From NCBI GenBank assembly GCA_965200965.1, contig OZ241744.1, positions 1,120,001 through 1,184,000 of the forward strand: DNA of 64,000 bases. The letters run 5' to 3'. The notes beneath the pieces were generated by a model. It had not been told where the DNA came from and searched no databases. It was given only the letters and a program-made list of their open reading frames with translations. Positions 1-64,000 of this stretch are shown here, piece after piece. Position numbers and translations under genes: made by a program. The DNA is from an uncultured Candidatus Binatia bacterium. Lineage in GTDB: Bacteria; Desulfobacterota; Binatia; Bin18. Positions within the stretch are counted from its first letter, which is position 1. Each line of letters opens with the position of its first letter.

Positions 1-53
1 AGGAGGAGCAGCGCGTTCCAGCCGACCACGCGCAAGGCGGGGCGAAGTGTCAT
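1..53 (-). CDS. SGNH-family paralog, 5' end only (gene runs off the left edge)
   Basis: Reverse strand from ATG at 53 reads MTLRPALRVVGWNALLL, nearly identical to the N-termini of 148..1416 and 5149..6390, with the same upstream leader. Confidence 0.85.
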   Translation of the reverse strand, partial: MTLRPALRVVGWNALLL

Positions 54-147
54 GGAGAAGAGAGGATACACCTGTTTCCTTGCTACTGTCGTTGACCAGC
101 GCGTTCCAGAGCGACTGAACACGCGTATTTGCGCACCCCGCAGACTT

Positions 148-1416
148 TCACGGTGCGCCCTTGGTTGCCGCACCAGCACAGACCTCCTGGTGCTGCCTCA
201 GCCATTCGAGCAGCGCCCCCGCGGCCCAGCGGTGGCCGGCGATGTTCCAGTGTGCATTGTGACGCCACTGCGCATCTCTGAGCGTAGCCCCCTGGCGGAG
301 GATGTAGGCGGCCTGATCAATCACGGGAATGCCAAGCCCCGCGGCCATGCCCTGCAGTCGGTCAAATAGGCGAGGTCCCCAGGACTTCAGCTTCATATCG
401 TGGGACGCCAGAATGACCAGCCTGGTCCCGTCACGGGCGGCGCGCACCTTGAACTGATCGAGTGCAAATGCCGTATAATCCAGGGCATCCTTGAACAATG
501 GCAGCAGATCAACTTGCCCGAACATCTGCATCATCTCATTCCGTGTAGTCGGCAGCCTCCCCTCTAGCAGTGCGGCATAGCGTGGGCGTTGACGCAACAA
601 CTCTACTTGTTGGGCGAATATCTGTTTGGAAGCCGGGCGGGAAGAAAACCACCGCTTCATATGCCCATCCATCTTTTTAGCCAGCCAACTCACAAACCAG
701 GATAGCTTGCTGGCTTCCTCTATAGCACGAACGCTCCAGGATTGGGGAGGGGCAGGGAGGCCAGGCAACCTGGCAGGAGCGGGATGGGGGGGACGGAGTG
801 CCAGCGTCCCATCCGGGTGCCTTGCCACACTGACTTCCGAGAGGCGGTCCGGGTCCCAGTCCCTGCCTAATGTCCGCAGAATTGGAGAGTTGTTCAGAAA
901 ATCGTTCAGCACGAAAACCAGGACTACCAGCTTGGGACGGAGAACCCGGGCATAGGCATCGTAGGACGCGAGTTGCTGGACCTGCCCGGTACCGTGCCGT
1001 CCGAAGGCCGAAGTAGTGACATTCAGGTGGGGCAGGTCGCGGGCAGCGAGTGCCTCAAGCCGGACATGGAACTTGTCGGCGATGGGGACCTGCCTCGCCT
1101 CTACGAAGGAGTCGCCAATCATGGCGAGGTGACAACTTGCCGCGGCGCGTGCGGGACTCGGGGGCTCCCGGTCAAGGAAGCCCAGGCGGTTGGCGCGGGA
1201 GACGGTCCAGAAGTCGAACTGGTTCGTATAGCGCACCTCCGTGTAGGGCTTCCGCATGCGCCCGACCTTGGGGACGAAATGGAACTGATCGCGTACTGTC
1301 ATAAACGGCGTCGTCAGCCGGAAGTACGCCTCCCCGCCGAGCACAATCAGGATCAGCCCCCCGAGGAGGAGCAGCGCGTTCCAGCCCACCACGCGCAAAG
1401 CACGGCGAAGTGTCAT
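148..1416 (-). CDS. Membrane-anchored SGNH/GDSL hydrolase-like protein (AlgX/AlgJ/DltD-like acyltransferase or esterase)
   Basis: 422-aa ORF with an N-terminal TM helix; block I MIGDSFVEA, block II FGRHGTG, block III FVLNDF, block V HNAHWNIAGH. Confidence 0.85.
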   Translation of the reverse strand: MTLRRALRVVGWNALLLLGGLILIVLGGEAYFRLTTPFMTVRDQFHFVPKVGRMRKPYTEVRYTNQFDFWTVSRANRLGFLDREPPSPARAAASCHLAMIGDSFVEARQVPIADKFHVRLEALAARDLPHLNVTTSAFGRHGTGQVQQLASYDAYARVLRPKLVVLVFVLNDFLNNSPILRTLGRDWDPDRLSEVSVARHPDGTLALRPPHPAPARLPGLPAPPQSWSVRAIEEASKLSWFVSWLAKKMDGHMKRWFSSRPASKQIFAQQVELLRQRPRYAALLEGRLPTTRNEMMQMFGQVDLLPLFKDALDYTAFALDQFKVRAARDGTRLVILASHDMKLKSWGPRLFDRLQGMAAGLGIPVIDQAAYILRQGATLRDAQWRHNAHWNIAGHRWAAGALLEWLRQHQEVCAGAATKGAP

Positions 1417-1538
1417 GGAGAAGAGAGAGGATAAGATTTCCTTAGAGAAACACTTGCAGCAGCATCATTCCTGTTACACCGTAGCACACTGCCCGGCCAA
1501 TGTCCCCCCCCTCCCCCCGCCCGGCACCGTAGCCACTA

Positions 1539-3158
1539 ATGGACCGACAGGGTGAGCCGTATCCACCTGTCAGGAGCACGCGGTATTGGACCACCTCCCT
1601 TGTCCGGTTTCACAGACCCGGCTCGGCCTTGTCGCCCTGCCGCTCTGCTGTTACCCTGACGCTCCACCTGCGGAACGCATGTCAGCACCCCATGCCTGGC
1701 GACGAGAGAACGAGCGACGTGCAGGAAACCGCACGAGACCTTCAATTCCCAAGGCGGTCCATGCCGGTCCCGCCCGACATGCGCCACTTGAAGACAGCGT
1801 TCGTTTCCCGCGCACTGGACGCTCTCGTCATCCTGCTTGGGCTGTGGGCTGGTGTCGCGCTGCGCGGGATAGCCTGGACCGACCGCTACACCATCGCCGG
1901 CGTTCTTGCCGTGCTCTTCTTTCATGTCTGCGGGGAGAGTGTCCGGCTCTACCGTCCTTGGCGCGGTGCCTCGCCCCGTCAATATCTGTGGCCGGTGCTC
2001 ATCGCCTGGCTATGGACAGGATTCGGCCTCTTCGTGCTGGCCTGGGTCATGAAGACCACCGGCCACTACTCGCGGATAGCCGTCGGGCTGTGGATGATCT
2101 TCGGCCTGCTCGGCCTGACGGCGTGGCGGGTGTCGAGCCGCGCCTTGCTCGGCGTAGTGCGGGCGCACGGCCACGATACACGGCGCGTCGTGATTGCCGG
2201 TACCGGCGAGCACGGCCAGCGGCTCGCGCATGTCATGCGCTCAACCCCTTCCCTCGGCCTGACCCTGGCCGGCTTCTTCGCCGACCCGGAAGATGAAGAA
2301 CTCCAGGGGGAAGCCCTGCCCACGCCGAGGCTCGGAGACCTCGCCTGTCTGGTGAAACGGACCGAGGCGGGCGAGTTCGACCGCGTCTATGTCGCCCTGC
2401 CTCTGAAGGCCGAAGAACGGGTCAGGGAGTTGGTCCTGGCCTTGTCCAATACCAGCGTAGCCACCTGCATTGTCCCGGCTCCCTTCGTCCACGATCTGGC
2501 CCATTCCCGCTGGACCGCGGTCGGGCCGATACCAGTCATCAATGTCTTCGAAGCGCCGTCCTCGGGCATCACTGGATGGGTCAAGCGAGCGGAAGACCTC
2601 CTGCTCTCGATCCTCATCCTGAGTGTCGCCGCGGTCCCCATGCTGCTGATCGCAGCTGCCATCAAGCTCACGTCTGTCGGCCCGGCGCTGTTCAAACAGC
2701 GCCGGGCCGGGCTCGACGGCCGCGAGATCACGGTGTGGAAGTTTCGCACTATGACCGTGCAGGAAGACGGCGACGACGTGACCCTGGTCGTCAGGGGGGA
2801 CAAACGGGTGACCCCATTCGGCGCGTTCCTGCGCCGTACCTCACTCGACGAGTTGCCCCAGTTTCTCAACGTCCTGCGCGGCGACATGTCCATCGTGGGT
2901 CCGAGGCCCCACGCCGTTGTCATCAACGAAGAGTATCGCCGACTGATTCCTGGCTACATGTTGCGGCACAGGGTCAAGCCCGGACTCACCGGCTGGGCGC
3001 AGGTCCACGGCTGGCGCGGACCGACCGACCGGCTCGAGCAGATAGAGCGGCGGGTCCAGTTCGACCTCTGGTACATCCGCAACTGGTCCCTGTGGCTGGA
3101 CTTGTGGATCATCGCCAGGACGGCCCTGTGCGGATTTGCCGACGACAACGCCTATTGA
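1539..3158 (+). CDS. wcaJ: Undecaprenyl-phosphate glucose phosphotransferase (priming glycosyltransferase)
   Basis: Four N-terminal TM helices, a CoA-binding-like domain (VVIAGTG) and bacterial sugar-transferase motifs KRAED, KFRTM, LDELPQFLNVLRGDMSIVGPRPH, KPGLTGWAQV, DLWYIRNWSLWLD. The true start is probably downstream (ATG 1692 or 1761). Confidence 0.92.
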   Translation: MDRQGEPYPPVRSTRYWTTSLVRFHRPGSALSPCRSAVTLTLHLRNACQHPMPGDERTSDVQETARDLQFPRRSMPVPPDMRHLKTAFVSRALDALVILLGLWAGVALRGIAWTDRYTIAGVLAVLFFHVCGESVRLYRPWRGASPRQYLWPVLIAWLWTGFGLFVLAWVMKTTGHYSRIAVGLWMIFGLLGLTAWRVSSRALLGVVRAHGHDTRRVVIAGTGEHGQRLAHVMRSTPSLGLTLAGFFADPEDEELQGEALPTPRLGDLACLVKRTEAGEFDRVYVALPLKAEERVRELVLALSNTSVATCIVPAPFVHDLAHSRWTAVGPIPVINVFEAPSSGITGWVKRAEDLLLSILILSVAAVPMLLIAAAIKLTSVGPALFKQRRAGLDGREITVWKFRTMTVQEDGDDVTLVVRGDKRVTPFGAFLRRTSLDELPQFLNVLRGDMSIVGPRPHAVVINEEYRRLIPGYMLRHRVKPGLTGWAQVHGWRGPTDRLEQIERRVQFDLWYIRNWSLWLDLWIIARTALCGFADDNAY

Positions 3159-3233
3159 CGCCCCCCCGGCGCGGCGTCACTGATGATGTCAACGACCCGG
3201 TGCGAAGATATGGCAGCCCCTCAAAGAAGCGCC

Positions 3234-3395
3234 ATGGCACACCGTAAACTGCCCAGCGGCATTCAGACCTTCCGGGAATCCGCGAGGACGGCAGCTACGC
3301 CGTTGACAAGACCGCCTACGCGGCGCGGCTGACGGCGGAGGGCAAACGCTCCTCTCTGTCCCGCCCGCGTCGCTTCGGCAAGAGCCTGTTCGGTG
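3234..3395 (+). pseudogene. Remnant 5' end of an AAA-ATPase-like (PF09820-type) protein
   Basis: MAHRKLPSGIQTFRE, a 1-nt frameshift near 3278, then REDGSYAVDKTAY...LSRPRRFGKSLF. This matches the family N-terminus (LPIGIQxF, YVDKT, RPRRFGKSL) and similarity is lost afterwards. Confidence 0.8.
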
Positions 3396-3518
3396 AAGCG
3401 GGCGGCTTGACGCTCTCCCTTAGCCGTGGCAACAGAAGGCAATGATAACGCCCGGTAACAGAGTCTCGACGATGTGGACCGTGCCCCTGGGCAACTCATC
3501 AGGATAAAGATTCGATAG

Positions 3519-4187
3519 ATGATCATTTCTGTTCATGTACCCAAAACAGCAGGCGCGAGCTTCGCGAAGGGTCTCGAATCACGATTGGGGAAACGTTTGC
3601 TGATTGACATGGCAGAGGACCGGCCTTTGGGGCCTTCTCTCTACTCTTGGCCATCGCGCTGGCGGGGTCGAATCCGAGTTCGCTCCCGGGTGGATGAGTT
3701 GCTTGGCAAGTACGACGCTGTCCACGGTCACTTCATGGCATCCAAATACTTCCCGCTAGGCGATCGCGCCGTCTTTTGCATATTTTTTCGCGATCCGACA
3801 GAGCGGATTCTTTCACAATATCGCTATGCGCTGAAGTCTACATCGAGACACTGGTATGGAAGATATAAGGCCACGCTCCTGTCTCCTCTCCAGTATGCGT
3901 CTCTGCCTCGTCATCAACGGCTCTATGCGTTGATGACCAGCGGCTTGCCCCTTGAGCGGTTCGCCTTCGTCGGCATAACAGAAGAATACGAAGCCAGCTT
4001 GACGCTTTTCAAAGCGATCTTCGGCATTGACGTTCCGTATCACCGGACCAACGTCAATGAAGAAATCCCGGACAAATTCAGCCCTCAAGAGAAAGCAGCG
4101 CTCAGAACGACTCAAGGGGCGAATGCTCGCATTTACGATGCGGCGCGGAGGCGATTCGATAGCCTCTACCGTCAGTGGTGCAGCTGA
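3519..4187 (+). CDS. Sulfotransferase family protein
   Basis: 222 aa; 5'-PSB motif HVPKTAGAS, GHF, 3'-PB motif FRDPTERILSQY, FVGITE. Confidence 0.88.
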   Translation: MIISVHVPKTAGASFAKGLESRLGKRLLIDMAEDRPLGPSLYSWPSRWRGRIRVRSRVDELLGKYDAVHGHFMASKYFPLGDRAVFCIFFRDPTERILSQYRYALKSTSRHWYGRYKATLLSPLQYASLPRHQRLYALMTSGLPLERFAFVGITEEYEASLTLFKAIFGIDVPYHRTNVNEEIPDKFSPQEKAALRTTQGANARIYDAARRRFDSLYRQWCS

Positions 4188-4220
4188 TCCAAAGCAGGCA
4201 GACGGCGAACCGGGGTCCTC

Positions 4221-5027
4221 ATGCAGATACTCACGTCCACCGTCAATGCGCGTTTCGACACGGCGCGGGCGGGTCTGGATCCAACACGCTGCGTCGTGGT
4301 CAACCAACTCATCCCCGAAGGCAGCGACGAGGAGAGATGCGTGCGCTATGACCGGTCCGTCGCCGCCGGGTTCGCCGCCTTCGACGAACGGCGCGAACGC
4401 GGCGTGTCGCGCAGCCGCAACCGGGCGATTGATCTGGCGGCGGCGGAGATTTGCCTGATCGGCGACGACGATATCGTCTATGTTCCCGACGTATGTGATC
4501 GTGTGGAGGACGCTTTTGCCAGGTTCCCGCAAGCGGATATCATTACCTTCAGGCAGAAAACGGCCCCCGACGGGGTGCTGCGCAAACCGTATCCGTACCG
4601 TCCCCGCCCACACTCCCTGGTCAGCGTCTGGCACGTCGGGGGGCCGGAAATCGCCTTTCGACGGTCTCGCGTCCGGGAGGCCGGCCTGTCTTTCGACGAG
4701 GCATTCGGCCTTGGGTCCAGGTACGGATCGGACGAAGAGCCCATATTTCTGGCGGACGCCCTCCGCAAGGGCCTGAAACTCATCTTCGTCCCCGACACCA
4801 TCTCCTTCCATCCCATGAACTCAACGGCGTCGCGCGGCACCACCGATACAACCCTGATGTCCTCCAAGGGAGCGGCGATGAAGCGCATTTATGGCAGACT
4901 CGCTCCTCTTGCCATTTGCGTATTTGCCGGCAGGAAGATGATGCAGAGGCGAACCCTGTCGCCGACACTCCTGTGTCGGATGTTCAGGGCATGGGCCGAT
5001 TATGAAAACAGGAAGCACCAGGCTTGA
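4221..5027 (+). CDS. Glycosyltransferase family 2 (GT-A)
   Basis: 268 aa; RGVSRSRNRAI, CLIGDDD (DxD), FDEAFGLG...EE.IFL. Confidence 0.85.
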   Translation: MQILTSTVNARFDTARAGLDPTRCVVVNQLIPEGSDEERCVRYDRSVAAGFAAFDERRERGVSRSRNRAIDLAAAEICLIGDDDIVYVPDVCDRVEDAFARFPQADIITFRQKTAPDGVLRKPYPYRPRPHSLVSVWHVGGPEIAFRRSRVREAGLSFDEAFGLGSRYGSDEEPIFLADALRKGLKLIFVPDTISFHPMNSTASRGTTDTTLMSSKGAAMKRIYGRLAPLAICVFAGRKMMQRRTLSPTLLCRMFRAWADYENRKHQA

Positions 5028-5148
5028 CAAGCAAGTTGGTTTCGGCCCATGCGGCACCCAATCCATCGCCCGATTTTTCAAAGGGACAGGCCGATTGATT
5101 CCCGGATGCCATGGCATAATCCCGAAAAGCTCCTGTGGAGCGACTCGG

Positions 5149-6390
5149 TCAAGGCCGTTTGACGGCGTTCGGCGGCCCGTCACAGACCTTCGGGTGCTGC
5201 CTCAGCCATTCGAGCAGCGCCTCCGCGGCCCAGCGGTGGCCGGTCACATTCCAGTGAGCGTTGTGGTGCCACTCTGCATCTCTGAGCGTGGCCCCCTGGC
5301 GGAGGATGTAGGCAGCCTGATCGATGACGGGAATGCCGAGCGCCGCGGCCATGCCCTGCATCCGGTCAAATAGGCGAGGTCCCCAGAACTTCATGCGGTG
5401 GGACGCCAGAATGACCAGCCTGGCCCCGTCACGGTCGACGCGTGCCTTGAATTGCTCAAGCGCAAAGGCCGTGTAATCCAGGGCCTCCTCAAACAATGGC
5501 GGCAGTTCAGCTTGCCCGAATGTCCGGTCTATCTCGCGTAGCGTACTCGGTGGCAATCCTTTGAAGAGCGCAGCATAGCGCGGGCGTTGGCGCAACAACT
5601 CCGCCCGCCTCCTGTGGTTGAGGTCCCGGGCGATACGGCCCGGCCTCATCCTGGCCGCCAACCAGCTCCCGAACCAGGGGCGCTTGGCTACTGTCTCTAT
5701 GGCGGATGTAATACGGCCGGCCCGGGATTGAGGCAACCTGAGCCTCGCACGGTCGGGATGGGGGGGACGTAATGTCAGCGTCCCATCCGGGTGCCTTGCC
5801 ACGCTCGGCTCCGGAAGGTGTGCTGGATCGTATCCCGTCCCCAGTGCCCGCAGAATTGGAGCGTTGTTCTTAAAATCGTTCGGCACGAACACCAGGACTA
5901 CCAGCTTGGAATGCAGAGGCCGTGCGTAGGCGTCGTAGAGTGCGAGTTGCTGGACTTGGCCGGTGGCTCCGAGCCCAAAGGCCGAGGTGGTGATGTGCAG
6001 GTGGGGCAGGTCGCGGGCAGCGAGCGCCTCGAGGCGGATGTGGAACTTGTCGGCGATGGGGACCTGCATCGCCTCCACGAAGGAGTCGCCGATCATGGTG
6101 AGGTGGCAGCTTGCCGCGGCGCGCGCGGGGCTCGGAGGGTCCCGGTCGAGGAAGCCCAGGCGGTTGGTGCGGGAGACGGTCCAGAAGTCGAGCCGGTTTG
6201 TATGGCGCGTCTCTGTATGGGGCTTCCGCAGGAATCCAACCCCAGGGATGAAGTGGACGGAGCTGCGCGGGGTCATGAACGGTGTCGTCAGCCGGAAGTA
6301 CGCCTCCCCGCCGAGCGCAATCAGGACCAAGCCCCCGAGGAGGAGCAGCACATTCCAGCCGATGAGGCGCAAGGCAGGGCGAAGCTTCAT
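5149..6390 (-). CDS. Membrane-anchored SGNH/GDSL hydrolase-like protein, paralog of 148..1416
   Basis: Start reassigned to ATG 6390 (MKLRPALRLIGWN) by comparison with its paralogs; an in-frame GTG six codons upstream is possible. Motifs MIGDSFVEA, FVPNDF, HNAHWNVTGH. Confidence 0.85.
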   Translation of the reverse strand: MKLRPALRLIGWNVLLLLGGLVLIALGGEAYFRLTTPFMTPRSSVHFIPGVGFLRKPHTETRHTNRLDFWTVSRTNRLGFLDRDPPSPARAAASCHLTMIGDSFVEAMQVPIADKFHIRLEALAARDLPHLHITTSAFGLGATGQVQQLALYDAYARPLHSKLVVLVFVPNDFKNNAPILRALGTGYDPAHLPEPSVARHPDGTLTLRPPHPDRARLRLPQSRAGRITSAIETVAKRPWFGSWLAARMRPGRIARDLNHRRRAELLRQRPRYAALFKGLPPSTLREIDRTFGQAELPPLFEEALDYTAFALEQFKARVDRDGARLVILASHRMKFWGPRLFDRMQGMAAALGIPVIDQAAYILRQGATLRDAEWHHNAHWNVTGHRWAAEALLEWLRQHPKVCDGPPNAVKRP

Positions 6391-6424
6391 GGAGCGGAAG
6401 AGAGGCACACCTGTTTCCTTGTCA

Positions 6425-8515
6425 CTAGGGCGGCGACTGCCAAGTGTGCAAGCTCCTCCGCGCATCGCTGAAGGTGAATGTGCCCTTCCAGATATCCCCT
6501 CCGCGATCAAACTGGCCGGTCTCGATAGCAGCGATAGCGTAGGCAGGCAGAGAGCGCATCGCGATGCAACGCCAGCCAATTGACCCCCCATAGTGGTTCA
6601 AACTGAAATCGAACGCATTGAACGCGTCCCGCTGACGATGCCCCGGCAGATCGGCCGGGTCTACCGGGAAGATGTGCAGGAAAAACCGCGGTCCGGTATA
6701 GCCGGCGTCGCCGTCACCGCAGGCATCCCGAACATAGATCAGTCTGTTATGTTTCTCGTCCAGATACACATCGAAATGAGAACGGATGACGGGGCGGGCA
6801 TCCTTCAGCAGGGCGTGAAAGGCGTGAACAACCGAATCGTTGTGCTGTGCCGCGGAACCGCTGTCGGATGGCGGACGGCTCTGGAGGATGACGCCATCTT
6901 CCAGGATGGCTGCGACTTCCATTCCCGGCAGGGCACCCAAATCTTGCAGGTCATAGTCGTAGTTGCGCCGCCAGAAATCTCTGTAGAACACGGCGAACAC
7001 GATCTCTTCGCCACCCGGGTGCCTGTGTCTGTTGTCAAGCCGATATTTCACATCCGAAAAACGGAGCCCCAAACCGATCGTCTCCCCATCCCGAAATGCT
7101 TTCAAAAAATAAAACAGCGGGGCGGCGTTGCTCACGATGGGGTGGGCAGGTGGGTGAGCCTTCAGATAACGAACAAGCTCGGATTCAGCCCACTGCCTGG
7201 AGTTGTATCCAACTCCGTTATCGATCCACTCTCTTATATCATCGTAATTTGCGCCGACCTGTAACACAAGCCAAAGAGAGACGAGAATCCATCCGGGTTT
7301 CCCTGTTATCATCTTCTTCAACGACGGCGGTCTTGATGCATGAGAGTTCGAGATGAACTCGCCCAGGATGATCGTCGCCGCTACTAATAATGGTGGAAAC
7401 ATGGGCTGCAGATACCTGCTCGGAAGCGTAACGTCGGCAAGGGGAAGGTAGATCATCAGGAAAAGCGCATACACCGACAGAAAAACGATGGAGACGGTCA
7501 GGATGTCACGATTTCTCCCGAGAAATCCGGGGCGGTAGTATGCCAGCGCGTATCCGACACCGATGACCAACATGAGCAAGACGGCAATTTTCAACACAAC
7601 GGCGGCTGTCGTGACATCTCCGGTGCTCTCGACACCCGCCAGTCTCTGCGGGATCCCGTTCAGGAAATGAAATCCGGTTTCTCCGAAAATCCACCTCGTC
7701 ATTTCATCTGTGGCCACATGGAGACTGATCAGGGCAGAAAATCCGTTGGGTCCGGGTTTTCCAAGAAATGTCCCGATAACGAACACATTTCTCAATGCCC
7801 ACAAGCTGAAAGGCACCGCCGCCACGACAAACCAGACCGCGGCGTTCGTCATTTTCGTCACCACAGTGTTTCTCTGGAATACAAGAACGAGCAGACCGGT
7901 CCCGATCAGCGTCACGCCGATATAACGAGTCAGACAGGCGGCGGCGGCGCTGACCGCCGCCAGGAAAAGAAGAGACCTGTTTCCGGTCCCCAGGAACCGA
8001 TCCAGGGCAAAAAGCGAGACAACGACGAGCAAGATGAACAGCATATCGGTCAGTGCGCACGCCCCAAAAAGGGCCAGCCGGATTGACAAGATGCAGGCGC
8101 AGCCTGCCCAAACAGCCAGAACCGGTGACTGGACGCGACCTTTCAACCACAGGGAGACGACGAAGACCGTCAACCCGAACGCAGCGGCATTGGCATAGCT
8201 GGCGGCCTCCATGACTTCCAAACCGAACAGGCGAGCGACAATGGCCAAAGTCACGGGGAAGAGCGGGCCCGCGCTCTGGTATGGGCGGTCGAGGCTCGTG
8301 ACCAAGCCGTTGCCGTCCAACAGATTCTGCGCGGCCGATATGTACCGGTGCGAGTCCCAGTTCAGCCCTATCCCGTATGTCGTTTGCCGCAACAGAATAA
8401 GCAGAGCGCCGACCCCGCCGAGCGCGACCGGAAACGCCGTCAACCAGTCTCTCTTGAACCTTGTCATGTGTCTGAGCCCGCTGGCGAGTCGAATCTTCCC
8501 GTCAGGTGAGCCCAT
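6425..8515 (-). CDS. GT-C fold (ArnT/PMT-like) membrane glycosyltransferase with one C-terminal Cys-pair module
   Basis: 696 aa, multiple TM helices; first loop LNWDSHRY, TRYIG. The C-terminal FDVYL..LIYVRDAC..RFFLHIFP..FDF..CIA..LPAY.I..IETGQ domain is homologous to the array terminal module. Confidence 0.78.
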   Translation of the reverse strand: MGSPDGKIRLASGLRHMTRFKRDWLTAFPVALGGVGALLILLRQTTYGIGLNWDSHRYISAAQNLLDGNGLVTSLDRPYQSAGPLFPVTLAIVARLFGLEVMEAASYANAAAFGLTVFVVSLWLKGRVQSPVLAVWAGCACILSIRLALFGACALTDMLFILLVVVSLFALDRFLGTGNRSLLFLAAVSAAAACLTRYIGVTLIGTGLLVLVFQRNTVVTKMTNAAVWFVVAAVPFSLWALRNVFVIGTFLGKPGPNGFSALISLHVATDEMTRWIFGETGFHFLNGIPQRLAGVESTGDVTTAAVVLKIAVLLMLVIGVGYALAYYRPGFLGRNRDILTVSIVFLSVYALFLMIYLPLADVTLPSRYLQPMFPPLLVAATIILGEFISNSHASRPPSLKKMITGKPGWILVSLWLVLQVGANYDDIREWIDNGVGYNSRQWAESELVRYLKAHPPAHPIVSNAAPLFYFLKAFRDGETIGLGLRFSDVKYRLDNRHRHPGGEEIVFAVFYRDFWRRNYDYDLQDLGALPGMEVAAILEDGVILQSRPPSDSGSAAQHNDSVVHAFHALLKDARPVIRSHFDVYLDEKHNRLIYVRDACGDGDAGYTGPRFFLHIFPVDPADLPGHRQRDAFNAFDFSLNHYGGSIGWRCIAMRSLPAYAIAAIETGQFDRGGDIWKGTFTFSDARRSLHTWQSPP

Positions 8516-8795
8516 GCCCGCTCGTTGAGTGGCGTTGTCGGGAAGACCTGTTCGCAGAGGTTCAGCGCGTTGTCACCTTCCATGATCTTCACATGATCTT
8601 CAGGTACTCCAACGGCGTGTCGATGTTGTCGAGGTCGGCCTTCTGCCACCCTTCGGCGACCGCGTCGCTGTAGTCTGAAGTCTCAGGAATCGTCCTCCGG
8701 GTCGGCAGCCGACGAAAGAATGACCGAAGCCAGGGACAGGATCAGAGTCAAGGATAGATCGAAGCACTGCCGCATATCGTTACCCCCCTGGTTCT

Positions 8796-10811
8796 TCACC
8801 TGCCGATGGCGACGAGGACGTTCCATTGATGGCGAGCCTGATCCGTAACACCCGCAAGCGACGTCGAGCCGGACGGACCGATGAACACCGCGTGGACCGT
8901 CGCTTGTGGCCTCCAGTCCGGTGGGCGAGAGACGCGCAGCTTGAATCCGGTGAACAACAGGTCGAGGTTCGGCAGGCTGGATGTCCGTTGCGGGTCAACA
9001 CGGGTATATCCCGTGCGGGTCGCGCCGAGCAACCCCGCGCCGTTAAAGACCAGCACCTGAACGGCTTTGTCGGTCGCCGCGGGATCGTATGCCCAGCCGC
9101 TCACCGTGAAGGTGCCGTCGCCGTTGCGCCACACCCCATCCACATGACCGGGCACATGCCCCTCAAGAGCAATCTCCCTCCCGCGGTGTTGGAGCACGCC
9201 CCGTTCGACATCGAACCGCGTGTGCTCCGGTGTATAGCGGCTGTCGGCCAAGCGAATTCGTGCGCTGTCCCCGGCAACCACGAGCAGACCGATCAACAGC
9301 ACGGCCAGGATCAGGAATCTCTCGCATCGCAACGTCAGTCCCGGCAGCGCGAGCGGCGGGCGTCGGCGGGCGTCGGCGGTCAGCGTCCCCGCGGCAAGCC
9401 CGGCCGTCAGCACGAATTGAATGACATTCTGCGGGGTCCACGCTGAGCGATCGACACCGAAGACGAGCAGCACGGCCGCCAGCAGGGCGACTCGGGCGGC
9501 CGCGCCGGTGTCCCGCGGCCTCGTGGGAATTGTATTAACGAGCAGACTGGCGACAAAACCCGTGACAAGGAGAATACCGAACGTTCCGAGTTCGCCCCAG
9601 ACATGCAGCGGAAAATTATGGGGAAACGAGGTCACGAACTTCTGGCGCAGCCATGGCGAGCTCCAGGTCGGCAGCGTCTCCGGATAGGGCAGTCTCGCGC
9701 CGAAGACCTCGCGGAATGGCATCCTCGGCAACTCCCAGTAAGCCCCGAACCCGAGACCGGTCCAGGGACGCCGTTTGATCAGTTCAGCCCAATACTCCCA
9801 TCGAACGAGCCGCTTCACAATGCGCCGTTTCACGGTGCGGGACCAGCTGGCACCGGATTCGTCGTAAGAAACAACCTTGGAAACAACCTTTGGGTGGGCC
9901 GTGAACCAGAGCCAGCCCGCTTTCGCTCCGAGCGGAGCGCCGAGGAATGCTACGAGGAGTGCGACCAGCGCTATTCGATGCACGAACCGAGGCACCCAGC
10001 ACGCCGCGAAAAACACACCGATGCTGACAACGAATATCAACTTGGTTGACCCCGAGTATCCGGTGGCGATAACAAGCGCGGTCAGAACGAAGACGCTCGC
10101 CGCGGCGAGCCAGCTTCGCCGGGTCGCCGGCCGCAGCGCTGCCAGCGCTATCCAGGCCAGAAAGAGAGCCCAAACCGAGGTCGCCCTCTCAGTGTAATGG
10201 CTGAATTGCATGTTGGTAACGCTCTCGATCCGTAGCCCTCCTGAGGCCAGGCCCGAATTCAGCAGGCTCCCAATACCAGCCCGCACGTCGAATCCAATGT
10301 TGTCCAGCACACCGGCCAGGGACAGTGCGATGCAGATTCCACACAGAATACGGGCCCCGAGCGCTGCATGGTTCAGCGCGAGCAGAATAGGCAGGCCGAG
10401 CGCGACTGACAGCAAAAAGTCACTCACACGCCCCCACGACGAAAAAACGGACGGATTGAGCGTCGTCCCCAACGCTGCATACACCAGCAGCGCACCGAAC
10501 CAGTATCCCCAGGGCGCAAAGCGAATCCGACAGCCGGCGGCGGCAATCGCCGTGAGTCCAAGGAACGATAAAACGGGGAAAAATATGAGCTCCTGCTGTC
10601 GTAGATGTGCGTGCTGGAAGAGAAACGTCCAGATAGAGACCCACGACAGAATCGCGAGAGATGCCCAGTGCAGCGGTCCGGTTCGGTCGAACATCGGGGT
10701 TGGTGGACCGTCTTTCAATTCCAACGCCATGCGGAGCTTCACCATCCCCTCCCCGGACAAAGATTCCACATTCAAAGACGATCCAACCACGGCGCAAGTT
10801 CTCGAATCCAT
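8796..10811 (-). CDS. O-antigen ligase (WaaL/Wzy_C-like) family membrane protein with C-terminal extracytoplasmic domain
   Basis: Many TM helices; RLVRWEY..ELIKRRPWTGLGFGAY and PHNFPLHVWGELGTFG motifs; tail GHVDG..VSGWAYDP. Start codon uncertain. Confidence 0.8.
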   Translation of the reverse strand: MDSRTCAVVGSSLNVESLSGEGMVKLRMALELKDGPPTPMFDRTGPLHWASLAILSWVSIWTFLFQHAHLRQQELIFFPVLSFLGLTAIAAAGCRIRFAPWGYWFGALLVYAALGTTLNPSVFSSWGRVSDFLLSVALGLPILLALNHAALGARILCGICIALSLAGVLDNIGFDVRAGIGSLLNSGLASGGLRIESVTNMQFSHYTERATSVWALFLAWIALAALRPATRRSWLAAASVFVLTALVIATGYSGSTKLIFVVSIGVFFAACWVPRFVHRIALVALLVAFLGAPLGAKAGWLWFTAHPKVVSKVVSYDESGASWSRTVKRRIVKRLVRWEYWAELIKRRPWTGLGFGAYWELPRMPFREVFGARLPYPETLPTWSSPWLRQKFVTSFPHNFPLHVWGELGTFGILLVTGFVASLLVNTIPTRPRDTGAAARVALLAAVLLVFGVDRSAWTPQNVIQFVLTAGLAAGTLTADARRRPPLALPGLTLRCERFLILAVLLIGLLVVAGDSARIRLADSRYTPEHTRFDVERGVLQHRGREIALEGHVPGHVDGVWRNGDGTFTVSGWAYDPAATDKAVQVLVFNGAGLLGATRTGYTRVDPQRTSSLPNLDLLFTGFKLRVSRPPDWRPQATVHAVFIGPSGSTSLAGVTDQARHQWNVLVAIGR

Positions 10812-11752
10812 GCCTTTCTGAACTTCTCAAACGTGTACCCGGCCGCGGTCCGTCTGCCGCGGCGCACGAGCTTCATGGCCAGCGCATCGTCCAACAGCAG
10901 GCCGGCGAACAGATCGGCGAGCCGCGGAAAATCAGGATAGCCGCACGCCAAGGCATTCTTCCGGTTTCGGAAATAGCTTCCGCCACATCCGTGAAACCCG
11001 ACGACCGCGGTTCCACACAGCATGGCTTCCAGCGGTGGCAGCCCGAACCCTTCGATAGCGGACAGCCACAGAAAGTAACGGTGCCCGGACATCATGCGCA
11101 GCACCTCGGGATGTGGAGTATTGGGCGGGATGTGCGTCGGCGAAAACGTCACGCCAGGATGTCTGGCGTTCAGCATCGACGTGAAGTGATCGAGAAACTG
11201 CTCGCCGTACACCTTGACGCCGACCAGCACCGACCCTTCCGGCCGGTCTTCCCAAGTGGGCAAGGGCTGCGGCAGATGATCGTGATGGATGAACGGTGCG
11301 ATGACCGGCAGCCTCATGCCATAGGTCCGCCGAACGAACGCAGCGACGAACGGTGACACGGCGACATATTTATCGAAGAATCCATCAATGATCTCGAAGG
11401 TTTTCACGTCCTGGACATACATCAACTTCGAGCCGGGAAACGACAACCCCAGCATGAGACCGGAGAACGAAGGATTGCAGATCAGGACATCGTTTCGACC
11501 GGCCTGTTGTATCATCTCAGGCAGGCTGACTTTCCGGTTTGGTGGCTCATACGACCAGACGGCGTGGCTTTCCCTTTCCGCATCAACCTCTACCGCGACA
11601 AATTCATACCCCCATTCGTCGCATATGATTCTGCCCAGGTGGTAGGCCATGTAGGTGCCGCCATTCGGGATATGGGCACCCACGACATACAGGCGTCCTT
11701 GGCTGCCGCCAGCCGGCCTGGTATCCGTGCCTCGAATGTCGGCGTGTCTCAA
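10772..11752 (-). CDS. Glycosyltransferase family 4 (GT-B)
   Basis: 326 aa; EGFGLPPLEAMLCG (EX7E) motif; TTG start overlaps the C13 stop. Confidence 0.85.
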   Translation of the reverse strand: MRHADIRGTDTRPAGGSQGRLYVVGAHIPNGGTYMAYHLGRIICDEWGYEFVAVEVDAERESHAVWSYEPPNRKVSLPEMIQQAGRNDVLICNPSFSGLMLGLSFPGSKLMYVQDVKTFEIIDGFFDKYVAVSPFVAAFVRRTYGMRLPVIAPFIHHDHLPQPLPTWEDRPEGSVLVGVKVYGEQFLDHFTSMLNARHPGVTFSPTHIPPNTPHPEVLRMMSGHRYFLWLSAIEGFGLPPLEAMLCGTAVVGFHGCGGSYFRNRKNALACGYPDFPRLADLFAGLLLDDALAMKLVRRGRRTAAGYTFEKFRKAWIRELAPWLDRL

Positions 11753-14272
11753 GAGCGTGCTCCCGATGAGGCCGGAACGGGCCAGCTCACCTGATCGGCC
11801 ACAGGAAATTCAACTGCCCAGACCGGCTTCTCGCTGGCAACCTGCCCGGTGCGGAGCCGTGCCAGAGGATAGGCCGGCAGCCGCACCGTCGCCAGACACT
11901 TGTCAGCAAACCGCGCCGCCTGCTGTACATGCGGCAGGTGCCGCCGGTGGAAGCTGAAATCCAGGACCGCAAACCCCAAGGACCGCTGCGCAGCGGCCAG
12001 CACCGCCCGGTCCCGGGGGAAGACATGCAGGAAGAAGCGCCCCCGCGTGTCCGCCCGCTGACACCCCTCTTTGACATACGTCAGGGTCCGCCCCTCCAGG
12101 TACAGGGCAAAGGCAGAGCGGGCCACCGGCGGGGCCGCCACCACCGCCCGGTATCGCGCCTCAAGCAGGTCGGTCGCACGCACGCCAGCAGCCGACCACG
12201 CCAGGGCAACGTGCCAGCGATCCACGCCCCCGGGGGCGATCAGGCGGGCTTCAAGGGTTTGGATCGCATACGGGGGCAGCAGGGGCCGGAGCAGACACGC
12301 CCCGTCAACGCGGACCCCGTAATCGGAAAAAATGAAGCCTCGCATCCAACGCCACGCGAGGCGGCCGGCAGCAGGACCCACCGTTTGCCTATCCCAGCCC
12401 TGGCCGAGGTTTGGCCTCCAACGCCACCCGGGGCGGCCAGCAGCGGCAGCGGGGTCCACGGGCACGACATGGACCACGAAACGCCCCCGCACATCGGCCG
12501 GCCGGCAGGGGGCCTTCACCCAGGTCAGGGTGGTCCCGTCCAGGTACAGGTCGAACGCCGAGCGGAGGAGGGGCGGCCCGGCGGTGGTGGCCCGGTAGAG
12601 TTGCCGGTAGCGCTCGACGGTGGCCGCGTCCACCAGGGCCGGGTCGCTTGCGCTCACCGTGAGGATGGTGTTGTTGTAGACTTGGCGGGTGTAGACAACG
12701 GGTGCGAAGGGGTGATCAAAGCGGTCTCCCCACCCAGTGAACACATGAGAGGTCACATAAAAGTCCCCCTCCTCCTCCATTCCATCGGCAAAGACGAGGC
12801 GACGCCGGTCTGCCTTGGGCAGGATGTCCCGGTTCATGGTGTACTGGAAGCCGGGACGGCCGCGGGGACGGTCCGGCACGAGAGAGATGGGTGAGGCGGG
12901 ATAGTGCTGGAGCAGATATTCCAGCCCCTCCCGGTACACCATCCGCCAGTAGTCCATGCCGTACTGCCCACGCAGATACTCGGGCGTACTCCGGTCCACC
13001 AGCCGGTTGAAATAGATGTACTGATGGGGATGAATCCCAACCATTTCGATGACCACGCCAGCCAGGCCAGCCACGGCCAGGCCATAGACACCGGCCCGCA
13101 GGGCCGGCCAGCGGCACACGCCAGCCAGCCGCCGCAGACCAGCCACGGCCAGCACACACAGCGGGGCGTAGAGGAAATACATCTGCCGCCAGCCGTTGTG
13201 GACATTGGCATTGAGGACGATGACGGCCCCAACGGGCAGGAGCACACAGGCCGCGAGCAGCCCCTCAAAGCGGGTGGTGGGGTTGCGGAGCAGCTCGCCG
13301 GGGTGGGTCAGAGTACGCCAGAGTACGCCAGCCGCCCCGATGAGGCTCAGCAGCAGCACGCCCGGCGGGGTGGTGATGGCCAGCCAGGTCGGAATGTAGT
13401 GCGCCGGAATGGCCGGCCAGTGGATGAGTTCGCCTTGAAAGAGCATAGGAGGACGGGTAGGGTGCTGGGAGAGGACTGCAATCGCGTCAAGCAGTTCCAG
13501 GGGATTGCTCCACAGATGGGGCGAGACCGCATACAGCGTCAAGACACTGGCCAGCCCGAACACCCCCAGCGTCCTCCCCACCTGCCGCCGCTCCGCCCGA
13601 TTTCCCGCCCGCACCCAATCCACTACCCGCATCACCATCACCGCCACAAACAATCCCCCACCCATGATGCGTAAGTTCGTTGCGACCCCCACCCCCACCC
13701 CACACAGCGCATACCCCCCCCCCCCGCTGCCACGCCCGGTGAATCAGGGCCAGACAGCCCAGGAAGGCCACCAGGAAGGGGATGTCCTTGGTGTTGAAAA
13801 ACGAGTGGGCATACAGCCGGGGATGGAGGACGAAGAGGCCGAGGGCCAGCAGGGCCAGCCAGCGGCTGCCGAACAGCCGGGCGGCCAGCCAGGCCGCGCC
13901 CCCGCCGCCAGCCAGAAAGCACAGGTGGGTGAGCAGATGGCGGCTCAAGTAGATGGCGCGGCTGTCGGTGAGGCCGAGCAGCCGCTCAACCAGCACCAGC
14001 GGCACTTCGAAGACAACGCCGTAGTAGCGGTTGTGGGGGGGACCGGGGGGGCCCAGGGTCTCGGTGTCGCCCAACGCATAGGCGACTGCCGTCTGGACAA
14101 TTCGGCGCTGATCTGTCTCGTCCCACGTCACCCCGTAATCGTCAAGGACGGCCATACCCACTACGGCCAGGACCGCCAGGGCCAGCAGAACACTGTGGCG
14201 GGCCACGAAGGCCACCGCCGCCGTGGACCAGCGGCCCACGCCCCGGACGACAGAGGGACGGCCGCTGGTCAT
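11749..14272 (-). pseudogene. Array copy C13: GT-C glycosyltransferase frameshifted at a G-tract; unique C-terminus
   Basis: Split into ORFs 13487..14272 and 11749..13698 at C12 (13714-13725), 5 nt shorter than in intact copies. Ends ...ASEKPVWAVEFPVADQVSWPVPASSGARS. Could be phase-OFF or a homopolymer sequencing error. Confidence 0.85.
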
Positions 14273-15966
14273 TGAGGGACTCCCGGCAGGGGCGGCCCGG
14301 CGGTGGTGGCCCGGTACAGTTGCCGGTAGCGCTCGGCGGTGGCCGCATCCACCATGGCCGGGTCGATCACGCTCACCGTGAGGATGGTGTTGTTGTAGAC
14401 TTGGCGGGTGTAGACAACGGGTGCGGAGGGGCGATCAAGACTGTAGCTGTGATCGGGCACATGAAAGTCTCCCTCCTCCTCCATTCCGTCGGCAAAGACG
14501 ATGCGACGCCGGGCTGCCTTGGGCAGGATACCCCGGTTCATGATGTACGGAGGGATGTGGCTCAGCACTATAGAGATAGGTGAGGCGGGATGGCGCTGGA
14601 GCAGATATTCCAGCCCCTCCCGGTACGCCGTCTCCCAATAGTCCATCTGGTACTGCCCACGCAGGTACTCGGGCGTGTGCCGGTCCACCAACCGGTTGAA
14701 ATAGAGGTACTGATGGGGATGAATCCCAACCATTTCGATGACCACACCAGCCAGGCCAGCCACGGCCAGGCCATAGACACCGGCCCGCAGGGCCGGCCAG
14801 CGGCACACGCCAGCCAGCCGCCGCAGACCGGCCACGGCCAGCAGACACAGCGGGGCGTAGAGGAAATACATGTGCCGCCAGCCATTGTAGACATTGGCAT
14901 TCAGGACGATGACGGCCCCAACGGGCAGGAGCACGCAGGCCACGAGCAGGCCCTCAAAGCGGGTGGTGGGGTTGCGGAGCAACTCGCCGGGGTGGGTCAG
15001 AGTCCGCCAGAGCACACCAGCCGTCCCGATGAGGCTCAGCAGCAGCACGCCCGGCGGGGTGGTGATGGCCAGCCAGGTCGGAATGTAGTGGGCCGGAATG
15101 GCCGGCCAGCGGATTGCCTCGCCTTGAAAGAGCATAGGAGGACGGTAAGGGTGCTGGGAGAGAACTGCAATCGCGTCAAGCAGTTCCAGCGGATTGCCCC
15201 ACAGATAGGGCGAGACCGCATACAGCGTCAAGGCACTGGCCAGCCCGAACACCCCCAGCGTCCTCCCCACCTGCCGCCGTTCCGCCCGACTCCCCGCCCA
15301 CACCCAATCCACCACCCGCATCACCATCACCGCCACAAACAATCCCCCACCCATGATGCGTAAGTTCGTTGCGACCCCCACCCCCACCCCACACAGCGCA
15401 TACGCCCCCACCCCCCCCCGCTGCCACGCCCGGTGAATCAGGGCCAGACAGCCCAGGAAGGCCACCAGGAAGGGGATGTCCTTGGTGTTGAAAAACGAGT
15501 GGGCATACAGCCGGGGATGGAGGACGAAGAGGCCGAGGGCCAGCAGGGCCAGCCAGCGGCTGCCGAACAGCCGGGAGGCCAGCCAGGCCGCGCCCCCGCC
15601 GCCGGCCAGAAAGCAGAGGTGGGTGAGCAGATGGCGGCTCAAGTGGATGGCGCGGCTGTCGGTGAGACCCAGCAGCCGCTCAACCAGCACCAGCGGCACT
15701 TCGAAGACAACGCCGTAGTAGCGGTTGTGGGAGGGACCGGGGGGGCGCAGGGTCTCGGTGTCGCCCAGCGCATAGGCGATTGCCGTCTGGGCAATTCGGC
15801 GTTGGGCTGTCTCGTCCCACGCCACCCCGTAATCGTCAAGGACGGCCACGCCCACCACGGCCAGGACCGCCAGGGCCAGCAGGACACTGTGGGCGGCCAC
15901 GAAGGCCACCGCCGCCGTGCCCCAGCCGGCCACGGACCGGGGAACGGAGGGACGCCCGCTGGTCAT
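14269..15966 (-). CDS. Array copy C12: GT-C glycosyltransferase lacking all C-terminal modules (565 aa)
   Basis: Intact ORF in which ...RATTAGPP is joined directly to the LPGVPQ tail. Confidence 0.9.
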   Translation of the reverse strand: MTSGRPSVPRSVAGWGTAAVAFVAAHSVLLALAVLAVVGVAVLDDYGVAWDETAQRRIAQTAIAYALGDTETLRPPGPSHNRYYGVVFEVPLVLVERLLGLTDSRAIHLSRHLLTHLCFLAGGGGAAWLASRLFGSRWLALLALGLFVLHPRLYAHSFFNTKDIPFLVAFLGCLALIHRAWQRGGVGAYALCGVGVGVATNLRIMGGGLFVAVMVMRVVDWVWAGSRAERRQVGRTLGVFGLASALTLYAVSPYLWGNPLELLDAIAVLSQHPYRPPMLFQGEAIRWPAIPAHYIPTWLAITTPPGVLLLSLIGTAGVLWRTLTHPGELLRNPTTRFEGLLVACVLLPVGAVIVLNANVYNGWRHMYFLYAPLCLLAVAGLRRLAGVCRWPALRAGVYGLAVAGLAGVVIEMVGIHPHQYLYFNRLVDRHTPEYLRGQYQMDYWETAYREGLEYLLQRHPASPISIVLSHIPPYIMNRGILPKAARRRIVFADGMEEEGDFHVPDHSYSLDRPSAPVVYTRQVYNNTILTVSVIDPAMVDAATAERYRQLYRATTAGPPLPGVPQ

Positions 15967-18112
15967 TGAGAGACTCCCGGCAGGGGCCGCCCAGCCCCGC
16001 CTCGCTCCGGCAACGCCACGTCCACCGCCCAGCCCCCGCCCGCCTCAGCGACCTGCCCGGTGCGCAGCCGTGCCAGAGGATAGGCCGGCAGCCGCACCGT
16101 CGCCAGACACTTGTCAGCAAACCGCGCCGCCTGCTGCACATGCGGCATGGCGTGCCACCCGTCAAAACCGAAATCCAGGACCGCAAACCCCAAGGACCGC
16201 CGCGCAGCGGCCAGCACCGCCCGGTCCCGGGGGAAGACCTCCAGGAAGAAGCGCCCCCGCGTGTCCGCCGGCTGACACCCCGCTTTGACATACGTCAAGG
16301 TCCGCCCCTCCAGGTACAGGGCAAAGGCAGAGCGGGCCACCGGCGGGGCCGCCACCACCGCCCGGTACCGCGCCTCAAGCAGGTCGGTGGCACGCACGCC
16401 AGCAGCCGACCACGCCAGGGCAACGTGCCAGCGATCCACGCCCTCAGGGGCGACCAGGCGGGCTCTAAGGGTTCGGATCGCATAGGGGGGCAGCGGGGGC
16501 CGGAGCAGACACGTCCCGTCAAAGCGGACCCCGTAATCGTAAAAATCGAAATGCAGGATTTCAATGCCTAGCCCCGGCCGCCACCCGGGGCGGTCGGCAG
16601 CGGCAGCGGGGTCCACGGGCACCACATAGACCACGAAGCGCCCCCGCACATCGTCCACGCGGCAGGGGGCCTTCGCCCAGCCCAAGGTGGCCCCGTCCAG
16701 GTACAGGTCAAACTCTGAGCGGAGGAGAGGCGGCCCGGCTGTGGTGGCCCAGTAGAGTTGCCGGTAGCGCTCGGCGGTGGCCGCCAGCCGGCTGAAATAG
16801 AGGTGCTGGTAGGGATGAAGCCCAACCATTTCGATGACCACGCCAGCCAAGCCAGCCACGGCCAGGCCATAGACACCGGCCCGCAGGGCCGGCCAGCGAC
16901 ACACACCAGCCAGCCGCCGCAGACCAGCCACGGCCAGCACACACAGCGGGGCGTAGAGGAAATACATGTGCCGCCAGCCCTCGTAGACATTGGCATTGAG
17001 GACGATGACGGCCCCAACGGGCAGGAGCACACAGGCCACGAGCAGCCCCTCAAAGCGGATGGTGGGGTTGCGGAGCAACTCGCCGGGGTGCGTCAGAGTC
17101 CGCCAGAGCACGCCAGCCGCCCCGATGAGGCTCAGCAGCAGCACGCCCGGCGGGGTGGTGATGGCCAGCCAGGTCGGAATGTAGTGCGCCGGAAGGTCCG
17201 GCCAGCGGATGACCTCGCCTTGAAAGAGCATAGTAGGACGGTGAGAGTGCTGGGAGAGAACTGCAATCGCGTCAAGCAACTCCAAGGGATTGCCCCACAG
17301 ATAGGGCGAGACCGCATACAGCGTCAAGACACTGGCCAGCCCGAACACCCCCAGCGTCCTCCCCACCTGCCGCCGCTCCGCCCGATTTCCCGCCCGCACC
17401 CAATCCACCACCCGCATCACCACCACCGCCACAAACAATCCCCCACCCATGATGCGTAAGTTCGTTGCGACCCCCACCCCCACCCCACACAGCGCATACG
17501 CCCCCCCCCCCCCCGCTGCCACGCCCGGTGAATCAGGGCCAGACAGCCCAGGAAGGCCACCAGGAAGGGGATATCCTTGGTGTTGAAAAACGAGTGGGCA
17601 TACAGCCGGGGATGGAGGACGAAGAGGCCGAGGGCCAGCAGGGCCAGCCAGCGGCTGCCGAACAGCCGGGAGGCCAGCCAAGCCGCGCCCCCGCCGCCAG
17701 CCAGAAAGCACAGGTGGGTGAGCAGATGGCGGCTCAAGTAGATGGCGCGGCTGTCGGTGAGACCCAGCAGCCGCTCAACCAGGACCAGCGGTACTTCGAA
17801 GACGACACCGTAGTAGCGGAGGGGGGGACCGGGGGGGCGCAGGGTCTCGGTGTCGCCCAGCGCATAGGCGATTGCCGCTTGGCCGATCCCACGTTGATCC
17901 TTCGCCGAGTCCAGCGCCACCCCGTTCCAATATTCCCGATCCCCGTATTCCCGATCCCCGTCCCACAACACCCCGTAATCGTCAAGAACGGCCACGCCCA
18001 CCACGGCCAGGACGGCCAGGGCCAGCAGGACACTGTGGCGGGCCACGAAGGCCACCGCCGCCGTGCCCCAGCCGGCCACGGACCGGACGACAGAGGGACG
18101 CCCGCTGGTCAT
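15963..18112 (-). pseudogene. Array copy C11: frameshifted at the G-tract and internally deleted
   Basis: C14 at 17501-17514 (1 nt short) splits ORFs 17417..18112 and 15963..17711. HLYFSRL is joined to AATAERY, removing about 110 aa of the soluble domain. Confidence 0.87.
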
Positions 18113-21100
18113 TGAGAGACTCCCGGCAGAGGTCGCCCAGCCCCGCCTCGCTCCGGCAACGCCACGTCCACCGCCCAGCCCCCGCCCGCCCCAGCGACCT
18201 GCCCGGTGCGGAGACGCGCCAGAGGATAGGCGGGCAGCCGCACCGTCGCCAGACACTTGTCAGCAAACCGCGCCGTCTGCTGTACATGCGAAATGTCATG
18301 CCGCCACCAGTCAAAACCGAAATCCAGGACCGCAAACCCCAAGGACCGCCGCGCAGCGGCCAGCACCGCCCGGTCCCGGGGAAAGACATGCAGGAAGAAG
18401 CGCCCCCGCGTGTCCGCCCGCTGACACCCCGCTTTGACATACGTCAGGGTCCGCCCCTCCAGGTACAGGGCAAAGGCAGAGCGGGCCACCGGCGGGGCCG
18501 CCACCACCGCCCGGTATCGCGCCTCAAGCAGGTCGGTCGCACGCACGCCAGCAGCCGACCACGCCAGGGCGACGTGCCAGCGATCCACGCCCCCGGGGGT
18601 GATCAGGCGGGCTTCAAGCGTTTGGATCGCATACGGGGGCAGCGGGGGCCGGAGCAGACACGCCCCGTCAAGGTGGACCCCGTAATCGAAAAAGTCGAAA
18701 CGCAGGATCTCACGGCCTGACCTCGGCCGCCACACAGGGCGGCCGGCAGCAGCAGCGGGGTCCACGGGCACCACAGAGACCACGAAGCGCCCCCGCACAT
18801 CGGCCGGCCGGCAGGGGGCCTTCACCCAACTCAAGGTGGCCCCGTCCCGGTACAGGTCAAACGCCGAGCGGAACAGGGGCCGCCCGGCGGTGGTGGCCCG
18901 GTAGAGTTGCCGGTAACGCTCGGCGGTGGCCGCCACCACCGGGTTAAGCACGCGCTCGGTCGCAGTCACCCCAGCAGGGGTCCACTCAATGGCGACGTGC
19001 AGGCGCTCTATGTTCCCGGGGGCGACCATGTGGACTTCAAGGGCCCGGATCGCATAGGGGGGCAGCGGGTGCCGGATCAGACACGTCCCGTCAAGGGAGG
19101 CCCCGTAATCGGAGAAGTCGAAATGCAGGATCTCACGGCCTGCCCCCGGCCGCCACCCGGGGCGGCCGGCAGCGGCAGCAGGGTCCACGGGTATGACATC
19201 AACCGCAAAGCGCCCCTGCACATCGGCCGGCCGGCAGGGGGCCTTCACCCAACTCAAGGTGGCCCCCTCCCGGTACAGGTCAAACGCCGAGCGGAACAGG
19301 GGCCGCCCGGCGGTGGTGGCCCGGTAGAGTTGCCGGTAGCGCTCGGCGGTGGCCGCCACCACCGGGTTAAGCACGCGCTCGGTCGCAGTCACCCCAGCAG
19401 GGGTCCACTCAATGGCGACGTGCAGATGCTCTATGTCCCCGGGGGCGATCATGCGGACTTCAAGGGTTTGGATCGCATAGGGGGGCAGCGGGGGCCGGAG
19501 CAGACACGCCCCGTCAACGCGGACCCCGTAATCGAAAAAGTCGAAATGCAGGACCTCACGGCCTGCCCCCGGCCGCCACCAGGGGCGGCCGGCAGCAGCA
19601 GCGGGGTCCACGGGTATGACATCGACCACGAAGCGCCCCCGCATATCGGCCGGGTGACAGGGGGCCTTCACCCAGGTCAGGGTGGCCCCGTCCAGGTACA
19701 GGTCAAACGCCGAGCGGAGCAGGGGCCGCCCGGCGGTGGTGGCTTGGTAGAGTTGCCGGTAGCGCTCGGCGGTGGCCGCATCCACCACGGTCGGGTCGAT
19801 CGCGCTCACCGTGAAGATGGTGTTGTTGTAGACTTGGCGGGTGTAGACAACGGGTGCGAAGGGGAGATTACGGCTCTTGTCCCGCGGGCTGGACATGTGA
19901 AAGTCCACTTCCTCCCCTATTCCGTCAGCGAAGACAATGCGACGCCGGTCCGCCTTGGGCAGGATAGCCCAGTTCACGGAATACTCCGCTAGAGAGATGG
20001 GTGAGGCGGGATAGTGCTGGAACAGATATTCCAGCCCCTCCCGGTACGCCGTCCACCAGTAGTCCATGCTGTACTGCCCACGCAGGTACTCGGGCGTATT
20101 CCGGTCCACCAGCCGGTTGAAATAGAGGTGCTGGTAGGGATGAAGCCCCACCATTTCGATGACCACACCGGCCAGGCCAGCCACGGCCAAGCCATAGACA
20201 CCGGCCCGCAGGGCCGGCCAGCGGCACATGCCAGCCAGCCGCCGCAGACCGGCCACAGCCAGCAGACACAGCGGGGCGTAGAGGAAATACATCTGCTGCC
20301 AACCGTTGTAGACGCTGGCATTGAGGACGATGACAGCCCCAACGGGCAGGAGCACGCAGGCCACGAGCAGCCCCTCAAAGCGGGTGGTGGGGTTGCGGAG
20401 CCACTCGCCGGGGTGGGTCAGAGTCTGCCAGAGCACACCAGCCGTCCCGATGAGGCTCAGCAGCAGCACGCCCGGCGGGGTGGTGATGGCCAGCCAGGTC
20501 GGAATGTAGTGGGCCGGAATGGCCGGCCAGCGGATGAGTTCGCCTTGAAAGAGCATAGTAGGACGGTGAGAGTGCTGGGAGAGAACTGCAATCGCGTCAA
20601 GCAACTCCAAGGGATTGCCCCACAGATAGGGCGAGACCGCATACAGCGTCAAGACACTGGCCAGCCCGAACACCCCCAGCGTCCTCCCCACCTGCCGCCG
20701 CTCCGCCCGATTTCCCGCCCGCACCCAATCCACTACCCGCATCACCATCACCGCCACAAACAATCCCCCGCCCATGATGCGTAAGTTCGTTGCGACCCCC
20801 ACCCCCACCCCACACAGCGCATACGCCCCCACCCCCCCCCGCTGCCACGCCCGATGAATCAGGGCCAGACAGCCCAGGAAGGCCACCAGGAAGGGGATGT
20901 CCTTGGTGTTGAAAAACGAGTGGGCATACAGCCGGGGATGGAGGACGAAGAGGCCGAGGGCCAGCAGGGCCAGCCAGCGGCTGCCGAACAGCCGGGCGGC
21001 CAGCCAGGCCGCGCCCCCGCCGCCGGCCAGAAAGCAGAGGTGGGTGAGCAGATGGCGGCTCAAGTAGATGGCACGGCTGTCGGTGAGACCCAGCAGCCGC

Positions 21101-21387
21101 TCAACCAGCACCAGCGGCACTTCGAAGACAACGCCGTAGTAGCGGTCGTGGGGGGCACCGGGGGAGCGCAGGGTCTCGGTGTCGCCCAGCGCATAGGCGA
21201 TTGCCGCCTGGCCGATCCCACGTTGCTGATCCCCGTCCAACCCCACCGCGTAATCGTCAAGAACGGCCACGCCCACCACGGCCAGCACCGCCAGGGCCAG
21301 CAGGACACTGTGGCGGGCCACGAAAGCCACCGCTGCCGTGCCCCAGCCGGCCACGGACCGGGGAACGGAGGGACGCCCGCTGGTCAT
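18109..21387 (-). CDS. Array copy C10: GT-C glycosyltransferase, 3 internal modules + terminal module (1092 aa)
   Basis: ORF 18109..21531 trimmed to the coupled ATG at 21387 (MTSGRPS), preceded by a GGGAG RBS. Confidence 0.92.
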   Translation of the reverse strand: MTSGRPSVPRSVAGWGTAAVAFVARHSVLLALAVLAVVGVAVLDDYAVGLDGDQQRGIGQAAIAYALGDTETLRSPGAPHDRYYGVVFEVPLVLVERLLGLTDSRAIYLSRHLLTHLCFLAGGGGAAWLAARLFGSRWLALLALGLFVLHPRLYAHSFFNTKDIPFLVAFLGCLALIHRAWQRGGVGAYALCGVGVGVATNLRIMGGGLFVAVMVMRVVDWVRAGNRAERRQVGRTLGVFGLASVLTLYAVSPYLWGNPLELLDAIAVLSQHSHRPTMLFQGELIRWPAIPAHYIPTWLAITTPPGVLLLSLIGTAGVLWQTLTHPGEWLRNPTTRFEGLLVACVLLPVGAVIVLNASVYNGWQQMYFLYAPLCLLAVAGLRRLAGMCRWPALRAGVYGLAVAGLAGVVIEMVGLHPYQHLYFNRLVDRNTPEYLRGQYSMDYWWTAYREGLEYLFQHYPASPISLAEYSVNWAILPKADRRRIVFADGIGEEVDFHMSSPRDKSRNLPFAPVVYTRQVYNNTIFTVSAIDPTVVDAATAERYRQLYQATTAGRPLLRSAFDLYLDGATLTWVKAPCHPADMRGRFVVDVIPVDPAAAAGRPWWRPGAGREVLHFDFFDYGVRVDGACLLRPPLPPYAIQTLEVRMIAPGDIEHLHVAIEWTPAGVTATERVLNPVVAATAERYRQLYRATTAGRPLFRSAFDLYREGATLSWVKAPCRPADVQGRFAVDVIPVDPAAAAGRPGWRPGAGREILHFDFSDYGASLDGTCLIRHPLPPYAIRALEVHMVAPGNIERLHVAIEWTPAGVTATERVLNPVVAATAERYRQLYRATTAGRPLFRSAFDLYRDGATLSWVKAPCRPADVRGRFVVSVVPVDPAAAAGRPVWRPRSGREILRFDFFDYGVHLDGACLLRPPLPPYAIQTLEARLITPGGVDRWHVALAWSAAGVRATDLLEARYRAVVAAPPVARSAFALYLEGRTLTYVKAGCQRADTRGRFFLHVFPRDRAVLAAARRSLGFAVLDFGFDWWRHDISHVQQTARFADKCLATVRLPAYPLARLRTGQVAGAGGGWAVDVALPERGGAGRPLPGVSQ
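18530..19780 (-). repeat. Intragenic 423-bp (141-aa) tandem module x3 in C10
   Basis: gtagagttgccggta recurs at 18901, 19324 and 19747 (spacing 423). Confidence 0.93.
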
Positions 21388-23870
21388 TGAGGGACTCCCG
21401 GCAGGGGCCGCCCCGCCCCGCCTCGCTCCGGCAACGCCACGTCCACCGCCCAGCCCCCGCCCGCCCCAGCGACCTGCCCGGTGCGCAGCCGCGCCAGAGG
21501 ATAGGAGGGCAGCCGCACCGTCGCCAGACACTTGTCAGCAAACCGCGCCGTCTGCTGCACATGTGGCAGGCGGTGCCGCCGCCGGTGGAAGCTGAAATCC
21601 AGGACCGCAAACCCGGCTGGCCGCCGCGCAGCGGCCAGCACCCCCCGCTCCCGGGGAAAGACATGCAGGAAGAAGCGCCCCCGCGTGTCCGCCCGCTGAC
21701 ACCCCGCTTTGACATACGTCAGGGTCCGCCCCTCCAGGTACAGGGCAAAGGCGGAGCGGGCCACCGGCGGGACCGCCACCACCGCCCGGTATCGCGCCTC
21801 AAGCAGGTCGGTGGCGCGCACGCCAGCAGCCGACCACGCCAGGGCAACGTGCCAGCGATCCACGCCCCCAGGGGCGATCAGGCGGGCTTCAAGGGCGTGG
21901 ATCGCATAGGAGGGCAGTGTCCGCCGGATCAGACACGCCCCGTCAACGCGGACCCCGTAATCGGGAAAGATGAAGGTCAGGACCTTAACGCCTGGCATCC
22001 GACGCCACGCGAGGCGGTCGGCAGCGGCAGCGGGATCCACGGGCACGACAGAGACCACGAAACGCCCCCGCACATCGACCGGACGGCAGGGGGCCTTCAC
22101 CCAGGTCAGGGTGCTCCCGTCCAGGTACAGGTCGAACGCCGAGCGAAGGAGGGGCGGCCCGGCGGTGGTGGCCCAGTAGAACTGCCGGTAGCGCTCGGCG
22201 GTGGCCGCGTCCACCAGGGCCGGGTCGATCGCGCTCACCGTGAGGATGGTGTTGTTGTAGACTTGGCGGGTGTAGACAACGGGTGCGAAGGGGAGATCAA
22301 AGCCGTCTCTCCACCCACTGAACACACGATCGGCTACATAAAAGTCCCCCTCCTCCTCCACTCCGTCGGCGAAGACAATGCGACGCCGGGCTGCCTTGGG
22401 AAGGATACCCCAGTTCCGTATGTAATGGCCACTAGGCTGGCCGTTGCCGGTGGGGTTGCCCAACACCAGGGAGACGGGTGAGGCGGGATAGCGCTGGAGC
22501 AGATATTCCAGCCCCTCCCGGTACGCCGTCCCCCAATACTCCATGTCATACTGCCCACGCAGATACTCGGGCGTGTGCCGGTCCACCAACCGGTTGAAAT
22601 AGAGGTGCTGGTAGGGATGAAGCCCAACCATTTCGATGACCACGCCAGCCAGGCCAGCCACAGCCAAGCCATAGACACCGGCCCGCAGGGCTGGCCAGCG
22701 GCATACGCCAGCCAGCCGCCGCAGACCAGCCACGGCCAGCAGACACAGCGGGGCGTAGAGGAAATACATCTGCCGCCAGTTGTTATAGACGTTGGCATTG
22801 AGGACGATGACGGCCCCAACGGGCAGGAGCACGCAGGCCACGAGCAGGCCCTCAAAGCGGGTGGTGGGGTTGCGAAGCAACTCGCCGGGGTGGGTCAGAG
22901 TCCGCCAGAGCACGCCAGCCGCCCCGATGAGGCTCAGCAGCAGCACGCCCGGCGGGGTGGTGATGGCCAGCCAGGTCGGAATGTAGTGGGCCGGAATGGC
23001 CGGCCAGCGGATTGCCTCGCCTTGGAAAAGCGTAACAACCCGGAAAGGATGCTGGGAGAAAACCGTAAACGTTTCGACCACCTCCAGGGGATTACCCCAC
23101 AGATGGGGCGAGACCGCATACAGCGTCAAGACACCGGCCAGCCCGAACACCCCCAGCGTCCTCCCCACCTGCCGCCGCTCCGCCCGACTCCCCGCCCACC
23201 CCCAATCCACTACCCGCATCACCACCACCGCCACAAACAATCCCCCGCCCATGATGCGTAAGTTCGTTGCGACCCCCACCCCCACCCCACACAGCGCATA
23301 CGCCCCCACCCCCCCCCGCTGCCACGCCCGGTGAATCAGGGCCAGACAGCCCAGGAAGGCCACCAGGAAGGGGATGTCCTTGGTGTTGAAAAACGAGTGG
23401 GCATACAGCCGGGGATGGAGCACGAAGAGGCCGAGGGCCAGCAGGGCCAGCCAGCGGCTGCCGAACAACCGGGAGGCCAGCCAGGCCGCCCCCCCGCCGC
23501 CGGCCAGAAAGCAGAGGTGGGTGAGCAGATGGCGGCTCAAGTAGATGGCACGGCTGTCGGTGAGACCCAGCAGCCGCTCAATCAGCACCAGCGGCACTTC
23601 GAAGACGACACCGTAGTGGCGGTCATGGGGAGGGAGACCGGGGGGCGCGTGCAGGGTCTCGGTGTCGCCCAGCGCATAGGTGATTGCCGCCTGGGCAATT
23701 CGGCGCAGGGCTTGCTCGTCCACCCCCACCCCGTAATCGTCAAGAACGGCCAGGCCCACCACGGCCAGCACCGCCAGGGCCAGCAGGACACTGTGGCGGG
23801 CCACGAAAGCCACCGCCGCCGTGCCCCAGCCGGCCACGGACCGGGGAACGGAGGGACGCCCGCTGCTCAT
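21384..23870 (-). CDS. Array copy C9: GT-C glycosyltransferase (828 aa)
   Basis: Intact ORF from the coupled ATG; has a divergent patch EVVETFTVFSQHPFRVVTL. Confidence 0.92.
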   Translation of the reverse strand: MSSGRPSVPRSVAGWGTAAVAFVARHSVLLALAVLAVVGLAVLDDYGVGVDEQALRRIAQAAITYALGDTETLHAPPGLPPHDRHYGVVFEVPLVLIERLLGLTDSRAIYLSRHLLTHLCFLAGGGGAAWLASRLFGSRWLALLALGLFVLHPRLYAHSFFNTKDIPFLVAFLGCLALIHRAWQRGGVGAYALCGVGVGVATNLRIMGGGLFVAVVVMRVVDWGWAGSRAERRQVGRTLGVFGLAGVLTLYAVSPHLWGNPLEVVETFTVFSQHPFRVVTLFQGEAIRWPAIPAHYIPTWLAITTPPGVLLLSLIGAAGVLWRTLTHPGELLRNPTTRFEGLLVACVLLPVGAVIVLNANVYNNWRQMYFLYAPLCLLAVAGLRRLAGVCRWPALRAGVYGLAVAGLAGVVIEMVGLHPYQHLYFNRLVDRHTPEYLRGQYDMEYWGTAYREGLEYLLQRYPASPVSLVLGNPTGNGQPSGHYIRNWGILPKAARRRIVFADGVEEEGDFYVADRVFSGWRDGFDLPFAPVVYTRQVYNNTILTVSAIDPALVDAATAERYRQFYWATTAGPPLLRSAFDLYLDGSTLTWVKAPCRPVDVRGRFVVSVVPVDPAAAADRLAWRRMPGVKVLTFIFPDYGVRVDGACLIRRTLPSYAIHALEARLIAPGGVDRWHVALAWSAAGVRATDLLEARYRAVVAVPPVARSAFALYLEGRTLTYVKAGCQRADTRGRFFLHVFPRERGVLAAARRPAGFAVLDFSFHRRRHRLPHVQQTARFADKCLATVRLPSYPLARLRTGQVAGAGGGWAVDVALPERGGAGRPLPGVPQ

Positions 23871-26311
23871 TGAGAGACTCCCGGCAGGGGCCGCCCAGCC
23901 CCGCCTCGCTCCGGCAACGCCACGTCCACCGCCCAGCCCCCGCCCGCCCCAGCGACCTGCCCGGTGCGCAGCCGTGCCAGAGGATAGGCGGGCAGTTGTA
24001 CCGTCGCCAGACACTTGTCAGCAAACCGCGCCGCCTGCTGTACATGCGGCATGGCGTGCCGCCACCAGTCGTCAAAACTGAAATCCAGGACCGCAAACCC
24101 CAAGGACCGCCGCGCAGCGGCCAGCACCCCCCGGTCCCGGGGAAAGACATGCAGGAAGAAGCGCCCCCGCGTGTCCGCCCGCTGACACCCCGCTTTGACA
24201 TACGTCAGGGTCCGCCCCTCCAGGTACAGGGCAAAGGCAGAGCGGGCCACCGGCGGGACCGCCACCACCGCCCGGTATCGCGCCTCAAGCAGGTCGGTCG
24301 TGCGCACGCCAGCAGCCGACCACGCCAGGGCAACGTGCCAGCGATCCACGCCCCCGGGGGTGATCAGGCGGGCTTCAAGCGTTTGGATCGCATACGGGGG
24401 CAGCGGATGCCGGATCAGACACGCCCCGTCAAGGTGGACCCCGTAATCGGAAAAGCGGAAGGGCAGGATCTCACGGCCTGGCCCCGGCCGCCACCGGGGG
24501 CGGCCGGCAGCAGCAGCAGGGTCCACGGGCACCACATAGACCGTGAAGCGCCCCCACACATCGGCCAAGCGACAGGGGGCCTTCACCCAACTCAAGGTGG
24601 CCCCGTCCCGGTACAGGTCAAACGCCGAACGGAGCAGGGGCCGCCCGGCGGTGGTGGCCCGGTAGAGTTGCCGGTAGCGCTCGACGGTGGCCGGGTCGCT
24701 CGCGCGCACTACGAGGATGGTGTTGTTATAGACTTGGCGGGTGTAGACAATGGGTGCGAAGGGGCGATCATAGTGTGCTCCCCACCCTCTGAACCCACTA
24801 CTGTCCAGAGAAAAGTCCCCCTCCTCCACTCCGTCGGCAAGGATGATACGACGCCGGTCCGCCTTGGGCAGGATAGCCCGGTTCATGATGTACGGAGGGA
24901 TGCGGTCCGGCACTAGAGAGATGGGTGAGGCGGGCTGGCGCTGGAGCAGATATTCCAGCCCCTCCAGGTACGCCGTCTCCCAGGAGTCCATCTGGTACTG
25001 CCCACGCAGGTACTCGGGCGTACTCCGGTCCACCAGCCGGTTGAAATAGAGGTGCTGGTGGGGATGAAGCCCAACCATTTCGATGACCACACCGGCCAGG
25101 CCAGCCACGGCCAGGCCATGGACACCGGCCCGCAGGGCCGGCCAGCGGCACACGCCAGCCAGCCGCCGCAGACCAGCCACGGCCAGCAGACACAGCGGGG
25201 CGTAGAGGAAATACATGTGCCGCCAGCCATTGTAGACATTGGCATTCAGGACGATGACAGCCCCAACGGGCAGGAGCACGCAGGCTACGAGCAGCCCCTC
25301 AAAGCGGGTGGTGGGGTTGCGAAGCAACTCGCCGGGGTGGGTCAGAGTCTGCCAGAGCACGCCAGCCGCCCCGATGAGGCTCAGCAGCAGTACGCCCGGC
25401 GGGGTGGTGATGGCCAACCAGGTCGGAATGTAGTGGGCCGGAATGGCCGGCCAGCGGATTGCCTCGCCTTGAAAGAGCGTAGGAGGACGGCTAGGGTGCT
25501 GGGAGAGAATTGCAATCGCGTCAAGCAACTCCAAGGGATTGCCCCACAGATAGGGCGAGACCGCATACAGCGTCAAGACACCGGCCAGCCCGAACACCCC
25601 CAGCGTCCTCCCCACCTGCCGCCGTTCCGCCCGACTCCCCGCCCGCACCCAATCCACCACCCGCATCACCACCACCGCCACAAACAATCCCCCACCCATG
25701 ATGCGTAAGTTCGTTGCGACCCCCACCCCCACCCCACACAGCGCATACGCTCCCACCCCCCCCCGCTGCCACGCCCGATGAATCAGCCCCAGACAGCCCA
25801 GGAAGGCCACCAGGAAGGGAATGTCCTTGGCGTTGAAAAACGAGTGGGCATACAGCCGGGGATGGAGGACGAAGAGGCCGAGGGCCAGCAGGGCCAGCCA
25901 GCGGCTGCCGAACAGCCGGGAGGCCAGCCAGGCCGCGCCCCCGCCGCCGGCCAGAAAGCACAGGTGGGTGAGCAGATGGCGGCTCAAGTGGATGGCGCGG
26001 CTGTCGGTGAGACCCAGCAGCCGCTCAACCAGCACCAGCGGCACTTCGAAGACAACGCCGTAGTAGCGGTTGTGGGGGGGACCGGGGGGGCGCAGGGTCT
26101 CGGTCTCGCCCAGCGCATAGGCGATTGCCGCTTGGCCGCGCCCGCGTTGCAGCTCCTCGTCCACCCCCACTCCGTAATCGTCAAGGACGGCCAAGCCCAC
26201 CACGGCCAGCACCGCCAGGGCCAGCAGGACACTGTGGCGGGCCACGAAAGCCACCGCCGCCGTGCCCCAGCCGGCCACGGACCAGGGGACAGAGGGACGC
26301 CCGCTGCTCAT
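23867..26311 (-). CDS. Array copy C8: GT-C glycosyltransferase (814 aa)
   Basis: Intact ORF from the coupled ATG at 26311. Confidence 0.92.
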   Translation of the reverse strand: MSSGRPSVPWSVAGWGTAAVAFVARHSVLLALAVLAVVGLAVLDDYGVGVDEELQRGRGQAAIAYALGETETLRPPGPPHNRYYGVVFEVPLVLVERLLGLTDSRAIHLSRHLLTHLCFLAGGGGAAWLASRLFGSRWLALLALGLFVLHPRLYAHSFFNAKDIPFLVAFLGCLGLIHRAWQRGGVGAYALCGVGVGVATNLRIMGGGLFVAVVVMRVVDWVRAGSRAERRQVGRTLGVFGLAGVLTLYAVSPYLWGNPLELLDAIAILSQHPSRPPTLFQGEAIRWPAIPAHYIPTWLAITTPPGVLLLSLIGAAGVLWQTLTHPGELLRNPTTRFEGLLVACVLLPVGAVIVLNANVYNGWRHMYFLYAPLCLLAVAGLRRLAGVCRWPALRAGVHGLAVAGLAGVVIEMVGLHPHQHLYFNRLVDRSTPEYLRGQYQMDSWETAYLEGLEYLLQRQPASPISLVPDRIPPYIMNRAILPKADRRRIILADGVEEGDFSLDSSGFRGWGAHYDRPFAPIVYTRQVYNNTILVVRASDPATVERYRQLYRATTAGRPLLRSAFDLYRDGATLSWVKAPCRLADVWGRFTVYVVPVDPAAAAGRPRWRPGPGREILPFRFSDYGVHLDGACLIRHPLPPYAIQTLEARLITPGGVDRWHVALAWSAAGVRTTDLLEARYRAVVAVPPVARSAFALYLEGRTLTYVKAGCQRADTRGRFFLHVFPRDRGVLAAARRSLGFAVLDFSFDDWWRHAMPHVQQAARFADKCLATVQLPAYPLARLRTGQVAGAGGGWAVDVALPERGGAGRPLPGVSQ

Positions 26312-28779
26312 TGAGGGACCCCCGGCAGGGGTCGCCCAGCCCCGCCTCGCTCCGGCAACGCCACGTCCACCGCCCAGCCCCCGCCCGCCCCAGCGACCTG
26401 CCCGGTGCGCAGCCGTGCCAGAGGATAGGCGGGCAGTTGTACCGTCGCCAGACACTTGTCAGCAAACCGCGCCGCCTGCTGTACATGCGGCATGGCGTGC
26501 CGCCACCAGTCGTCAAAACTGAAATCCAGGACCACAAACCCCAAGGACCGCCGCGCAGCGGCCAGCACCGCCCGGTCCCGGGGGAAGACCTCCAGGAAGA
26601 AGAGCCCTTGCGTGTCCGCCCGCTGACACCCCGCTTTGACATACGTCAGGGTCCGCCCCTCCAGGTACAGGGCAAAGGCAGAGCGGGCCACCGGCGGGGC
26701 CGCCACCACCGCCCGGTACCGCGCCTGAAGCAGGTCGGTGGCGCGCACGCCAGCAGCCGACCACGCCAGGGCGACGTGCCAGCGATCCACACCCCCGGGG
26801 GTGATCAGGCGGGCTTCAAGGGTTTGGATCGCATAGGGGGGCAGCGGGGGCCGGAGCAGACACGTCCCGTCAAGGCGGCCTCCATAATCGGAAAAGCCGA
26901 AATGCAGAATCTCACGGCTTGGCCCCGGCCGCCACCCGGGGCGGCCAGCAGCGGCAGCGGGGTCCACGGGCACGACATAGACCACGAAGCGCCCCCGCAC
27001 ATCGGCCGGCCGGCAGGGGGCCTTCACCCAGGTCAGGGTGCTCCCCTCCAGGTACAGGTCAAACGCCGAGCGGAGCAGGGGCGGCCTGTCTGTTGTGGTC
27101 CGGTAGAGCTGTTGGTAGCGCTCGGCGGTGGCCTCATCCACCAAGGCCGGGTCACTCGCACTCACCGTGAGGATGGTGTTGTTGTAGACTTGGCGGGTGT
27201 AGACAATGGGCATGAAGGGGCGATCATAACGCTCTCTCCACCCTCTGAACGCACGACTGTTCAGAGAAAAGTCCCCCTCCTCCTCCTCCACTCCGTCGGC
27301 AAAGATGATGCGACGCCGGTCCGCCTTGGGCAGGATAGCCCGGTTCATGGTGTACGGATGACCATTGGGATGGTCCGGCACTAGAGAGATAGGTAAGGCG
27401 GGATAGTGCTGGAGCAGATATTCCAGCCCCTCCCGGTACACCGTCCGCCAGTAGTCCATGCCGTACTGCCCACGCAGATACTCGGGCGTATTCCGGTCCA
27501 CCAGCCGGTTGAAATAGAGGTGCTGGTAGGGATGAAGCCCAACCATTTCGATGACCACACCGGCCAGGCCAGCCACGGCCAAGCCATGGACACCGGCCCG
27601 CAGGGCCGGCCAGCGGCACATGCCAGCCAGCCGCCGCAGACCAGCCACGGCCAGCAGACACAGCGGGGCGTAGAGGAAATACATGTGCCGCCAGCCATTG
27701 TAGACATTGGCATTCAGGACGATGACGGCCCCAACGGGCAGGAGCACGCAGGCCACGAGCAGGCCCTCAAAGCGGGTGGTGGGGTTGCGGAGCAACTCGC
27801 CGGGGTGGGTCAGAGTCTGCCAGAGCACACCAGCCGTCCCGATGAGGCTCAGCAGCAGCACGCCCGGCGGGGTGGTGATGGCCAGCCAGGTCGGAATGTA
27901 GTGCGCCGGAATGGCCGGCCAGCGGATTGCCTCGCCTTGAAAGAGCATAATGGGATGGTGAGAGTGCTGGGAGAGAACTGCAATCGCGTCAAGCAACTCC
28001 AAGGGATTGCCCCACAGATAGGGCGAGACCGCATACAGCGTCAAGACACTGGCCAGCCCGAACACCCCCAGCGTCCTCCCCACCTGCCGCCGTTCCACCC
28101 GATTTCCCGCCCGCACCCAATCCACCACCCGCATCACCACCACCAGCACAAACAATCCCCCGCCCATGATGCGTAAGTTCGTTGCGACCCCCACCCCCAC
28201 CCCACACAGCGCATACGCCCCCACCCCCCCCCGCTGCCACGCCCGGTGAATCAGGGCCAGACAGCCCAGGAAGGCGACCAGGAAGGGGATGTCCTTGGCG
28301 TTGAAAAACGAGTGGGCATACAGCCGGGGATGGAGCACGAAGAGGCCGAGGGCCAGCAGGGCCAGCCAGCAGCTGCCGAACAGCCGGAAGGCCAGCCAGG
28401 CCGCCCCCCCGCCGCCAGCCAGAAAGCACAGGTGGGTGAGCAGATGGCGGCTCAAGTAGATGGCGCGGCTGTCGGTGAGACCCAGCAGCCGCTCAACCAG
28501 CACCAGCGGCAATTCGAAGACAACGCCGTAGTAGCGGTTGTGGGGGGGACCGGGGGGGCGCAGGGTCTCGGTGTTGCCCAGCGCATAGGCGATTACCGCC
28601 TGGCCGCGCCCGCGTTGCTGATCCTCGTCCCACGCCACCCCGTAATCGTCAAGGACGGCCACGCCCACCACGGCCAGCACCGCCAGGGCCAGCAGGACAC
28701 TGTGAGCGGCCACGAAAGCCACCGCCGCCGTGCCCCAGCCGGCCACGGACCGGGGAACGGAGGAACGCCCGCTGCTCAT
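26308..28779 (-). CDS. Array copy C7: GT-C glycosyltransferase (823 aa)
   Basis: Intact ORF from the coupled ATG at 28779. Confidence 0.92.
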   Translation of the reverse strand: MSSGRSSVPRSVAGWGTAAVAFVAAHSVLLALAVLAVVGVAVLDDYGVAWDEDQQRGRGQAVIAYALGNTETLRPPGPPHNRYYGVVFELPLVLVERLLGLTDSRAIYLSRHLLTHLCFLAGGGGAAWLAFRLFGSCWLALLALGLFVLHPRLYAHSFFNAKDIPFLVAFLGCLALIHRAWQRGGVGAYALCGVGVGVATNLRIMGGGLFVLVVVMRVVDWVRAGNRVERRQVGRTLGVFGLASVLTLYAVSPYLWGNPLELLDAIAVLSQHSHHPIMLFQGEAIRWPAIPAHYIPTWLAITTPPGVLLLSLIGTAGVLWQTLTHPGELLRNPTTRFEGLLVACVLLPVGAVIVLNANVYNGWRHMYFLYAPLCLLAVAGLRRLAGMCRWPALRAGVHGLAVAGLAGVVIEMVGLHPYQHLYFNRLVDRNTPEYLRGQYGMDYWRTVYREGLEYLLQHYPALPISLVPDHPNGHPYTMNRAILPKADRRRIIFADGVEEEEGDFSLNSRAFRGWRERYDRPFMPIVYTRQVYNNTILTVSASDPALVDEATAERYQQLYRTTTDRPPLLRSAFDLYLEGSTLTWVKAPCRPADVRGRFVVYVVPVDPAAAAGRPGWRPGPSREILHFGFSDYGGRLDGTCLLRPPLPPYAIQTLEARLITPGGVDRWHVALAWSAAGVRATDLLQARYRAVVAAPPVARSAFALYLEGRTLTYVKAGCQRADTQGLFFLEVFPRDRAVLAAARRSLGFVVLDFSFDDWWRHAMPHVQQAARFADKCLATVQLPAYPLARLRTGQVAGAGGGWAVDVALPERGGAGRPLPGVPQ

Positions 28780-31640
28780 TGAGAGACTCCCGGCAGGGGC
28801 CGCCCAGCCCCGCCTCGCTCCGGCAACGCCACGTCCACCGCCCAGCCCCGGCCCGCCCCAGCAACCTGCCCGGTGCGCAGCCGTGCCAGAGGATAGGAGG
28901 GCAGTTGTACCGTCGCCAGACACTTGTCAGCAAACCGCGCCGCCTGCTGTACATGCGAAATGTCATGCCGCCACCAGTCAAAACCGAAATCCAGGACCGC
29001 AAACCCCAAGGACCGCCGCGCAGCGGCCAGCACCGCCCGGTCCCGGGGAAAGACATGCAGGAAGAAGCGCCCCCGCGTGTCCGCCCGCTGACACCCCGCT
29101 TTGACATACGTCAGGGTCCGCCCGTCCAGGTAGAGGGCAAAGGCGGAGCGGGCCACCGGCGGGGCCGCCACCACCGCCCGGTACCGCGCCTCAAGCAGGT
29201 CGATGGCACGCACGCCAGCAGCCGACCACGCCAGGGCAACGTGCCAGCGATCCACGCCCCCGGGGGTGATCAGGCGGGCTTCAAGCGTTTGGATCGCATA
29301 GGGGGGCAGCGGATGCCGGATCAGACACGCCCCGTCAAGGTGGACCCCGTAATCGGAGAAGTCGAAATGCCGGATCTCACGGCCTGGCCCCGGCCGCCAC
29401 CGGGGGCGGCCGGCAGCAGCAGCAGGGTCCACGGGCACCACATAGACCACGAAGCGCCCCTGCACATCGGCCGGCAGGCAGGGGGCCTTCACCCAACTCA
29501 AGGTGGCCCCGTCCAAGTACAGGTCGAACTCTGAGCGGAGGAGGGGCGGCCCGGCGGTGGTGGCCCGGTACAGTTGCCGGTAGCGCTCGGCGGTGGCCCC
29601 GTCCACCGGGTCAAGCACGCGCTCGGTCGCAGTCACCCCAGCAGGGGTCCACTCAATGTCGACGTGCAGGCGCTCTATGTCCCCGGGGGCGACCATGCGG
29701 ACTTCAAGGGCGTGGATCGCATAGGGGGGCAACGGGTGCCGGAGCAGACACGCCCCGTCAACGCGGACCCCGTAATCGGAAAAGCCGAAATGCAGGACCT
29801 CACGGCCTGCCCCCGGCCGCCACCTGAGATGGCCGGCAGCGGCAGCGGGATCCACAGGTATGACATCGACCGCGAAGCGCCCCCGCACATCGGCCGGCCG
29901 GCAGGGGGCCTTCACCCAGGTCAGGGTGGCCCCCTCCAGGTACAGGTCAAACGCCGAGCGGAGCAGGGGCGGCCCCGCGGTGGTGGCCCGGTACAGTTGC
30001 CGGTAGCGCTCGACGGTGGCCGCATCCACCACGGTCGGGTCAATCGCGCTCACCGTGAAGATGGTGTTGTTGTAGACTTGGCGGGTGTAGACAACGGGTG
30101 CGAAGGGGCGATCACGCCTCTTGTCCCACGGGTTGGATATGTGATCGGTCACATGAAAGTCCACCTCCTCCTCTATTTCGTCAGCGAAGACAATGCGACG
30201 CCGGTCCGCCTTGGGCAGGATAGCCCGGCTCATGGAACGATTCACTAGAACGGGTGAGGCGGGATAGTGCTGGAGCAGATATTCCAGCCCCTCCCGGTAC
30301 GCCGTCTCCCAGCGTCCCTCGTCATACTGCCCACGCAGGTACTCGGGCGTGTGCCGGTCCACCAGCCGGTTGAAATAGAGGTGCTGGTAGGGATGAAGCC
30401 CGACCATTTCGATGACCACGCCAGCCAGGCCAGCCACGGCCAGGCCATAGACACCGGCCCGCAGGGCGGGCCAGCGGCACACGCCAGCCAGCCGCCGCAG
30501 ACCAGCCACGGCCAGCAGACACAGCGGGGCGTAGAGGAAATACATCTGCCGCCAGCCATTGTAGACATTGGCATTGAGGACGATGACGGCCCCAACGGGC
30601 AGGAGCACGCAGGCCACGAGCAGCCCCTCAAAGCGGGTGGTGGGGTTGCGGAGCCACTCGCCGGGGTGGGTCAGAGTCTGCCAGAGCACGCCAGCCGCCC
30701 CGATGAGGCTCAGCAGCAACACGCCCGGCGGGGTGGTGATGGCCAGCCAGGTCGGAATGTAGTGCGCCGGAATGGCCGGCCAGCGGATGACCTCGCCTTG
30801 AAAGAGCATAGGAGGACGGTAAGGGTGCTGGGAGAGAACTGCAATCGCGTCAAGCAGTTCCAGCGGATTGCCCCACAGATAGGGCGAGACCGCATACAGC
30901 GTCAAGGCACTGGCCAGCCCGAACACCCCCAGCGTCCTCCCCACCTGCCGCCGCTCCGCCCGATTTCCCGCCCGCACCCAATCCACTACCCGCATCACCA
31001 TCACCGCCACAAACAATCCCCCACCCATGATGCGTAAGTTCGTTGCGACCCCCACCCCCACCCCACACAGCGCATACGCCCCCACCCCCCCCCGCTGCCA
31101 CGCCCGGTGAATCAGGGCCAGACAGCCCAGGAAGGCCACCAGGAAGGGAATGTCCTTGGTGTTGAAAAACGAGTGGGCATACAGCCGGGGATGGAGGACG
31201 AAGAGGCCGAGGGCCAGCAGGGCCAGCCAGCGGCTGCCGAACAGCCGGGAGGCCAGCCAGGCCGCCCCCCCGCCGCCGGCCAGAAAGCACAGGTGGGTGA
31301 GGAGATGGCGGCTCAAGTAGATGGCGCGGCTGTCGGTGAGACCCAGCAGCCGCTCAACCAGCACCAGCGGCACTTCGAAGACAACGCCGTAGTAGCGGTT
31401 GTGGGAGGGACCGGGGGGGCGCAGGGTCTCGGTGTCGCCCAGCGCATAGGCGATTGCCGCCTGGGCAATTCGGCGCAGGGCTTGCTCGTCCACCCCCACC
31501 CCGTAATCGTCAAGAACGGCCAGGCCCACCACGGCCAGCACCGCCAGGGCCAGCAGGACACTGTGGCGGGCCACGAAAGCCACCGCCGCCGTGCCCCAGC
31601 CGGCCACGGACCGGGGAACGGAGGGACGCCCGCTGCTCAT
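28776..31640 (-). CDS. Array copy C6: GT-C glycosyltransferase, 2 internal modules + terminal module (954 aa)
   Basis: Intact ORF from the coupled ATG at 31640; ERYRQLYRATTAGPPLLRS occurs twice. Confidence 0.92.
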   Translation of the reverse strand: MSSGRPSVPRSVAGWGTAAVAFVARHSVLLALAVLAVVGLAVLDDYGVGVDEQALRRIAQAAIAYALGDTETLRPPGPSHNRYYGVVFEVPLVLVERLLGLTDSRAIYLSRHLLTHLCFLAGGGGAAWLASRLFGSRWLALLALGLFVLHPRLYAHSFFNTKDIPFLVAFLGCLALIHRAWQRGGVGAYALCGVGVGVATNLRIMGGGLFVAVMVMRVVDWVRAGNRAERRQVGRTLGVFGLASALTLYAVSPYLWGNPLELLDAIAVLSQHPYRPPMLFQGEVIRWPAIPAHYIPTWLAITTPPGVLLLSLIGAAGVLWQTLTHPGEWLRNPTTRFEGLLVACVLLPVGAVIVLNANVYNGWRQMYFLYAPLCLLAVAGLRRLAGVCRWPALRAGVYGLAVAGLAGVVIEMVGLHPYQHLYFNRLVDRHTPEYLRGQYDEGRWETAYREGLEYLLQHYPASPVLVNRSMSRAILPKADRRRIVFADEIEEEVDFHVTDHISNPWDKRRDRPFAPVVYTRQVYNNTIFTVSAIDPTVVDAATVERYRQLYRATTAGPPLLRSAFDLYLEGATLTWVKAPCRPADVRGRFAVDVIPVDPAAAAGHLRWRPGAGREVLHFGFSDYGVRVDGACLLRHPLPPYAIHALEVRMVAPGDIERLHVDIEWTPAGVTATERVLDPVDGATAERYRQLYRATTAGPPLLRSEFDLYLDGATLSWVKAPCLPADVQGRFVVYVVPVDPAAAAGRPRWRPGPGREIRHFDFSDYGVHLDGACLIRHPLPPYAIQTLEARLITPGGVDRWHVALAWSAAGVRAIDLLEARYRAVVAAPPVARSAFALYLDGRTLTYVKAGCQRADTRGRFFLHVFPRDRAVLAAARRSLGFAVLDFGFDWWRHDISHVQQAARFADKCLATVQLPSYPLARLRTGQVAGAGRGWAVDVALPERGGAGRPLPGVSQ

Positions 31641-34084
31641 TGAGAGACTCCCGGCAGGGGCCGCCCAGCCCCGCCTCGCTCCGGCAACGCCACGTCCACC
31701 GCCCAGCCCCCGCCCGCCCCAGCGACCTGCCCGGTGCGCAGCCGTGCCAGAGGATAGGCGGGCAGTTGTACCGTCGCCAGACACTTGTCAGCAAACCGCG
31801 CCGCCTGCTGTACATGCGGCATGGCGTGCCGCCACCAGTCGTCAAAACTGAAATCCAGGACCGCAAACCCCAAGGACCGCCGCGCAGCGGCCAGCACCGC
31901 CCGGTCCCGGGGGAAGACATGCAGGAAGAAGCGCCCCCGCGTGTCCGCCCGCTGACACCCCGCTTTGACATACGTCAGGGTCCGCCCCTCCAGGTACAGG
32001 GCAAAGGCAGAGCGGGCCACCGGCGGGACCGCCACCACCGCCCGGTATCGCGCCTCAAGCAGGTCGGTGGCACGCACGCCAGCAGCCGACCACGCCAGGG
32101 CAACGTGCCAGCGATCCACGCCATCGGGGGTGATCAGGCGGGCTTCAAGCGTTTGGATCGCATAGGGGGGCAGCGGATGCCGGATCAGACACGCCCCGTC
32201 AAGGTGGACCCCGTAATCGGAAAAGCGGAAGGGCAGGATCTCACGGCCTGGCCCCGGCCGCCACCGGGGGCGGCCGGCAGCAGCAGCAGGGTCCACGGGC
32301 ACCACATAGACCGTGAAGCGCCCCCACACATCGGCCAAGCGACAGGGGGCCTTCACCCAACTCAAGGTGGCCCCGTCCCGGTACAGGTCAAACGCCGAAC
32401 GGAGCAGGGGCCGCCCGGCGGTGGTGGCCCGGTAGAGTTGCCGGTAGCGCTCGACGGTGGCCGGGTCGCTCGCGCGCACTACGAGGATGGTGTTGTTATA
32501 GACTTGGCGGGTGTAGACAATGGGTGCGAAGGGGCGATCATAGTGTGCTCCCCACCCTCTGAACCCACTACTGTCCAGAGAAAAGTCCCCCTCCTCCACT
32601 CCGTCGGCAAGGATGATACGACGCCGGTCCGCCTTGGGCAGGATAGCCCGGTTCATGATGTACGGAGGGATGCGGCCCCGCACTAGAGAGATGGGTGAGG
32701 CGGGCTGGCGCTGGAGCAGATATTCCAGCCCCTCCCGGTACGCCGTCTCCCAGGAGTCCATCTGGTACTGCCCACGCAGGTACTCGGGCGTATTCCGGTC
32801 CACCAGCCGGTTGAAATAGAGGTGCTGGTAGGGATGAAGCCCCACCATTTCGATGACCACACCGGCCAGGCCAGCCACGGCCAGGCCATGGACACCGGCC
32901 CGCAGGGCGGGCCAGCGGCACATGCCAGCCAGCCGCCGCAGACCAGCCACAGCCAGCAGACACAGCGGGGCGTAGAGGAAATACATCTGCTGCCAACCGT
33001 TGTAGACGCTGGCATTGAGGACGATGACAGCCCCAACGGGCAGGAGCACACAGGCCACGAGCAGCCCCTCAAAACGGGTGGTGGGGTTGCGGAGCAACTC
33101 GCCGGGGTGGGTCAGAGTCTGCCAGAGCACGCCAGCCGCCCCGATGAGGCTCAGCAGCAGCACGCCCGGCGGGGTGGTGATGGCCAGCCAGGTCGGAATG
33201 TAGTGCGCCGGAAGGTCCGGCCAGCGGATGACCTCGCCTTGAAAGAGCATAGGAGGACGGGTAGGGTGCTGGGAGAGGACTGCAATCGCGTCAAGCAGTT
33301 CCAGCGGATTGCCCCACAGATAGGGCGAGACCGCATACAGCGTCAAGACACCGGCCAGCCCGAACACCCCCAGCGTCCTCCCCACCTGCCGCCGTTCCGC
33401 CCGACTCCCCGCCCACACCCAATCCACCACCCGCATCACCACCACCGCCACAAACAATCCCCCACCCATGATGCGTAAGTTCGTTGCGACCCCCACCCCC
33501 ACCCCACACAGCGCATACGCTCCCACCCCCCCCCGCTGCCACGCCCGGTGAATCAGGGCCAGACAGCCCAGGAAGGCGACCAGGAAGGGGATGTCCTTGG
33601 TGTTGAAAAACGAGTGGGCATACAGCCGGGGATGGAGGACGAAGAGGCCGAGGGCCAGCAGGGCCAGCCAGCGGCTGCCGAACAGCCGGGAGGCCAGCCA
33701 GGCCGCGCCCCCGCCGCCGGCCAGAAAGCAGAGGTGGGTGAGCAGATGGCGGCTCAAGTAGATGGCGCGGCTGTCGGTGAGGCCGAGCAGCCGCTCAACC
33801 AGCACCAGCGGCACTTCGAAGACAACGCCGTAGTAGCGGTTGTGGGGGGAATCAGGATATGTGTGCAGGGTCTCGGTGTCGCCCAGCGCATAGGCGATTG
33901 CCGCCTGGCCGATCCCACGTTGCTGATCCCCGTCCAACCCCACCGCGTAATCGTCAAGGACGGCCAGGCCCACAACGGCCAGGACGGCCAGGGCCAGCAG
34001 GACACTGTAGGCGGCCACGAAAGCCACCGCTGCCGTGCCCCAGCCGGCCACGCCCCGGAGGACGGAGGGACGCCCGCTGGTCAT
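31637..34084 (-). CDS. Array copy C5: GT-C glycosyltransferase (815 aa)
   Basis: Intact ORF as in the ORF track. Confidence 0.92.
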   Translation of the reverse strand: MTSGRPSVLRGVAGWGTAAVAFVAAYSVLLALAVLAVVGLAVLDDYAVGLDGDQQRGIGQAAIAYALGDTETLHTYPDSPHNRYYGVVFEVPLVLVERLLGLTDSRAIYLSRHLLTHLCFLAGGGGAAWLASRLFGSRWLALLALGLFVLHPRLYAHSFFNTKDIPFLVAFLGCLALIHRAWQRGGVGAYALCGVGVGVATNLRIMGGGLFVAVVVMRVVDWVWAGSRAERRQVGRTLGVFGLAGVLTLYAVSPYLWGNPLELLDAIAVLSQHPTRPPMLFQGEVIRWPDLPAHYIPTWLAITTPPGVLLLSLIGAAGVLWQTLTHPGELLRNPTTRFEGLLVACVLLPVGAVIVLNASVYNGWQQMYFLYAPLCLLAVAGLRRLAGMCRWPALRAGVHGLAVAGLAGVVIEMVGLHPYQHLYFNRLVDRNTPEYLRGQYQMDSWETAYREGLEYLLQRQPASPISLVRGRIPPYIMNRAILPKADRRRIILADGVEEGDFSLDSSGFRGWGAHYDRPFAPIVYTRQVYNNTILVVRASDPATVERYRQLYRATTAGRPLLRSAFDLYRDGATLSWVKAPCRLADVWGRFTVYVVPVDPAAAAGRPRWRPGPGREILPFRFSDYGVHLDGACLIRHPLPPYAIQTLEARLITPDGVDRWHVALAWSAAGVRATDLLEARYRAVVAVPPVARSAFALYLEGRTLTYVKAGCQRADTRGRFFLHVFPRDRAVLAAARRSLGFAVLDFSFDDWWRHAMPHVQQAARFADKCLATVQLPAYPLARLRTGQVAGAGGGWAVDVALPERGGAGRPLPGVSQ

Positions 34085-36558
34085 TGAGGGACTCCCGGCA
34101 GGGGCCGCCCCGCCTCGCCTCGCTCCGGCAACGCCACATCCACCGCCCAGCCCCGGCCCGCCTCAGCGACCTGCCCGGTGCGGAGCCGTGCCAGAGGATA
34201 GGAGGGCAGTTGTACCGTCACCAGACACTTGTCAGCAAACCGCGCCGCCTGCTGTACATGCGAAATGTCATGCCGCCACCAGTCAAAACCGAAATCCAGG
34301 ACCGCAAACCCCAAGGACCGCTGCGCAGCGGCCAGCACCGCCCGGTCCCGGGGGAAGACCTCCAGGAAGAAGCGCCCCCGCGTGTCCGCCCACTGACACC
34401 CCTCTTTGACATACGTCAGGGTCCGCCCCTCCAGGTACAGAGCAAAGGCGGAACGGGCTACCGGCGGGGCCGCCACCACCGCCCGGTATCGCACCTCAAG
34501 CAGGTCGGTGGCGCGCACGCCAGCAACCGACCACGCCAGGGCGACGCGCCAGCGATCCACGCCCCCGGGGGCGATCAGGCGGGCTTCAAGGGTTTGGATC
34601 GCATAGGGGGGCAGCGGGGGCCGGAGCAGACACGCTCCGTCAAGGCGGACCCCGTAATCGGAAAAGTCGAAATGCAGGATCTCACGGCCTGCCCCCGGCC
34701 GCCACCCGGGGCGGCCGGCAGCGGCAGCGGGGTCCAAGGGCACGACATAGACCACGAAGCGCCCCCGCATATCGGCCGGGCGACAGGGGGCCTTCACCCA
34801 GGTCAGGGTGCTCCCCTCCAGGTACAGGTCAAACGCCGAGCGCAGCAGGGGCGGCCCGGCGGTGGCGGCCCGGTAGAGTTGCCGGTAGCGCTCGACGGTG
34901 GCCCCGTCCACCACGGCCGGGTCGATCGCGCGTACTGTAAAGATGGTGTTGTTGTAGACTTGGCGGGTGTAGACAATGGGTGCGGAGGGGAGCTCAAGCC
35001 CGTTGCCCCACACGTCAAACACACGACTGGTCACATAAAAGTCCCCCTCCTCCTCTATTCCGTCGGCAAAGACGAGGCGACGCCGGGCTGCCTTGGGCAG
35101 GATAGCCCGGTTCATGATGTACTTGAAGCTGTGACTGCCGCTGGAATGGCTCGACAGCAGAGAGATGGGTGAGGCGGGATAGTGCTGGAGCAGATATTCC
35201 AGCCCCTCCCGGTACGCCGTCTCCGAATGGTCCATTTCGTACTGCCCACGCAGGTACTCGGGCGTGTGCCGGTCCACCAACCGGTTGAAATAGATCTGCT
35301 GATGAGGATGAAGCCCAACCATTTCGATGACCATGCCAGCCACGCCAGCCACGGCCAAGCCATAGACACCGGCCCGCAGGGCGGGCCAGCGGCACACGCC
35401 AGCCAGCCGCCGCAGACCGGCCACGGCCAGCAGACACAGCGGGGCGTAGAGGAAATACATCTGCCGCCAGCCATTGTAGACGCTGGCATTGAGGACGATG
35501 ACGGCCCCAACGGGCAGGAGCACACAGGCCACGAGCAGCCCCTCAAAGCGGGTGGTGGGGTTGCGGAGCAACTCGCCGGGGTGGGTCAGAGTCCGCCAGA
35601 GCACGCCAGCCGCCCCGATGAGGCTCAGCAGCAGCACGCCCGGCGGGGTGGTGATGGCCAGCCAGGTCGGAATGTAGTGCGCCGGAATGGCCGGCCAGCG
35701 GATGACCTCGCCTTGAAAGAGCATAGAAGGACGGGTAGGGTGCTGGCCGAGGACTGCAATCGCGTCAAGCAGTTCCAGCGGATTGCCCCACAGATAGGGC
35801 GAGACCGCATACAGCGTCAAGACACCGGCCAGCCCGAACACCCCCAGCGTCCTCCCCACCTGCCGCCGCTCCGCCCGACTCCCCGCCCGCACCCAATCCA
35901 CCACCCGCATCACCACCACCGCCACAAACAATCCCCCACCCATGATGCGTAAGTTCGTTGCGACCCCCACCCCCACCCCACACAGCGCATACGCCCCCAC
36001 CCCCCCCCGCTGCCACGCCCGGTGAATCAGGGCCAGACAGCCCAGGAAGGCCACCAGGAAGGGGATGTCCTTGGTGTTGAAAAACGAGTGGGCATACAGC
36101 CGGGGATGGAGCACGAAGAGGCCGAGGGCCAGCAGGGCCAGCCAGCGGCTGCCGAACAGCCGGGCGGCCAGCCAGGCCGCCCCCCCGCCGCCGGCCAGAA
36201 AGCACAGGTGGGTGAGCAGATGGCGGCTCAAGTAGATGGCGCGGCTGTCGGTGAGACCCAGCAGCCGCTCAACCAGCACCAGCGGTACTTCGAAGACAAC
36301 GCCGTAGTAGCGGTTGAAGGGAAGACCGGGGGGGACGCGCAGGGTCTCGGTCTCGCCCAGCGCATAGGCGATTGCCGCCTGGCCGATCCCACGTTGCTGA
36401 CCCTCGTCCCACGTCACCCCGTAATCGTCAAGGACGGCCAGGCCCACCACAACCAGGATCGCCAAGGCCAGCAGGACACTGTGAGCGGCCACGAAGGCCA
36501 CCGCCTCCATGCCCCAGCCGGCCACGGACCGGACGACAGAGGGACGCCCGCTGGTCAT
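34081..36558 (-). CDS. Array copy C4: GT-C glycosyltransferase (825 aa)
   Basis: Intact ORF from the coupled ATG at 36558. Confidence 0.92.
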   Translation of the reverse strand: MTSGRPSVVRSVAGWGMEAVAFVAAHSVLLALAILVVVGLAVLDDYGVTWDEGQQRGIGQAAIAYALGETETLRVPPGLPFNRYYGVVFEVPLVLVERLLGLTDSRAIYLSRHLLTHLCFLAGGGGAAWLAARLFGSRWLALLALGLFVLHPRLYAHSFFNTKDIPFLVAFLGCLALIHRAWQRGGVGAYALCGVGVGVATNLRIMGGGLFVAVVVMRVVDWVRAGSRAERRQVGRTLGVFGLAGVLTLYAVSPYLWGNPLELLDAIAVLGQHPTRPSMLFQGEVIRWPAIPAHYIPTWLAITTPPGVLLLSLIGAAGVLWRTLTHPGELLRNPTTRFEGLLVACVLLPVGAVIVLNASVYNGWRQMYFLYAPLCLLAVAGLRRLAGVCRWPALRAGVYGLAVAGVAGMVIEMVGLHPHQQIYFNRLVDRHTPEYLRGQYEMDHSETAYREGLEYLLQHYPASPISLLSSHSSGSHSFKYIMNRAILPKAARRRLVFADGIEEEGDFYVTSRVFDVWGNGLELPSAPIVYTRQVYNNTIFTVRAIDPAVVDGATVERYRQLYRAATAGPPLLRSAFDLYLEGSTLTWVKAPCRPADMRGRFVVYVVPLDPAAAAGRPGWRPGAGREILHFDFSDYGVRLDGACLLRPPLPPYAIQTLEARLIAPGGVDRWRVALAWSVAGVRATDLLEVRYRAVVAAPPVARSAFALYLEGRTLTYVKEGCQWADTRGRFFLEVFPRDRAVLAAAQRSLGFAVLDFGFDWWRHDISHVQQAARFADKCLVTVQLPSYPLARLRTGQVAEAGRGWAVDVALPERGEAGRPLPGVPQ

Positions 36559-39005
36559 TGAGAGACTCCCGGCAGAGGTCGCCCAGCCCCGCCTCGCTCC
36601 GGCAACGCCACGTCCACCGCCCAGCCCCCGCCCGCCCCAGCGACCTGCCCGGTGCGGAGACGCGCCAGAGGATAGGCGGGCAGCCGCACCGTCGCCAGAC
36701 ACTTGTCAGCAAACCGCGCCGTCTGCTGTACATGCGAAATGTCATGCCGCCACCAGTCAAAACCGAAATCCAGGACCGCAAACCCCAAGGACCGCTGCGC
36801 AGCGGCCAGCACCGCCCGGTCCCGGGGAAAGACATGCAGGAAGAAGCGCCCCCGCGTGTCCGCCCGCTGACACCCCGCTTTGACATACGTCAGGGTCCGC
36901 CCGTCCAGGTAGAGGGCAAAGGCGGAGCGGGCCACCGGCGGGGCCGCCACCACCGCCCGGTACCGCGCCTCAAGCAGGTCGGTCGCACGCACGCCAGCAG
37001 CCGACCACGCCAGGGCAACGTGCCAGCGATCCACGCCCCCGGGGGTGATCAGGCGGGCTTCAAGCGTTTGGATCGCATAGGGGGGCAGCGGATGCCGGAT
37101 CAGACACGCCCCGTCAAGGTGGACCCCGTAATCGGAAAAGCGGAAGGGCAGGATCTCACGGCCTGGCCCCGGCCGCCACCGGGGGCGGCCGGCAGCAGCA
37201 GCAGGGTCCACGGGTACCACATAGACCACGAAGTGCCCCCGCACATCGGCCGGCCGACAGGGGGCCTTCACCCAGCTCAAGGTGGCCCCGTCCAAGTACA
37301 GGTCGAACTCTGAGCGGAGGAGGGGCGGCCCGGCTGTTGCAACCCGGTAGAACTGCCGGTAGCGCTCGACGGTGGCCGGGTCGCTCGCGCGCACTACGAG
37401 GATGGTGTTGTTGTAGACTTGGCGGGTGTAGATAATGGGTGCGAAGGGGCGATCATAGCGTGCTTCCCACCCTCTGAACCCACTATTGTGCAGAGAAAAG
37501 TCCCCCTCCTCCATTCCGTCGGCAATGACGAGGCGACGCCGGTCCGCCTTGGGCAGGATAGCCCGGTTCATGGTGTACGGATGGATGTCGTTGGGATGCT
37601 CCGGCACTAGAGAGACAGGTGAGGCGGGATAGCGCCGGAGCAGATATTCCAGCCCCTCCCGGTGCGCTGTCAGCCAGTAGTCCATGCCGTACTGCCCACG
37701 CAGGTACTCGGGCGTGTGCCGGTCCACCAGCCGGTTGAAATAGAGGTGCTGGTAGGGATGAAGCTCAACCATTTCGATGACCACACCAGCCAGGCCAGCC
37801 ACGGCCAAGCCATAGACACCGGCCCGCAGGGCTGGCCAGCGGCACACGCCAGCCAGCCGCCGCAGACCAGCCACAGCCAGCAGACACAGCGGGGCGTAGA
37901 GGAAATACATCTGCCGCCAGCCGTCGTAGACATTGGTATTCAGGACGATGACGGCCCCAACGGGCAGGAGCACGCAGGCCACGAGCAGGCCCTCAAAGCG
38001 GGTGGTGGGGTTGCGGAGCAACTCGCCGGGGTGGGTCAGAGTCTGCCAGAGCACGCCAGCCGCCCCGATGAGGCTCAGCAGCAGCACGCCCGGCGGGGTG
38101 GTGATGGCCAGCCAGGTCGGAATGTAGTGGGCCGGAATGGCCGGCCAGCGGATGAGTTCGCCTTGAAAGAGCATAGGAGAACGGAGAGGGTGCTGGGAGA
38201 GAACTGCAATCGCGTCAAGCAACTCCAAGGGATTGCCCCACAGATAGGGCGAGACCGCATACAGCGTCAAGACACCGGCCAGCCCGAACACCCCCAGCGT
38301 CCTCCCCACCTGCCGCCGCTCCGCCCGATTTCCCGCCCGCACCCAATCCACCACCCGCATCACCACCACCAGCACAAACAATCCCCCGCCCATGATGCGT
38401 AAGTTCGTTGCGACCCCCACCCCCACCCCACACAGCGCATACGCTCCCACCCCCCCCCGCTGCCACGCCCGGTGAATCAGGGCCAGACAGCCCAGGAAGG
38501 CGACCAGGAAGGGGATGTCCTTGGTGTTGAAAAACGAGTGGGCATACAGCCGGGGATGGAGGACGAAGAGGCCGAGGGCCAGCAGGGCCAGCCAGCGGCT
38601 GCCGAACAGCCGGGCGGCCAGCCAGGCCGCGCCCCCACCGCCCGCCAGAAAGCACAGGTGGGTGAGCAGATGGCGGCTCAAGTAGATGGCGCGGCTGTCG
38701 GTGAGACCCAGCAGCCGCTCAACCAGCACCAGCGGTACTTCGAAGACGACACCGTAGTAGCGGTTGTGGGGGGGACCGGGGGGGCGCAGGGTCTCGGTGT
38801 CGCCCAGCGCATAGGCGATTGCCGTCTGGCCTCTCCCACGTCGCAACTCCCCGTCCACCCCCACCCCGTAATCGTCAAGGACGGCCAGACCCACCACGGC
38901 CAGCACCGCCAGGGCCAGCAGGACACTGTGGCGGGCCACGAAGGCCACCGCCGCTGTGCCCCAGCCGGCCACGCCCCGGAGGACGGAGGGACGCCCGCTG
39001 CTCAT
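36555..39005 (-). CDS. Array copy C3: GT-C glycosyltransferase (816 aa)
   Basis: Intact ORF as in the ORF track. Confidence 0.92.
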   Translation of the reverse strand: MSSGRPSVLRGVAGWGTAAVAFVARHSVLLALAVLAVVGLAVLDDYGVGVDGELRRGRGQTAIAYALGDTETLRPPGPPHNRYYGVVFEVPLVLVERLLGLTDSRAIYLSRHLLTHLCFLAGGGGAAWLAARLFGSRWLALLALGLFVLHPRLYAHSFFNTKDIPFLVAFLGCLALIHRAWQRGGVGAYALCGVGVGVATNLRIMGGGLFVLVVVMRVVDWVRAGNRAERRQVGRTLGVFGLAGVLTLYAVSPYLWGNPLELLDAIAVLSQHPLRSPMLFQGELIRWPAIPAHYIPTWLAITTPPGVLLLSLIGAAGVLWQTLTHPGELLRNPTTRFEGLLVACVLLPVGAVIVLNTNVYDGWRQMYFLYAPLCLLAVAGLRRLAGVCRWPALRAGVYGLAVAGLAGVVIEMVELHPYQHLYFNRLVDRHTPEYLRGQYGMDYWLTAHREGLEYLLRRYPASPVSLVPEHPNDIHPYTMNRAILPKADRRRLVIADGMEEGDFSLHNSGFRGWEARYDRPFAPIIYTRQVYNNTILVVRASDPATVERYRQFYRVATAGPPLLRSEFDLYLDGATLSWVKAPCRPADVRGHFVVYVVPVDPAAAAGRPRWRPGPGREILPFRFSDYGVHLDGACLIRHPLPPYAIQTLEARLITPGGVDRWHVALAWSAAGVRATDLLEARYRAVVAAPPVARSAFALYLDGRTLTYVKAGCQRADTRGRFFLHVFPRDRAVLAAAQRSLGFAVLDFGFDWWRHDISHVQQTARFADKCLATVRLPAYPLARLRTGQVAGAGGGWAVDVALPERGGAGRPLPGVSQ

Positions 39006-42000
39006 TGAGGGACGCCCGGCAGGGGCCGCCCCGGCCCGCCTCGCTCCGGCAACGCCACGTCCACCGCCCAGCCCCCGCCCGCCTCAGCGACCTGCCCGGT
39101 GCGCAGCCGTGCCAGAGGATAGGAGGGCAGTTGTACCGTCGCCAGACACTTGTCAGCAAACCGCGCCGCCTGCTGTACATGCGGCATGGCGTGCCACCCG
39201 TCAAAACCGAAATCCAGGACCGTAAACCCCAAGGACCGCCGCGCAGCGGCCAGCACCGCCCGGTCCCGGGGGAAGACCTCCAGGAAGAAGAGCCCTTGCG
39301 TGTCCGCCCGCTGACACCCCGCTTTGACATACGTCAAGGTCCGCCCCTCCAGGTAGAGGGCAAAGGCAGAGCGGGCCACCGGCGGGGCCGCCACCACCGC
39401 CCGGTACCGTGCCTAAGCAGGTCGGTCGTGCGCACGCCAGCAGCCGACCACGCCAGGGCAACGTGCCAGCGATCCACGCCCTCGAGGGTGATCACACGGG
39501 CTTCAAGCGTTTGGATCGCATACGGGGGCAGCGGATGCCGGAGCAGACACGTCCCGTCAAGGGAGGCCCCGTAATCGGCAAAGCGGAAGGGCAGGATCTC
39601 ACGGCCTGCCCCCGGCCGCCACCGGGGGCGACCGGCAGCAGCAGCGGGGTCCACGGGCACCACATAGACCACGAAGCGCCCCTGCACATCGGCCGGCCGG
39701 CAGGGGGCCTTCACCCAACTCAAGGTGGCCCCCTCCCGGTACAGGTCAAACGCCGAGCGGAGCAGGGGCCGCCCCGCGGTGGTGGCCCGGTAGAGTTGCC
39801 GGTAGCGCTCGGCGGTGGCCCCGTCCACCGGGTCAAGCACGCGCTCGGTCGCAGTCACCCCAGCAGGGGTCCACTCAATGTCGACGTGCAGGCGCTCTAT
39901 GTCCCCGGGGGCGACCATGTGGACTTCAAGGGCCCGAATCGCATAGGGGGGCAGCGGACGCCGGAGCAGACACGTCCCGTCAAGGTAGGCCCCGTAATCG
40001 GAGAAGTCGAAATGCAGGATCTCACGGCCTGCCCCCGGCCGCCACCCGGGGCGGCCGGCAGCGGCAGCAGGGTCCACGGGTATGACATCGACCGCGAAGC
40101 GCCCCTGCACATCGGCCGGCCGGCAGGGGGCCTTCACCCAACTCAAGGTGGCCCCCTCCAGGTACAGGTCAAACGCCGAGCGGAGCAGGGGCCGCCCGGC
40201 GGTGGTGGCCCGGTAGAGTTGCCGGTAGCGCTCGGCGGTGGCCGCCACCACCGGGTTAAGCACGCGCTCGGTCGCAGTCACCCCAGCAGGGGTCCACTCA
40301 ATGTCGACGTGCAGGCGCTCTATGTCCCCGGGGGCGACCATATGGACTTCCAGGGCCCGGATCGCATAGGGGGGCAGCGGATGCCGGAGCAGACACGTCC
40401 CGTCAAGGTAGGCCCCGTAATCGGAGAAGTCGAAATGCAGGATCTCACGGCCTGCCCCCGGCCGCCACCCGGGGCGGCCGGCAGCAGCAGCAGGGTCCAC
40501 GGGTATGACATCGACCGTGAAACGCCCCTGCACATCGGCCAAGTTACAGGGGGCCTTCACCCAGCTCAAGGTGGCCCCCTCCCGGTACAGGTCAAACGCC
40601 GAGCGGAACAGGGGCGGCCCGGCGGTGGTGGCCCGGTACAGTTGCCGGTAGCGCTCGGCGGTGGCCGCATCCACCGGGTCAGGCACGCGCTCGGTCGCAG
40701 TCACCCCAGCAGGGCTCCACCCAATGTCGACGTGCCAGTCAATGTCGACGTGCCAGTGATCTGCTCTCCCTTTCCCGGGGGTGATCAGGCGGACTTCAAG
40801 GGCGTGGATCGGATAGGGGGGCAGCGGGTGCCGGAGCAGGCACGCCCCGTCAACGCGGACCCCGTAATCGAAAAAGTCGAAATGCAGGACCTCAGCGGCA
40901 GCGGGGTCCACGGGCACGACATGGACCACGAAGCGCCCCTGCATATCGGCCGGCCGGCAGGGGGCCTTCACCCAACTCAGGGTGCTCCCGTCCAGGTACA
41001 GGTCAAACACCGAGCGGAGCAGGGGTGGCCCCGCGGTGGTGGCCCGGTAGAGTTGCCGGTAGCGCTCGGCGGTGGCCGCATCCACCACGGCCGGGTCGAT
41101 CGCGCTCACCGTGAAGATGGTGTTGTTGTAGACTTGGCGGGCGTAGACAATGGGTACGAAGGAGCGATCACGGCTCTTGTCCCACGGGTTGGACATGTGC
41201 TCGGTCACATGAAAGTCCCCCTCCTCCTCCTCCACTCCGTCGGCAAGGATGATGCGACGCCGGGCTGCCTTGGGCAGGATAGCCCGGTTCATGATGTCCG
41301 GAGAGATGCGGTCCGGCACTAGAGAGATGGGTGAGGCCGGATAGCGTTGAAGCAGATATTCCAGCCCCTCCCGGTACGCCATCCGCCAGGGGTCCATGTC
41401 ATACTGCCCACGCAGATACTCGGGCGTACTCCGGTCCACCAGCCGGTTGAAATAGAGGTGCTGGTAGGGATGAAGCCCAACCATTTCGATGACCACGCCA
41501 GCCAGGCCAGCCACGGCCAAGCCATAGACACCGGCCCGCAGGGCCGGCCAGCGGCATACGCCAGCCAGCCGCCGCAGACCAGCCACGGCCAGCAGACACA
41601 GCGGGGCGTAGAGGAAATACATCTGCCGCCAGCCGTCGTAGACATTGGCATTGAGGACGATGACGGCCCCAACGGGCAGGAGCACGCAGGCCACGAGCAG
41701 GCCCTCAAAGCGGGTGGTGGGGTTGCGGAGCAACTCGCCGGGGTGGGTCAGAGTCCGCCAGAGCACGCCAGCCGCCCCGATGAGACTCAGCAGCAGCACG
41801 CCCGGCGGGGTGGTGATGGCCAGCCAGGTCGGAATGTAGTGCGCCGGAAGGTACGGCCAACTGATGAACTCGCCTTGAAAGAGCATAGTAGGACGGGTAG
41901 GGTGCTGGCCGAGGACTGCAATCGCGTCAAGCAATTCCAAGGGATTGCCCCACAGATAGGGCGAGACCGCATACAGCGTCAAGGCACTGGCCAGCCCGAA

Positions 42001-42717
42001 CACCCCCAGCGTCCTCCCCACCTGCCGCCGTTCCGCCCGACTCCCCACTCGCACCCAATCCACCACCCGCATCACCACCACCGCCACAAACAATCCCCCG
42101 CCCATGATGCGTAAGTTCGTTGCGACCCCCACCCCCACCCCACACAGCGCATACGCTCCCACCCCCCCCCGCTGCCACGCCCGATGAATCAGGGCCAGAC
42201 AGCCCAGGAAGGCCACCAGGAAGGGAATGTCCTTGGTGTTGAAAAACGAGTGGGCATACAGCCGGGGATGGAGCACGAAGAGGCCGAGGGCCAGCAGGGC
42301 CAGCCAGCGGCTGCCGAACAGCCGGGAGGCCAGCCAGGCCGCGCCCCCGCCGCCGGCCAGAAAGCAGAGGTGGGAGAGCAGATGGCGGCTCAAGTAGATG
42401 GCGCGGCTGTCGGTGAGACCCAGCAGCCGCTCAACCAGCACCAGCGGCACTTCGAAGACAACGCCGTAGTAGCGGTTGTGGGGGGGACTGGGGGGGCGCA
42501 GGGTCTCGGTGTCGCCCAGCGCATAGGCGACTGCCGCCTGGCCGATCCCACGTTGACCCGGATCGTCCCGCCCCACCCCGTAATCGTCAACAACGGCCAG
42601 ACCCACCACGGCCAGGACGGCCAGGGCCAGCAGGACACTGTGGCGGGCCACGAAGGCCACCGCCGCCGTGCCCCAGCTGGCCACGGACCGGGGAACAGAG
42701 GGACGCCCGCTGGTCAT
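39002..42717 (-). CDS. Array copy C2: GT-C glycosyltransferase with 4 internal modules; terminal module separated by a 1-nt frameshift
   Basis: ORF 39334..42717 (1127 aa) plus 39002..39397. gcctaagcag at 39411 replaces the consensus gcctcaagcag. Confidence 0.85.
39420..41080 (-). repeat. Intragenic ~423-bp module x4 in C2
   Basis: ATAERYRQLYRATTAG occurs four times; shadow ORFs at 39897 and 40320 are offset by 423; 18-bp tandem duplication at 40722-40757 (HVDIDWHVDIGW). Confidence 0.92.
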
Positions 42718-45173
42718 TGAGAGACTCCCGGCAGGGGTCGCCCCGCCCCGCCTCGCTCCGGCAACGCCATGTCCACCGCCCAGCCCCGGCCCGCCTCAGC
42801 AACCTGCCCAGTACGGAGACGCGCCAGAGGATAGGCGGGCAGCCGCACCGTCGCCAGACACTTGTCAGCAAACCGCGCCGCCTGCTGTACATGCGGCATG
42901 GCGTGCCGCCACCAGTCGTCAAAACTAAAATCCAGGACCGCAAACCCCAAGGACCGCTGCGCAGCGGCCAGCACCGCCCGCTCCCGGGGGAAGACCTCCA
43001 GGAAGAAGCGCCCCCGTGTGTCCGCCCGCTGACACCCCGCTTTGACATACGTCAGGGTCCGCCCCTCCAGGTACAGGGCAAAGGCAGAGCGGGCCACCGG
43101 CGGGGCCGCCACCACCGCCCGGTATCGCGCCTCAAGCAGGTCGGTGGCGCGCACGCCAGCAGCCGACCACGCCAGGGCGACGTGCCAGCGATCCACGCCC
43201 CCGGGGGTGATCAGGCGGGCTTCAAGCGTTTGGATCGCATACGGGGGCAGCGGATGCCGGATCAGACACGCCCCGTCAAGGTGGACCCCGTAATCGGAGA
43301 AGTCGAAATGCCGGATCTCACGGCTTGGCCCCGGCCGCCACCCGGGGCGGCCGGCAGCGGCAGCGGGGTCCACGGGCACGACATAGACCACGAAGCGCCC
43401 CCGCACATCGTCCGGACGACAGGGGGCCTTCACCCAGCTCAAGGTGTCCCCGTCCCGGTACAGGTCAAACGCCGAGCGGAGCAGGGGCCGCCCGGCGGTG
43501 GTGGCCCGGTAGAACTGCCGGTAGCGCTCGGCGGTGGCCCCGTCCACCAGGGCCGGGTCGATCGCGAGCACCGTGAGGATGGTGTTGTTGTAGACTTGAC
43601 GGGTGTAGACAACGGGTGCGAAGGGGCGATCAAAACTGGACACATGATTGGTCATATAAAAGTCCCCCTCCTCCTCCTCCTCTATTCCGTCAGCGAAGAC
43701 AATGCGACGCCGGGCTGCCTTGGGCAGGATACCCCGGTTCATGGTGTACGCATGGATGTTGATATAGTCCGTCACTAGAGAGATGGGTGAGGCGGGCTGA
43801 CGCTGAAGCAGATATTCCAGCCCCTCCCGGTGCGCCGTCAGCCAGTAGTCCATGTCATACTGCCCACGCAGATACTCGGGCGTGCGCCGGTCCACCAGCC
43901 GGTTGAAATAGATCTGCTGGTAGGGATGAAGCCCAACCATTTCGATGACCAGGCCAGCCACGCCAGCCACGGCCAAGCCATAGACACCGGCCCGCAGGGC
44001 TGGCCAGCGACACACGCCAGCCAGCCGCCGCAGACCAGCCACGGCCAGCAGACACAACGGAGCGTAGAGGAAATACATGTGCCGCCAGCCACTGTAGACA
44101 TTGGCATTCAGGACGATGACGGCCCCAACGGGCAGGAGCACGCAGGCCACGAGCAGGCCCTCAAAGCGGGTGGTGGGGTTGCGGAGCAACTCGCCGGGGT
44201 GGGTCAGAGTCCGCCAGAGCACGCCAGCCGCCCCGATGAGGCTCAGCAGCAGCACGCCCGGCGGGGTGGTGATGGCCAGCCAAGTCGGAATGTAGTGCGC
44301 CGGAATGGCCGGCCAACTGATGAACTCGCCTTGAAAGAGCATAGTAGGACGGTAAGGGCGCTGGGAGAGGACTGCAATCGCGTCAAGCAGCTCCAAGGGA
44401 TTGCCCCACAGATAGGGCGAGACCGCATACAGCGTCAAGACACTGGCCAGCCCGAACACCCCCAGCGTCCTCCCCACCTGCCGCCGTTCCGCCCGACTCC
44501 CCGCTCGCACCCAATCCACTACCCGCATCACCATCACCGCCACAAACAATCCCCCACCCATGATGCGTAAGTTCGTTGCGACCCCCACCCCCACCCCACA
44601 CAGCGCATACGCCCCCCCCCCCCCCCGCTGCCACGCCCGGTGAATCAGGGCCAGACAGCCCAGGAAGGCCACCAGGAAGGGAATGTCCTTGGTGTTGAAA
44701 AACGAGTGGGCATACAGCCGGGGATGGAGCACGAAGAGGCCGAGGGCCAGCAGGGCCAGCCAGCGGCTGCCGAACAGCCGGGAGGCCAGCCAGGCCGCCC
44801 CCCCGCCGCCAGCCAGAAAGCACAGGTGGGTGAGCAGATGGCGGCTCAAGTGGATGGCGCGGCTGTCGGTGAGATCCAGCAGCCGCTCAACCAGCACCAG
44901 CGGTACTTCGAAGACGACACCGTAGTAGCGGTTCTGGGGGGGACCGGGGGGGCGCAGGGTCTCGGTCTCGCCCAGCGCATAGGCGATTGCCGCCTGGCCG
45001 ATCCCGTGTTGCTGATCCCCGTCCAACCCCACCGCGTAATCGTCAAGGACGGCCAGTCCCACCACAACCAGGACCGCCAGGGCCAGCGGGACACCATGGG
45101 CGGCCACGAAGGCCACCGCCGCCGTGGACCAGCGGGCCACGCCCCGGAGGACGGAGGGACGCCTGCTTGTCAT
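42714..45173 (-). CDS. Array copy C1: GT-C glycosyltransferase (819 aa)
   Basis: ATG 45173 overlaps the TGA of the upstream GT2 remnant; carries an uninterrupted in-frame C15 tract at 44612-44626. Confidence 0.92.
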   Translation of the reverse strand: MTSRRPSVLRGVARWSTAAVAFVAAHGVPLALAVLVVVGLAVLDDYAVGLDGDQQHGIGQAAIAYALGETETLRPPGPPQNRYYGVVFEVPLVLVERLLDLTDSRAIHLSRHLLTHLCFLAGGGGAAWLASRLFGSRWLALLALGLFVLHPRLYAHSFFNTKDIPFLVAFLGCLALIHRAWQRGGGGAYALCGVGVGVATNLRIMGGGLFVAVMVMRVVDWVRAGSRAERRQVGRTLGVFGLASVLTLYAVSPYLWGNPLELLDAIAVLSQRPYRPTMLFQGEFISWPAIPAHYIPTWLAITTPPGVLLLSLIGAAGVLWRTLTHPGELLRNPTTRFEGLLVACVLLPVGAVIVLNANVYSGWRHMYFLYAPLCLLAVAGLRRLAGVCRWPALRAGVYGLAVAGVAGLVIEMVGLHPYQQIYFNRLVDRRTPEYLRGQYDMDYWLTAHREGLEYLLQRQPASPISLVTDYINIHAYTMNRGILPKAARRRIVFADGIEEEEEGDFYMTNHVSSFDRPFAPVVYTRQVYNNTILTVLAIDPALVDGATAERYRQFYRATTAGRPLLRSAFDLYRDGDTLSWVKAPCRPDDVRGRFVVYVVPVDPAAAAGRPGWRPGPSREIRHFDFSDYGVHLDGACLIRHPLPPYAIQTLEARLITPGGVDRWHVALAWSAAGVRATDLLEARYRAVVAAPPVARSAFALYLEGRTLTYVKAGCQRADTRGRFFLEVFPRERAVLAAAQRSLGFAVLDFSFDDWWRHAMPHVQQAARFADKCLATVRLPAYPLARLRTGQVAEAGRGWAVDMALPERGGAGRPLPGVSQ

Positions 45174-45786
45174 TGAGAGACTCCCGGCAGGGGCCGCCCA
45201 GCCCCGCCTCGCTCGGGGAACAGAATGGCGATGAACAGCGCTGCCCAGCCGCTGACCCATACATCGCCGAAGAGGCAGATGACCGGCACAGAGACGACCC
45301 CCACCAATGCCAGCCCGGTGGCGAGCAAGCCCAGCCACGTCGCCACCCGCAGGGGAGCTAAGGAGAACAACACAATGGCGTCAGTGGCAAAGTGGAGCAT
45401 CTTCTGGAGCGGCCATTGAGTATCACCCACGGCCCGGACCGCCCGTCGGTAAAGAACCGCCTCCTGACGGAAGCCTGTCCAGGCCACCATGCCGCGCACG
45501 AAACGGTTGCGTTCCGGCATGGTCAGGAAGGCGTCCACCACCGCGCGGTCCATCAGCCGGAAATCCCCAGTGTCGAGCTGAGGGCAGCCACCAGACGGCG
45601 GTGCGTCTCGGTCAGGACCACTTCCTCGTTGAAGCAGGGGACAACCACAGACAGGAGAGCGCAGGTTCCGGCGCTGGACGTCTTCCGCACTTCGCTGCAG
45701 GTGAACTCCCTCGTCCAAACCTCGTCTCCACCGCAAACACACTCAGTTCTGATAGCGGCGACATCTCCCATTACTCTGCTCGTCAA
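45170..45786 (-). pseudogene. GtrB/YfdH-like polyprenyl-phosphate glycosyltransferase (GT2), internally deleted and 3'-truncated
   Basis: LSVVVPCFNEE..THRRLVAAL in one frame abuts LDTGDFRLMDRAVVDAF..PERNRFVRGMVAWTGFRQ in another at about 45578. The DxD core is missing and the C-terminus is replaced by the array tail PERGGAGRPLPGVSQ. Confidence 0.88.
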
Positions 45787-47633
45787 TCCAACTCAAACGC
45801 CTCCGCATGGGCATGGCGGAGCGCCGGGTTCTGCGCCGTCTTGCGCAGAAAACAGTTGCCGATGGCCAGGCAATCAAGGTCGGTGCCCATGAAGCAGCGG
45901 AAGGCGTCTGTGGGCGTACACACGATAGGCTCGCCGCGCACATTGAAGCTGGTGTTCACCAACACCGGGCAGCCCGTCTTGGCCTTGAACGCTTCAAGCA
46001 GCGCCCAGTAGTGGGGATTGGTCTCACGGTGGACGGTCTGCACGCGGGCAGAATAATCGACATGCGTCACCGCGGGAATGTCCGAGCGCGGGATGTGCAA
46101 CAGGGCAATGCCGGACAGGGCACGCTGCGCCTCAGTCGCCGTCCTGCGTCGCTCTGGCTTCACGTCGGCGGCCAGCAGCATGTAGGGGCTGTCGCGGTCA
46201 AGCGCGAACCAGTCGGCCACATCAGCCCGCAGCACGCTCGGCGCAAAGGGGCGGAAGGACTCGCGGTGTTTGACCTTGAGATTGAGCGTCTTTTGCATGG
46301 CGGGCGAACGCGCGTCGGCCAGGATGGAACGGTTGCCCAAGGCGCGCGGCCCAAACTCCATCCGCCCCTGGAACCAGCCTATCGCTTTGCCCGTGGCCAG
46401 CGCCTCGGCTGTGACGTTGATCAGCGCGTCGGCCGTCAAGGTCTCGTAGCACGCGCCGGCCGCGTCCAGCGCCGCGCGGATCTCATCCGGGCCGAACTCG
46501 GGGCCGAGAAAAGCCCCCTGCATGGCGTCGCCAGTTGCCCCACGGTTCGCCCCCTCACAGTGGCGCGGCTCGCCGAACAGGCGATGACCGGCCACCAGCG
46601 CGGCACCCAGCGCGCCCCCGGCATCGCCCGCTGCCGGCTGCACCCAGATGTCCTCAAACTTGCCGTCTCGCGCCACCTTGCCGTTGGCCACGCAGTTGAG
46701 CGCCACGCCGCCGGCCAGACACAGATGCGGGATGCCGGTCTCGGCCCGCAGCGAGCGGGTCAGCCTCAGCACCGCTTCCTCAACCACCGCCTGCGCCGAG
46801 GCCGCCAAGTCCATGTGCCGCTGCGTCAGGGGTTCCTCCGGCGTGCGCGCCGGGCCGCCGAACAGCGCGTTGAAGCGGGTGTTGGTCATGGTCAGCCCGG
46901 TGCAGTAGTTGAAGTAGTCAAGGTTGAGGCGGAAAGTGCCATCGGCCTTCAGGTCAATCAGGTGGTCAAGAATAGTACGGGCGTAGGTCGGCTCGCCGTA
47001 GGGTGCCAGGCCCATCAGCTTGTATTCGCCGGCATTAACCTTGAAGCCGGTGTAAAAGGTGAAGGCCGAGTAGAGCAGCCCCAGGGAGTGCGGGAAGTGG
47101 AGTTCGCGGATGATCGCCAACTCGTTGCCGTGGCCGATGCCGACCGAGGTCGTGGCCCATTCGCCCACTCCGTCCAGGGTCAGCACCACCGCATCGCGGA
47201 ACGGAGACGGATAGAACGCGCTTGCCGCGTGCGCCTGATGGTGCTCGGCAAACAGCAGCCTGGCGTTCCAGTCCACATCCGGGGCGAGTCCTTGCAGCTT
47301 CCGGCGCAGTAGGCTCTTCTGAAACAGCTTCTCTTTGATCCACAGCGGGGCGGCCATGCTGAACGAGCGGAAGCCGCGCGGCGCAAAGGCCACATAGGTT
47401 TCGAGCAGCCGCTCGAACTTGAGGAAGGGCTTGTCGTAGAACGCCACCCGGTCAATGGCCGCGGGGGGCAGGCCAGCCTGATCGAGACAGGCGGCAATGG
47501 CCTTGGCCGGATAGCCGGAATCGTGCTTCCTGCGGGTGAAGCGCTCCTCCTGGGCCGCGGCGACAATCCGCCCGCCATCCACCAAGGCTGCGGCGCTGTC
47601 GTGATAGAAGGCCGAGAGACCGAGAATGCGCAT
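45783..47633 (-). CDS. O-carbamoyltransferase, NodU/CmcH (SxtI-like) family
   Basis: 616 aa; ILGLSAFYHDSAAAL, EERFTRRKH, EHHQAHAASAF, DGVGE, GGVALNCVANG, EFGPRALGNRSIL, RESFRPFAP, NTSFNVRGEPIV. Confidence 0.96.
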   Translation of the reverse strand: MRILGLSAFYHDSAAALVDGGRIVAAAQEERFTRRKHDSGYPAKAIAACLDQAGLPPAAIDRVAFYDKPFLKFERLLETYVAFAPRGFRSFSMAAPLWIKEKLFQKSLLRRKLQGLAPDVDWNARLLFAEHHQAHAASAFYPSPFRDAVVLTLDGVGEWATTSVGIGHGNELAIIRELHFPHSLGLLYSAFTFYTGFKVNAGEYKLMGLAPYGEPTYARTILDHLIDLKADGTFRLNLDYFNYCTGLTMTNTRFNALFGGPARTPEEPLTQRHMDLAASAQAVVEEAVLRLTRSLRAETGIPHLCLAGGVALNCVANGKVARDGKFEDIWVQPAAGDAGGALGAALVAGHRLFGEPRHCEGANRGATGDAMQGAFLGPEFGPDEIRAALDAAGACYETLTADALINVTAEALATGKAIGWFQGRMEFGPRALGNRSILADARSPAMQKTLNLKVKHRESFRPFAPSVLRADVADWFALDRDSPYMLLAADVKPERRRTATEAQRALSGIALLHIPRSDIPAVTHVDYSARVQTVHRETNPHYWALLEAFKAKTGCPVLVNTSFNVRGEPIVCTPTDAFRCFMGTDLDCLAIGNCFLRKTAQNPALRHAHAEAFELD

Positions 47634-47636
47634 AGT

Positions 47637-47786
47637 TCAAAAGAGCGTGTAGATCATCGGCGCGACCGCGCTGCTCTGGGCCAGCATAATCAGCCAGCCC
47701 AGCACCAGCATGGTGACAATGACCGGCAACAGCCAGTATTTTTTGCGCACCCGCAGAAAGGCCCAGAATTCGTACAGAAAAGACAT
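47637..47786 (-). CDS. DUF5989/SxtK-like small membrane protein (49 aa), absent from the ORF track
   Basis: Manual translation gives MSFLYEFWAFLRVRKKYWLLPVIVTMLVLGWLIMLAQSSAVAPMIYTLF*. GAGGTG RBS upstream; canonical position between SxtJ and the carbamoyltransferase. Confidence 0.92.
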   Translation of the reverse strand: MSFLYEFWAFLRVRKKYWLLPVIVTMLVLGWLIMLAQSSAVAPMIYTLF

Positions 47787-47794
47787 GACTCACC

Positions 47795-48229
47795 TCAGAA
47801 CTGGTTTTGCATGGACTCAGGCTCTGGCCCCGGTGGCTCACGGTGGAGCCAGTAGCTGGCCGCGGTCGGGTCGGCACGCAGACGCAGCGGGTCCTTGCCC
47901 AGGGCGCGCATGATGAGGCCGGTCGGCGTCACCACCGCGAAGTAGATCACCGCCAGGATGACCGGGCTGACGAGGCGGTGGAGAAGCAGGCCGAGCCTGA
48001 ACCAGACCGTGTTGAACGGGGCCAGCGCCTCGGCCTTGACCAGCGTCACTGCCAGCACCACACCGGCAAGGGCCAGCGCCCAGCCGCGGGGCGGGCCACC
48101 GCCAAGCAGCGGAAACAGACCGATCACGACAAACAGGGCGACGAAGACGGCACCGAAACTGCGCTCTGAACTCCTCGCGCCCGCTTCGTCGTCTGTCAGC
48201 CGCTCGTGGGACTGCATCCGTTTCGGCAT
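47795..48229 (-). CDS. SxtJ family membrane protein
   Basis: 144 aa; ERSFGAVF, W.RLGLLL..LVSPVILAVIYFAVVTP.GLIMR..GKDPL.L, SYW, M.NQF end. Confidence 0.9.
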   Translation of the reverse strand: MPKRMQSHERLTDDEAGARSSERSFGAVFVALFVVIGLFPLLGGGPPRGWALALAGVVLAVTLVKAEALAPFNTVWFRLGLLLHRLVSPVILAVIYFAVVTPTGLIMRALGKDPLRLRADPTAASYWLHREPPGPEPESMQNQF

Positions 48230-48427
48230 ACCACAAGTCTTTCTCTCCAGGAGCCCATCGGGTTAGACATCCGGCGGTCAAACACACTACAGCCCCCGAG
48301 AGAGGCAAGTCTATCAAAAACGCAGGTCTCAACCAAGTATGAGGCATGAATGCCGGAGAACGGGTCAAAATCCGCCTGGACCTTGGGACGAGGATGAAAG
48401 GCCGAGGGCCGTCGATCTGGGGCGGGT

Positions 48428-49306
48428 TCATAGACGCAACTCGGCCGGTTCAATGTCAAGTGTGGTCACCCGGCGCAGTTCACGGGGGTATGTGGTGTCC
48501 TCAAAGGGCTGGGCGCGGTGCATGGTGGCCCGGTTGTCGTAGATTACCAAGTCGCCGACATGCCACCCGTGCCGATAGACAAAGGCCGGCTGGGTGGCGT
48601 GTTCAATCAACTCCAGCAGCAGCAGTCGGCCTTCGGGGAGCGGCCAGTCCATGATCTTCGAGGCGTGGGCGGCAATGTAGAGCGACTTGCGCCCTGAGCT
48701 TGGCAGGGTCCGAATCAGGGGGTGGACTGCGCCCTCCAGAATCTCTTGCTCTTGTGGCGAGAACTCAAAGCCCAGGACTTGGCGCGAGTGGGCGATTGAA
48801 TGGTGGGCCCGCAGGCCCTCCAGCCGGGCTTTCAGCTCGGGCGATAAGGCGTCGTAGGCCGCCCGCATATCGGCATATTCGGTATCGGCCCCGACCGGCG
48901 GGATGACCCGGGCGAACAGCATGGAATAGCGCCCGGGCGGGTCCTGGAAGGAGGCGTCGGTGTGCCACAGCCGATTACCCAGACCGTACATGCGCCGGCG
49001 GTCGTCGGCCGGCTGAATCTGGCCGTCGTCGGTCAGGTTTGAGACATCGGCCAGGGCTTCGTTGCCAAAGCGGTTCTTTTTGAGGGCGCTGATGCCGGTC
49101 TTGGTGTGCAGCTTGCCGTCCAGCCGACGGGCAAAGGCCAAGTGCTCCTCATCGCTGAAGCGCTGCTCCCGGAAGACCAGCAGCGCGTATTCGTCCATGC
49201 CGGCCCGGAGTTCGGCCAGAGTTTGCCGGTCGTGAACCCGGCGGAGATCAAGCCCAGCCACCTCAGCGGCAAAATGGGGGTGCAGTTTCCGAAATGTCAC
49301 AGCCAT
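48428..49306 (-). CDS. TauD/TfdA family Fe(II)/2-oxoglutarate dioxygenase
   Basis: WHTDASF (HxD), GDLVIYDNRATMHRA. Confidence 0.93.
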   Translation of the reverse strand: MAVTFRKLHPHFAAEVAGLDLRRVHDRQTLAELRAGMDEYALLVFREQRFSDEEHLAFARRLDGKLHTKTGISALKKNRFGNEALADVSNLTDDGQIQPADDRRRMYGLGNRLWHTDASFQDPPGRYSMLFARVIPPVGADTEYADMRAAYDALSPELKARLEGLRAHHSIAHSRQVLGFEFSPQEQEILEGAVHPLIRTLPSSGRKSLYIAAHASKIMDWPLPEGRLLLLELIEHATQPAFVYRHGWHVGDLVIYDNRATMHRAQPFEDTTYPRELRRVTTLDIEPAELRL

Positions 49307-49464
49307 GCCGGGCCCCTCCTTGTCATGCGGCCCGCTCAGGATGACAGAAGCCTACGGTTTTCCAGGCCCGGAGTCAACGAAGCCGGTCGCCGCTCGAACG
49401 GGCATAGCCCTGCCCAGCCTGAACCGCTATGCTCTCTTGTCAAAAGACGACACAGGAGGTCGGT

Positions 49465-50340
49465 ATGGATATCGGAAACCTTGGCATCTGGTTTTTTCTG
49501 GACAGCATGAGCGCCCCGGACAGCACGGCCTTTGCCCAATCGGTCGAAACAGCCGGCTATAAGACGCTGTGGATTCCCGAGGCGGTCGGGCGCGAGCCGT
49601 TTGCCCACGCCGCCTATCTGCTCAGCAACACGGAAACCCTCAACTTGGCCACCGGCATTGCCAATATCTGGGCGCGGGACGCCTACACGATGGCCACGGC
49701 CACCAACACGGTCGCCGAGCTGTCGGGCGGCCGCTTTGTGCTGGGCATTGGCGTCAGCCATAAACCGCTGGTCTCCAATCTGCGCGGCCACAGCTACGAC
49801 AAGCCGTACAGCTATATGAAGGACTACCTGCCCAAACTCAAGGATGTCTTCTATCAGGCCCCCAAGCCGGCAGAGCCGGCCCCAATCCTCATCGCCGCCC
49901 TGCACCCCAAGATGCTGACCCTGTCCGCGGAGCAGGCCCAGGGCACACATACCTATTTTGTACCGCCCGAGCATACGGCCAAGGTCCGGGCCCAGATTGG
50001 CCCCGAGCCGTGGATCTGCGCCGCCCAAGCCGTTATTCTGGAAACGGACGCGACCAAGGCGCGGGCCGCCGCCCGGCAATACATGAAAACCTATGTCCCC
50101 CGGCTGCCCAATTACACCAGGAACCTGAAAAATCTGGGCTGGCCGGACGAAGCCTTTGAGGACGGCTGTAGCGACGCCCTCGTTGATGCCATTGTCGCCT
50201 GGGGGAGCGAGGAAAAAATCCAGGATCGCATTGACGCCCATCTCAAAGCCGGCGCGACCCATGTGTGCCTGCTGCCGATTCGGGCCGACGACGAAGCCCT
50301 GCCCGACCCGCGCGTTGTCGAAGCCTTCGCCCAGCGCTAA
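49465..50340 (+). CDS. Luciferase-like (LLM) probably F420-dependent oxidoreductase
   Basis: AGGAGG RBS then ATG 49465; LWIPEAVGREPF, ATGIANIWARD, GRFVLGIGVSH, HLKAGATHV. Confidence 0.9.
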   Translation: MDIGNLGIWFFLDSMSAPDSTAFAQSVETAGYKTLWIPEAVGREPFAHAAYLLSNTETLNLATGIANIWARDAYTMATATNTVAELSGGRFVLGIGVSHKPLVSNLRGHSYDKPYSYMKDYLPKLKDVFYQAPKPAEPAPILIAALHPKMLTLSAEQAQGTHTYFVPPEHTAKVRAQIGPEPWICAAQAVILETDATKARAAARQYMKTYVPRLPNYTRNLKNLGWPDEAFEDGCSDALVDAIVAWGSEEKIQDRIDAHLKAGATHVCLLPIRADDEALPDPRVVEAFAQR

Positions 50341-50514
50341 GCGCGGCCAGATGGGCCAGGAGCAAGCCAAGAGGTGTCAAGGAATAGACCGCCGGAAGCT
50401 GAAGAGCGGGTCACAGCCCTCCGCACAACCATCCGAGCCCCAAACCGCCCAGCCCGTCACGAGTCCGGGCCGGACCTGTTTTTCCGGGACTGGCGAGCCG
50501 CGGGCCGCTGGACC

Positions 50515-51627
50515 TCAGGCCAAGCCGTAGACACCGGCCGCGGTGTCGCGGACGATCTTGCGCAGATCGGCTGCCGGCAGACCGCCCAGCCGCTTGGTCA
50601 CAATCTCGTGCGAACGGGGAAAGGTGGCCGCGGTGTGGGGATAGTCTGACGACCACATGGTGTTGTCCGGCCCATAGCGGTGCAGTGAATCAACGAACAC
50701 CGGATCGGCGATAAAGGTGGCGTAGACCTGACGCTTGATATAATCGCTGGCCCGCATGGGCAGCTTCATATTGCCCAGCGAACCCAGGCGATGCTGGACC
50801 GTATCGAGCCGGTACATGAAATACGGCATCCAGCCGACATCATTCTCAGCCGAGACAATTTTCAGCTTGGGGAACTTCTCCAGCACCCCGCCGTACACCA
50901 GCACCGAAATCGAGCGCTCAATCTGGTGGTGCAGGGTTGCCAGCGACAGCAGAAAGGCGTTGCCACCGGCCGGGTTCGCCCCGGTCCCGCTCCGGGCGGT
51001 CAGAATATGCAGCGACAGCGGCATGGCGAGGTCCTGAGCGGCGGCCCAGAACGGCTCATAATCGGGGTGGCTGTAGGGACGGGCATCGGGCGGCTCGGCC
51101 CAGATCATCGCCCCCCGCATGCCCAGCTTGGCGATGCGCTGGAGTTCGGCCACCGCCGAAGGAATATCCTCAAGGGTGATCAGCCCCAGCGGAATCAGCC
51201 GCTTCAGGTCATAGCTGCAATACTCGGTGGCCCAGTCGTTAAACGCCTTGAAGCACGAGAAGCGCAGCTCGGCATCGTCCAGCCCGAACAGCGGCATGCC
51301 CATTGAGGTGTAGATCACCTCGGCGTCCACGCCGTCGCGGTCCTGGTCAGCAATCCGGTAGGCTGGGTCCCAGACGCTCTTGGGGGCTTGGTCAAAGCTC
51401 TTCTTGTTATGCTCCTTGAGTTCGCCCGAGGGCACACCGGCACCAAAAAAGCCGGCCACCGACATGGGGGTGATGTTCTCACACACAAACCACTCGCCCT
51501 GACGGCCGCCCAGCCCCACGACCGTCTTGGGAGCGCGGTCACGAAACTTCTGGTCTATGCGCTCGGCCCACATGGTGGGCGGCTCAACAAAATGCGAATC
51601 TGCCGAGATCAGCTTGTAGTCTGCCAT
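50515..51627 (-). CDS. Amidohydrolase family 2 protein
   Basis: True start MADYKLISADSHFVEP (GAGGAGG RBS); LSLHI, WSSDYPH. Confidence 0.92.
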   Translation of the reverse strand: MADYKLISADSHFVEPPTMWAERIDQKFRDRAPKTVVGLGGRQGEWFVCENITPMSVAGFFGAGVPSGELKEHNKKSFDQAPKSVWDPAYRIADQDRDGVDAEVIYTSMGMPLFGLDDAELRFSCFKAFNDWATEYCSYDLKRLIPLGLITLEDIPSAVAELQRIAKLGMRGAMIWAEPPDARPYSHPDYEPFWAAAQDLAMPLSLHILTARSGTGANPAGGNAFLLSLATLHHQIERSISVLVYGGVLEKFPKLKIVSAENDVGWMPYFMYRLDTVQHRLGSLGNMKLPMRASDYIKRQVYATFIADPVFVDSLHRYGPDNTMWSSDYPHTAATFPRSHEIVTKRLGGLPAADLRKIVRDTAAGVYGLA

Positions 51628-51759
51628 ATTGCATTCCTCCTCATGTGTTCTGCTCCCTCTTGTACGCCACCTCAGCAAGGTTTTCCAGGGCGGTCGCGTC
51701 TTCCCCGGCACACTTGGCGTGTGGTATAGTACCCCAGAGAAACACAGGAGGATATGGTC

Positions 51760-53223
51760 ATGCGTGTTGCAGTCGGCGGCTACCTGCTTGCGGTCAATAC
51801 CTTTGTTGAGCAGCGAATAGGTCTGGAGTTGTTTCAAAGGTCGGTTGTGAGCGGGGATGCCTTGCTCAGCGCGGGGAGCGGGGACAGCGCCATCTATGGC
51901 TTTCTGGAAGGTGCCCGGGCGCGGCAGTGGGAGGCCGTGCCGCTCCAGTTCATGTTTCCGGGCATTGGCGGCAAAGCCACCCGGGACGCCCACGAATGGG
52001 CCAAAGAGGCTTTTGTGCGCCAGCTGCGCCGGACCGGGCCGGTTGACGGCGTCTTTATCCAGCTCCACGGCACCGGCGCGGCCGAGCATGTGGACGACTG
52101 TGAGGGCGACCTGCTGGCCGCCATACGCGAGACGGTCGGCGATAAGGTCGTGGTCATGGCTTCCTTGGACGGCCACGCCAATGTCACCCCGCTGATGGTT
52201 GATCAGACCGACATGTTGCTCGGTGTCAAAACCAACCCGCACTACGACTTTGTGCCGATTGGCCGCAAGGCGGCCCAGGTGATGGCCGGGATGTTGGACG
52301 GCAGTCTGTCGCCGACCGCGGTCCGCGCCCAGCCGGCCATGGCCCCGGCCCTGCAAAAACTCTATATTGCGCCCGGCTGGCCGATGGAACACCTGATGCG
52401 TCAGGCCCAGAATCTGGCCGCCAGCCACCCGCGCGTACTTGACGTGTCGCTGCTGGAAGGCTTTTTCTGCTCAGAGATTGTGCATACCGGCATGAGCGTG
52501 GTGGTCACCACCGACGAGGAACCAAACTTGGCCCGGGATATTGCCGAGCAGGTCAAAGAGGCGTGTTGGGCCAAGCGGCAGTCCTTTCATACCGACATGG
52601 TGTCGGTAGAAGAGGCCGTCCGCGAGGCAATAGCGACCGAGGTCGGTCCGGTCATTCTGGGCGACTTGGCCGATAGCGGTGGGGCTGGCACGCCGGGGGA
52701 CGGCACAGCCATTCTGGCGGAGTTCATCAAACAGGGTGTGAGGGACGCGGTCATCGGCAATATCGCCGACGCCGAGGCCGTCCAAACCGCCATACAGGCC
52801 GGTATTGGCAAGACCGTCAGCCTCAGCGTCGGCGGCAAGGCGGATCGGTTTCACGGCGACCCGGTCGAGATCAGCGGCCGGGTGCGCTCCATCCATGAGG
52901 GCGTCTTTACTACCGGGACGGCCTTCATCTCCATGACCTTTCGCCGTGGCCCGACGGTGGTGCTTGACTGCGGCGGGATTGAGGTCATTCTGACCTCGCG
53001 GCCGGTGCTGGTGTTTGAACCCAATCACTTTCGCAGCCTGGGGATTGAGCCGACCGAGCGCAAAATCCTGGCCTGCAAAGCCGAGATGCAGCACCGGGCC
53101 GGCTTTGCCAACATCGCCGCCAAAATTATCGACGTGGATACGCCCGGTCTGGCCACCCAAATCCTGTCACGCCTGCCGTATGCAAAAATTCGGCGGCCGG
53201 TGTTCCCCCTGGACGATATCTAG
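51760..53223 (+). CDS. M81 family metallopeptidase (MlrC-like)
   Basis: PVDGVFIQLHG, EGDLL, SLDGHANVT, NPHYD, DSGGAGTPGDGT, RRPVFPLD. ATG 51760 has better RBS spacing than 51754. Confidence 0.9.
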   Translation: MRVAVGGYLLAVNTFVEQRIGLELFQRSVVSGDALLSAGSGDSAIYGFLEGARARQWEAVPLQFMFPGIGGKATRDAHEWAKEAFVRQLRRTGPVDGVFIQLHGTGAAEHVDDCEGDLLAAIRETVGDKVVVMASLDGHANVTPLMVDQTDMLLGVKTNPHYDFVPIGRKAAQVMAGMLDGSLSPTAVRAQPAMAPALQKLYIAPGWPMEHLMRQAQNLAASHPRVLDVSLLEGFFCSEIVHTGMSVVVTTDEEPNLARDIAEQVKEACWAKRQSFHTDMVSVEEAVREAIATEVGPVILGDLADSGGAGTPGDGTAILAEFIKQGVRDAVIGNIADAEAVQTAIQAGIGKTVSLSVGGKADRFHGDPVEISGRVRSIHEGVFTTGTAFISMTFRRGPTVVLDCGGIEVILTSRPVLVFEPNHFRSLGIEPTERKILACKAEMQHRAGFANIAAKIIDVDTPGLATQILSRLPYAKIRRPVFPLDDI

Positions 53224-53229
53224 GCGGGG

Positions 53230-53781
53230 CTAAAAGCCTTTGACCCCCTTATCGAGCTGGACGCCAAAGGTGTTGAGGGCCATTGACACCAGATTGTACT
53301 GACCAACGGTGAACACCACATCCATCAACTGCTGGGTGGTATAGCGCTCGCTCAGGGCCGCCCAGGTGGCGTCGCTGATCAAGGCCTCGGCGTGCAGTTC
53401 GTCCGCGGCACGCAGCAGGCTGGCGTCAAACGGGTCCCAGGCCGGGTCGTCGGGGCCGTGTTTGATCCGGGTGATCTCCTCATCGCTGAGGCCGGCTTGG
53501 CGACCAAACAGCACATGCTGGCCCCACTCATACTCGGCCTGACACAGCCAGCCGATCCGCAGAATCAGCAATTCCCGTTCGCGGGGAGCGAGGGTCTGGG
53601 TATCGCCCATGACGTGAAAAGCCCACACATTGAACTTCCTGGCCGCCTCCCAGTGCCGGGCCAGGGTCCCGATCACGTTGTAGACAACCCCCTCTCTATA
53701 GCGGGGCTCCAAGGTCTCTCGCTGTTCGTCGGTCCACTCCGCTTCGGTTAGGGGCTCAATCCGGGGTTGTGACAGTTTCAT
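53230..53781 (-). CDS. Carboxymuconolactone decarboxylase (AhpD-like) family protein
   Basis: RERELLILRIGWLCQAEYEWGQH, LRAADEL, VGQYNLVSMALN. Confidence 0.9.
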   Translation of the reverse strand: MKLSQPRIEPLTEAEWTDEQRETLEPRYREGVVYNVIGTLARHWEAARKFNVWAFHVMGDTQTLAPRERELLILRIGWLCQAEYEWGQHVLFGRQAGLSDEEITRIKHGPDDPAWDPFDASLLRAADELHAEALISDATWAALSERYTTQQLMDVVFTVGQYNLVSMALNTFGVQLDKGVKGF

Positions 53782-53990
53782 ACGCCGCTCTCCTGTTCTC
53801 TGTCTCGGCCAAGCGGGCCGGGACGGTCTGTGTCAATCCCGACCTCCTTAGCATGACACCGCTCAGGAGAGAAACCCGGCGGTGTCAGAGCCGAGCGGCG
53901 TACTCCCGCCTCAGCCCTCTTTGGCTTGACAAGCCCCAGAGGCATCTACTGGAACGGGTCGGGCAAACGCCACCACAGGTAGGGACTGTT

Positions 53991-54377
53991 ATGGGCTTAC
54001 CGAACGGAGTGCATCATCTGGCCATTTGTACCAGGGACATGAAAGCTCAGATCGAGTTTTTCACCCAAGTGCTCGGCATGGAGATGTTGGAAGTCTCAAC
54101 CTCAGAGGGGCGGGCGATTGACCAGGAAGCCTGGATTGATCCTGAAGTCGTCAGGCTGAACGGCATCAACCCACAAGAACTGGAACGCTACAAACGTCCC
54201 CCGGCGTTTGAGTCGCGCCGCGGCACGGCCCAAAATCCAGCGGCTGATCCCGACAACCCGCCCATGCGTTTCCCGCCGGGCCGGGAAGTCATCTACCGCA
54301 TGTCCGATGAGGATGTCACCGCAAAGCTCAGCGAGACGACCCCGCCGGTTCAGCCTACGGCGGATTCACACAGGTAA
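53991..54377 (+). pseudogene. VOC/glyoxalase-family gene with probable in-frame internal deletion
   Basis: MGLPNGVHHLAICTRDMKAQIEFFTQVLGME (first VOC beta-alpha unit) runs directly into MLEVST..AWIDPEVV (last strand and tail); the central strands are absent. Confidence 0.65.
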
Positions 54378-54440
54378 GGCTGCGTAGCGCCGTCTCCGAA
54401 TCACTGCGGTTTCCCCTCAGCTTCCCGGCTATCTTTGGGC

Positions 54441-54848
54441 ATGAAACTCATCACATTCACCCAGGCCGGCTCGACCCGCATCGGTGTCCTTGACCAGACT
54501 GGTGTCGGTTGATACCCACTGTCCGCTCGGCCCGTGTATTGTCACCGCGGACGAAATCGGGACCCCCACAGCCTGGAACTCCAGACCTGGGTCAACGGCG
54601 AGGCGCGCCAACACTCAAACACGCGTGAACTGCTGTTCGATTGCTTTGATCTAGTCAAGCATCTTTCCACCCCATTTACGCTTGAGCCGGGCGATATTAT
54701 TTCGACCGGAACGCCGGGTGGCGTGGGTGCGGCCATGAAGCCACCCCGGTTTTTACAAGCCGGGGATATGGTCACGATCTCGATTGCCAACATTGGCCGG
54801 CTTGAGAATCAGGTCATTGCCGAGCCGGAAGGCACGCCGAGAATATAG
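54441..54848 (+). pseudogene. Fumarylacetoacetate hydrolase family pseudogene
   Basis: MKLITFTQAGSTRIGVLDQTGVG* is followed at once by DTHCPLGPCIVTADEI, a frameshift, then DPHSLELQTWVNGE..TLEPGDIISTGTPGGVG. The central half is missing. Confidence 0.88.
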
Positions 54849-54986
54849 GACAACACTCGCGCGTTTCACGCTGGGCGAGAGCCGCTCAGCTTCCGGTCTT
54901 GCTTCACGGTTTTGCATAGTGCGCAGGTCGGATTAGCGGAACGTAATCCGACAGGCCGATGTGTTGGCTCTCATGTGCGGCTCCCC

Positions 54987-55445
54987 CTACGGCTGGCCGG
55001 TTTCAACCAGTTCCAGGATCGTCCCGTCCGGGTCCTTGAAACACACGAAGCGTGCCGGTGGAGCGTCTGGTGGACTGAGCAAAACAGGTTCAGACACAAA
55101 CTCCACCCCGCGCGATTTGAGCGCTGTGACATCGGCGTCCATATCAGACGTAAGCAGCGCGATCCGAGCAATCCCAAGGTGGTACAAATGCGGATACGGC
55201 GCGGCGCTGTCACGCGGCTCTTTCCACTCCAACAGGTCGATCAGCGGGGTGGCCGGCGAGCCTTCCAACTGGAGCAGCGCGCCCCGGACATGATAGGGTG
55301 GCATACCCACCGCGGCCGCCACTTCGGGGGTGTTGCGCTCGGGCACCTCCCACATCACCTTGAAGCCCAGAAACTCGTAAAACTCTCGCGAGCGTTCATA
55401 ATCGCTACAGTTCACATTGACGTGCATCATCCCGGTGAGGTGCAT
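54987..55445 (-). CDS. VOC/glyoxalase family protein
   Basis: MHLTGMMHVNVNCSDYERSREFY..LGF..FKDPDGTILELVE; GAGGAGG upstream of ATG 55445. Confidence 0.88.
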   Translation of the reverse strand: MHLTGMMHVNVNCSDYERSREFYEFLGFKVMWEVPERNTPEVAAAVGMPPYHVRGALLQLEGSPATPLIDLLEWKEPRDSAAPYPHLYHLGIARIALLTSDMDADVTALKSRGVEFVSEPVLLSPPDAPPARFVCFKDPDGTILELVETGQP

Positions 55446-55622
55446 CCCTTTCCTCCTCAAGACGGCTCTGGGCGCGTGTCGCTACGGTGTCGGTGTGGCT
55501 GGGCGCGAAGGCGGCCCTCCTCCGCGCTTGTGGTTTTGTGGTGAAGCGCATATATGACACGAGCATGCTCCTGGCCGCGGGGAAGAACATAGCATCCACC
55601 ACCGACAAGGCAAGGAAAATCT

Positions 55623-56561
55623 GTGGAAAACTCGCCGCCTGTGTACACCCCTTGCCTGCCGCTTCCCAGCCACGGCTATATCCGCACCTTTGAGGCTGAG
55701 ATTGACTATCTCAAAGACACGACCCTGCGTATCCGGGGCGTCCAGACCGATTATCAGCACACGCTTGAGTATGACTGGCTAGTCCGCTTTCCCGACTACA
55801 CGATCTTACGCGTAGCGGCACGCCAGCCGGCCGGCGAGGTCGCATCGCCCCAACTGCTGAGCCGCTGCACGGCTCTTCAGGGCGCGCAGACCGGCCAGGG
55901 CTTCACCAGAGCCGCGCGCGCAGCCCTCGGCGAGTTGCCGGGCCATCGGCACCACCTGGCACTGGCGATTGATATGGCCCGGGTCAGCCTCCAGGCTTTT
56001 CCCGTTCCCAAGGGCGACCACGAGCGCTTTGCCGCCGCAGCCACCGGGCTGGCCCCGGGCCCAAGCCGGGTCGCCCGCATGGCCTGGGAACGGGACCGGG
56101 TTGAATGGTCCGGGATCTGTAATTCGTGCTATGCCTACCGTGACGAGTCCGTGGCCCTGTTCGCCCAACGCCCGGTCAGCTGCTTCAACCTTGACCTGGC
56201 TTCCCCCGAACCCGGCCAACACCGGTTTTTCTGGCGCACAAAGCGTCTGCGCATCGCCGAGCGCGAGGACGGCTCAGGCTTTTCGTGCCGCAACGACATG
56301 AACGACACCTTCCACCAGCTCGGGGTGTCGTTTGACATTGAGGCTGACGGTACGATTGGCGCTGCCACAAGCCACTGGCAACGGCTCCCCTATGAGGGTA
56401 TCTGCGAGGATGTCCAGACCCGGGCACCGGGCCTGATCGGCAAGAAACTTGACAAAGGCTACGCCCGGCTGCTGGCCGCGCATGTTGGCGGGCGGTCCGG
56501 CTGTAGCCATCTGTTTGATCTATCAGTTGATTGTGTGCGCTTTTTTGAATGGCCGGACTGA
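55623..56561 (+). CDS. DUF2889-like domain protein (two repeats)
   Basis: 312 aa; DTFHQL, PYEGIC, GGRSGCSHLFDL in the C-terminal half with a degenerate N-terminal copy. Confidence 0.72.
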   Translation: MENSPPVYTPCLPLPSHGYIRTFEAEIDYLKDTTLRIRGVQTDYQHTLEYDWLVRFPDYTILRVAARQPAGEVASPQLLSRCTALQGAQTGQGFTRAARAALGELPGHRHHLALAIDMARVSLQAFPVPKGDHERFAAAATGLAPGPSRVARMAWERDRVEWSGICNSCYAYRDESVALFAQRPVSCFNLDLASPEPGQHRFFWRTKRLRIAEREDGSGFSCRNDMNDTFHQLGVSFDIEADGTIGAATSHWQRLPYEGICEDVQTRAPGLIGKKLDKGYARLLAAHVGGRSGCSHLFDLSVDCVRFFEWPD

Positions 56562-56721
56562 CAGGTGTCTCAGGCCGCCTGATTCTGCCACTCAAGGGCG
56601 GCTTTCACCGCGACATCGGCCATACGGACGGGCCCCGGGCCACAATGCTCATTCCCGCTCCGCCTCCTCTTCCACAAGGTCCCCCACCCTGCTAGAGTGT
56701 CGCGCGACAAGGAGGGAGCTT

Positions 56722-58197
56722 ATGCCAACCCAGCGATTCGCCCCAATGACCAAAGATTTTCCGACTTTTGACTGTGACGCCCATGTCACCGAGCCACCCT
56801 GGATCTGGGAGCGGGCCAAAGAGTGGCTGAGCAAGGACGAACTCGAAGCCCTCAAGACCACCATGTGGTTTGACGCTGAGTCCAAGCAGCTCATCGTCAA
56901 CGGGACTGCCGGGGCCGGGCTGGGCTCTCAGAAGATCGGCGGGACGCCCGGCATCGTCAACGTGCTCTCTCTGGCCGGCCCCGGGCTCAAGCACGACATC
57001 CAGCGCGCCTTCAATGTCCGCAACCTCAATCCCACCACCGCCCTAAGCGCCGAGCAGGCCGACTACCTCGACCACAAAGGCTCCTACAAACCCGCCGAGC
57101 GGCTGCACGACATGGACCTCCAGGGCATTGACCAAGTCATGATTATCCCCACAGATATTGACACCTACCCCTGGCTGCCCAACGCCCTGGGGGCCAAAGC
57201 CATGTGCAAAGCCTACAACGAATGGGCCTATGACTATTGCCAGGCCAACCCCCAACGCCTCTTCTTTGCCGCCCTGCTGCCTATGCAAGACCCCAAGTTT
57301 GCCGCGGAGGAGGTCTACCGGGTAGCGGCCAAGGGCTGTCGGGTGGGTTTGGTGCGGCCGGTGGACGCGCTGGGCAACTATCCCTTGCAACCCAAGTACG
57401 AGCCGGTGTGGCGAGCGATGGAAGAGACCGGGCTGGTCTACGGAATGCACCCCTTCCCGGCCTTTGGCGCACTCAAGCCGCCAGGCTATACCGAGCAGTA
57501 TTCCGGTGCCGAACTGATCGCCAAGACGATCCTCTCCTCGGGGCTGCCCCATTTCTTTTTGACCAACGTCCAGAACTTCCAGGCCGAAGCCGCCCTGTGG
57601 GTGACGCTGGTGCTGCTGTCGGGCTTCTTTGACCGCCATCCCAAGCTGCGCGCCGCGGTCTTTGAAGCCTCCTCTACCTGGCTCAGCTTCCTGCTTGACG
57701 AGTGCGACAAGTTCTACGCCCTGTACCGCAACGAGCGGGCCTTGCCGCCGCTTACCCGGCTGCCCAGCCAGACCTTTTTTGAGCACTGTGTGACCGGCTT
57801 TGAGGGTGACGAGGCCCCGCCGTCGCGGCTGCCCGAGTTCTACCGGGACATCCTGGCCTGGTCCTCGGATGTGTATCACCACGACGGGGATGATGCCTGG
57901 CGGGCGCTGGAGACCATGCAGGCGTGCGGCCTGCCAGTGGCATATCAGACGCAGTTTCTGGGGGCCAACGCCCGCAAGCTGTACAACATTGAGGCCCCGC
58001 GCGAGTTCATCCGGGAGCGCATGACCGAGTTGGAGCGGCCCGACTGGTGGCCAACCGAGGCGGAGGTCAAGCAAGCCCTCCGACCCGAAGCCGCCCTGCT
58101 CCGGCCCTACGGAGAGCGTGGCCGGCCGGCCACGCGCACAAGCGGCAACGGTCGGGCCACGACCCGGACCGACCTGAACCAAGGAGCCCGGGCATGA
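56722..58197 (+). CDS. Amidohydrolase family 2 protein
   Basis: AAGGAGGG RBS then ATG 56722; FDCDAHVTEP, RLHDMDLQGID, GMHP, WSSDVYHHD. Confidence 0.9.
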   Translation: MPTQRFAPMTKDFPTFDCDAHVTEPPWIWERAKEWLSKDELEALKTTMWFDAESKQLIVNGTAGAGLGSQKIGGTPGIVNVLSLAGPGLKHDIQRAFNVRNLNPTTALSAEQADYLDHKGSYKPAERLHDMDLQGIDQVMIIPTDIDTYPWLPNALGAKAMCKAYNEWAYDYCQANPQRLFFAALLPMQDPKFAAEEVYRVAAKGCRVGLVRPVDALGNYPLQPKYEPVWRAMEETGLVYGMHPFPAFGALKPPGYTEQYSGAELIAKTILSSGLPHFFLTNVQNFQAEAALWVTLVLLSGFFDRHPKLRAAVFEASSTWLSFLLDECDKFYALYRNERALPPLTRLPSQTFFEHCVTGFEGDEAPPSRLPEFYRDILAWSSDVYHHDGDDAWRALETMQACGLPVAYQTQFLGANARKLYNIEAPREFIRERMTELERPDWWPTEAEVKQALRPEAALLRPYGERGRPATRTSGNGRATTRTDLNQGARA

Positions 58198-59486
58198 GCG
58201 GCCCCAAACCCTTCCCCGTCTTTGACGCCAACTCACACATCGTTGAGCCGCCGGCGGTGTGGGACACCTACCTGGAAGCGGCATACCGGCCCCTGGGAAA
58301 ATCTGCTCTCTGGCGCGAGGAAGGCCGCTACGGCTCCTACCTCAAGATCAACGGCAAGACATACCGTGACCCCATGAACCCCAACATCCCCCGTCACGCC
58401 ATCTGGCGGCCGGGCCTGAGTTGGGAACAGATCGGCCAGCTCGACCCGAACACGCGCCACGCCCCGACCGAGGGCGCGTCCGAGCCCGAGGCCCGCCTGC
58501 GCGACATGGACGCGATGGGCGTGGATCAAGCCCTCCTCTACCCCACTTGGTTTGCCGAGGGTTTTCCCCTGGTTGAAGACCCGGATGTGGCCTATGCCCT
58601 GGCCCGGGCCTACAACACCTGGATCGCCGACTTCTGTCAGGCCGCGCCCGAGCGGCTGTACGCCGCGGCCATGATTCCGCTGCAAAACCTGGATTTTGCC
58701 TGTGCGGAGTTGCGCCGCATTGCCGGCCTGGCCTGCTTCCGGGCGGTCTTTCTGCGGCCCATGTTCATCGAAGAGCGCTATTACACCCATCCCTACTATG
58801 ACCCGTTCTGGGCCGAGGTGGAGCAGCTCGGGCTGACCCTGGCCGTCCATCCCACGGCCGGCCTGTGGAATCCAGAGTGGACCTCGCACGGCCCGTTTAC
58901 CGAGAAGATCAACGGCCGTCTCAATCAGGTGTCGTTTGTCCGGGAATCCGGTGGTGGCCCGTTTGCCGGCGGCGGCAACGGGGCCAATTTTTCCTTTGTG
59001 GCCCAGCAACCGATTGGCCACCCGATCGCGCCCATCCTGTCGCCCTGGCTCGATAACCACATGTTCGTGGCCGCCACCCTGATCGGCTTCACCGTCATGC
59101 AGCGCTACCCGGCCCTGAAAATTGTGATGGCCGGCGGCAAGGCCTCGTGGATGGAGGAAGTCCTGGAGAAAATGGAAGCCTCGACCCGGACCATTCCCCT
59201 GCTCCACTACTACCCGGTGCGGACCGATGTCGAAGACATGTGGGAAGAAGGCCGGGTGTTGCTCGGCTTTGACGCCGAGGAGCGCCTGATCCAAAAGCTG
59301 CCCCACACCTTTGCCCACAAAATTGTCTGGGGATCCCGCTATCCCCAGCAGGACACGACCAGCGCCTGGGAGGCGATTGAGACCCTGAGCCAAGCCGCTG
59401 TTGATGAGGCGAGCATGGCGCGTATGCTGGGCGGCAACGCCGCGGCCCAGTTCGGCGTGCAACTCCAACCGTATGAGCCACGGTAG
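58194..59486 (+). CDS. Amidohydrolase family 2 protein, degenerate metal site
   Basis: ATGA overlap with the preceding gene; FDANSHIVEP, RLRDMDAMGVD, WGSRYPQ in place of SDYPH. Confidence 0.88.
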   Translation: MSGPKPFPVFDANSHIVEPPAVWDTYLEAAYRPLGKSALWREEGRYGSYLKINGKTYRDPMNPNIPRHAIWRPGLSWEQIGQLDPNTRHAPTEGASEPEARLRDMDAMGVDQALLYPTWFAEGFPLVEDPDVAYALARAYNTWIADFCQAAPERLYAAAMIPLQNLDFACAELRRIAGLACFRAVFLRPMFIEERYYTHPYYDPFWAEVEQLGLTLAVHPTAGLWNPEWTSHGPFTEKINGRLNQVSFVRESGGGPFAGGGNGANFSFVAQQPIGHPIAPILSPWLDNHMFVAATLIGFTVMQRYPALKIVMAGGKASWMEEVLEKMEASTRTIPLLHYYPVRTDVEDMWEEGRVLLGFDAEERLIQKLPHTFAHKIVWGSRYPQQDTTSAWEAIETLSQAAVDEASMARMLGGNAAAQFGVQLQPYEPR

Positions 59487-61503
59487 ACCGGCAGCCGCCG
59501 TCCGGCTGCGGCCGCCGGAAAAAGCTCTGCTGTGCGGTATCTGGGCCGGCCTGGTCCTGATCCTGCTGACGCCCTTCGTCATCACTCCCCAGACGATTTT
59601 CCCTTTTATCGTTGGCAAGGCCCTGTATGCACGGGTCATTATTGAAGTCGTCTTCGGCTTCTGGGTACTGCTGGCTTTCTTGAGTCCTGCCTACCGTCCC
59701 CCGCGTTCGTGGCTGCTCATCCTGTTTGGCCTTGCCCTCGGCGTGTCGCTAGTAGCGGCCTGCTCTGGCGTCAGCGTCCAGCGGAGTTTGTGGTCAAGCT
59801 ATGAACGGATGCAGGGCGTCGTAGACTTGGCCCACTGGTTCGTCTTCGCCCTCGTTCTGGCGTCGGTGGTCCGCACCGTCCAGGCTTGGAGCGTTCTTCT
59901 GAAGCTCAATCTGGGCCTCAGCCTGATGATGGCCCTGCTGGCCATCGCCCAGTCGTACTATTTCCCGGACGCGCGCCTCCTCAGCTGGGATCCCCCAACA
60001 GCGCGGGTCGCTGCCACGCTCGGCAATCCGATCTATCTCAGCGCGTATTTGATGGTGAACATCGTCATCGCGCTCGGCTTCCTCGCACGGTCGTTCCTCC
60101 CCGTCGCTGCCCCGGCGTCCGGGGGGAAACGGGCGAGACGCCGCCGACGAAAACAGCCCTCAGCGTCAGATCTGAAGCGCCAGCTGCTGCTGCTGAAGCG
60201 CCAGCGTCGTCTGCTGTGGGTCCAGAGACTCTTGTGGGGAAGCGCGGTGTTGATCGAACTGTGGGCGCTCGGCTTGGCCGGCAGCCGGGGGGGGATGGCC
60301 GGACTCGTCACCGCGCTCGGCTGTCTCGCCGCGGGGGGCCTGTTTGTCGGGCGCGCTCAAACGGCCCGCTTGGCCGCGGTGGGCCTGATGGGTCTGTGCG
60401 GGACGGCGCTTGTGCTGCTGCTGACCATGTTTTTCAGGCCGAGTATCCTTATGCCCGATACAGGGATCTCAAATCCCCGGTTGCGCCACCTCACATCTTC
60501 CGGGACCATCCGAACGCGCCTGGCGGCCTGGGAGGCAGGTTTCAAAGGCTTTGCTGACAGGCCGTTCCTCGGCTGGGGGCCGGAGAACTACATCGTGGTC
60601 TTCGGCCGGCATGTGTCTGGAGTCGGCACCCACTCAAAGATCCACGACAGCGCGCATAACAGGATCGTTGAAGAGCTTGCGACAAAGGGTTTGCTCGGTC
60701 TGGTGAGCTACCTCGCCGTCTGGGGATTGACCTTCCTGGTTGTGCTGCGGGCCGCCAAAGGGATGGACTCCAGGGAACGGGTGCTGACGCTGTTTGTCGG
60801 CGCTGCCCTGACAGGACAGTTCGTCCAGAGCCAATTTGCGCCCGAGGGCTCGGTCGGTTTCCTCCAGTATGTCCTGCTGCTCGCTTTTGTCGCCAGGCTT
60901 GAAGGGGGAGCGGCTGGGCGGCCGGCAGTTCAACTCGGCCAAGGGGTTTTCTCCGCCTTTGAGCGGCTCACGCGCCCGGCCTTCCTGCGACCCAGGCTGA
61001 CTCGCGCCGCGGTGGTCGTGGGCATACTCGTGCTGCTCGGGACGAATCTCCTGGCCAACCGGTCGATCTACTCGGCGGCCGGTACCACCCTCAGAACATC
61101 CGCCCCGGCAAACACCCCCGGTCAACTCAGAGGCGCTTTTCAGCAGGCCATCAGCGACTTCAGGCCACTCGCCAACTATCCCAGACTCCTCCTTTTTGAG
61201 ACGCTGGCGCAACTCTGGGACTTCCTCCGGGCCCAGTCCAGGATCGAGACGGAACGCATGCTGGCGCTAGTCAATGCCGAGGCCGTCGCCGCCCTTGAAA
61301 ACAACCCCTCTGACTGGCAAATCGCCGTCGCGCTGACCAAGCTGTATCGGGTGATAGGTGCCTCTGATCCAGCCTACGAGGACGAGGCGAGACGCTATCT
61401 TGAGAGAGCCCTGGACCTGGCCCCCCGGAGAAAAGAGGTCCTGGAGCTGGCTCCTTCGTCGCAACACGGCGGTCCGGCCGGCGAAGGCCGGACCGCCGGC
61501 TGA
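59473..61503 (+). CDS. O-antigen ligase family protein with helical/TPR-like C-terminus
   Basis: ATLGNPIYLSAY, GSRGG, RLAAWE..GF.DRPFLGWGPENY, DSAHNRIVEELATKGLLG; tail EARRYLERALDLAP. Confidence 0.87.
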   Translation: MSHGRPAAAVRLRPPEKALLCGIWAGLVLILLTPFVITPQTIFPFIVGKALYARVIIEVVFGFWVLLAFLSPAYRPPRSWLLILFGLALGVSLVAACSGVSVQRSLWSSYERMQGVVDLAHWFVFALVLASVVRTVQAWSVLLKLNLGLSLMMALLAIAQSYYFPDARLLSWDPPTARVAATLGNPIYLSAYLMVNIVIALGFLARSFLPVAAPASGGKRARRRRRKQPSASDLKRQLLLLKRQRRLLWVQRLLWGSAVLIELWALGLAGSRGGMAGLVTALGCLAAGGLFVGRAQTARLAAVGLMGLCGTALVLLLTMFFRPSILMPDTGISNPRLRHLTSSGTIRTRLAAWEAGFKGFADRPFLGWGPENYIVVFGRHVSGVGTHSKIHDSAHNRIVEELATKGLLGLVSYLAVWGLTFLVVLRAAKGMDSRERVLTLFVGAALTGQFVQSQFAPEGSVGFLQYVLLLAFVARLEGGAAGRPAVQLGQGVFSAFERLTRPAFLRPRLTRAAVVVGILVLLGTNLLANRSIYSAAGTTLRTSAPANTPGQLRGAFQQAISDFRPLANYPRLLLFETLAQLWDFLRAQSRIETERMLALVNAEAVAALENNPSDWQIAVALTKLYRVIGASDPAYEDEARRYLERALDLAPRRKEVLELAPSSQHGGPAGEGRTAG

Positions 61504-61516
61504 ACGCGGAGCGGCC

Positions 61517-62710
61517 TCAGGCCGCCAGGGCCTGCCCGCGTTTGGCCTCATCCTGCGCGGTCGGCTCCTCAACCTTGTAGAGTTTCTGACCGTTTTCCCA
61601 CAGAATCTTGCGCCGTACCGCCGCTTCACAGTCGGACAGGCCGCCCTTGATGCGGCTGTGAACCTCGTCGCCGTACAGCGAGGTAGGGTGCGGAAAGTCG
61701 GTCTCAAACAGAATGTTGTCTGCCCCGACCTTGTCGATCAGCCGCCGCGGGGCAAGCTGCTCAAACCAGTAGCAGGCGTAGACATTGCGGGCGAAATACT
61801 CTGAGGGCAGCAACTCAAACTCGGGGTGCTCGTCGGCCACATCGTTGCCGGAGAACTGATAGTCAAGGGCTTCGAGCGCAAACGGAATCCAGCCGATGCC
61901 GCTCTCGACCGAGATGAACTTGATGTCCGGGTAGCGGGCCAACACCCCGGACATGATCAGGTCATTCAGTTGCATGGCGTTTTTCAGAAAGATATCGACC
62001 GACAGCTCGGTAAAGGCCGCCATCTTGCCGTAGGCGCGAATCCGGTTTTCGAGCAGGCCGAGTTCCATATTGCCCGAACCGATGTGGAAGCTGATCGGCA
62101 GGTCAAGCTCAACCGCGACTTCCCACAGCGGGTTCCAGTGGGTATCGCCCAGCAAGGGCTGGCCAAAAGCCTGCGGCTCGCCGGTAAACAGAATGCCCCG
62201 GTGGCCAAGAGCGGCGCAGCGGCGGACCTCCTTGACCGCGGCCTCCACATCCCAGAAGGGCAGTGAGGTGATGGGCAGCAGGCGGCGCGAGTCGGCCGAT
62301 GCCCACTCGGTCTGCCAGTCGTTGTAAATCCGGACGCAGCTCAGCATCAGTTCGGGGTCGTTCAGCTTCAGGAACTCTTGGGCCCCAAAACCGCCGACAT
62401 TGGGATACATGACCATCGCCCAGATGCCCATCTTGTCCATGTACTTCAGGCGTTCCCTGGCGTCGTAGGCCCCGGGGTGCATCTCTTCGTAGGTCTTGGG
62501 CGGGTTCTTGAAGTTGCCCACCCCCGCGGTAGCCGTCAGGCCGGGGCTGGCCAGCATCGGCTTGCCGCCCACAATCCAGGACAGGCCGCCGTCGGTGTTG
62601 GTCTCAATACGCGGCACGAGCTCGCGCAGCGAGTCCGGGGCCCGGCTCGTCCACAGGTCGGGCGTTTCGGTGACATGGGTGTCAACGTCGATAATCGTAT
62701 ACGCGCTCAT
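61517..62710 (-). CDS. Amidohydrolase family 2 protein
   Basis: IIDVDTHVTE, ISFHIGSG, VESGIGWIP, FETDFPHP. Confidence 0.92.
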   Translation of the reverse strand: MSAYTIIDVDTHVTETPDLWTSRAPDSLRELVPRIETNTDGGLSWIVGGKPMLASPGLTATAGVGNFKNPPKTYEEMHPGAYDARERLKYMDKMGIWAMVMYPNVGGFGAQEFLKLNDPELMLSCVRIYNDWQTEWASADSRRLLPITSLPFWDVEAAVKEVRRCAALGHRGILFTGEPQAFGQPLLGDTHWNPLWEVAVELDLPISFHIGSGNMELGLLENRIRAYGKMAAFTELSVDIFLKNAMQLNDLIMSGVLARYPDIKFISVESGIGWIPFALEALDYQFSGNDVADEHPEFELLPSEYFARNVYACYWFEQLAPRRLIDKVGADNILFETDFPHPTSLYGDEVHSRIKGGLSDCEAAVRRKILWENGQKLYKVEEPTAQDEAKRGQALAA

Positions 62711-62737
62711 ATCTTCCCTCCTTACACACTGACAGTC

Positions 62738-63499
62738 CTATTGGGCCACATAGCCGCCATCAACCGCCATTGGGTGGCCGGTTACAAAAGAGGCGGCCTC
62801 AGAGCACAGCCACACGACGGCTTCGCCAATCTCGGACGGCTCGGCCAGACGCCCGACCGGCTCGGCGGCGACCGCGGCCTCCGCGGCCTGCGGCTTGTCG
62901 GCAAAGACCCGCTGGAGCATCGGCGTGTCCACGCCGCCAGGACACACCGCGTTGACCCGGATGCCGGCCTTGGCGTACTCGAGGGCGGCGGTCTTGGTCA
63001 GGCCGACAACGCCGTGTTTGGCCGCCACATAGGCCGACAGGTCCGGCACGGCGATCAGGCCGGCGGCAGACGCGGTGTTCACAATTGCCCCGCCGCCGTG
63101 GCCGAGCATGTGCCGGATTTCGGCCTTCATGCTCAGCCACACGCCCTTGAGGTTAATAGCGATGACCCGCTCCCAGCTCGCCTCGCTATAGTCCCGGGTG
63201 GGCCGGACTTCGCCCTCAATGCCGGCGTTGTTGAACGCGCAGTCAAGCCGGCCATAGGTCTCAACCGCCCGCGTGACCATTGCCTCGGCATCTGCGGCCT
63301 GCGACACATCGGCCTGGATGCAGAGCGCTTCGCCACCGGCGTCGCGTATCAGGCGGACCGTTTCCTCAGCGCCCTCGACATTCACATCGGCCACCGCTAC
63401 CCGTGCCCCTTCCCGGGCAAAGATCTGGGCGCTGGCCCGGCCAATGCCGGTGCTGCCGCCGGTAATCAGGGCAGCTTTTCCCGCTACTAATCCTGCCAT
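62738..63499 (-). CDS. Short-chain dehydrogenase/reductase (NAD-preferring classical SDR)
   Basis: TGGSTGIG, NNAG, YVAAKHG, VDGG. Confidence 0.95.
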   Translation of the reverse strand: MAGLVAGKAALITGGSTGIGRASAQIFAREGARVAVADVNVEGAEETVRLIRDAGGEALCIQADVSQAADAEAMVTRAVETYGRLDCAFNNAGIEGEVRPTRDYSEASWERVIAINLKGVWLSMKAEIRHMLGHGGGAIVNTASAAGLIAVPDLSAYVAAKHGVVGLTKTAALEYAKAGIRVNAVCPGGVDTPMLQRVFADKPQAAEAAVAAEPVGRLAEPSEIGEAVVWLCSEAASFVTGHPMAVDGGYVAQ

Positions 63500-63563
63500 A
63501 TCGCTTCTCCTTTCCGGGTCAGCCTAGCAGACCCGAGACCGGCCAGAAAGACCGGGGCCGACC

Positions 63564-64000
63564 CTAGGCGGCGGACGCAAACCGCAGCGGCAGGGTCTGC
63601 GGCCCACGCACAATGATTGACACGATCTGCTCAATGTCGGGTGTCATACAGGCGAACGGTGGGCAGTCAAACAGCAGGGCCTCCAGGGCAAGCCGCCCCT
63701 CGAGACGGCCGAGTGGCGCACCTAAGCAATAGTGGATACCGTAGCCAAAGGCCAGATGGTCTGGGGGGTTGCGGGCGATGTCAAAGCGGTCCGGCTCGGG
63801 GAAGTGGCGCTCGTCACGGTTGGCCGAGCCGAGCAGCAAAAACACAGTCTGGCCGGCCGCCAGCGTGCCGCCTTCCAACTCTACATCCTGCACGGTTCGG
63901 CGGAAAATCACCTGAACCGGGGACTCATACCGCAGCACTTCTTCAACCAGGGCGGGGACGAGGGAAGGGTCGGCCCGGACCTTGGCCAGTTCCTCTGGAT
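63564..64000 (-). CDS. Cytochrome P450, 3' part (5' end outside window)
   Basis: EEVLRYESP (ExxR), SANRDE..F..PDRFD, HLAFGYGIHYCLGAPL heme-binding motif. Confidence 0.95.
   Translation of the reverse strand, partial: PEELAKVRADPSLVPALVEEVLRYESPVQVIFRRTVQDVELEGGTLAAGQTVFLLLGSANRDERHFPEPDRFDIARNPPDHLAFGYGIHYCLGAPLGRLEGRLALEALLFDCPPFACMTPDIEQIVSIIVRGPQTLPLRFASAA

Follow-up and report, generated by a model that had tools for sequence, protein, structure and literature searches.

Tandem arrays of near-identical GT-C glycosyltransferase genes with shuffled, hypervariable outer loops in a bacterium known from sponge metagenomes

Results

Two tandem arrays, with a total of 26 near-identical genes for GT-C glycosyltransferases, are found in the genome of a Candidatus Binatia bacterium known from sponge metagenomes. 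On balance, we favour the reading that the copies share a catalytic core, trade segments of their outer loops, and likely differ in the surface acceptor or the linkage that they serve. Thirteen units (array A) lie at 11749–45173 of the window, by which we mean the whole stretch of 64,000 nucleotides that was analysed, while the other 13 (array B) lie elsewhere in the genome, the two loci being 850 kb apart. In a congener genome, we count at least 43 copies.

Organisation of the array

The units of the window, U01 to U13, are arranged head-to-tail on the minus strand, with an ATGA stop/start overlap at each junction and a core nucleotide identity of 90–95%; the higher coordinate of each unit is its start. 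They include U01 (42714–45173, 819 aa, two C-terminal modules), U03 (36555–39005, 816 aa), U04 (34081–36558, 825 aa; the modelled copy and our reference for residue numbers), U05 (31637–34084, 815 aa), U06 (28776–31640, 954 aa, three modules), U07 (26308–28779, 823 aa), U08 (23867–26311, 814 aa), U09 (21384–23870, 828 aa) and U10 (18109–21387, 1092 aa, four modules). U02 (39002–42717) has five modules, the last of which carries a 1-base frameshift near 39400. U11 (15963–18112) has an 18-residue insertion in EL1, a deletion of most of the periplasmic domain, and a frameshift in a G14 run near 17514 that is probably an assembly error. U12 (14269–15966, 565 aa) is without a complete C-terminal module, and U13 (11749–14272), the last gene, has a unique tail and a G12 frameshift near 13725, as read from the assembly. 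A preliminary description of this DNA had placed 13 copies, with about eight short hypervariable loops, at 14060–45040. The array and the number of units stand, but the later loops of U13 sit below 14060, down to 11749, and U11 and U12 have the losses given above.

The C-terminal modules are Cys-bearing beta-sandwiches of about 135 aa, two of them in U04 (34084–34896, minus strand), with variable patches at module positions 63–78 and 209. Their structural matches are of a generic Ig/FN3-like kind (best Z 7.8), and an Atlas search with the modules gave no match. Logan contigs merge the paralogues, and none covers one whole unit, so that units cannot be phased from them.

Predicted fold and catalytic residues

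An AlphaFold model of U04 (pLDDT 84.6) has the conserved 7-TM module and a long EL1 with juxtamembrane helices, and VIA-align places it at Z 20–25 over 329–450 aligned residues to PMT, STT3/AglB/PglB, ALG12 and ArnT. As modelled, the units of the window thus have the GT-C fold of the PMT/ArnT clan. PF13231 scores above its curated cut-off of 26.1 bits in 10 of the 11 in-frame copies, with U07 at 20.1; a PDB sequence search at E 1 returned no match, and an NCBIfam search with U04 and U07 at E 0.01 returned no family, ArnT included. ArnT itself (GT83; PDB 5EZM/5F15) is similar in fold (Z 22.7–23.2, 409–418 residues aligned), in its 11-TM core, in the long EL1 and EL4, in the acidic and basic catalytic positions and in having a C-terminal periplasmic domain. 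It differs in sequence (16–17% identity), and the array enzymes differ from it in their added beta-sandwich modules, in their 13–43 tandem copies and in their presence where LpxC was not found.

Among 238 homologues, D51 is kept in 233, the EL2 Asp D164 and the basic EL3 residue R204 in all 238, and the EL5 Arg R365 in 231. In position they resemble D55, D158, K203 and an Arg of EL5, as given for ArnT in passages of PMC7801869, the equivalence of D51 and D55 being one of topology rather than of residue-level superposition. The same passages describe an ArnT acceptor site built from EL1, EL2 and EL4. D51 opens the first external helix of the U04 model (residues 50–66), much as D55 does in ArnT, in agreement with the earlier suggestion of an ArnT/PMT-type enzyme. 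Since this catalytic set is fixed in 231–238 of the 238 homologues, the enzymes look active, as judged from sequence conservation. Omega of the scaffold is 0.21–0.30.

Position and pattern of the hypervariable loops

The AlphaFold secondary structure was used for a hand-drawn membrane topology, in which columns with entropy above 1.5 bits make up 26 of the 251 predicted periplasmic columns, 0 of the 217 transmembrane and 0 of the 55 cytoplasmic ones. The preliminary description had pointed to a near-invariant scaffold with variation in short patches. This is borne out: every motif that it quoted is present in the sequence, and all hypervariable patches fall on the predicted periplasmic face. 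Non-synonymous change is clustered far more than expected by chance: the variance of 10-codon sums is 52.2, while 2000 column permutations reach 18.5 at most. Synonymous change is clustered too (5.28, with permutations reaching 4.82 at most), and is about 1.5-fold higher in the loops of arrays A and B; dS is not raised in the loops of genome G007 (0.41 vs 0.42).

In U04, where all loops are read from the minus strand, L1 (36388–36414) comprises residues 49–57 of EL1 around the fixed D51 (36406–36408), with variable sites 49, 50, 53, 54 and 57. The Asp had been taken as the only fixed residue after the LDDY motif; it is indeed fixed, but so is the V three residues ahead of it (13 of 13 window units). 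L2 (36313–36339) is an indel-rich, Pro-rich linker of EL1 at residues 74–82. L3 (35689–35748), residues 271–290 of EL4 between TM7 and TM8, gives the strongest selection signal (sites 275, 277, 278, 285 and 290), and L4 (35470–35484), residues 359–363 of EL5, adjoins the conserved W364-R365. L5 (35218–35238) lies in the periplasmic domain at residues 441–447, with sites 441, 444 and 446. The remaining two, L6 (35107–35163, residues 466–484) and L7 (34987–35037, residues 508–524), are indel-rich; they are modelled with low confidence and seem exposed. The same loops are variable in arrays of other species and in a second assembly, and the entropy profile of the window recurs with a Spearman correlation of 0.71 in array B, 0.47 in G007 and 0.43 in other phyla.

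Variation that is restricted to outward-facing parts, together with the exposed look of L6 and L7, would also be expected if the loops varied to evade a binder of the protein itself, such as a phage entry protein, a host peptide or an inhibitor, with specificity unchanged. We regard this as very unlikely: LpxC is encoded in this genome, so the loops would lie behind an outer membrane, and the best sites lie on either side of the catalytic Asp and in EL4, which in ArnT lines the substrate site according to the passages cited above.

Shuffling between copies

The copies are mosaics in which linkage is gone within about 30 nt, the frequency of four-gamete incompatibility rising from 0.23 at less than 10 nt to 0.50 at 11–30 nt. 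In a comparison of 15 sister-strain proteins, both residues were found in other paralogues at 169 of the 220 differences, while random point mutation would give 11.7%. Each of 24 copies has a loop set of its own, and the copies cluster in genome-specific clades despite syntenic array flanks. Concerted evolution links both loci, and the loops are reshuffled from strain to strain.

The shuffling is by gene conversion between copies. The likening of the loops to CDRs in the preliminary description is apt only loosely, and a diversity-generating retroelement was rejected for want of an adenine bias: the variable fraction in the loops is 0.56 for A, 0.52 for C, 0.50 for G and 0.49 for T. A programmed mutator of this sort, or an assembly artefact, is hardly credible as the source of the pattern. 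Some of the poly-G frameshifts do resemble assembly errors, but the near-equal fractions across bases speak against a mutator, the private insertion of U11 is present in four of four runs with no mismatch, and the same loops recur in the second assembly and in other species. A search of phages with the family gave no match and one of plasmids gave a single match, at 28%. Eight separate expansions of such arrays were found, across several phyla.

Selection on the loops

The check proposed in the preliminary description was a loop dN/dS above 1, and this did not emerge: loop-wide omega was 0.85, 0.68 and 0.89 in three arrays. Site models at first gave large likelihood ratios for M2a over M1a, namely 107.8 for array A, 219.8 for A+B and 202.8 for G007, and the highest value among 12 recombination nulls for array A was 27.5. 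When codon rates were free to vary, however, the ratio for array A fell from 107.8 to 15.3, that for the indel-free loops of A+B fell from 64.3 to 5.9, and the EL1 sites lost significance. A value of 96.6 for G007 was surpassed by one of three free-recombination nulls, and for this reason the tree-based tests give no support. We thus dropped them as evidence of selection, since they are not reliable with recombination of this extent.

As a tree-free test, we used a cross-validated design in which 15 codons were picked in one species and piN(selected)/piS was measured in another. The ratio was 2.32 from the window to G007, 3.76 from the window to Vicinamibacterales and 2.93 from G007 to the window, values that a neutral null matched in 1, 0 and 2 of 200 runs, respectively. 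All three were jointly matched in 0 of 200 runs of each null (neutral, and with shared hot codons), although a strong shared hot-codon null matched the window-to-G007 ratio alone in 44 of 200. Shared synonymous hot spots were not seen (rho 0.17, −0.02 and −0.10 on 46, 79 and 40 codons). An earlier tree-free ratio of about 3 is inflated some 1.3- to 1.45-fold under neutrality and is meaningful only against simulated nulls; same-codon piN/piS, at 1.5–2.2, is inside the nulls, and older arrays reach no more than 1.2–1.8, with an interval spanning 1 in three of eight genomes. A repeatable set of some 10–15 codons carries an excess of amino-acid diversity. The earlier proposal of diversifying selection is partly supported, in that this codon subset stands above neutral nulls, while omega below 1 across the loops and the fate of the EL1 sites weigh the other way.

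An explanation that dispenses with such selection is that the copies are redundant and serve dosage, the loops being merely relaxed: diverged loops would resist gene conversion, and islands of variation would persist. The loop-wide omega, the raised and clustered synonymous diversity in the loops of arrays A and B, the shrinking of the signal with codon rate variation, the same-codon ratios and the fact that the loops are parts generally variable in the family all fit this account. We nevertheless think it unlikely, as the cross-validated ratios beat the neutral null and jointly beat every null tried, hot synonymous codons are not seen to be shared, dS is not raised in the loops of G007, cytoplasmic loops are conserved, and drift explains eight separate expansions poorly.

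Genomic context and possible acceptor

Array A is part of a surface-glycan locus that also has genes for WcaJ, Wzy_C, GT4, SGNH and carbamoyltransferase. Downstream of the array, at 6425–11752 on the minus strand, are genes for a GT4, a Wzy_C protein and another PMT_2 protein, which has one module; this stretch is syntenic in G007. At the other end (45170–45742, minus strand) is a broken GT2 gene of the GtrB/PgfS/ArnC-like kind whose 3′ end is replaced by an array-unit tail. A GtrB-like GT2 adjoins family genes in 6 of 27 mapped genomes, broken here and intact in the five others. GtrA (PF04138) had no match in genome G000 (99.3% complete), and a scan of flanking proteins found no arn genes.

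Array B, like several other arrays, is away from glycan loci. This would suit a panel that, at the membrane surface, glycosylates varied host or environmental amphiphiles, such as sponge defence chemicals or lipids, and not the surface of the cell itself. We consider such a role quite unlikely, given the setting of array A; moreover, characterised GT-Cs act, to our knowledge, on lipids, glycans or proteins of the cell that makes them. In its favour, the arrays have expanded repeatedly in lineages that are not related, which suggests a common external pressure, and vertebrate UGT1 clusters offer a parallel, UGT clusters having four hypervariable acceptor-pocket regions and positively selected sites (PMC1885805).

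For a panel acting on the cell's own surface, a glycan or glycoprotein of that surface is the most likely acceptor. Lipid A is probably not the general one, because the expansions include carriers in which LpxC was not found (it was detected in one of five other carrier genomes tested, genome completeness not given). Each enzyme would move one sugar from a polyprenyl-phosphate-sugar donor to an extracytoplasmic acceptor, and a GT2 like those that adjoin several arrays would make the donor. Unequal crossing-over would build the array, gene conversion would homogenise the scaffold and create new loop combinations, and diversifying selection would keep the pocket residues different. The pressure probably comes from phage or the sponge host recognising the product.

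Discussion

Multi-copy glycosyltransferase arrays with lineage-specific expansion reportedly serve surface glycosylation in trypanosomatids; these are eukaryotic and UDP-sugar dependent, unlike the GT-C arrays. RgtA–D of Rhizobium are several GT-C paralogues with different positions of action, for which a single GT2, RgtE, supplies the donor. They are four diverged genes with fixed roles, and we know of no array, conversion or hypervariable loops among them. According to passages of PMC4402001, RgtA and RgtB add GalA to Kdo, each acting at a different position. One Atlas feature match carries the automatic name RgtA/B/C/D-like. The gtrABC systems of O-antigen glucosylation in Salmonella and its phages pair a GtrB-type GT2 with a variable GT-C, giving surface diversity with recombination and gene shuffling (PMC3688519). 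In that case, however, one to four operons are present per genome and diversity lies between GtrC families, whereas the arrays hold dozens of copies of 80–90% identity with intragenic loop shuffling, no GtrA found and no phage match. Vertebrate UGT1/UGT2 resemble the arrays as tandem paralogues with hypervariable, positively selected acceptor-pocket regions (PMC1885805), but they are eukaryotic GT-B enzymes that evolve by birth-and-death with little gene conversion, while the arrays are bacterial, GT-C and dominated by conversion. GT83 is abundant in sponge Chloroflexi, and arrays are not mentioned in the passages of PMC6306507 at hand. Our literature search, with supplements and subscription papers outside its scope, found no paper on bacterial GT-C arrays. 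Such arrays collapse in short-read assemblies, which may explain why they were overlooked.

A broader reading, which we put forward tentatively and with less confidence than doubt, is that of an enzyme-built bacterial repertoire: GT-C arrays, spread horizontally and expanded separately in many unrelated sponge symbionts, in which about eight specificity loops are recombined by gene conversion on a constant catalytic scaffold, so that new surface-glycosylation specificities may arise under pressure from host or phage. Bacterial surface diversity commonly comes from swapping whole glycosylation islands or from on/off switching of genes. Here, it appears to be made within one enzyme family, by reshuffling of pocket loops among up to at least 43 copies, and repeatedly so in several phyla. 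Should specificity be set by the loops, the arrays would be a natural mutagenesis library for the residues with which GT-Cs choose their acceptors, a choice that is hard to study in this enzyme class, and sponge symbionts may have in them a candidate means of tuning recognition by host or phage.

Array organization

The source genome of the window, a single contig of 3.62 Mb, carries two arrays of GT-C glycosyltransferase genes. Array A comprises 13 head-to-tail genes (U01-U13) on the minus strand (window 11749-45173), coupled by ATGA overlaps, and each encodes a membrane core of ~555 aa with zero to five C-terminal modules of ~135 aa. The cores are 90-95% identical at the DNA level, and 10 of the 11 in-frame copies scored above the cut-off for PF13231 in a profile search. 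Array B, also of 13 copies, lies at G000:C1:271700-305620 and exchanges loops with array A; on a reading of its sequence, a PheS/PheT-like pair lies on one side and a BamA/TamB-like pair on the other. Several sequencing runs containing the window stretch are labelled as sponge metagenome.

The modules are predicted beta-sandwiches with generic fold matches only (best Z 7.8), and their number differs between copies through internal duplication; we can only guess that they serve as spacer or binding part. Three unrelated membrane proteins of this genome likewise carry a fused copy of the two-Cys module of ~135 aa (window 34084-34896 and 6425-8515; G000:C1:790082-794962), for which no Pfam family was found.

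In U01, U11 and U13 (window 44626, 17514 and 13725) and in one array B copy (G000:C1:285705), a G9-T-G5 tract is read as uninterrupted G. The sole contig spanning the U11 tract has the T form in four of four runs (contigs pool paralogues), and P0028, the sister protein from a second assembly, is in frame there. These frameshifts are more probably errors of assembly than a sign of phase variation. U11 also carries a 54-nt insertion in external loop 1 (EL1; window 17862-17975) with a short internal repeat, identical in four runs from three studies.

Variation lies in predicted periplasmic loops, with putative catalytic residues conserved

The preliminary description had reported short hypervariable patches in an otherwise constant protein. 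Indeed, all the motifs that it quoted are real, and non-synonymous differences are strongly clustered (52.2, against at most 18.5 in 2000 permutations). We assigned loop topology manually on an AlphaFold2 model of U04 (83 sequences, pLDDT 84.6, 11 TM helices). With this topology, entropy is high in 26 of 251 periplasmic, 0 of 217 TM and 0 of 55 cytoplasmic columns of array A; the corresponding figures for the congener G007 are 51 of 254, 4 of 217 and 0 of 54. Hypervariable loops L1 and L2 are predicted to belong to EL1, L3 to EL4, L4 to EL5, and L5-L7 to the periplasmic domain. In the module pair, 7 of 244 columns have high entropy. Judged from topology only, the loops may converge on the cavity, as had been proposed.

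The U04 model matches GT-C structures (PMT, STT3/AglB/PglB, ALG12, ArnT) with Z 20-25, and the membership tests made place the array proteins, as modelled, among the GT-C enzymes. We collected 292 HMM matches from fetched loci, of which 225 were distinct and near full length (67 were partial, broken or duplicate); adding the 13 window copies brings the total to 238 homologues, a number of which come from loci that overlap or from sister species. Conservation is 233 for D51, all 238 for D164 and R204, and 231 for R365 (U04 numbering). Their positions correspond to those given in PMC7801869 for ArnT D55, D158, K203 and the EL5 Arg that binds phosphate; according to that paper, the ArnT acceptor site is made up of EL1, EL2 and EL4. 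Two further papers place the catalytic Asp of PimE at the JM1 tip, where residues next to it contact the acceptor (PMC12041525), and the acceptor between external loops and luminal dome (PMC10154233). In the arrays, the catalytic Asp is constant while the residues beside it vary; E52, for instance, is G in 5 of 25 G000 copies.

Loops are shuffled by recombination

Four-gamete incompatibility rises from 0.23 below 10 nt to 0.50 at 11-30 nt, with a plateau near 0.6. Entire loops are common to otherwise different copies, across arrays too (U10 with B_008, U13 with B_009), and no two of the 24 scorable copies carry the same set of loops. Variation showed no adenine bias. The second assembly (3.60 Mb) encodes new mosaics, such as P0018. 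Mosaic scoring covered 15 of its first 30 matches, leaving out 12 with cores identical to G000 copies, P0003, which repeats the P0001 core, and the deleted or frameshifted P0028 and P0030. Among the 15 scored proteins, 169 of 220 differences involve two residues that both occur in other paralogues; point mutation would be expected to give 11.7%.

Selection on the loops

One-ratio omega was 0.85 (array A), 0.68 (array B) and 0.89 (G007) in the loops, and 0.23, 0.21 and 0.30, respectively, in the scaffold. Under site models, a class with omega of about 4 was preferred. Codon-rate variation lowered the LRT (15.3 for A, 5.9 for A+B with indel-free loops, 96.6 for G007; fits of at most 18 iterations), and three recombination-only simulations gave LRTs of 26-107. 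Since the site-model signal thus fell with rate variation and can arise from recombination alone, we relied on a tree-free test. From 128 periplasmic codons free of indels, the 15 that vary most were picked in one species, and in another species piN at those codons was compared with piS.

The piN/piS ratios were 2.32 (window to G007), 3.76 (window to Vicinamibacterales) and 2.93 (G007 to window). In 200 runs each, these were attained 1, 0 and 2 times by a neutral null (medians 1.3-1.4), 4, 0 and 5 times by a mild hot-codon null, and 44, 0 and 26 times by a strong one; no null run attained all three jointly. This joint test is strict, because even when 10% of codons were simulated at omega 4 (medians 2.1-2.5), all three were attained in just 2 of 200 runs. 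We saw no synonymous hot spots in common (rho 0.17, -0.02, -0.10), and same-codon ratios of 1.5-2.2 lay within the nulls. Nine window-chosen sites gave uncalibrated ratios of 1.24-3.26 in eight further genomes, lower in old saturated arrays. Window and G007 share sites 50, 53, 54, 275, 278, 285, 431, 441 and 444 among their respective top 15. The diversifying selection originally proposed for the loops is therefore not seen across whole loops, given their omega of 0.68-0.89, but the tree-free ratios make it probable at a subset of codons.

Arrays in other genomes

Matches at E 1e-20 were found in 4 of 41 genomes: G000, G007 (at least 43 full-length copies in fetched regions, with arrays extending past contig or region ends), G014 (13 copies) and G004, of the same genus, where pieces and broken copies (L024, L025) are all that is found of a decaying array. 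A genome scan gave 219 matches, of which we retained 63 loci; the 24 MAGs that contain them are labelled Spirochaetia, Dehalococcoidia, Vicinamibacterales, Gammaproteobacteria, Latescibacterota, Nitrospirales and others, groups typical of sponge symbionts. Entropy profiles correlate with that of the window at 0.71 (array B), 0.47 (G007), 0.29 (G014) and 0.43 (others).

In a midpoint-rooted FastTree phylogeny, the copies of one genome, or of a pair of sisters, fall together: G000 (25), G007 (43), G014 (13), two Spirochaetia groups (29, 13), Vicinamibacterales (13) and two Dehalococcoidia groups (59, 10). G014 is placed far off, though of the same family as G000, and a gammaproteobacterial set is sister to G000 plus G007; these sequence placements suggest that the array family may have been transferred between lineages. 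Arrays A and B share their flanks with the G007 arrays (60-98% identity), so both loci are older than the G000/G007 split, yet copies cluster by species, which points to concerted evolution, including between loci 850 kb apart.

The G014 array (L021:2231-6362) is flanked by two ~690-aa proteins, one a TMEM260-like O-mannosyltransferase. A sulfotransferase and a GT2 lie upstream of a G007 array (L011:18040-19790), and an arylsulfotransferase adjoins a Spirochaetia array (L026:3671-5701); sulfated glycans are possible at these two.

Predicted role

Directly upstream of array A lies a broken GtrB/PgfS-like GT2 remnant (window 45170-45783) with an internal deletion, whose 3' end equals the ~50-nt tail of the array unit and so marks the repeat boundary. 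Intact relatives adjoin family genes in five other genomes, and another GT2 is found at G000:C1:625365. That a single synthase lies beside many GT-Cs whose phosphate-binding residues are constant suggests that it is the acceptor, rather than the donor, that is diverse. LpxC is present in G000 and was found in one of five other carriers, so lipid A cannot be assumed as the acceptor. WcaJ, Wzy_C, GT4, SGNH and carbamoyltransferase genes neighbour array A. Two similar SGNH/GDSL-like paralogues (window 148-1416 and 5149-6591) lie either side of WcaJ, and related proteins form the cluster that most often neighbours the family (14 of 27 genomes); an IctB/O-antigen-ligase-like membrane protein that has a long extension at its C terminus is encoded at window 59401-61503.

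In the membership tests made, the arrays qualified neither as ArnT nor as gtrABC, and a targeted literature search found no description of such arrays. By analogy with RgtA-D and GtrC, the array enzymes are predicted to act as several GT-Cs, each for a different surface position, and their evolution would resemble that of UGT1 clusters with a hypervariable acceptor pocket. Unlike all of these, the arrays shuffle their loops by conversion among dozens of bacterial copies.
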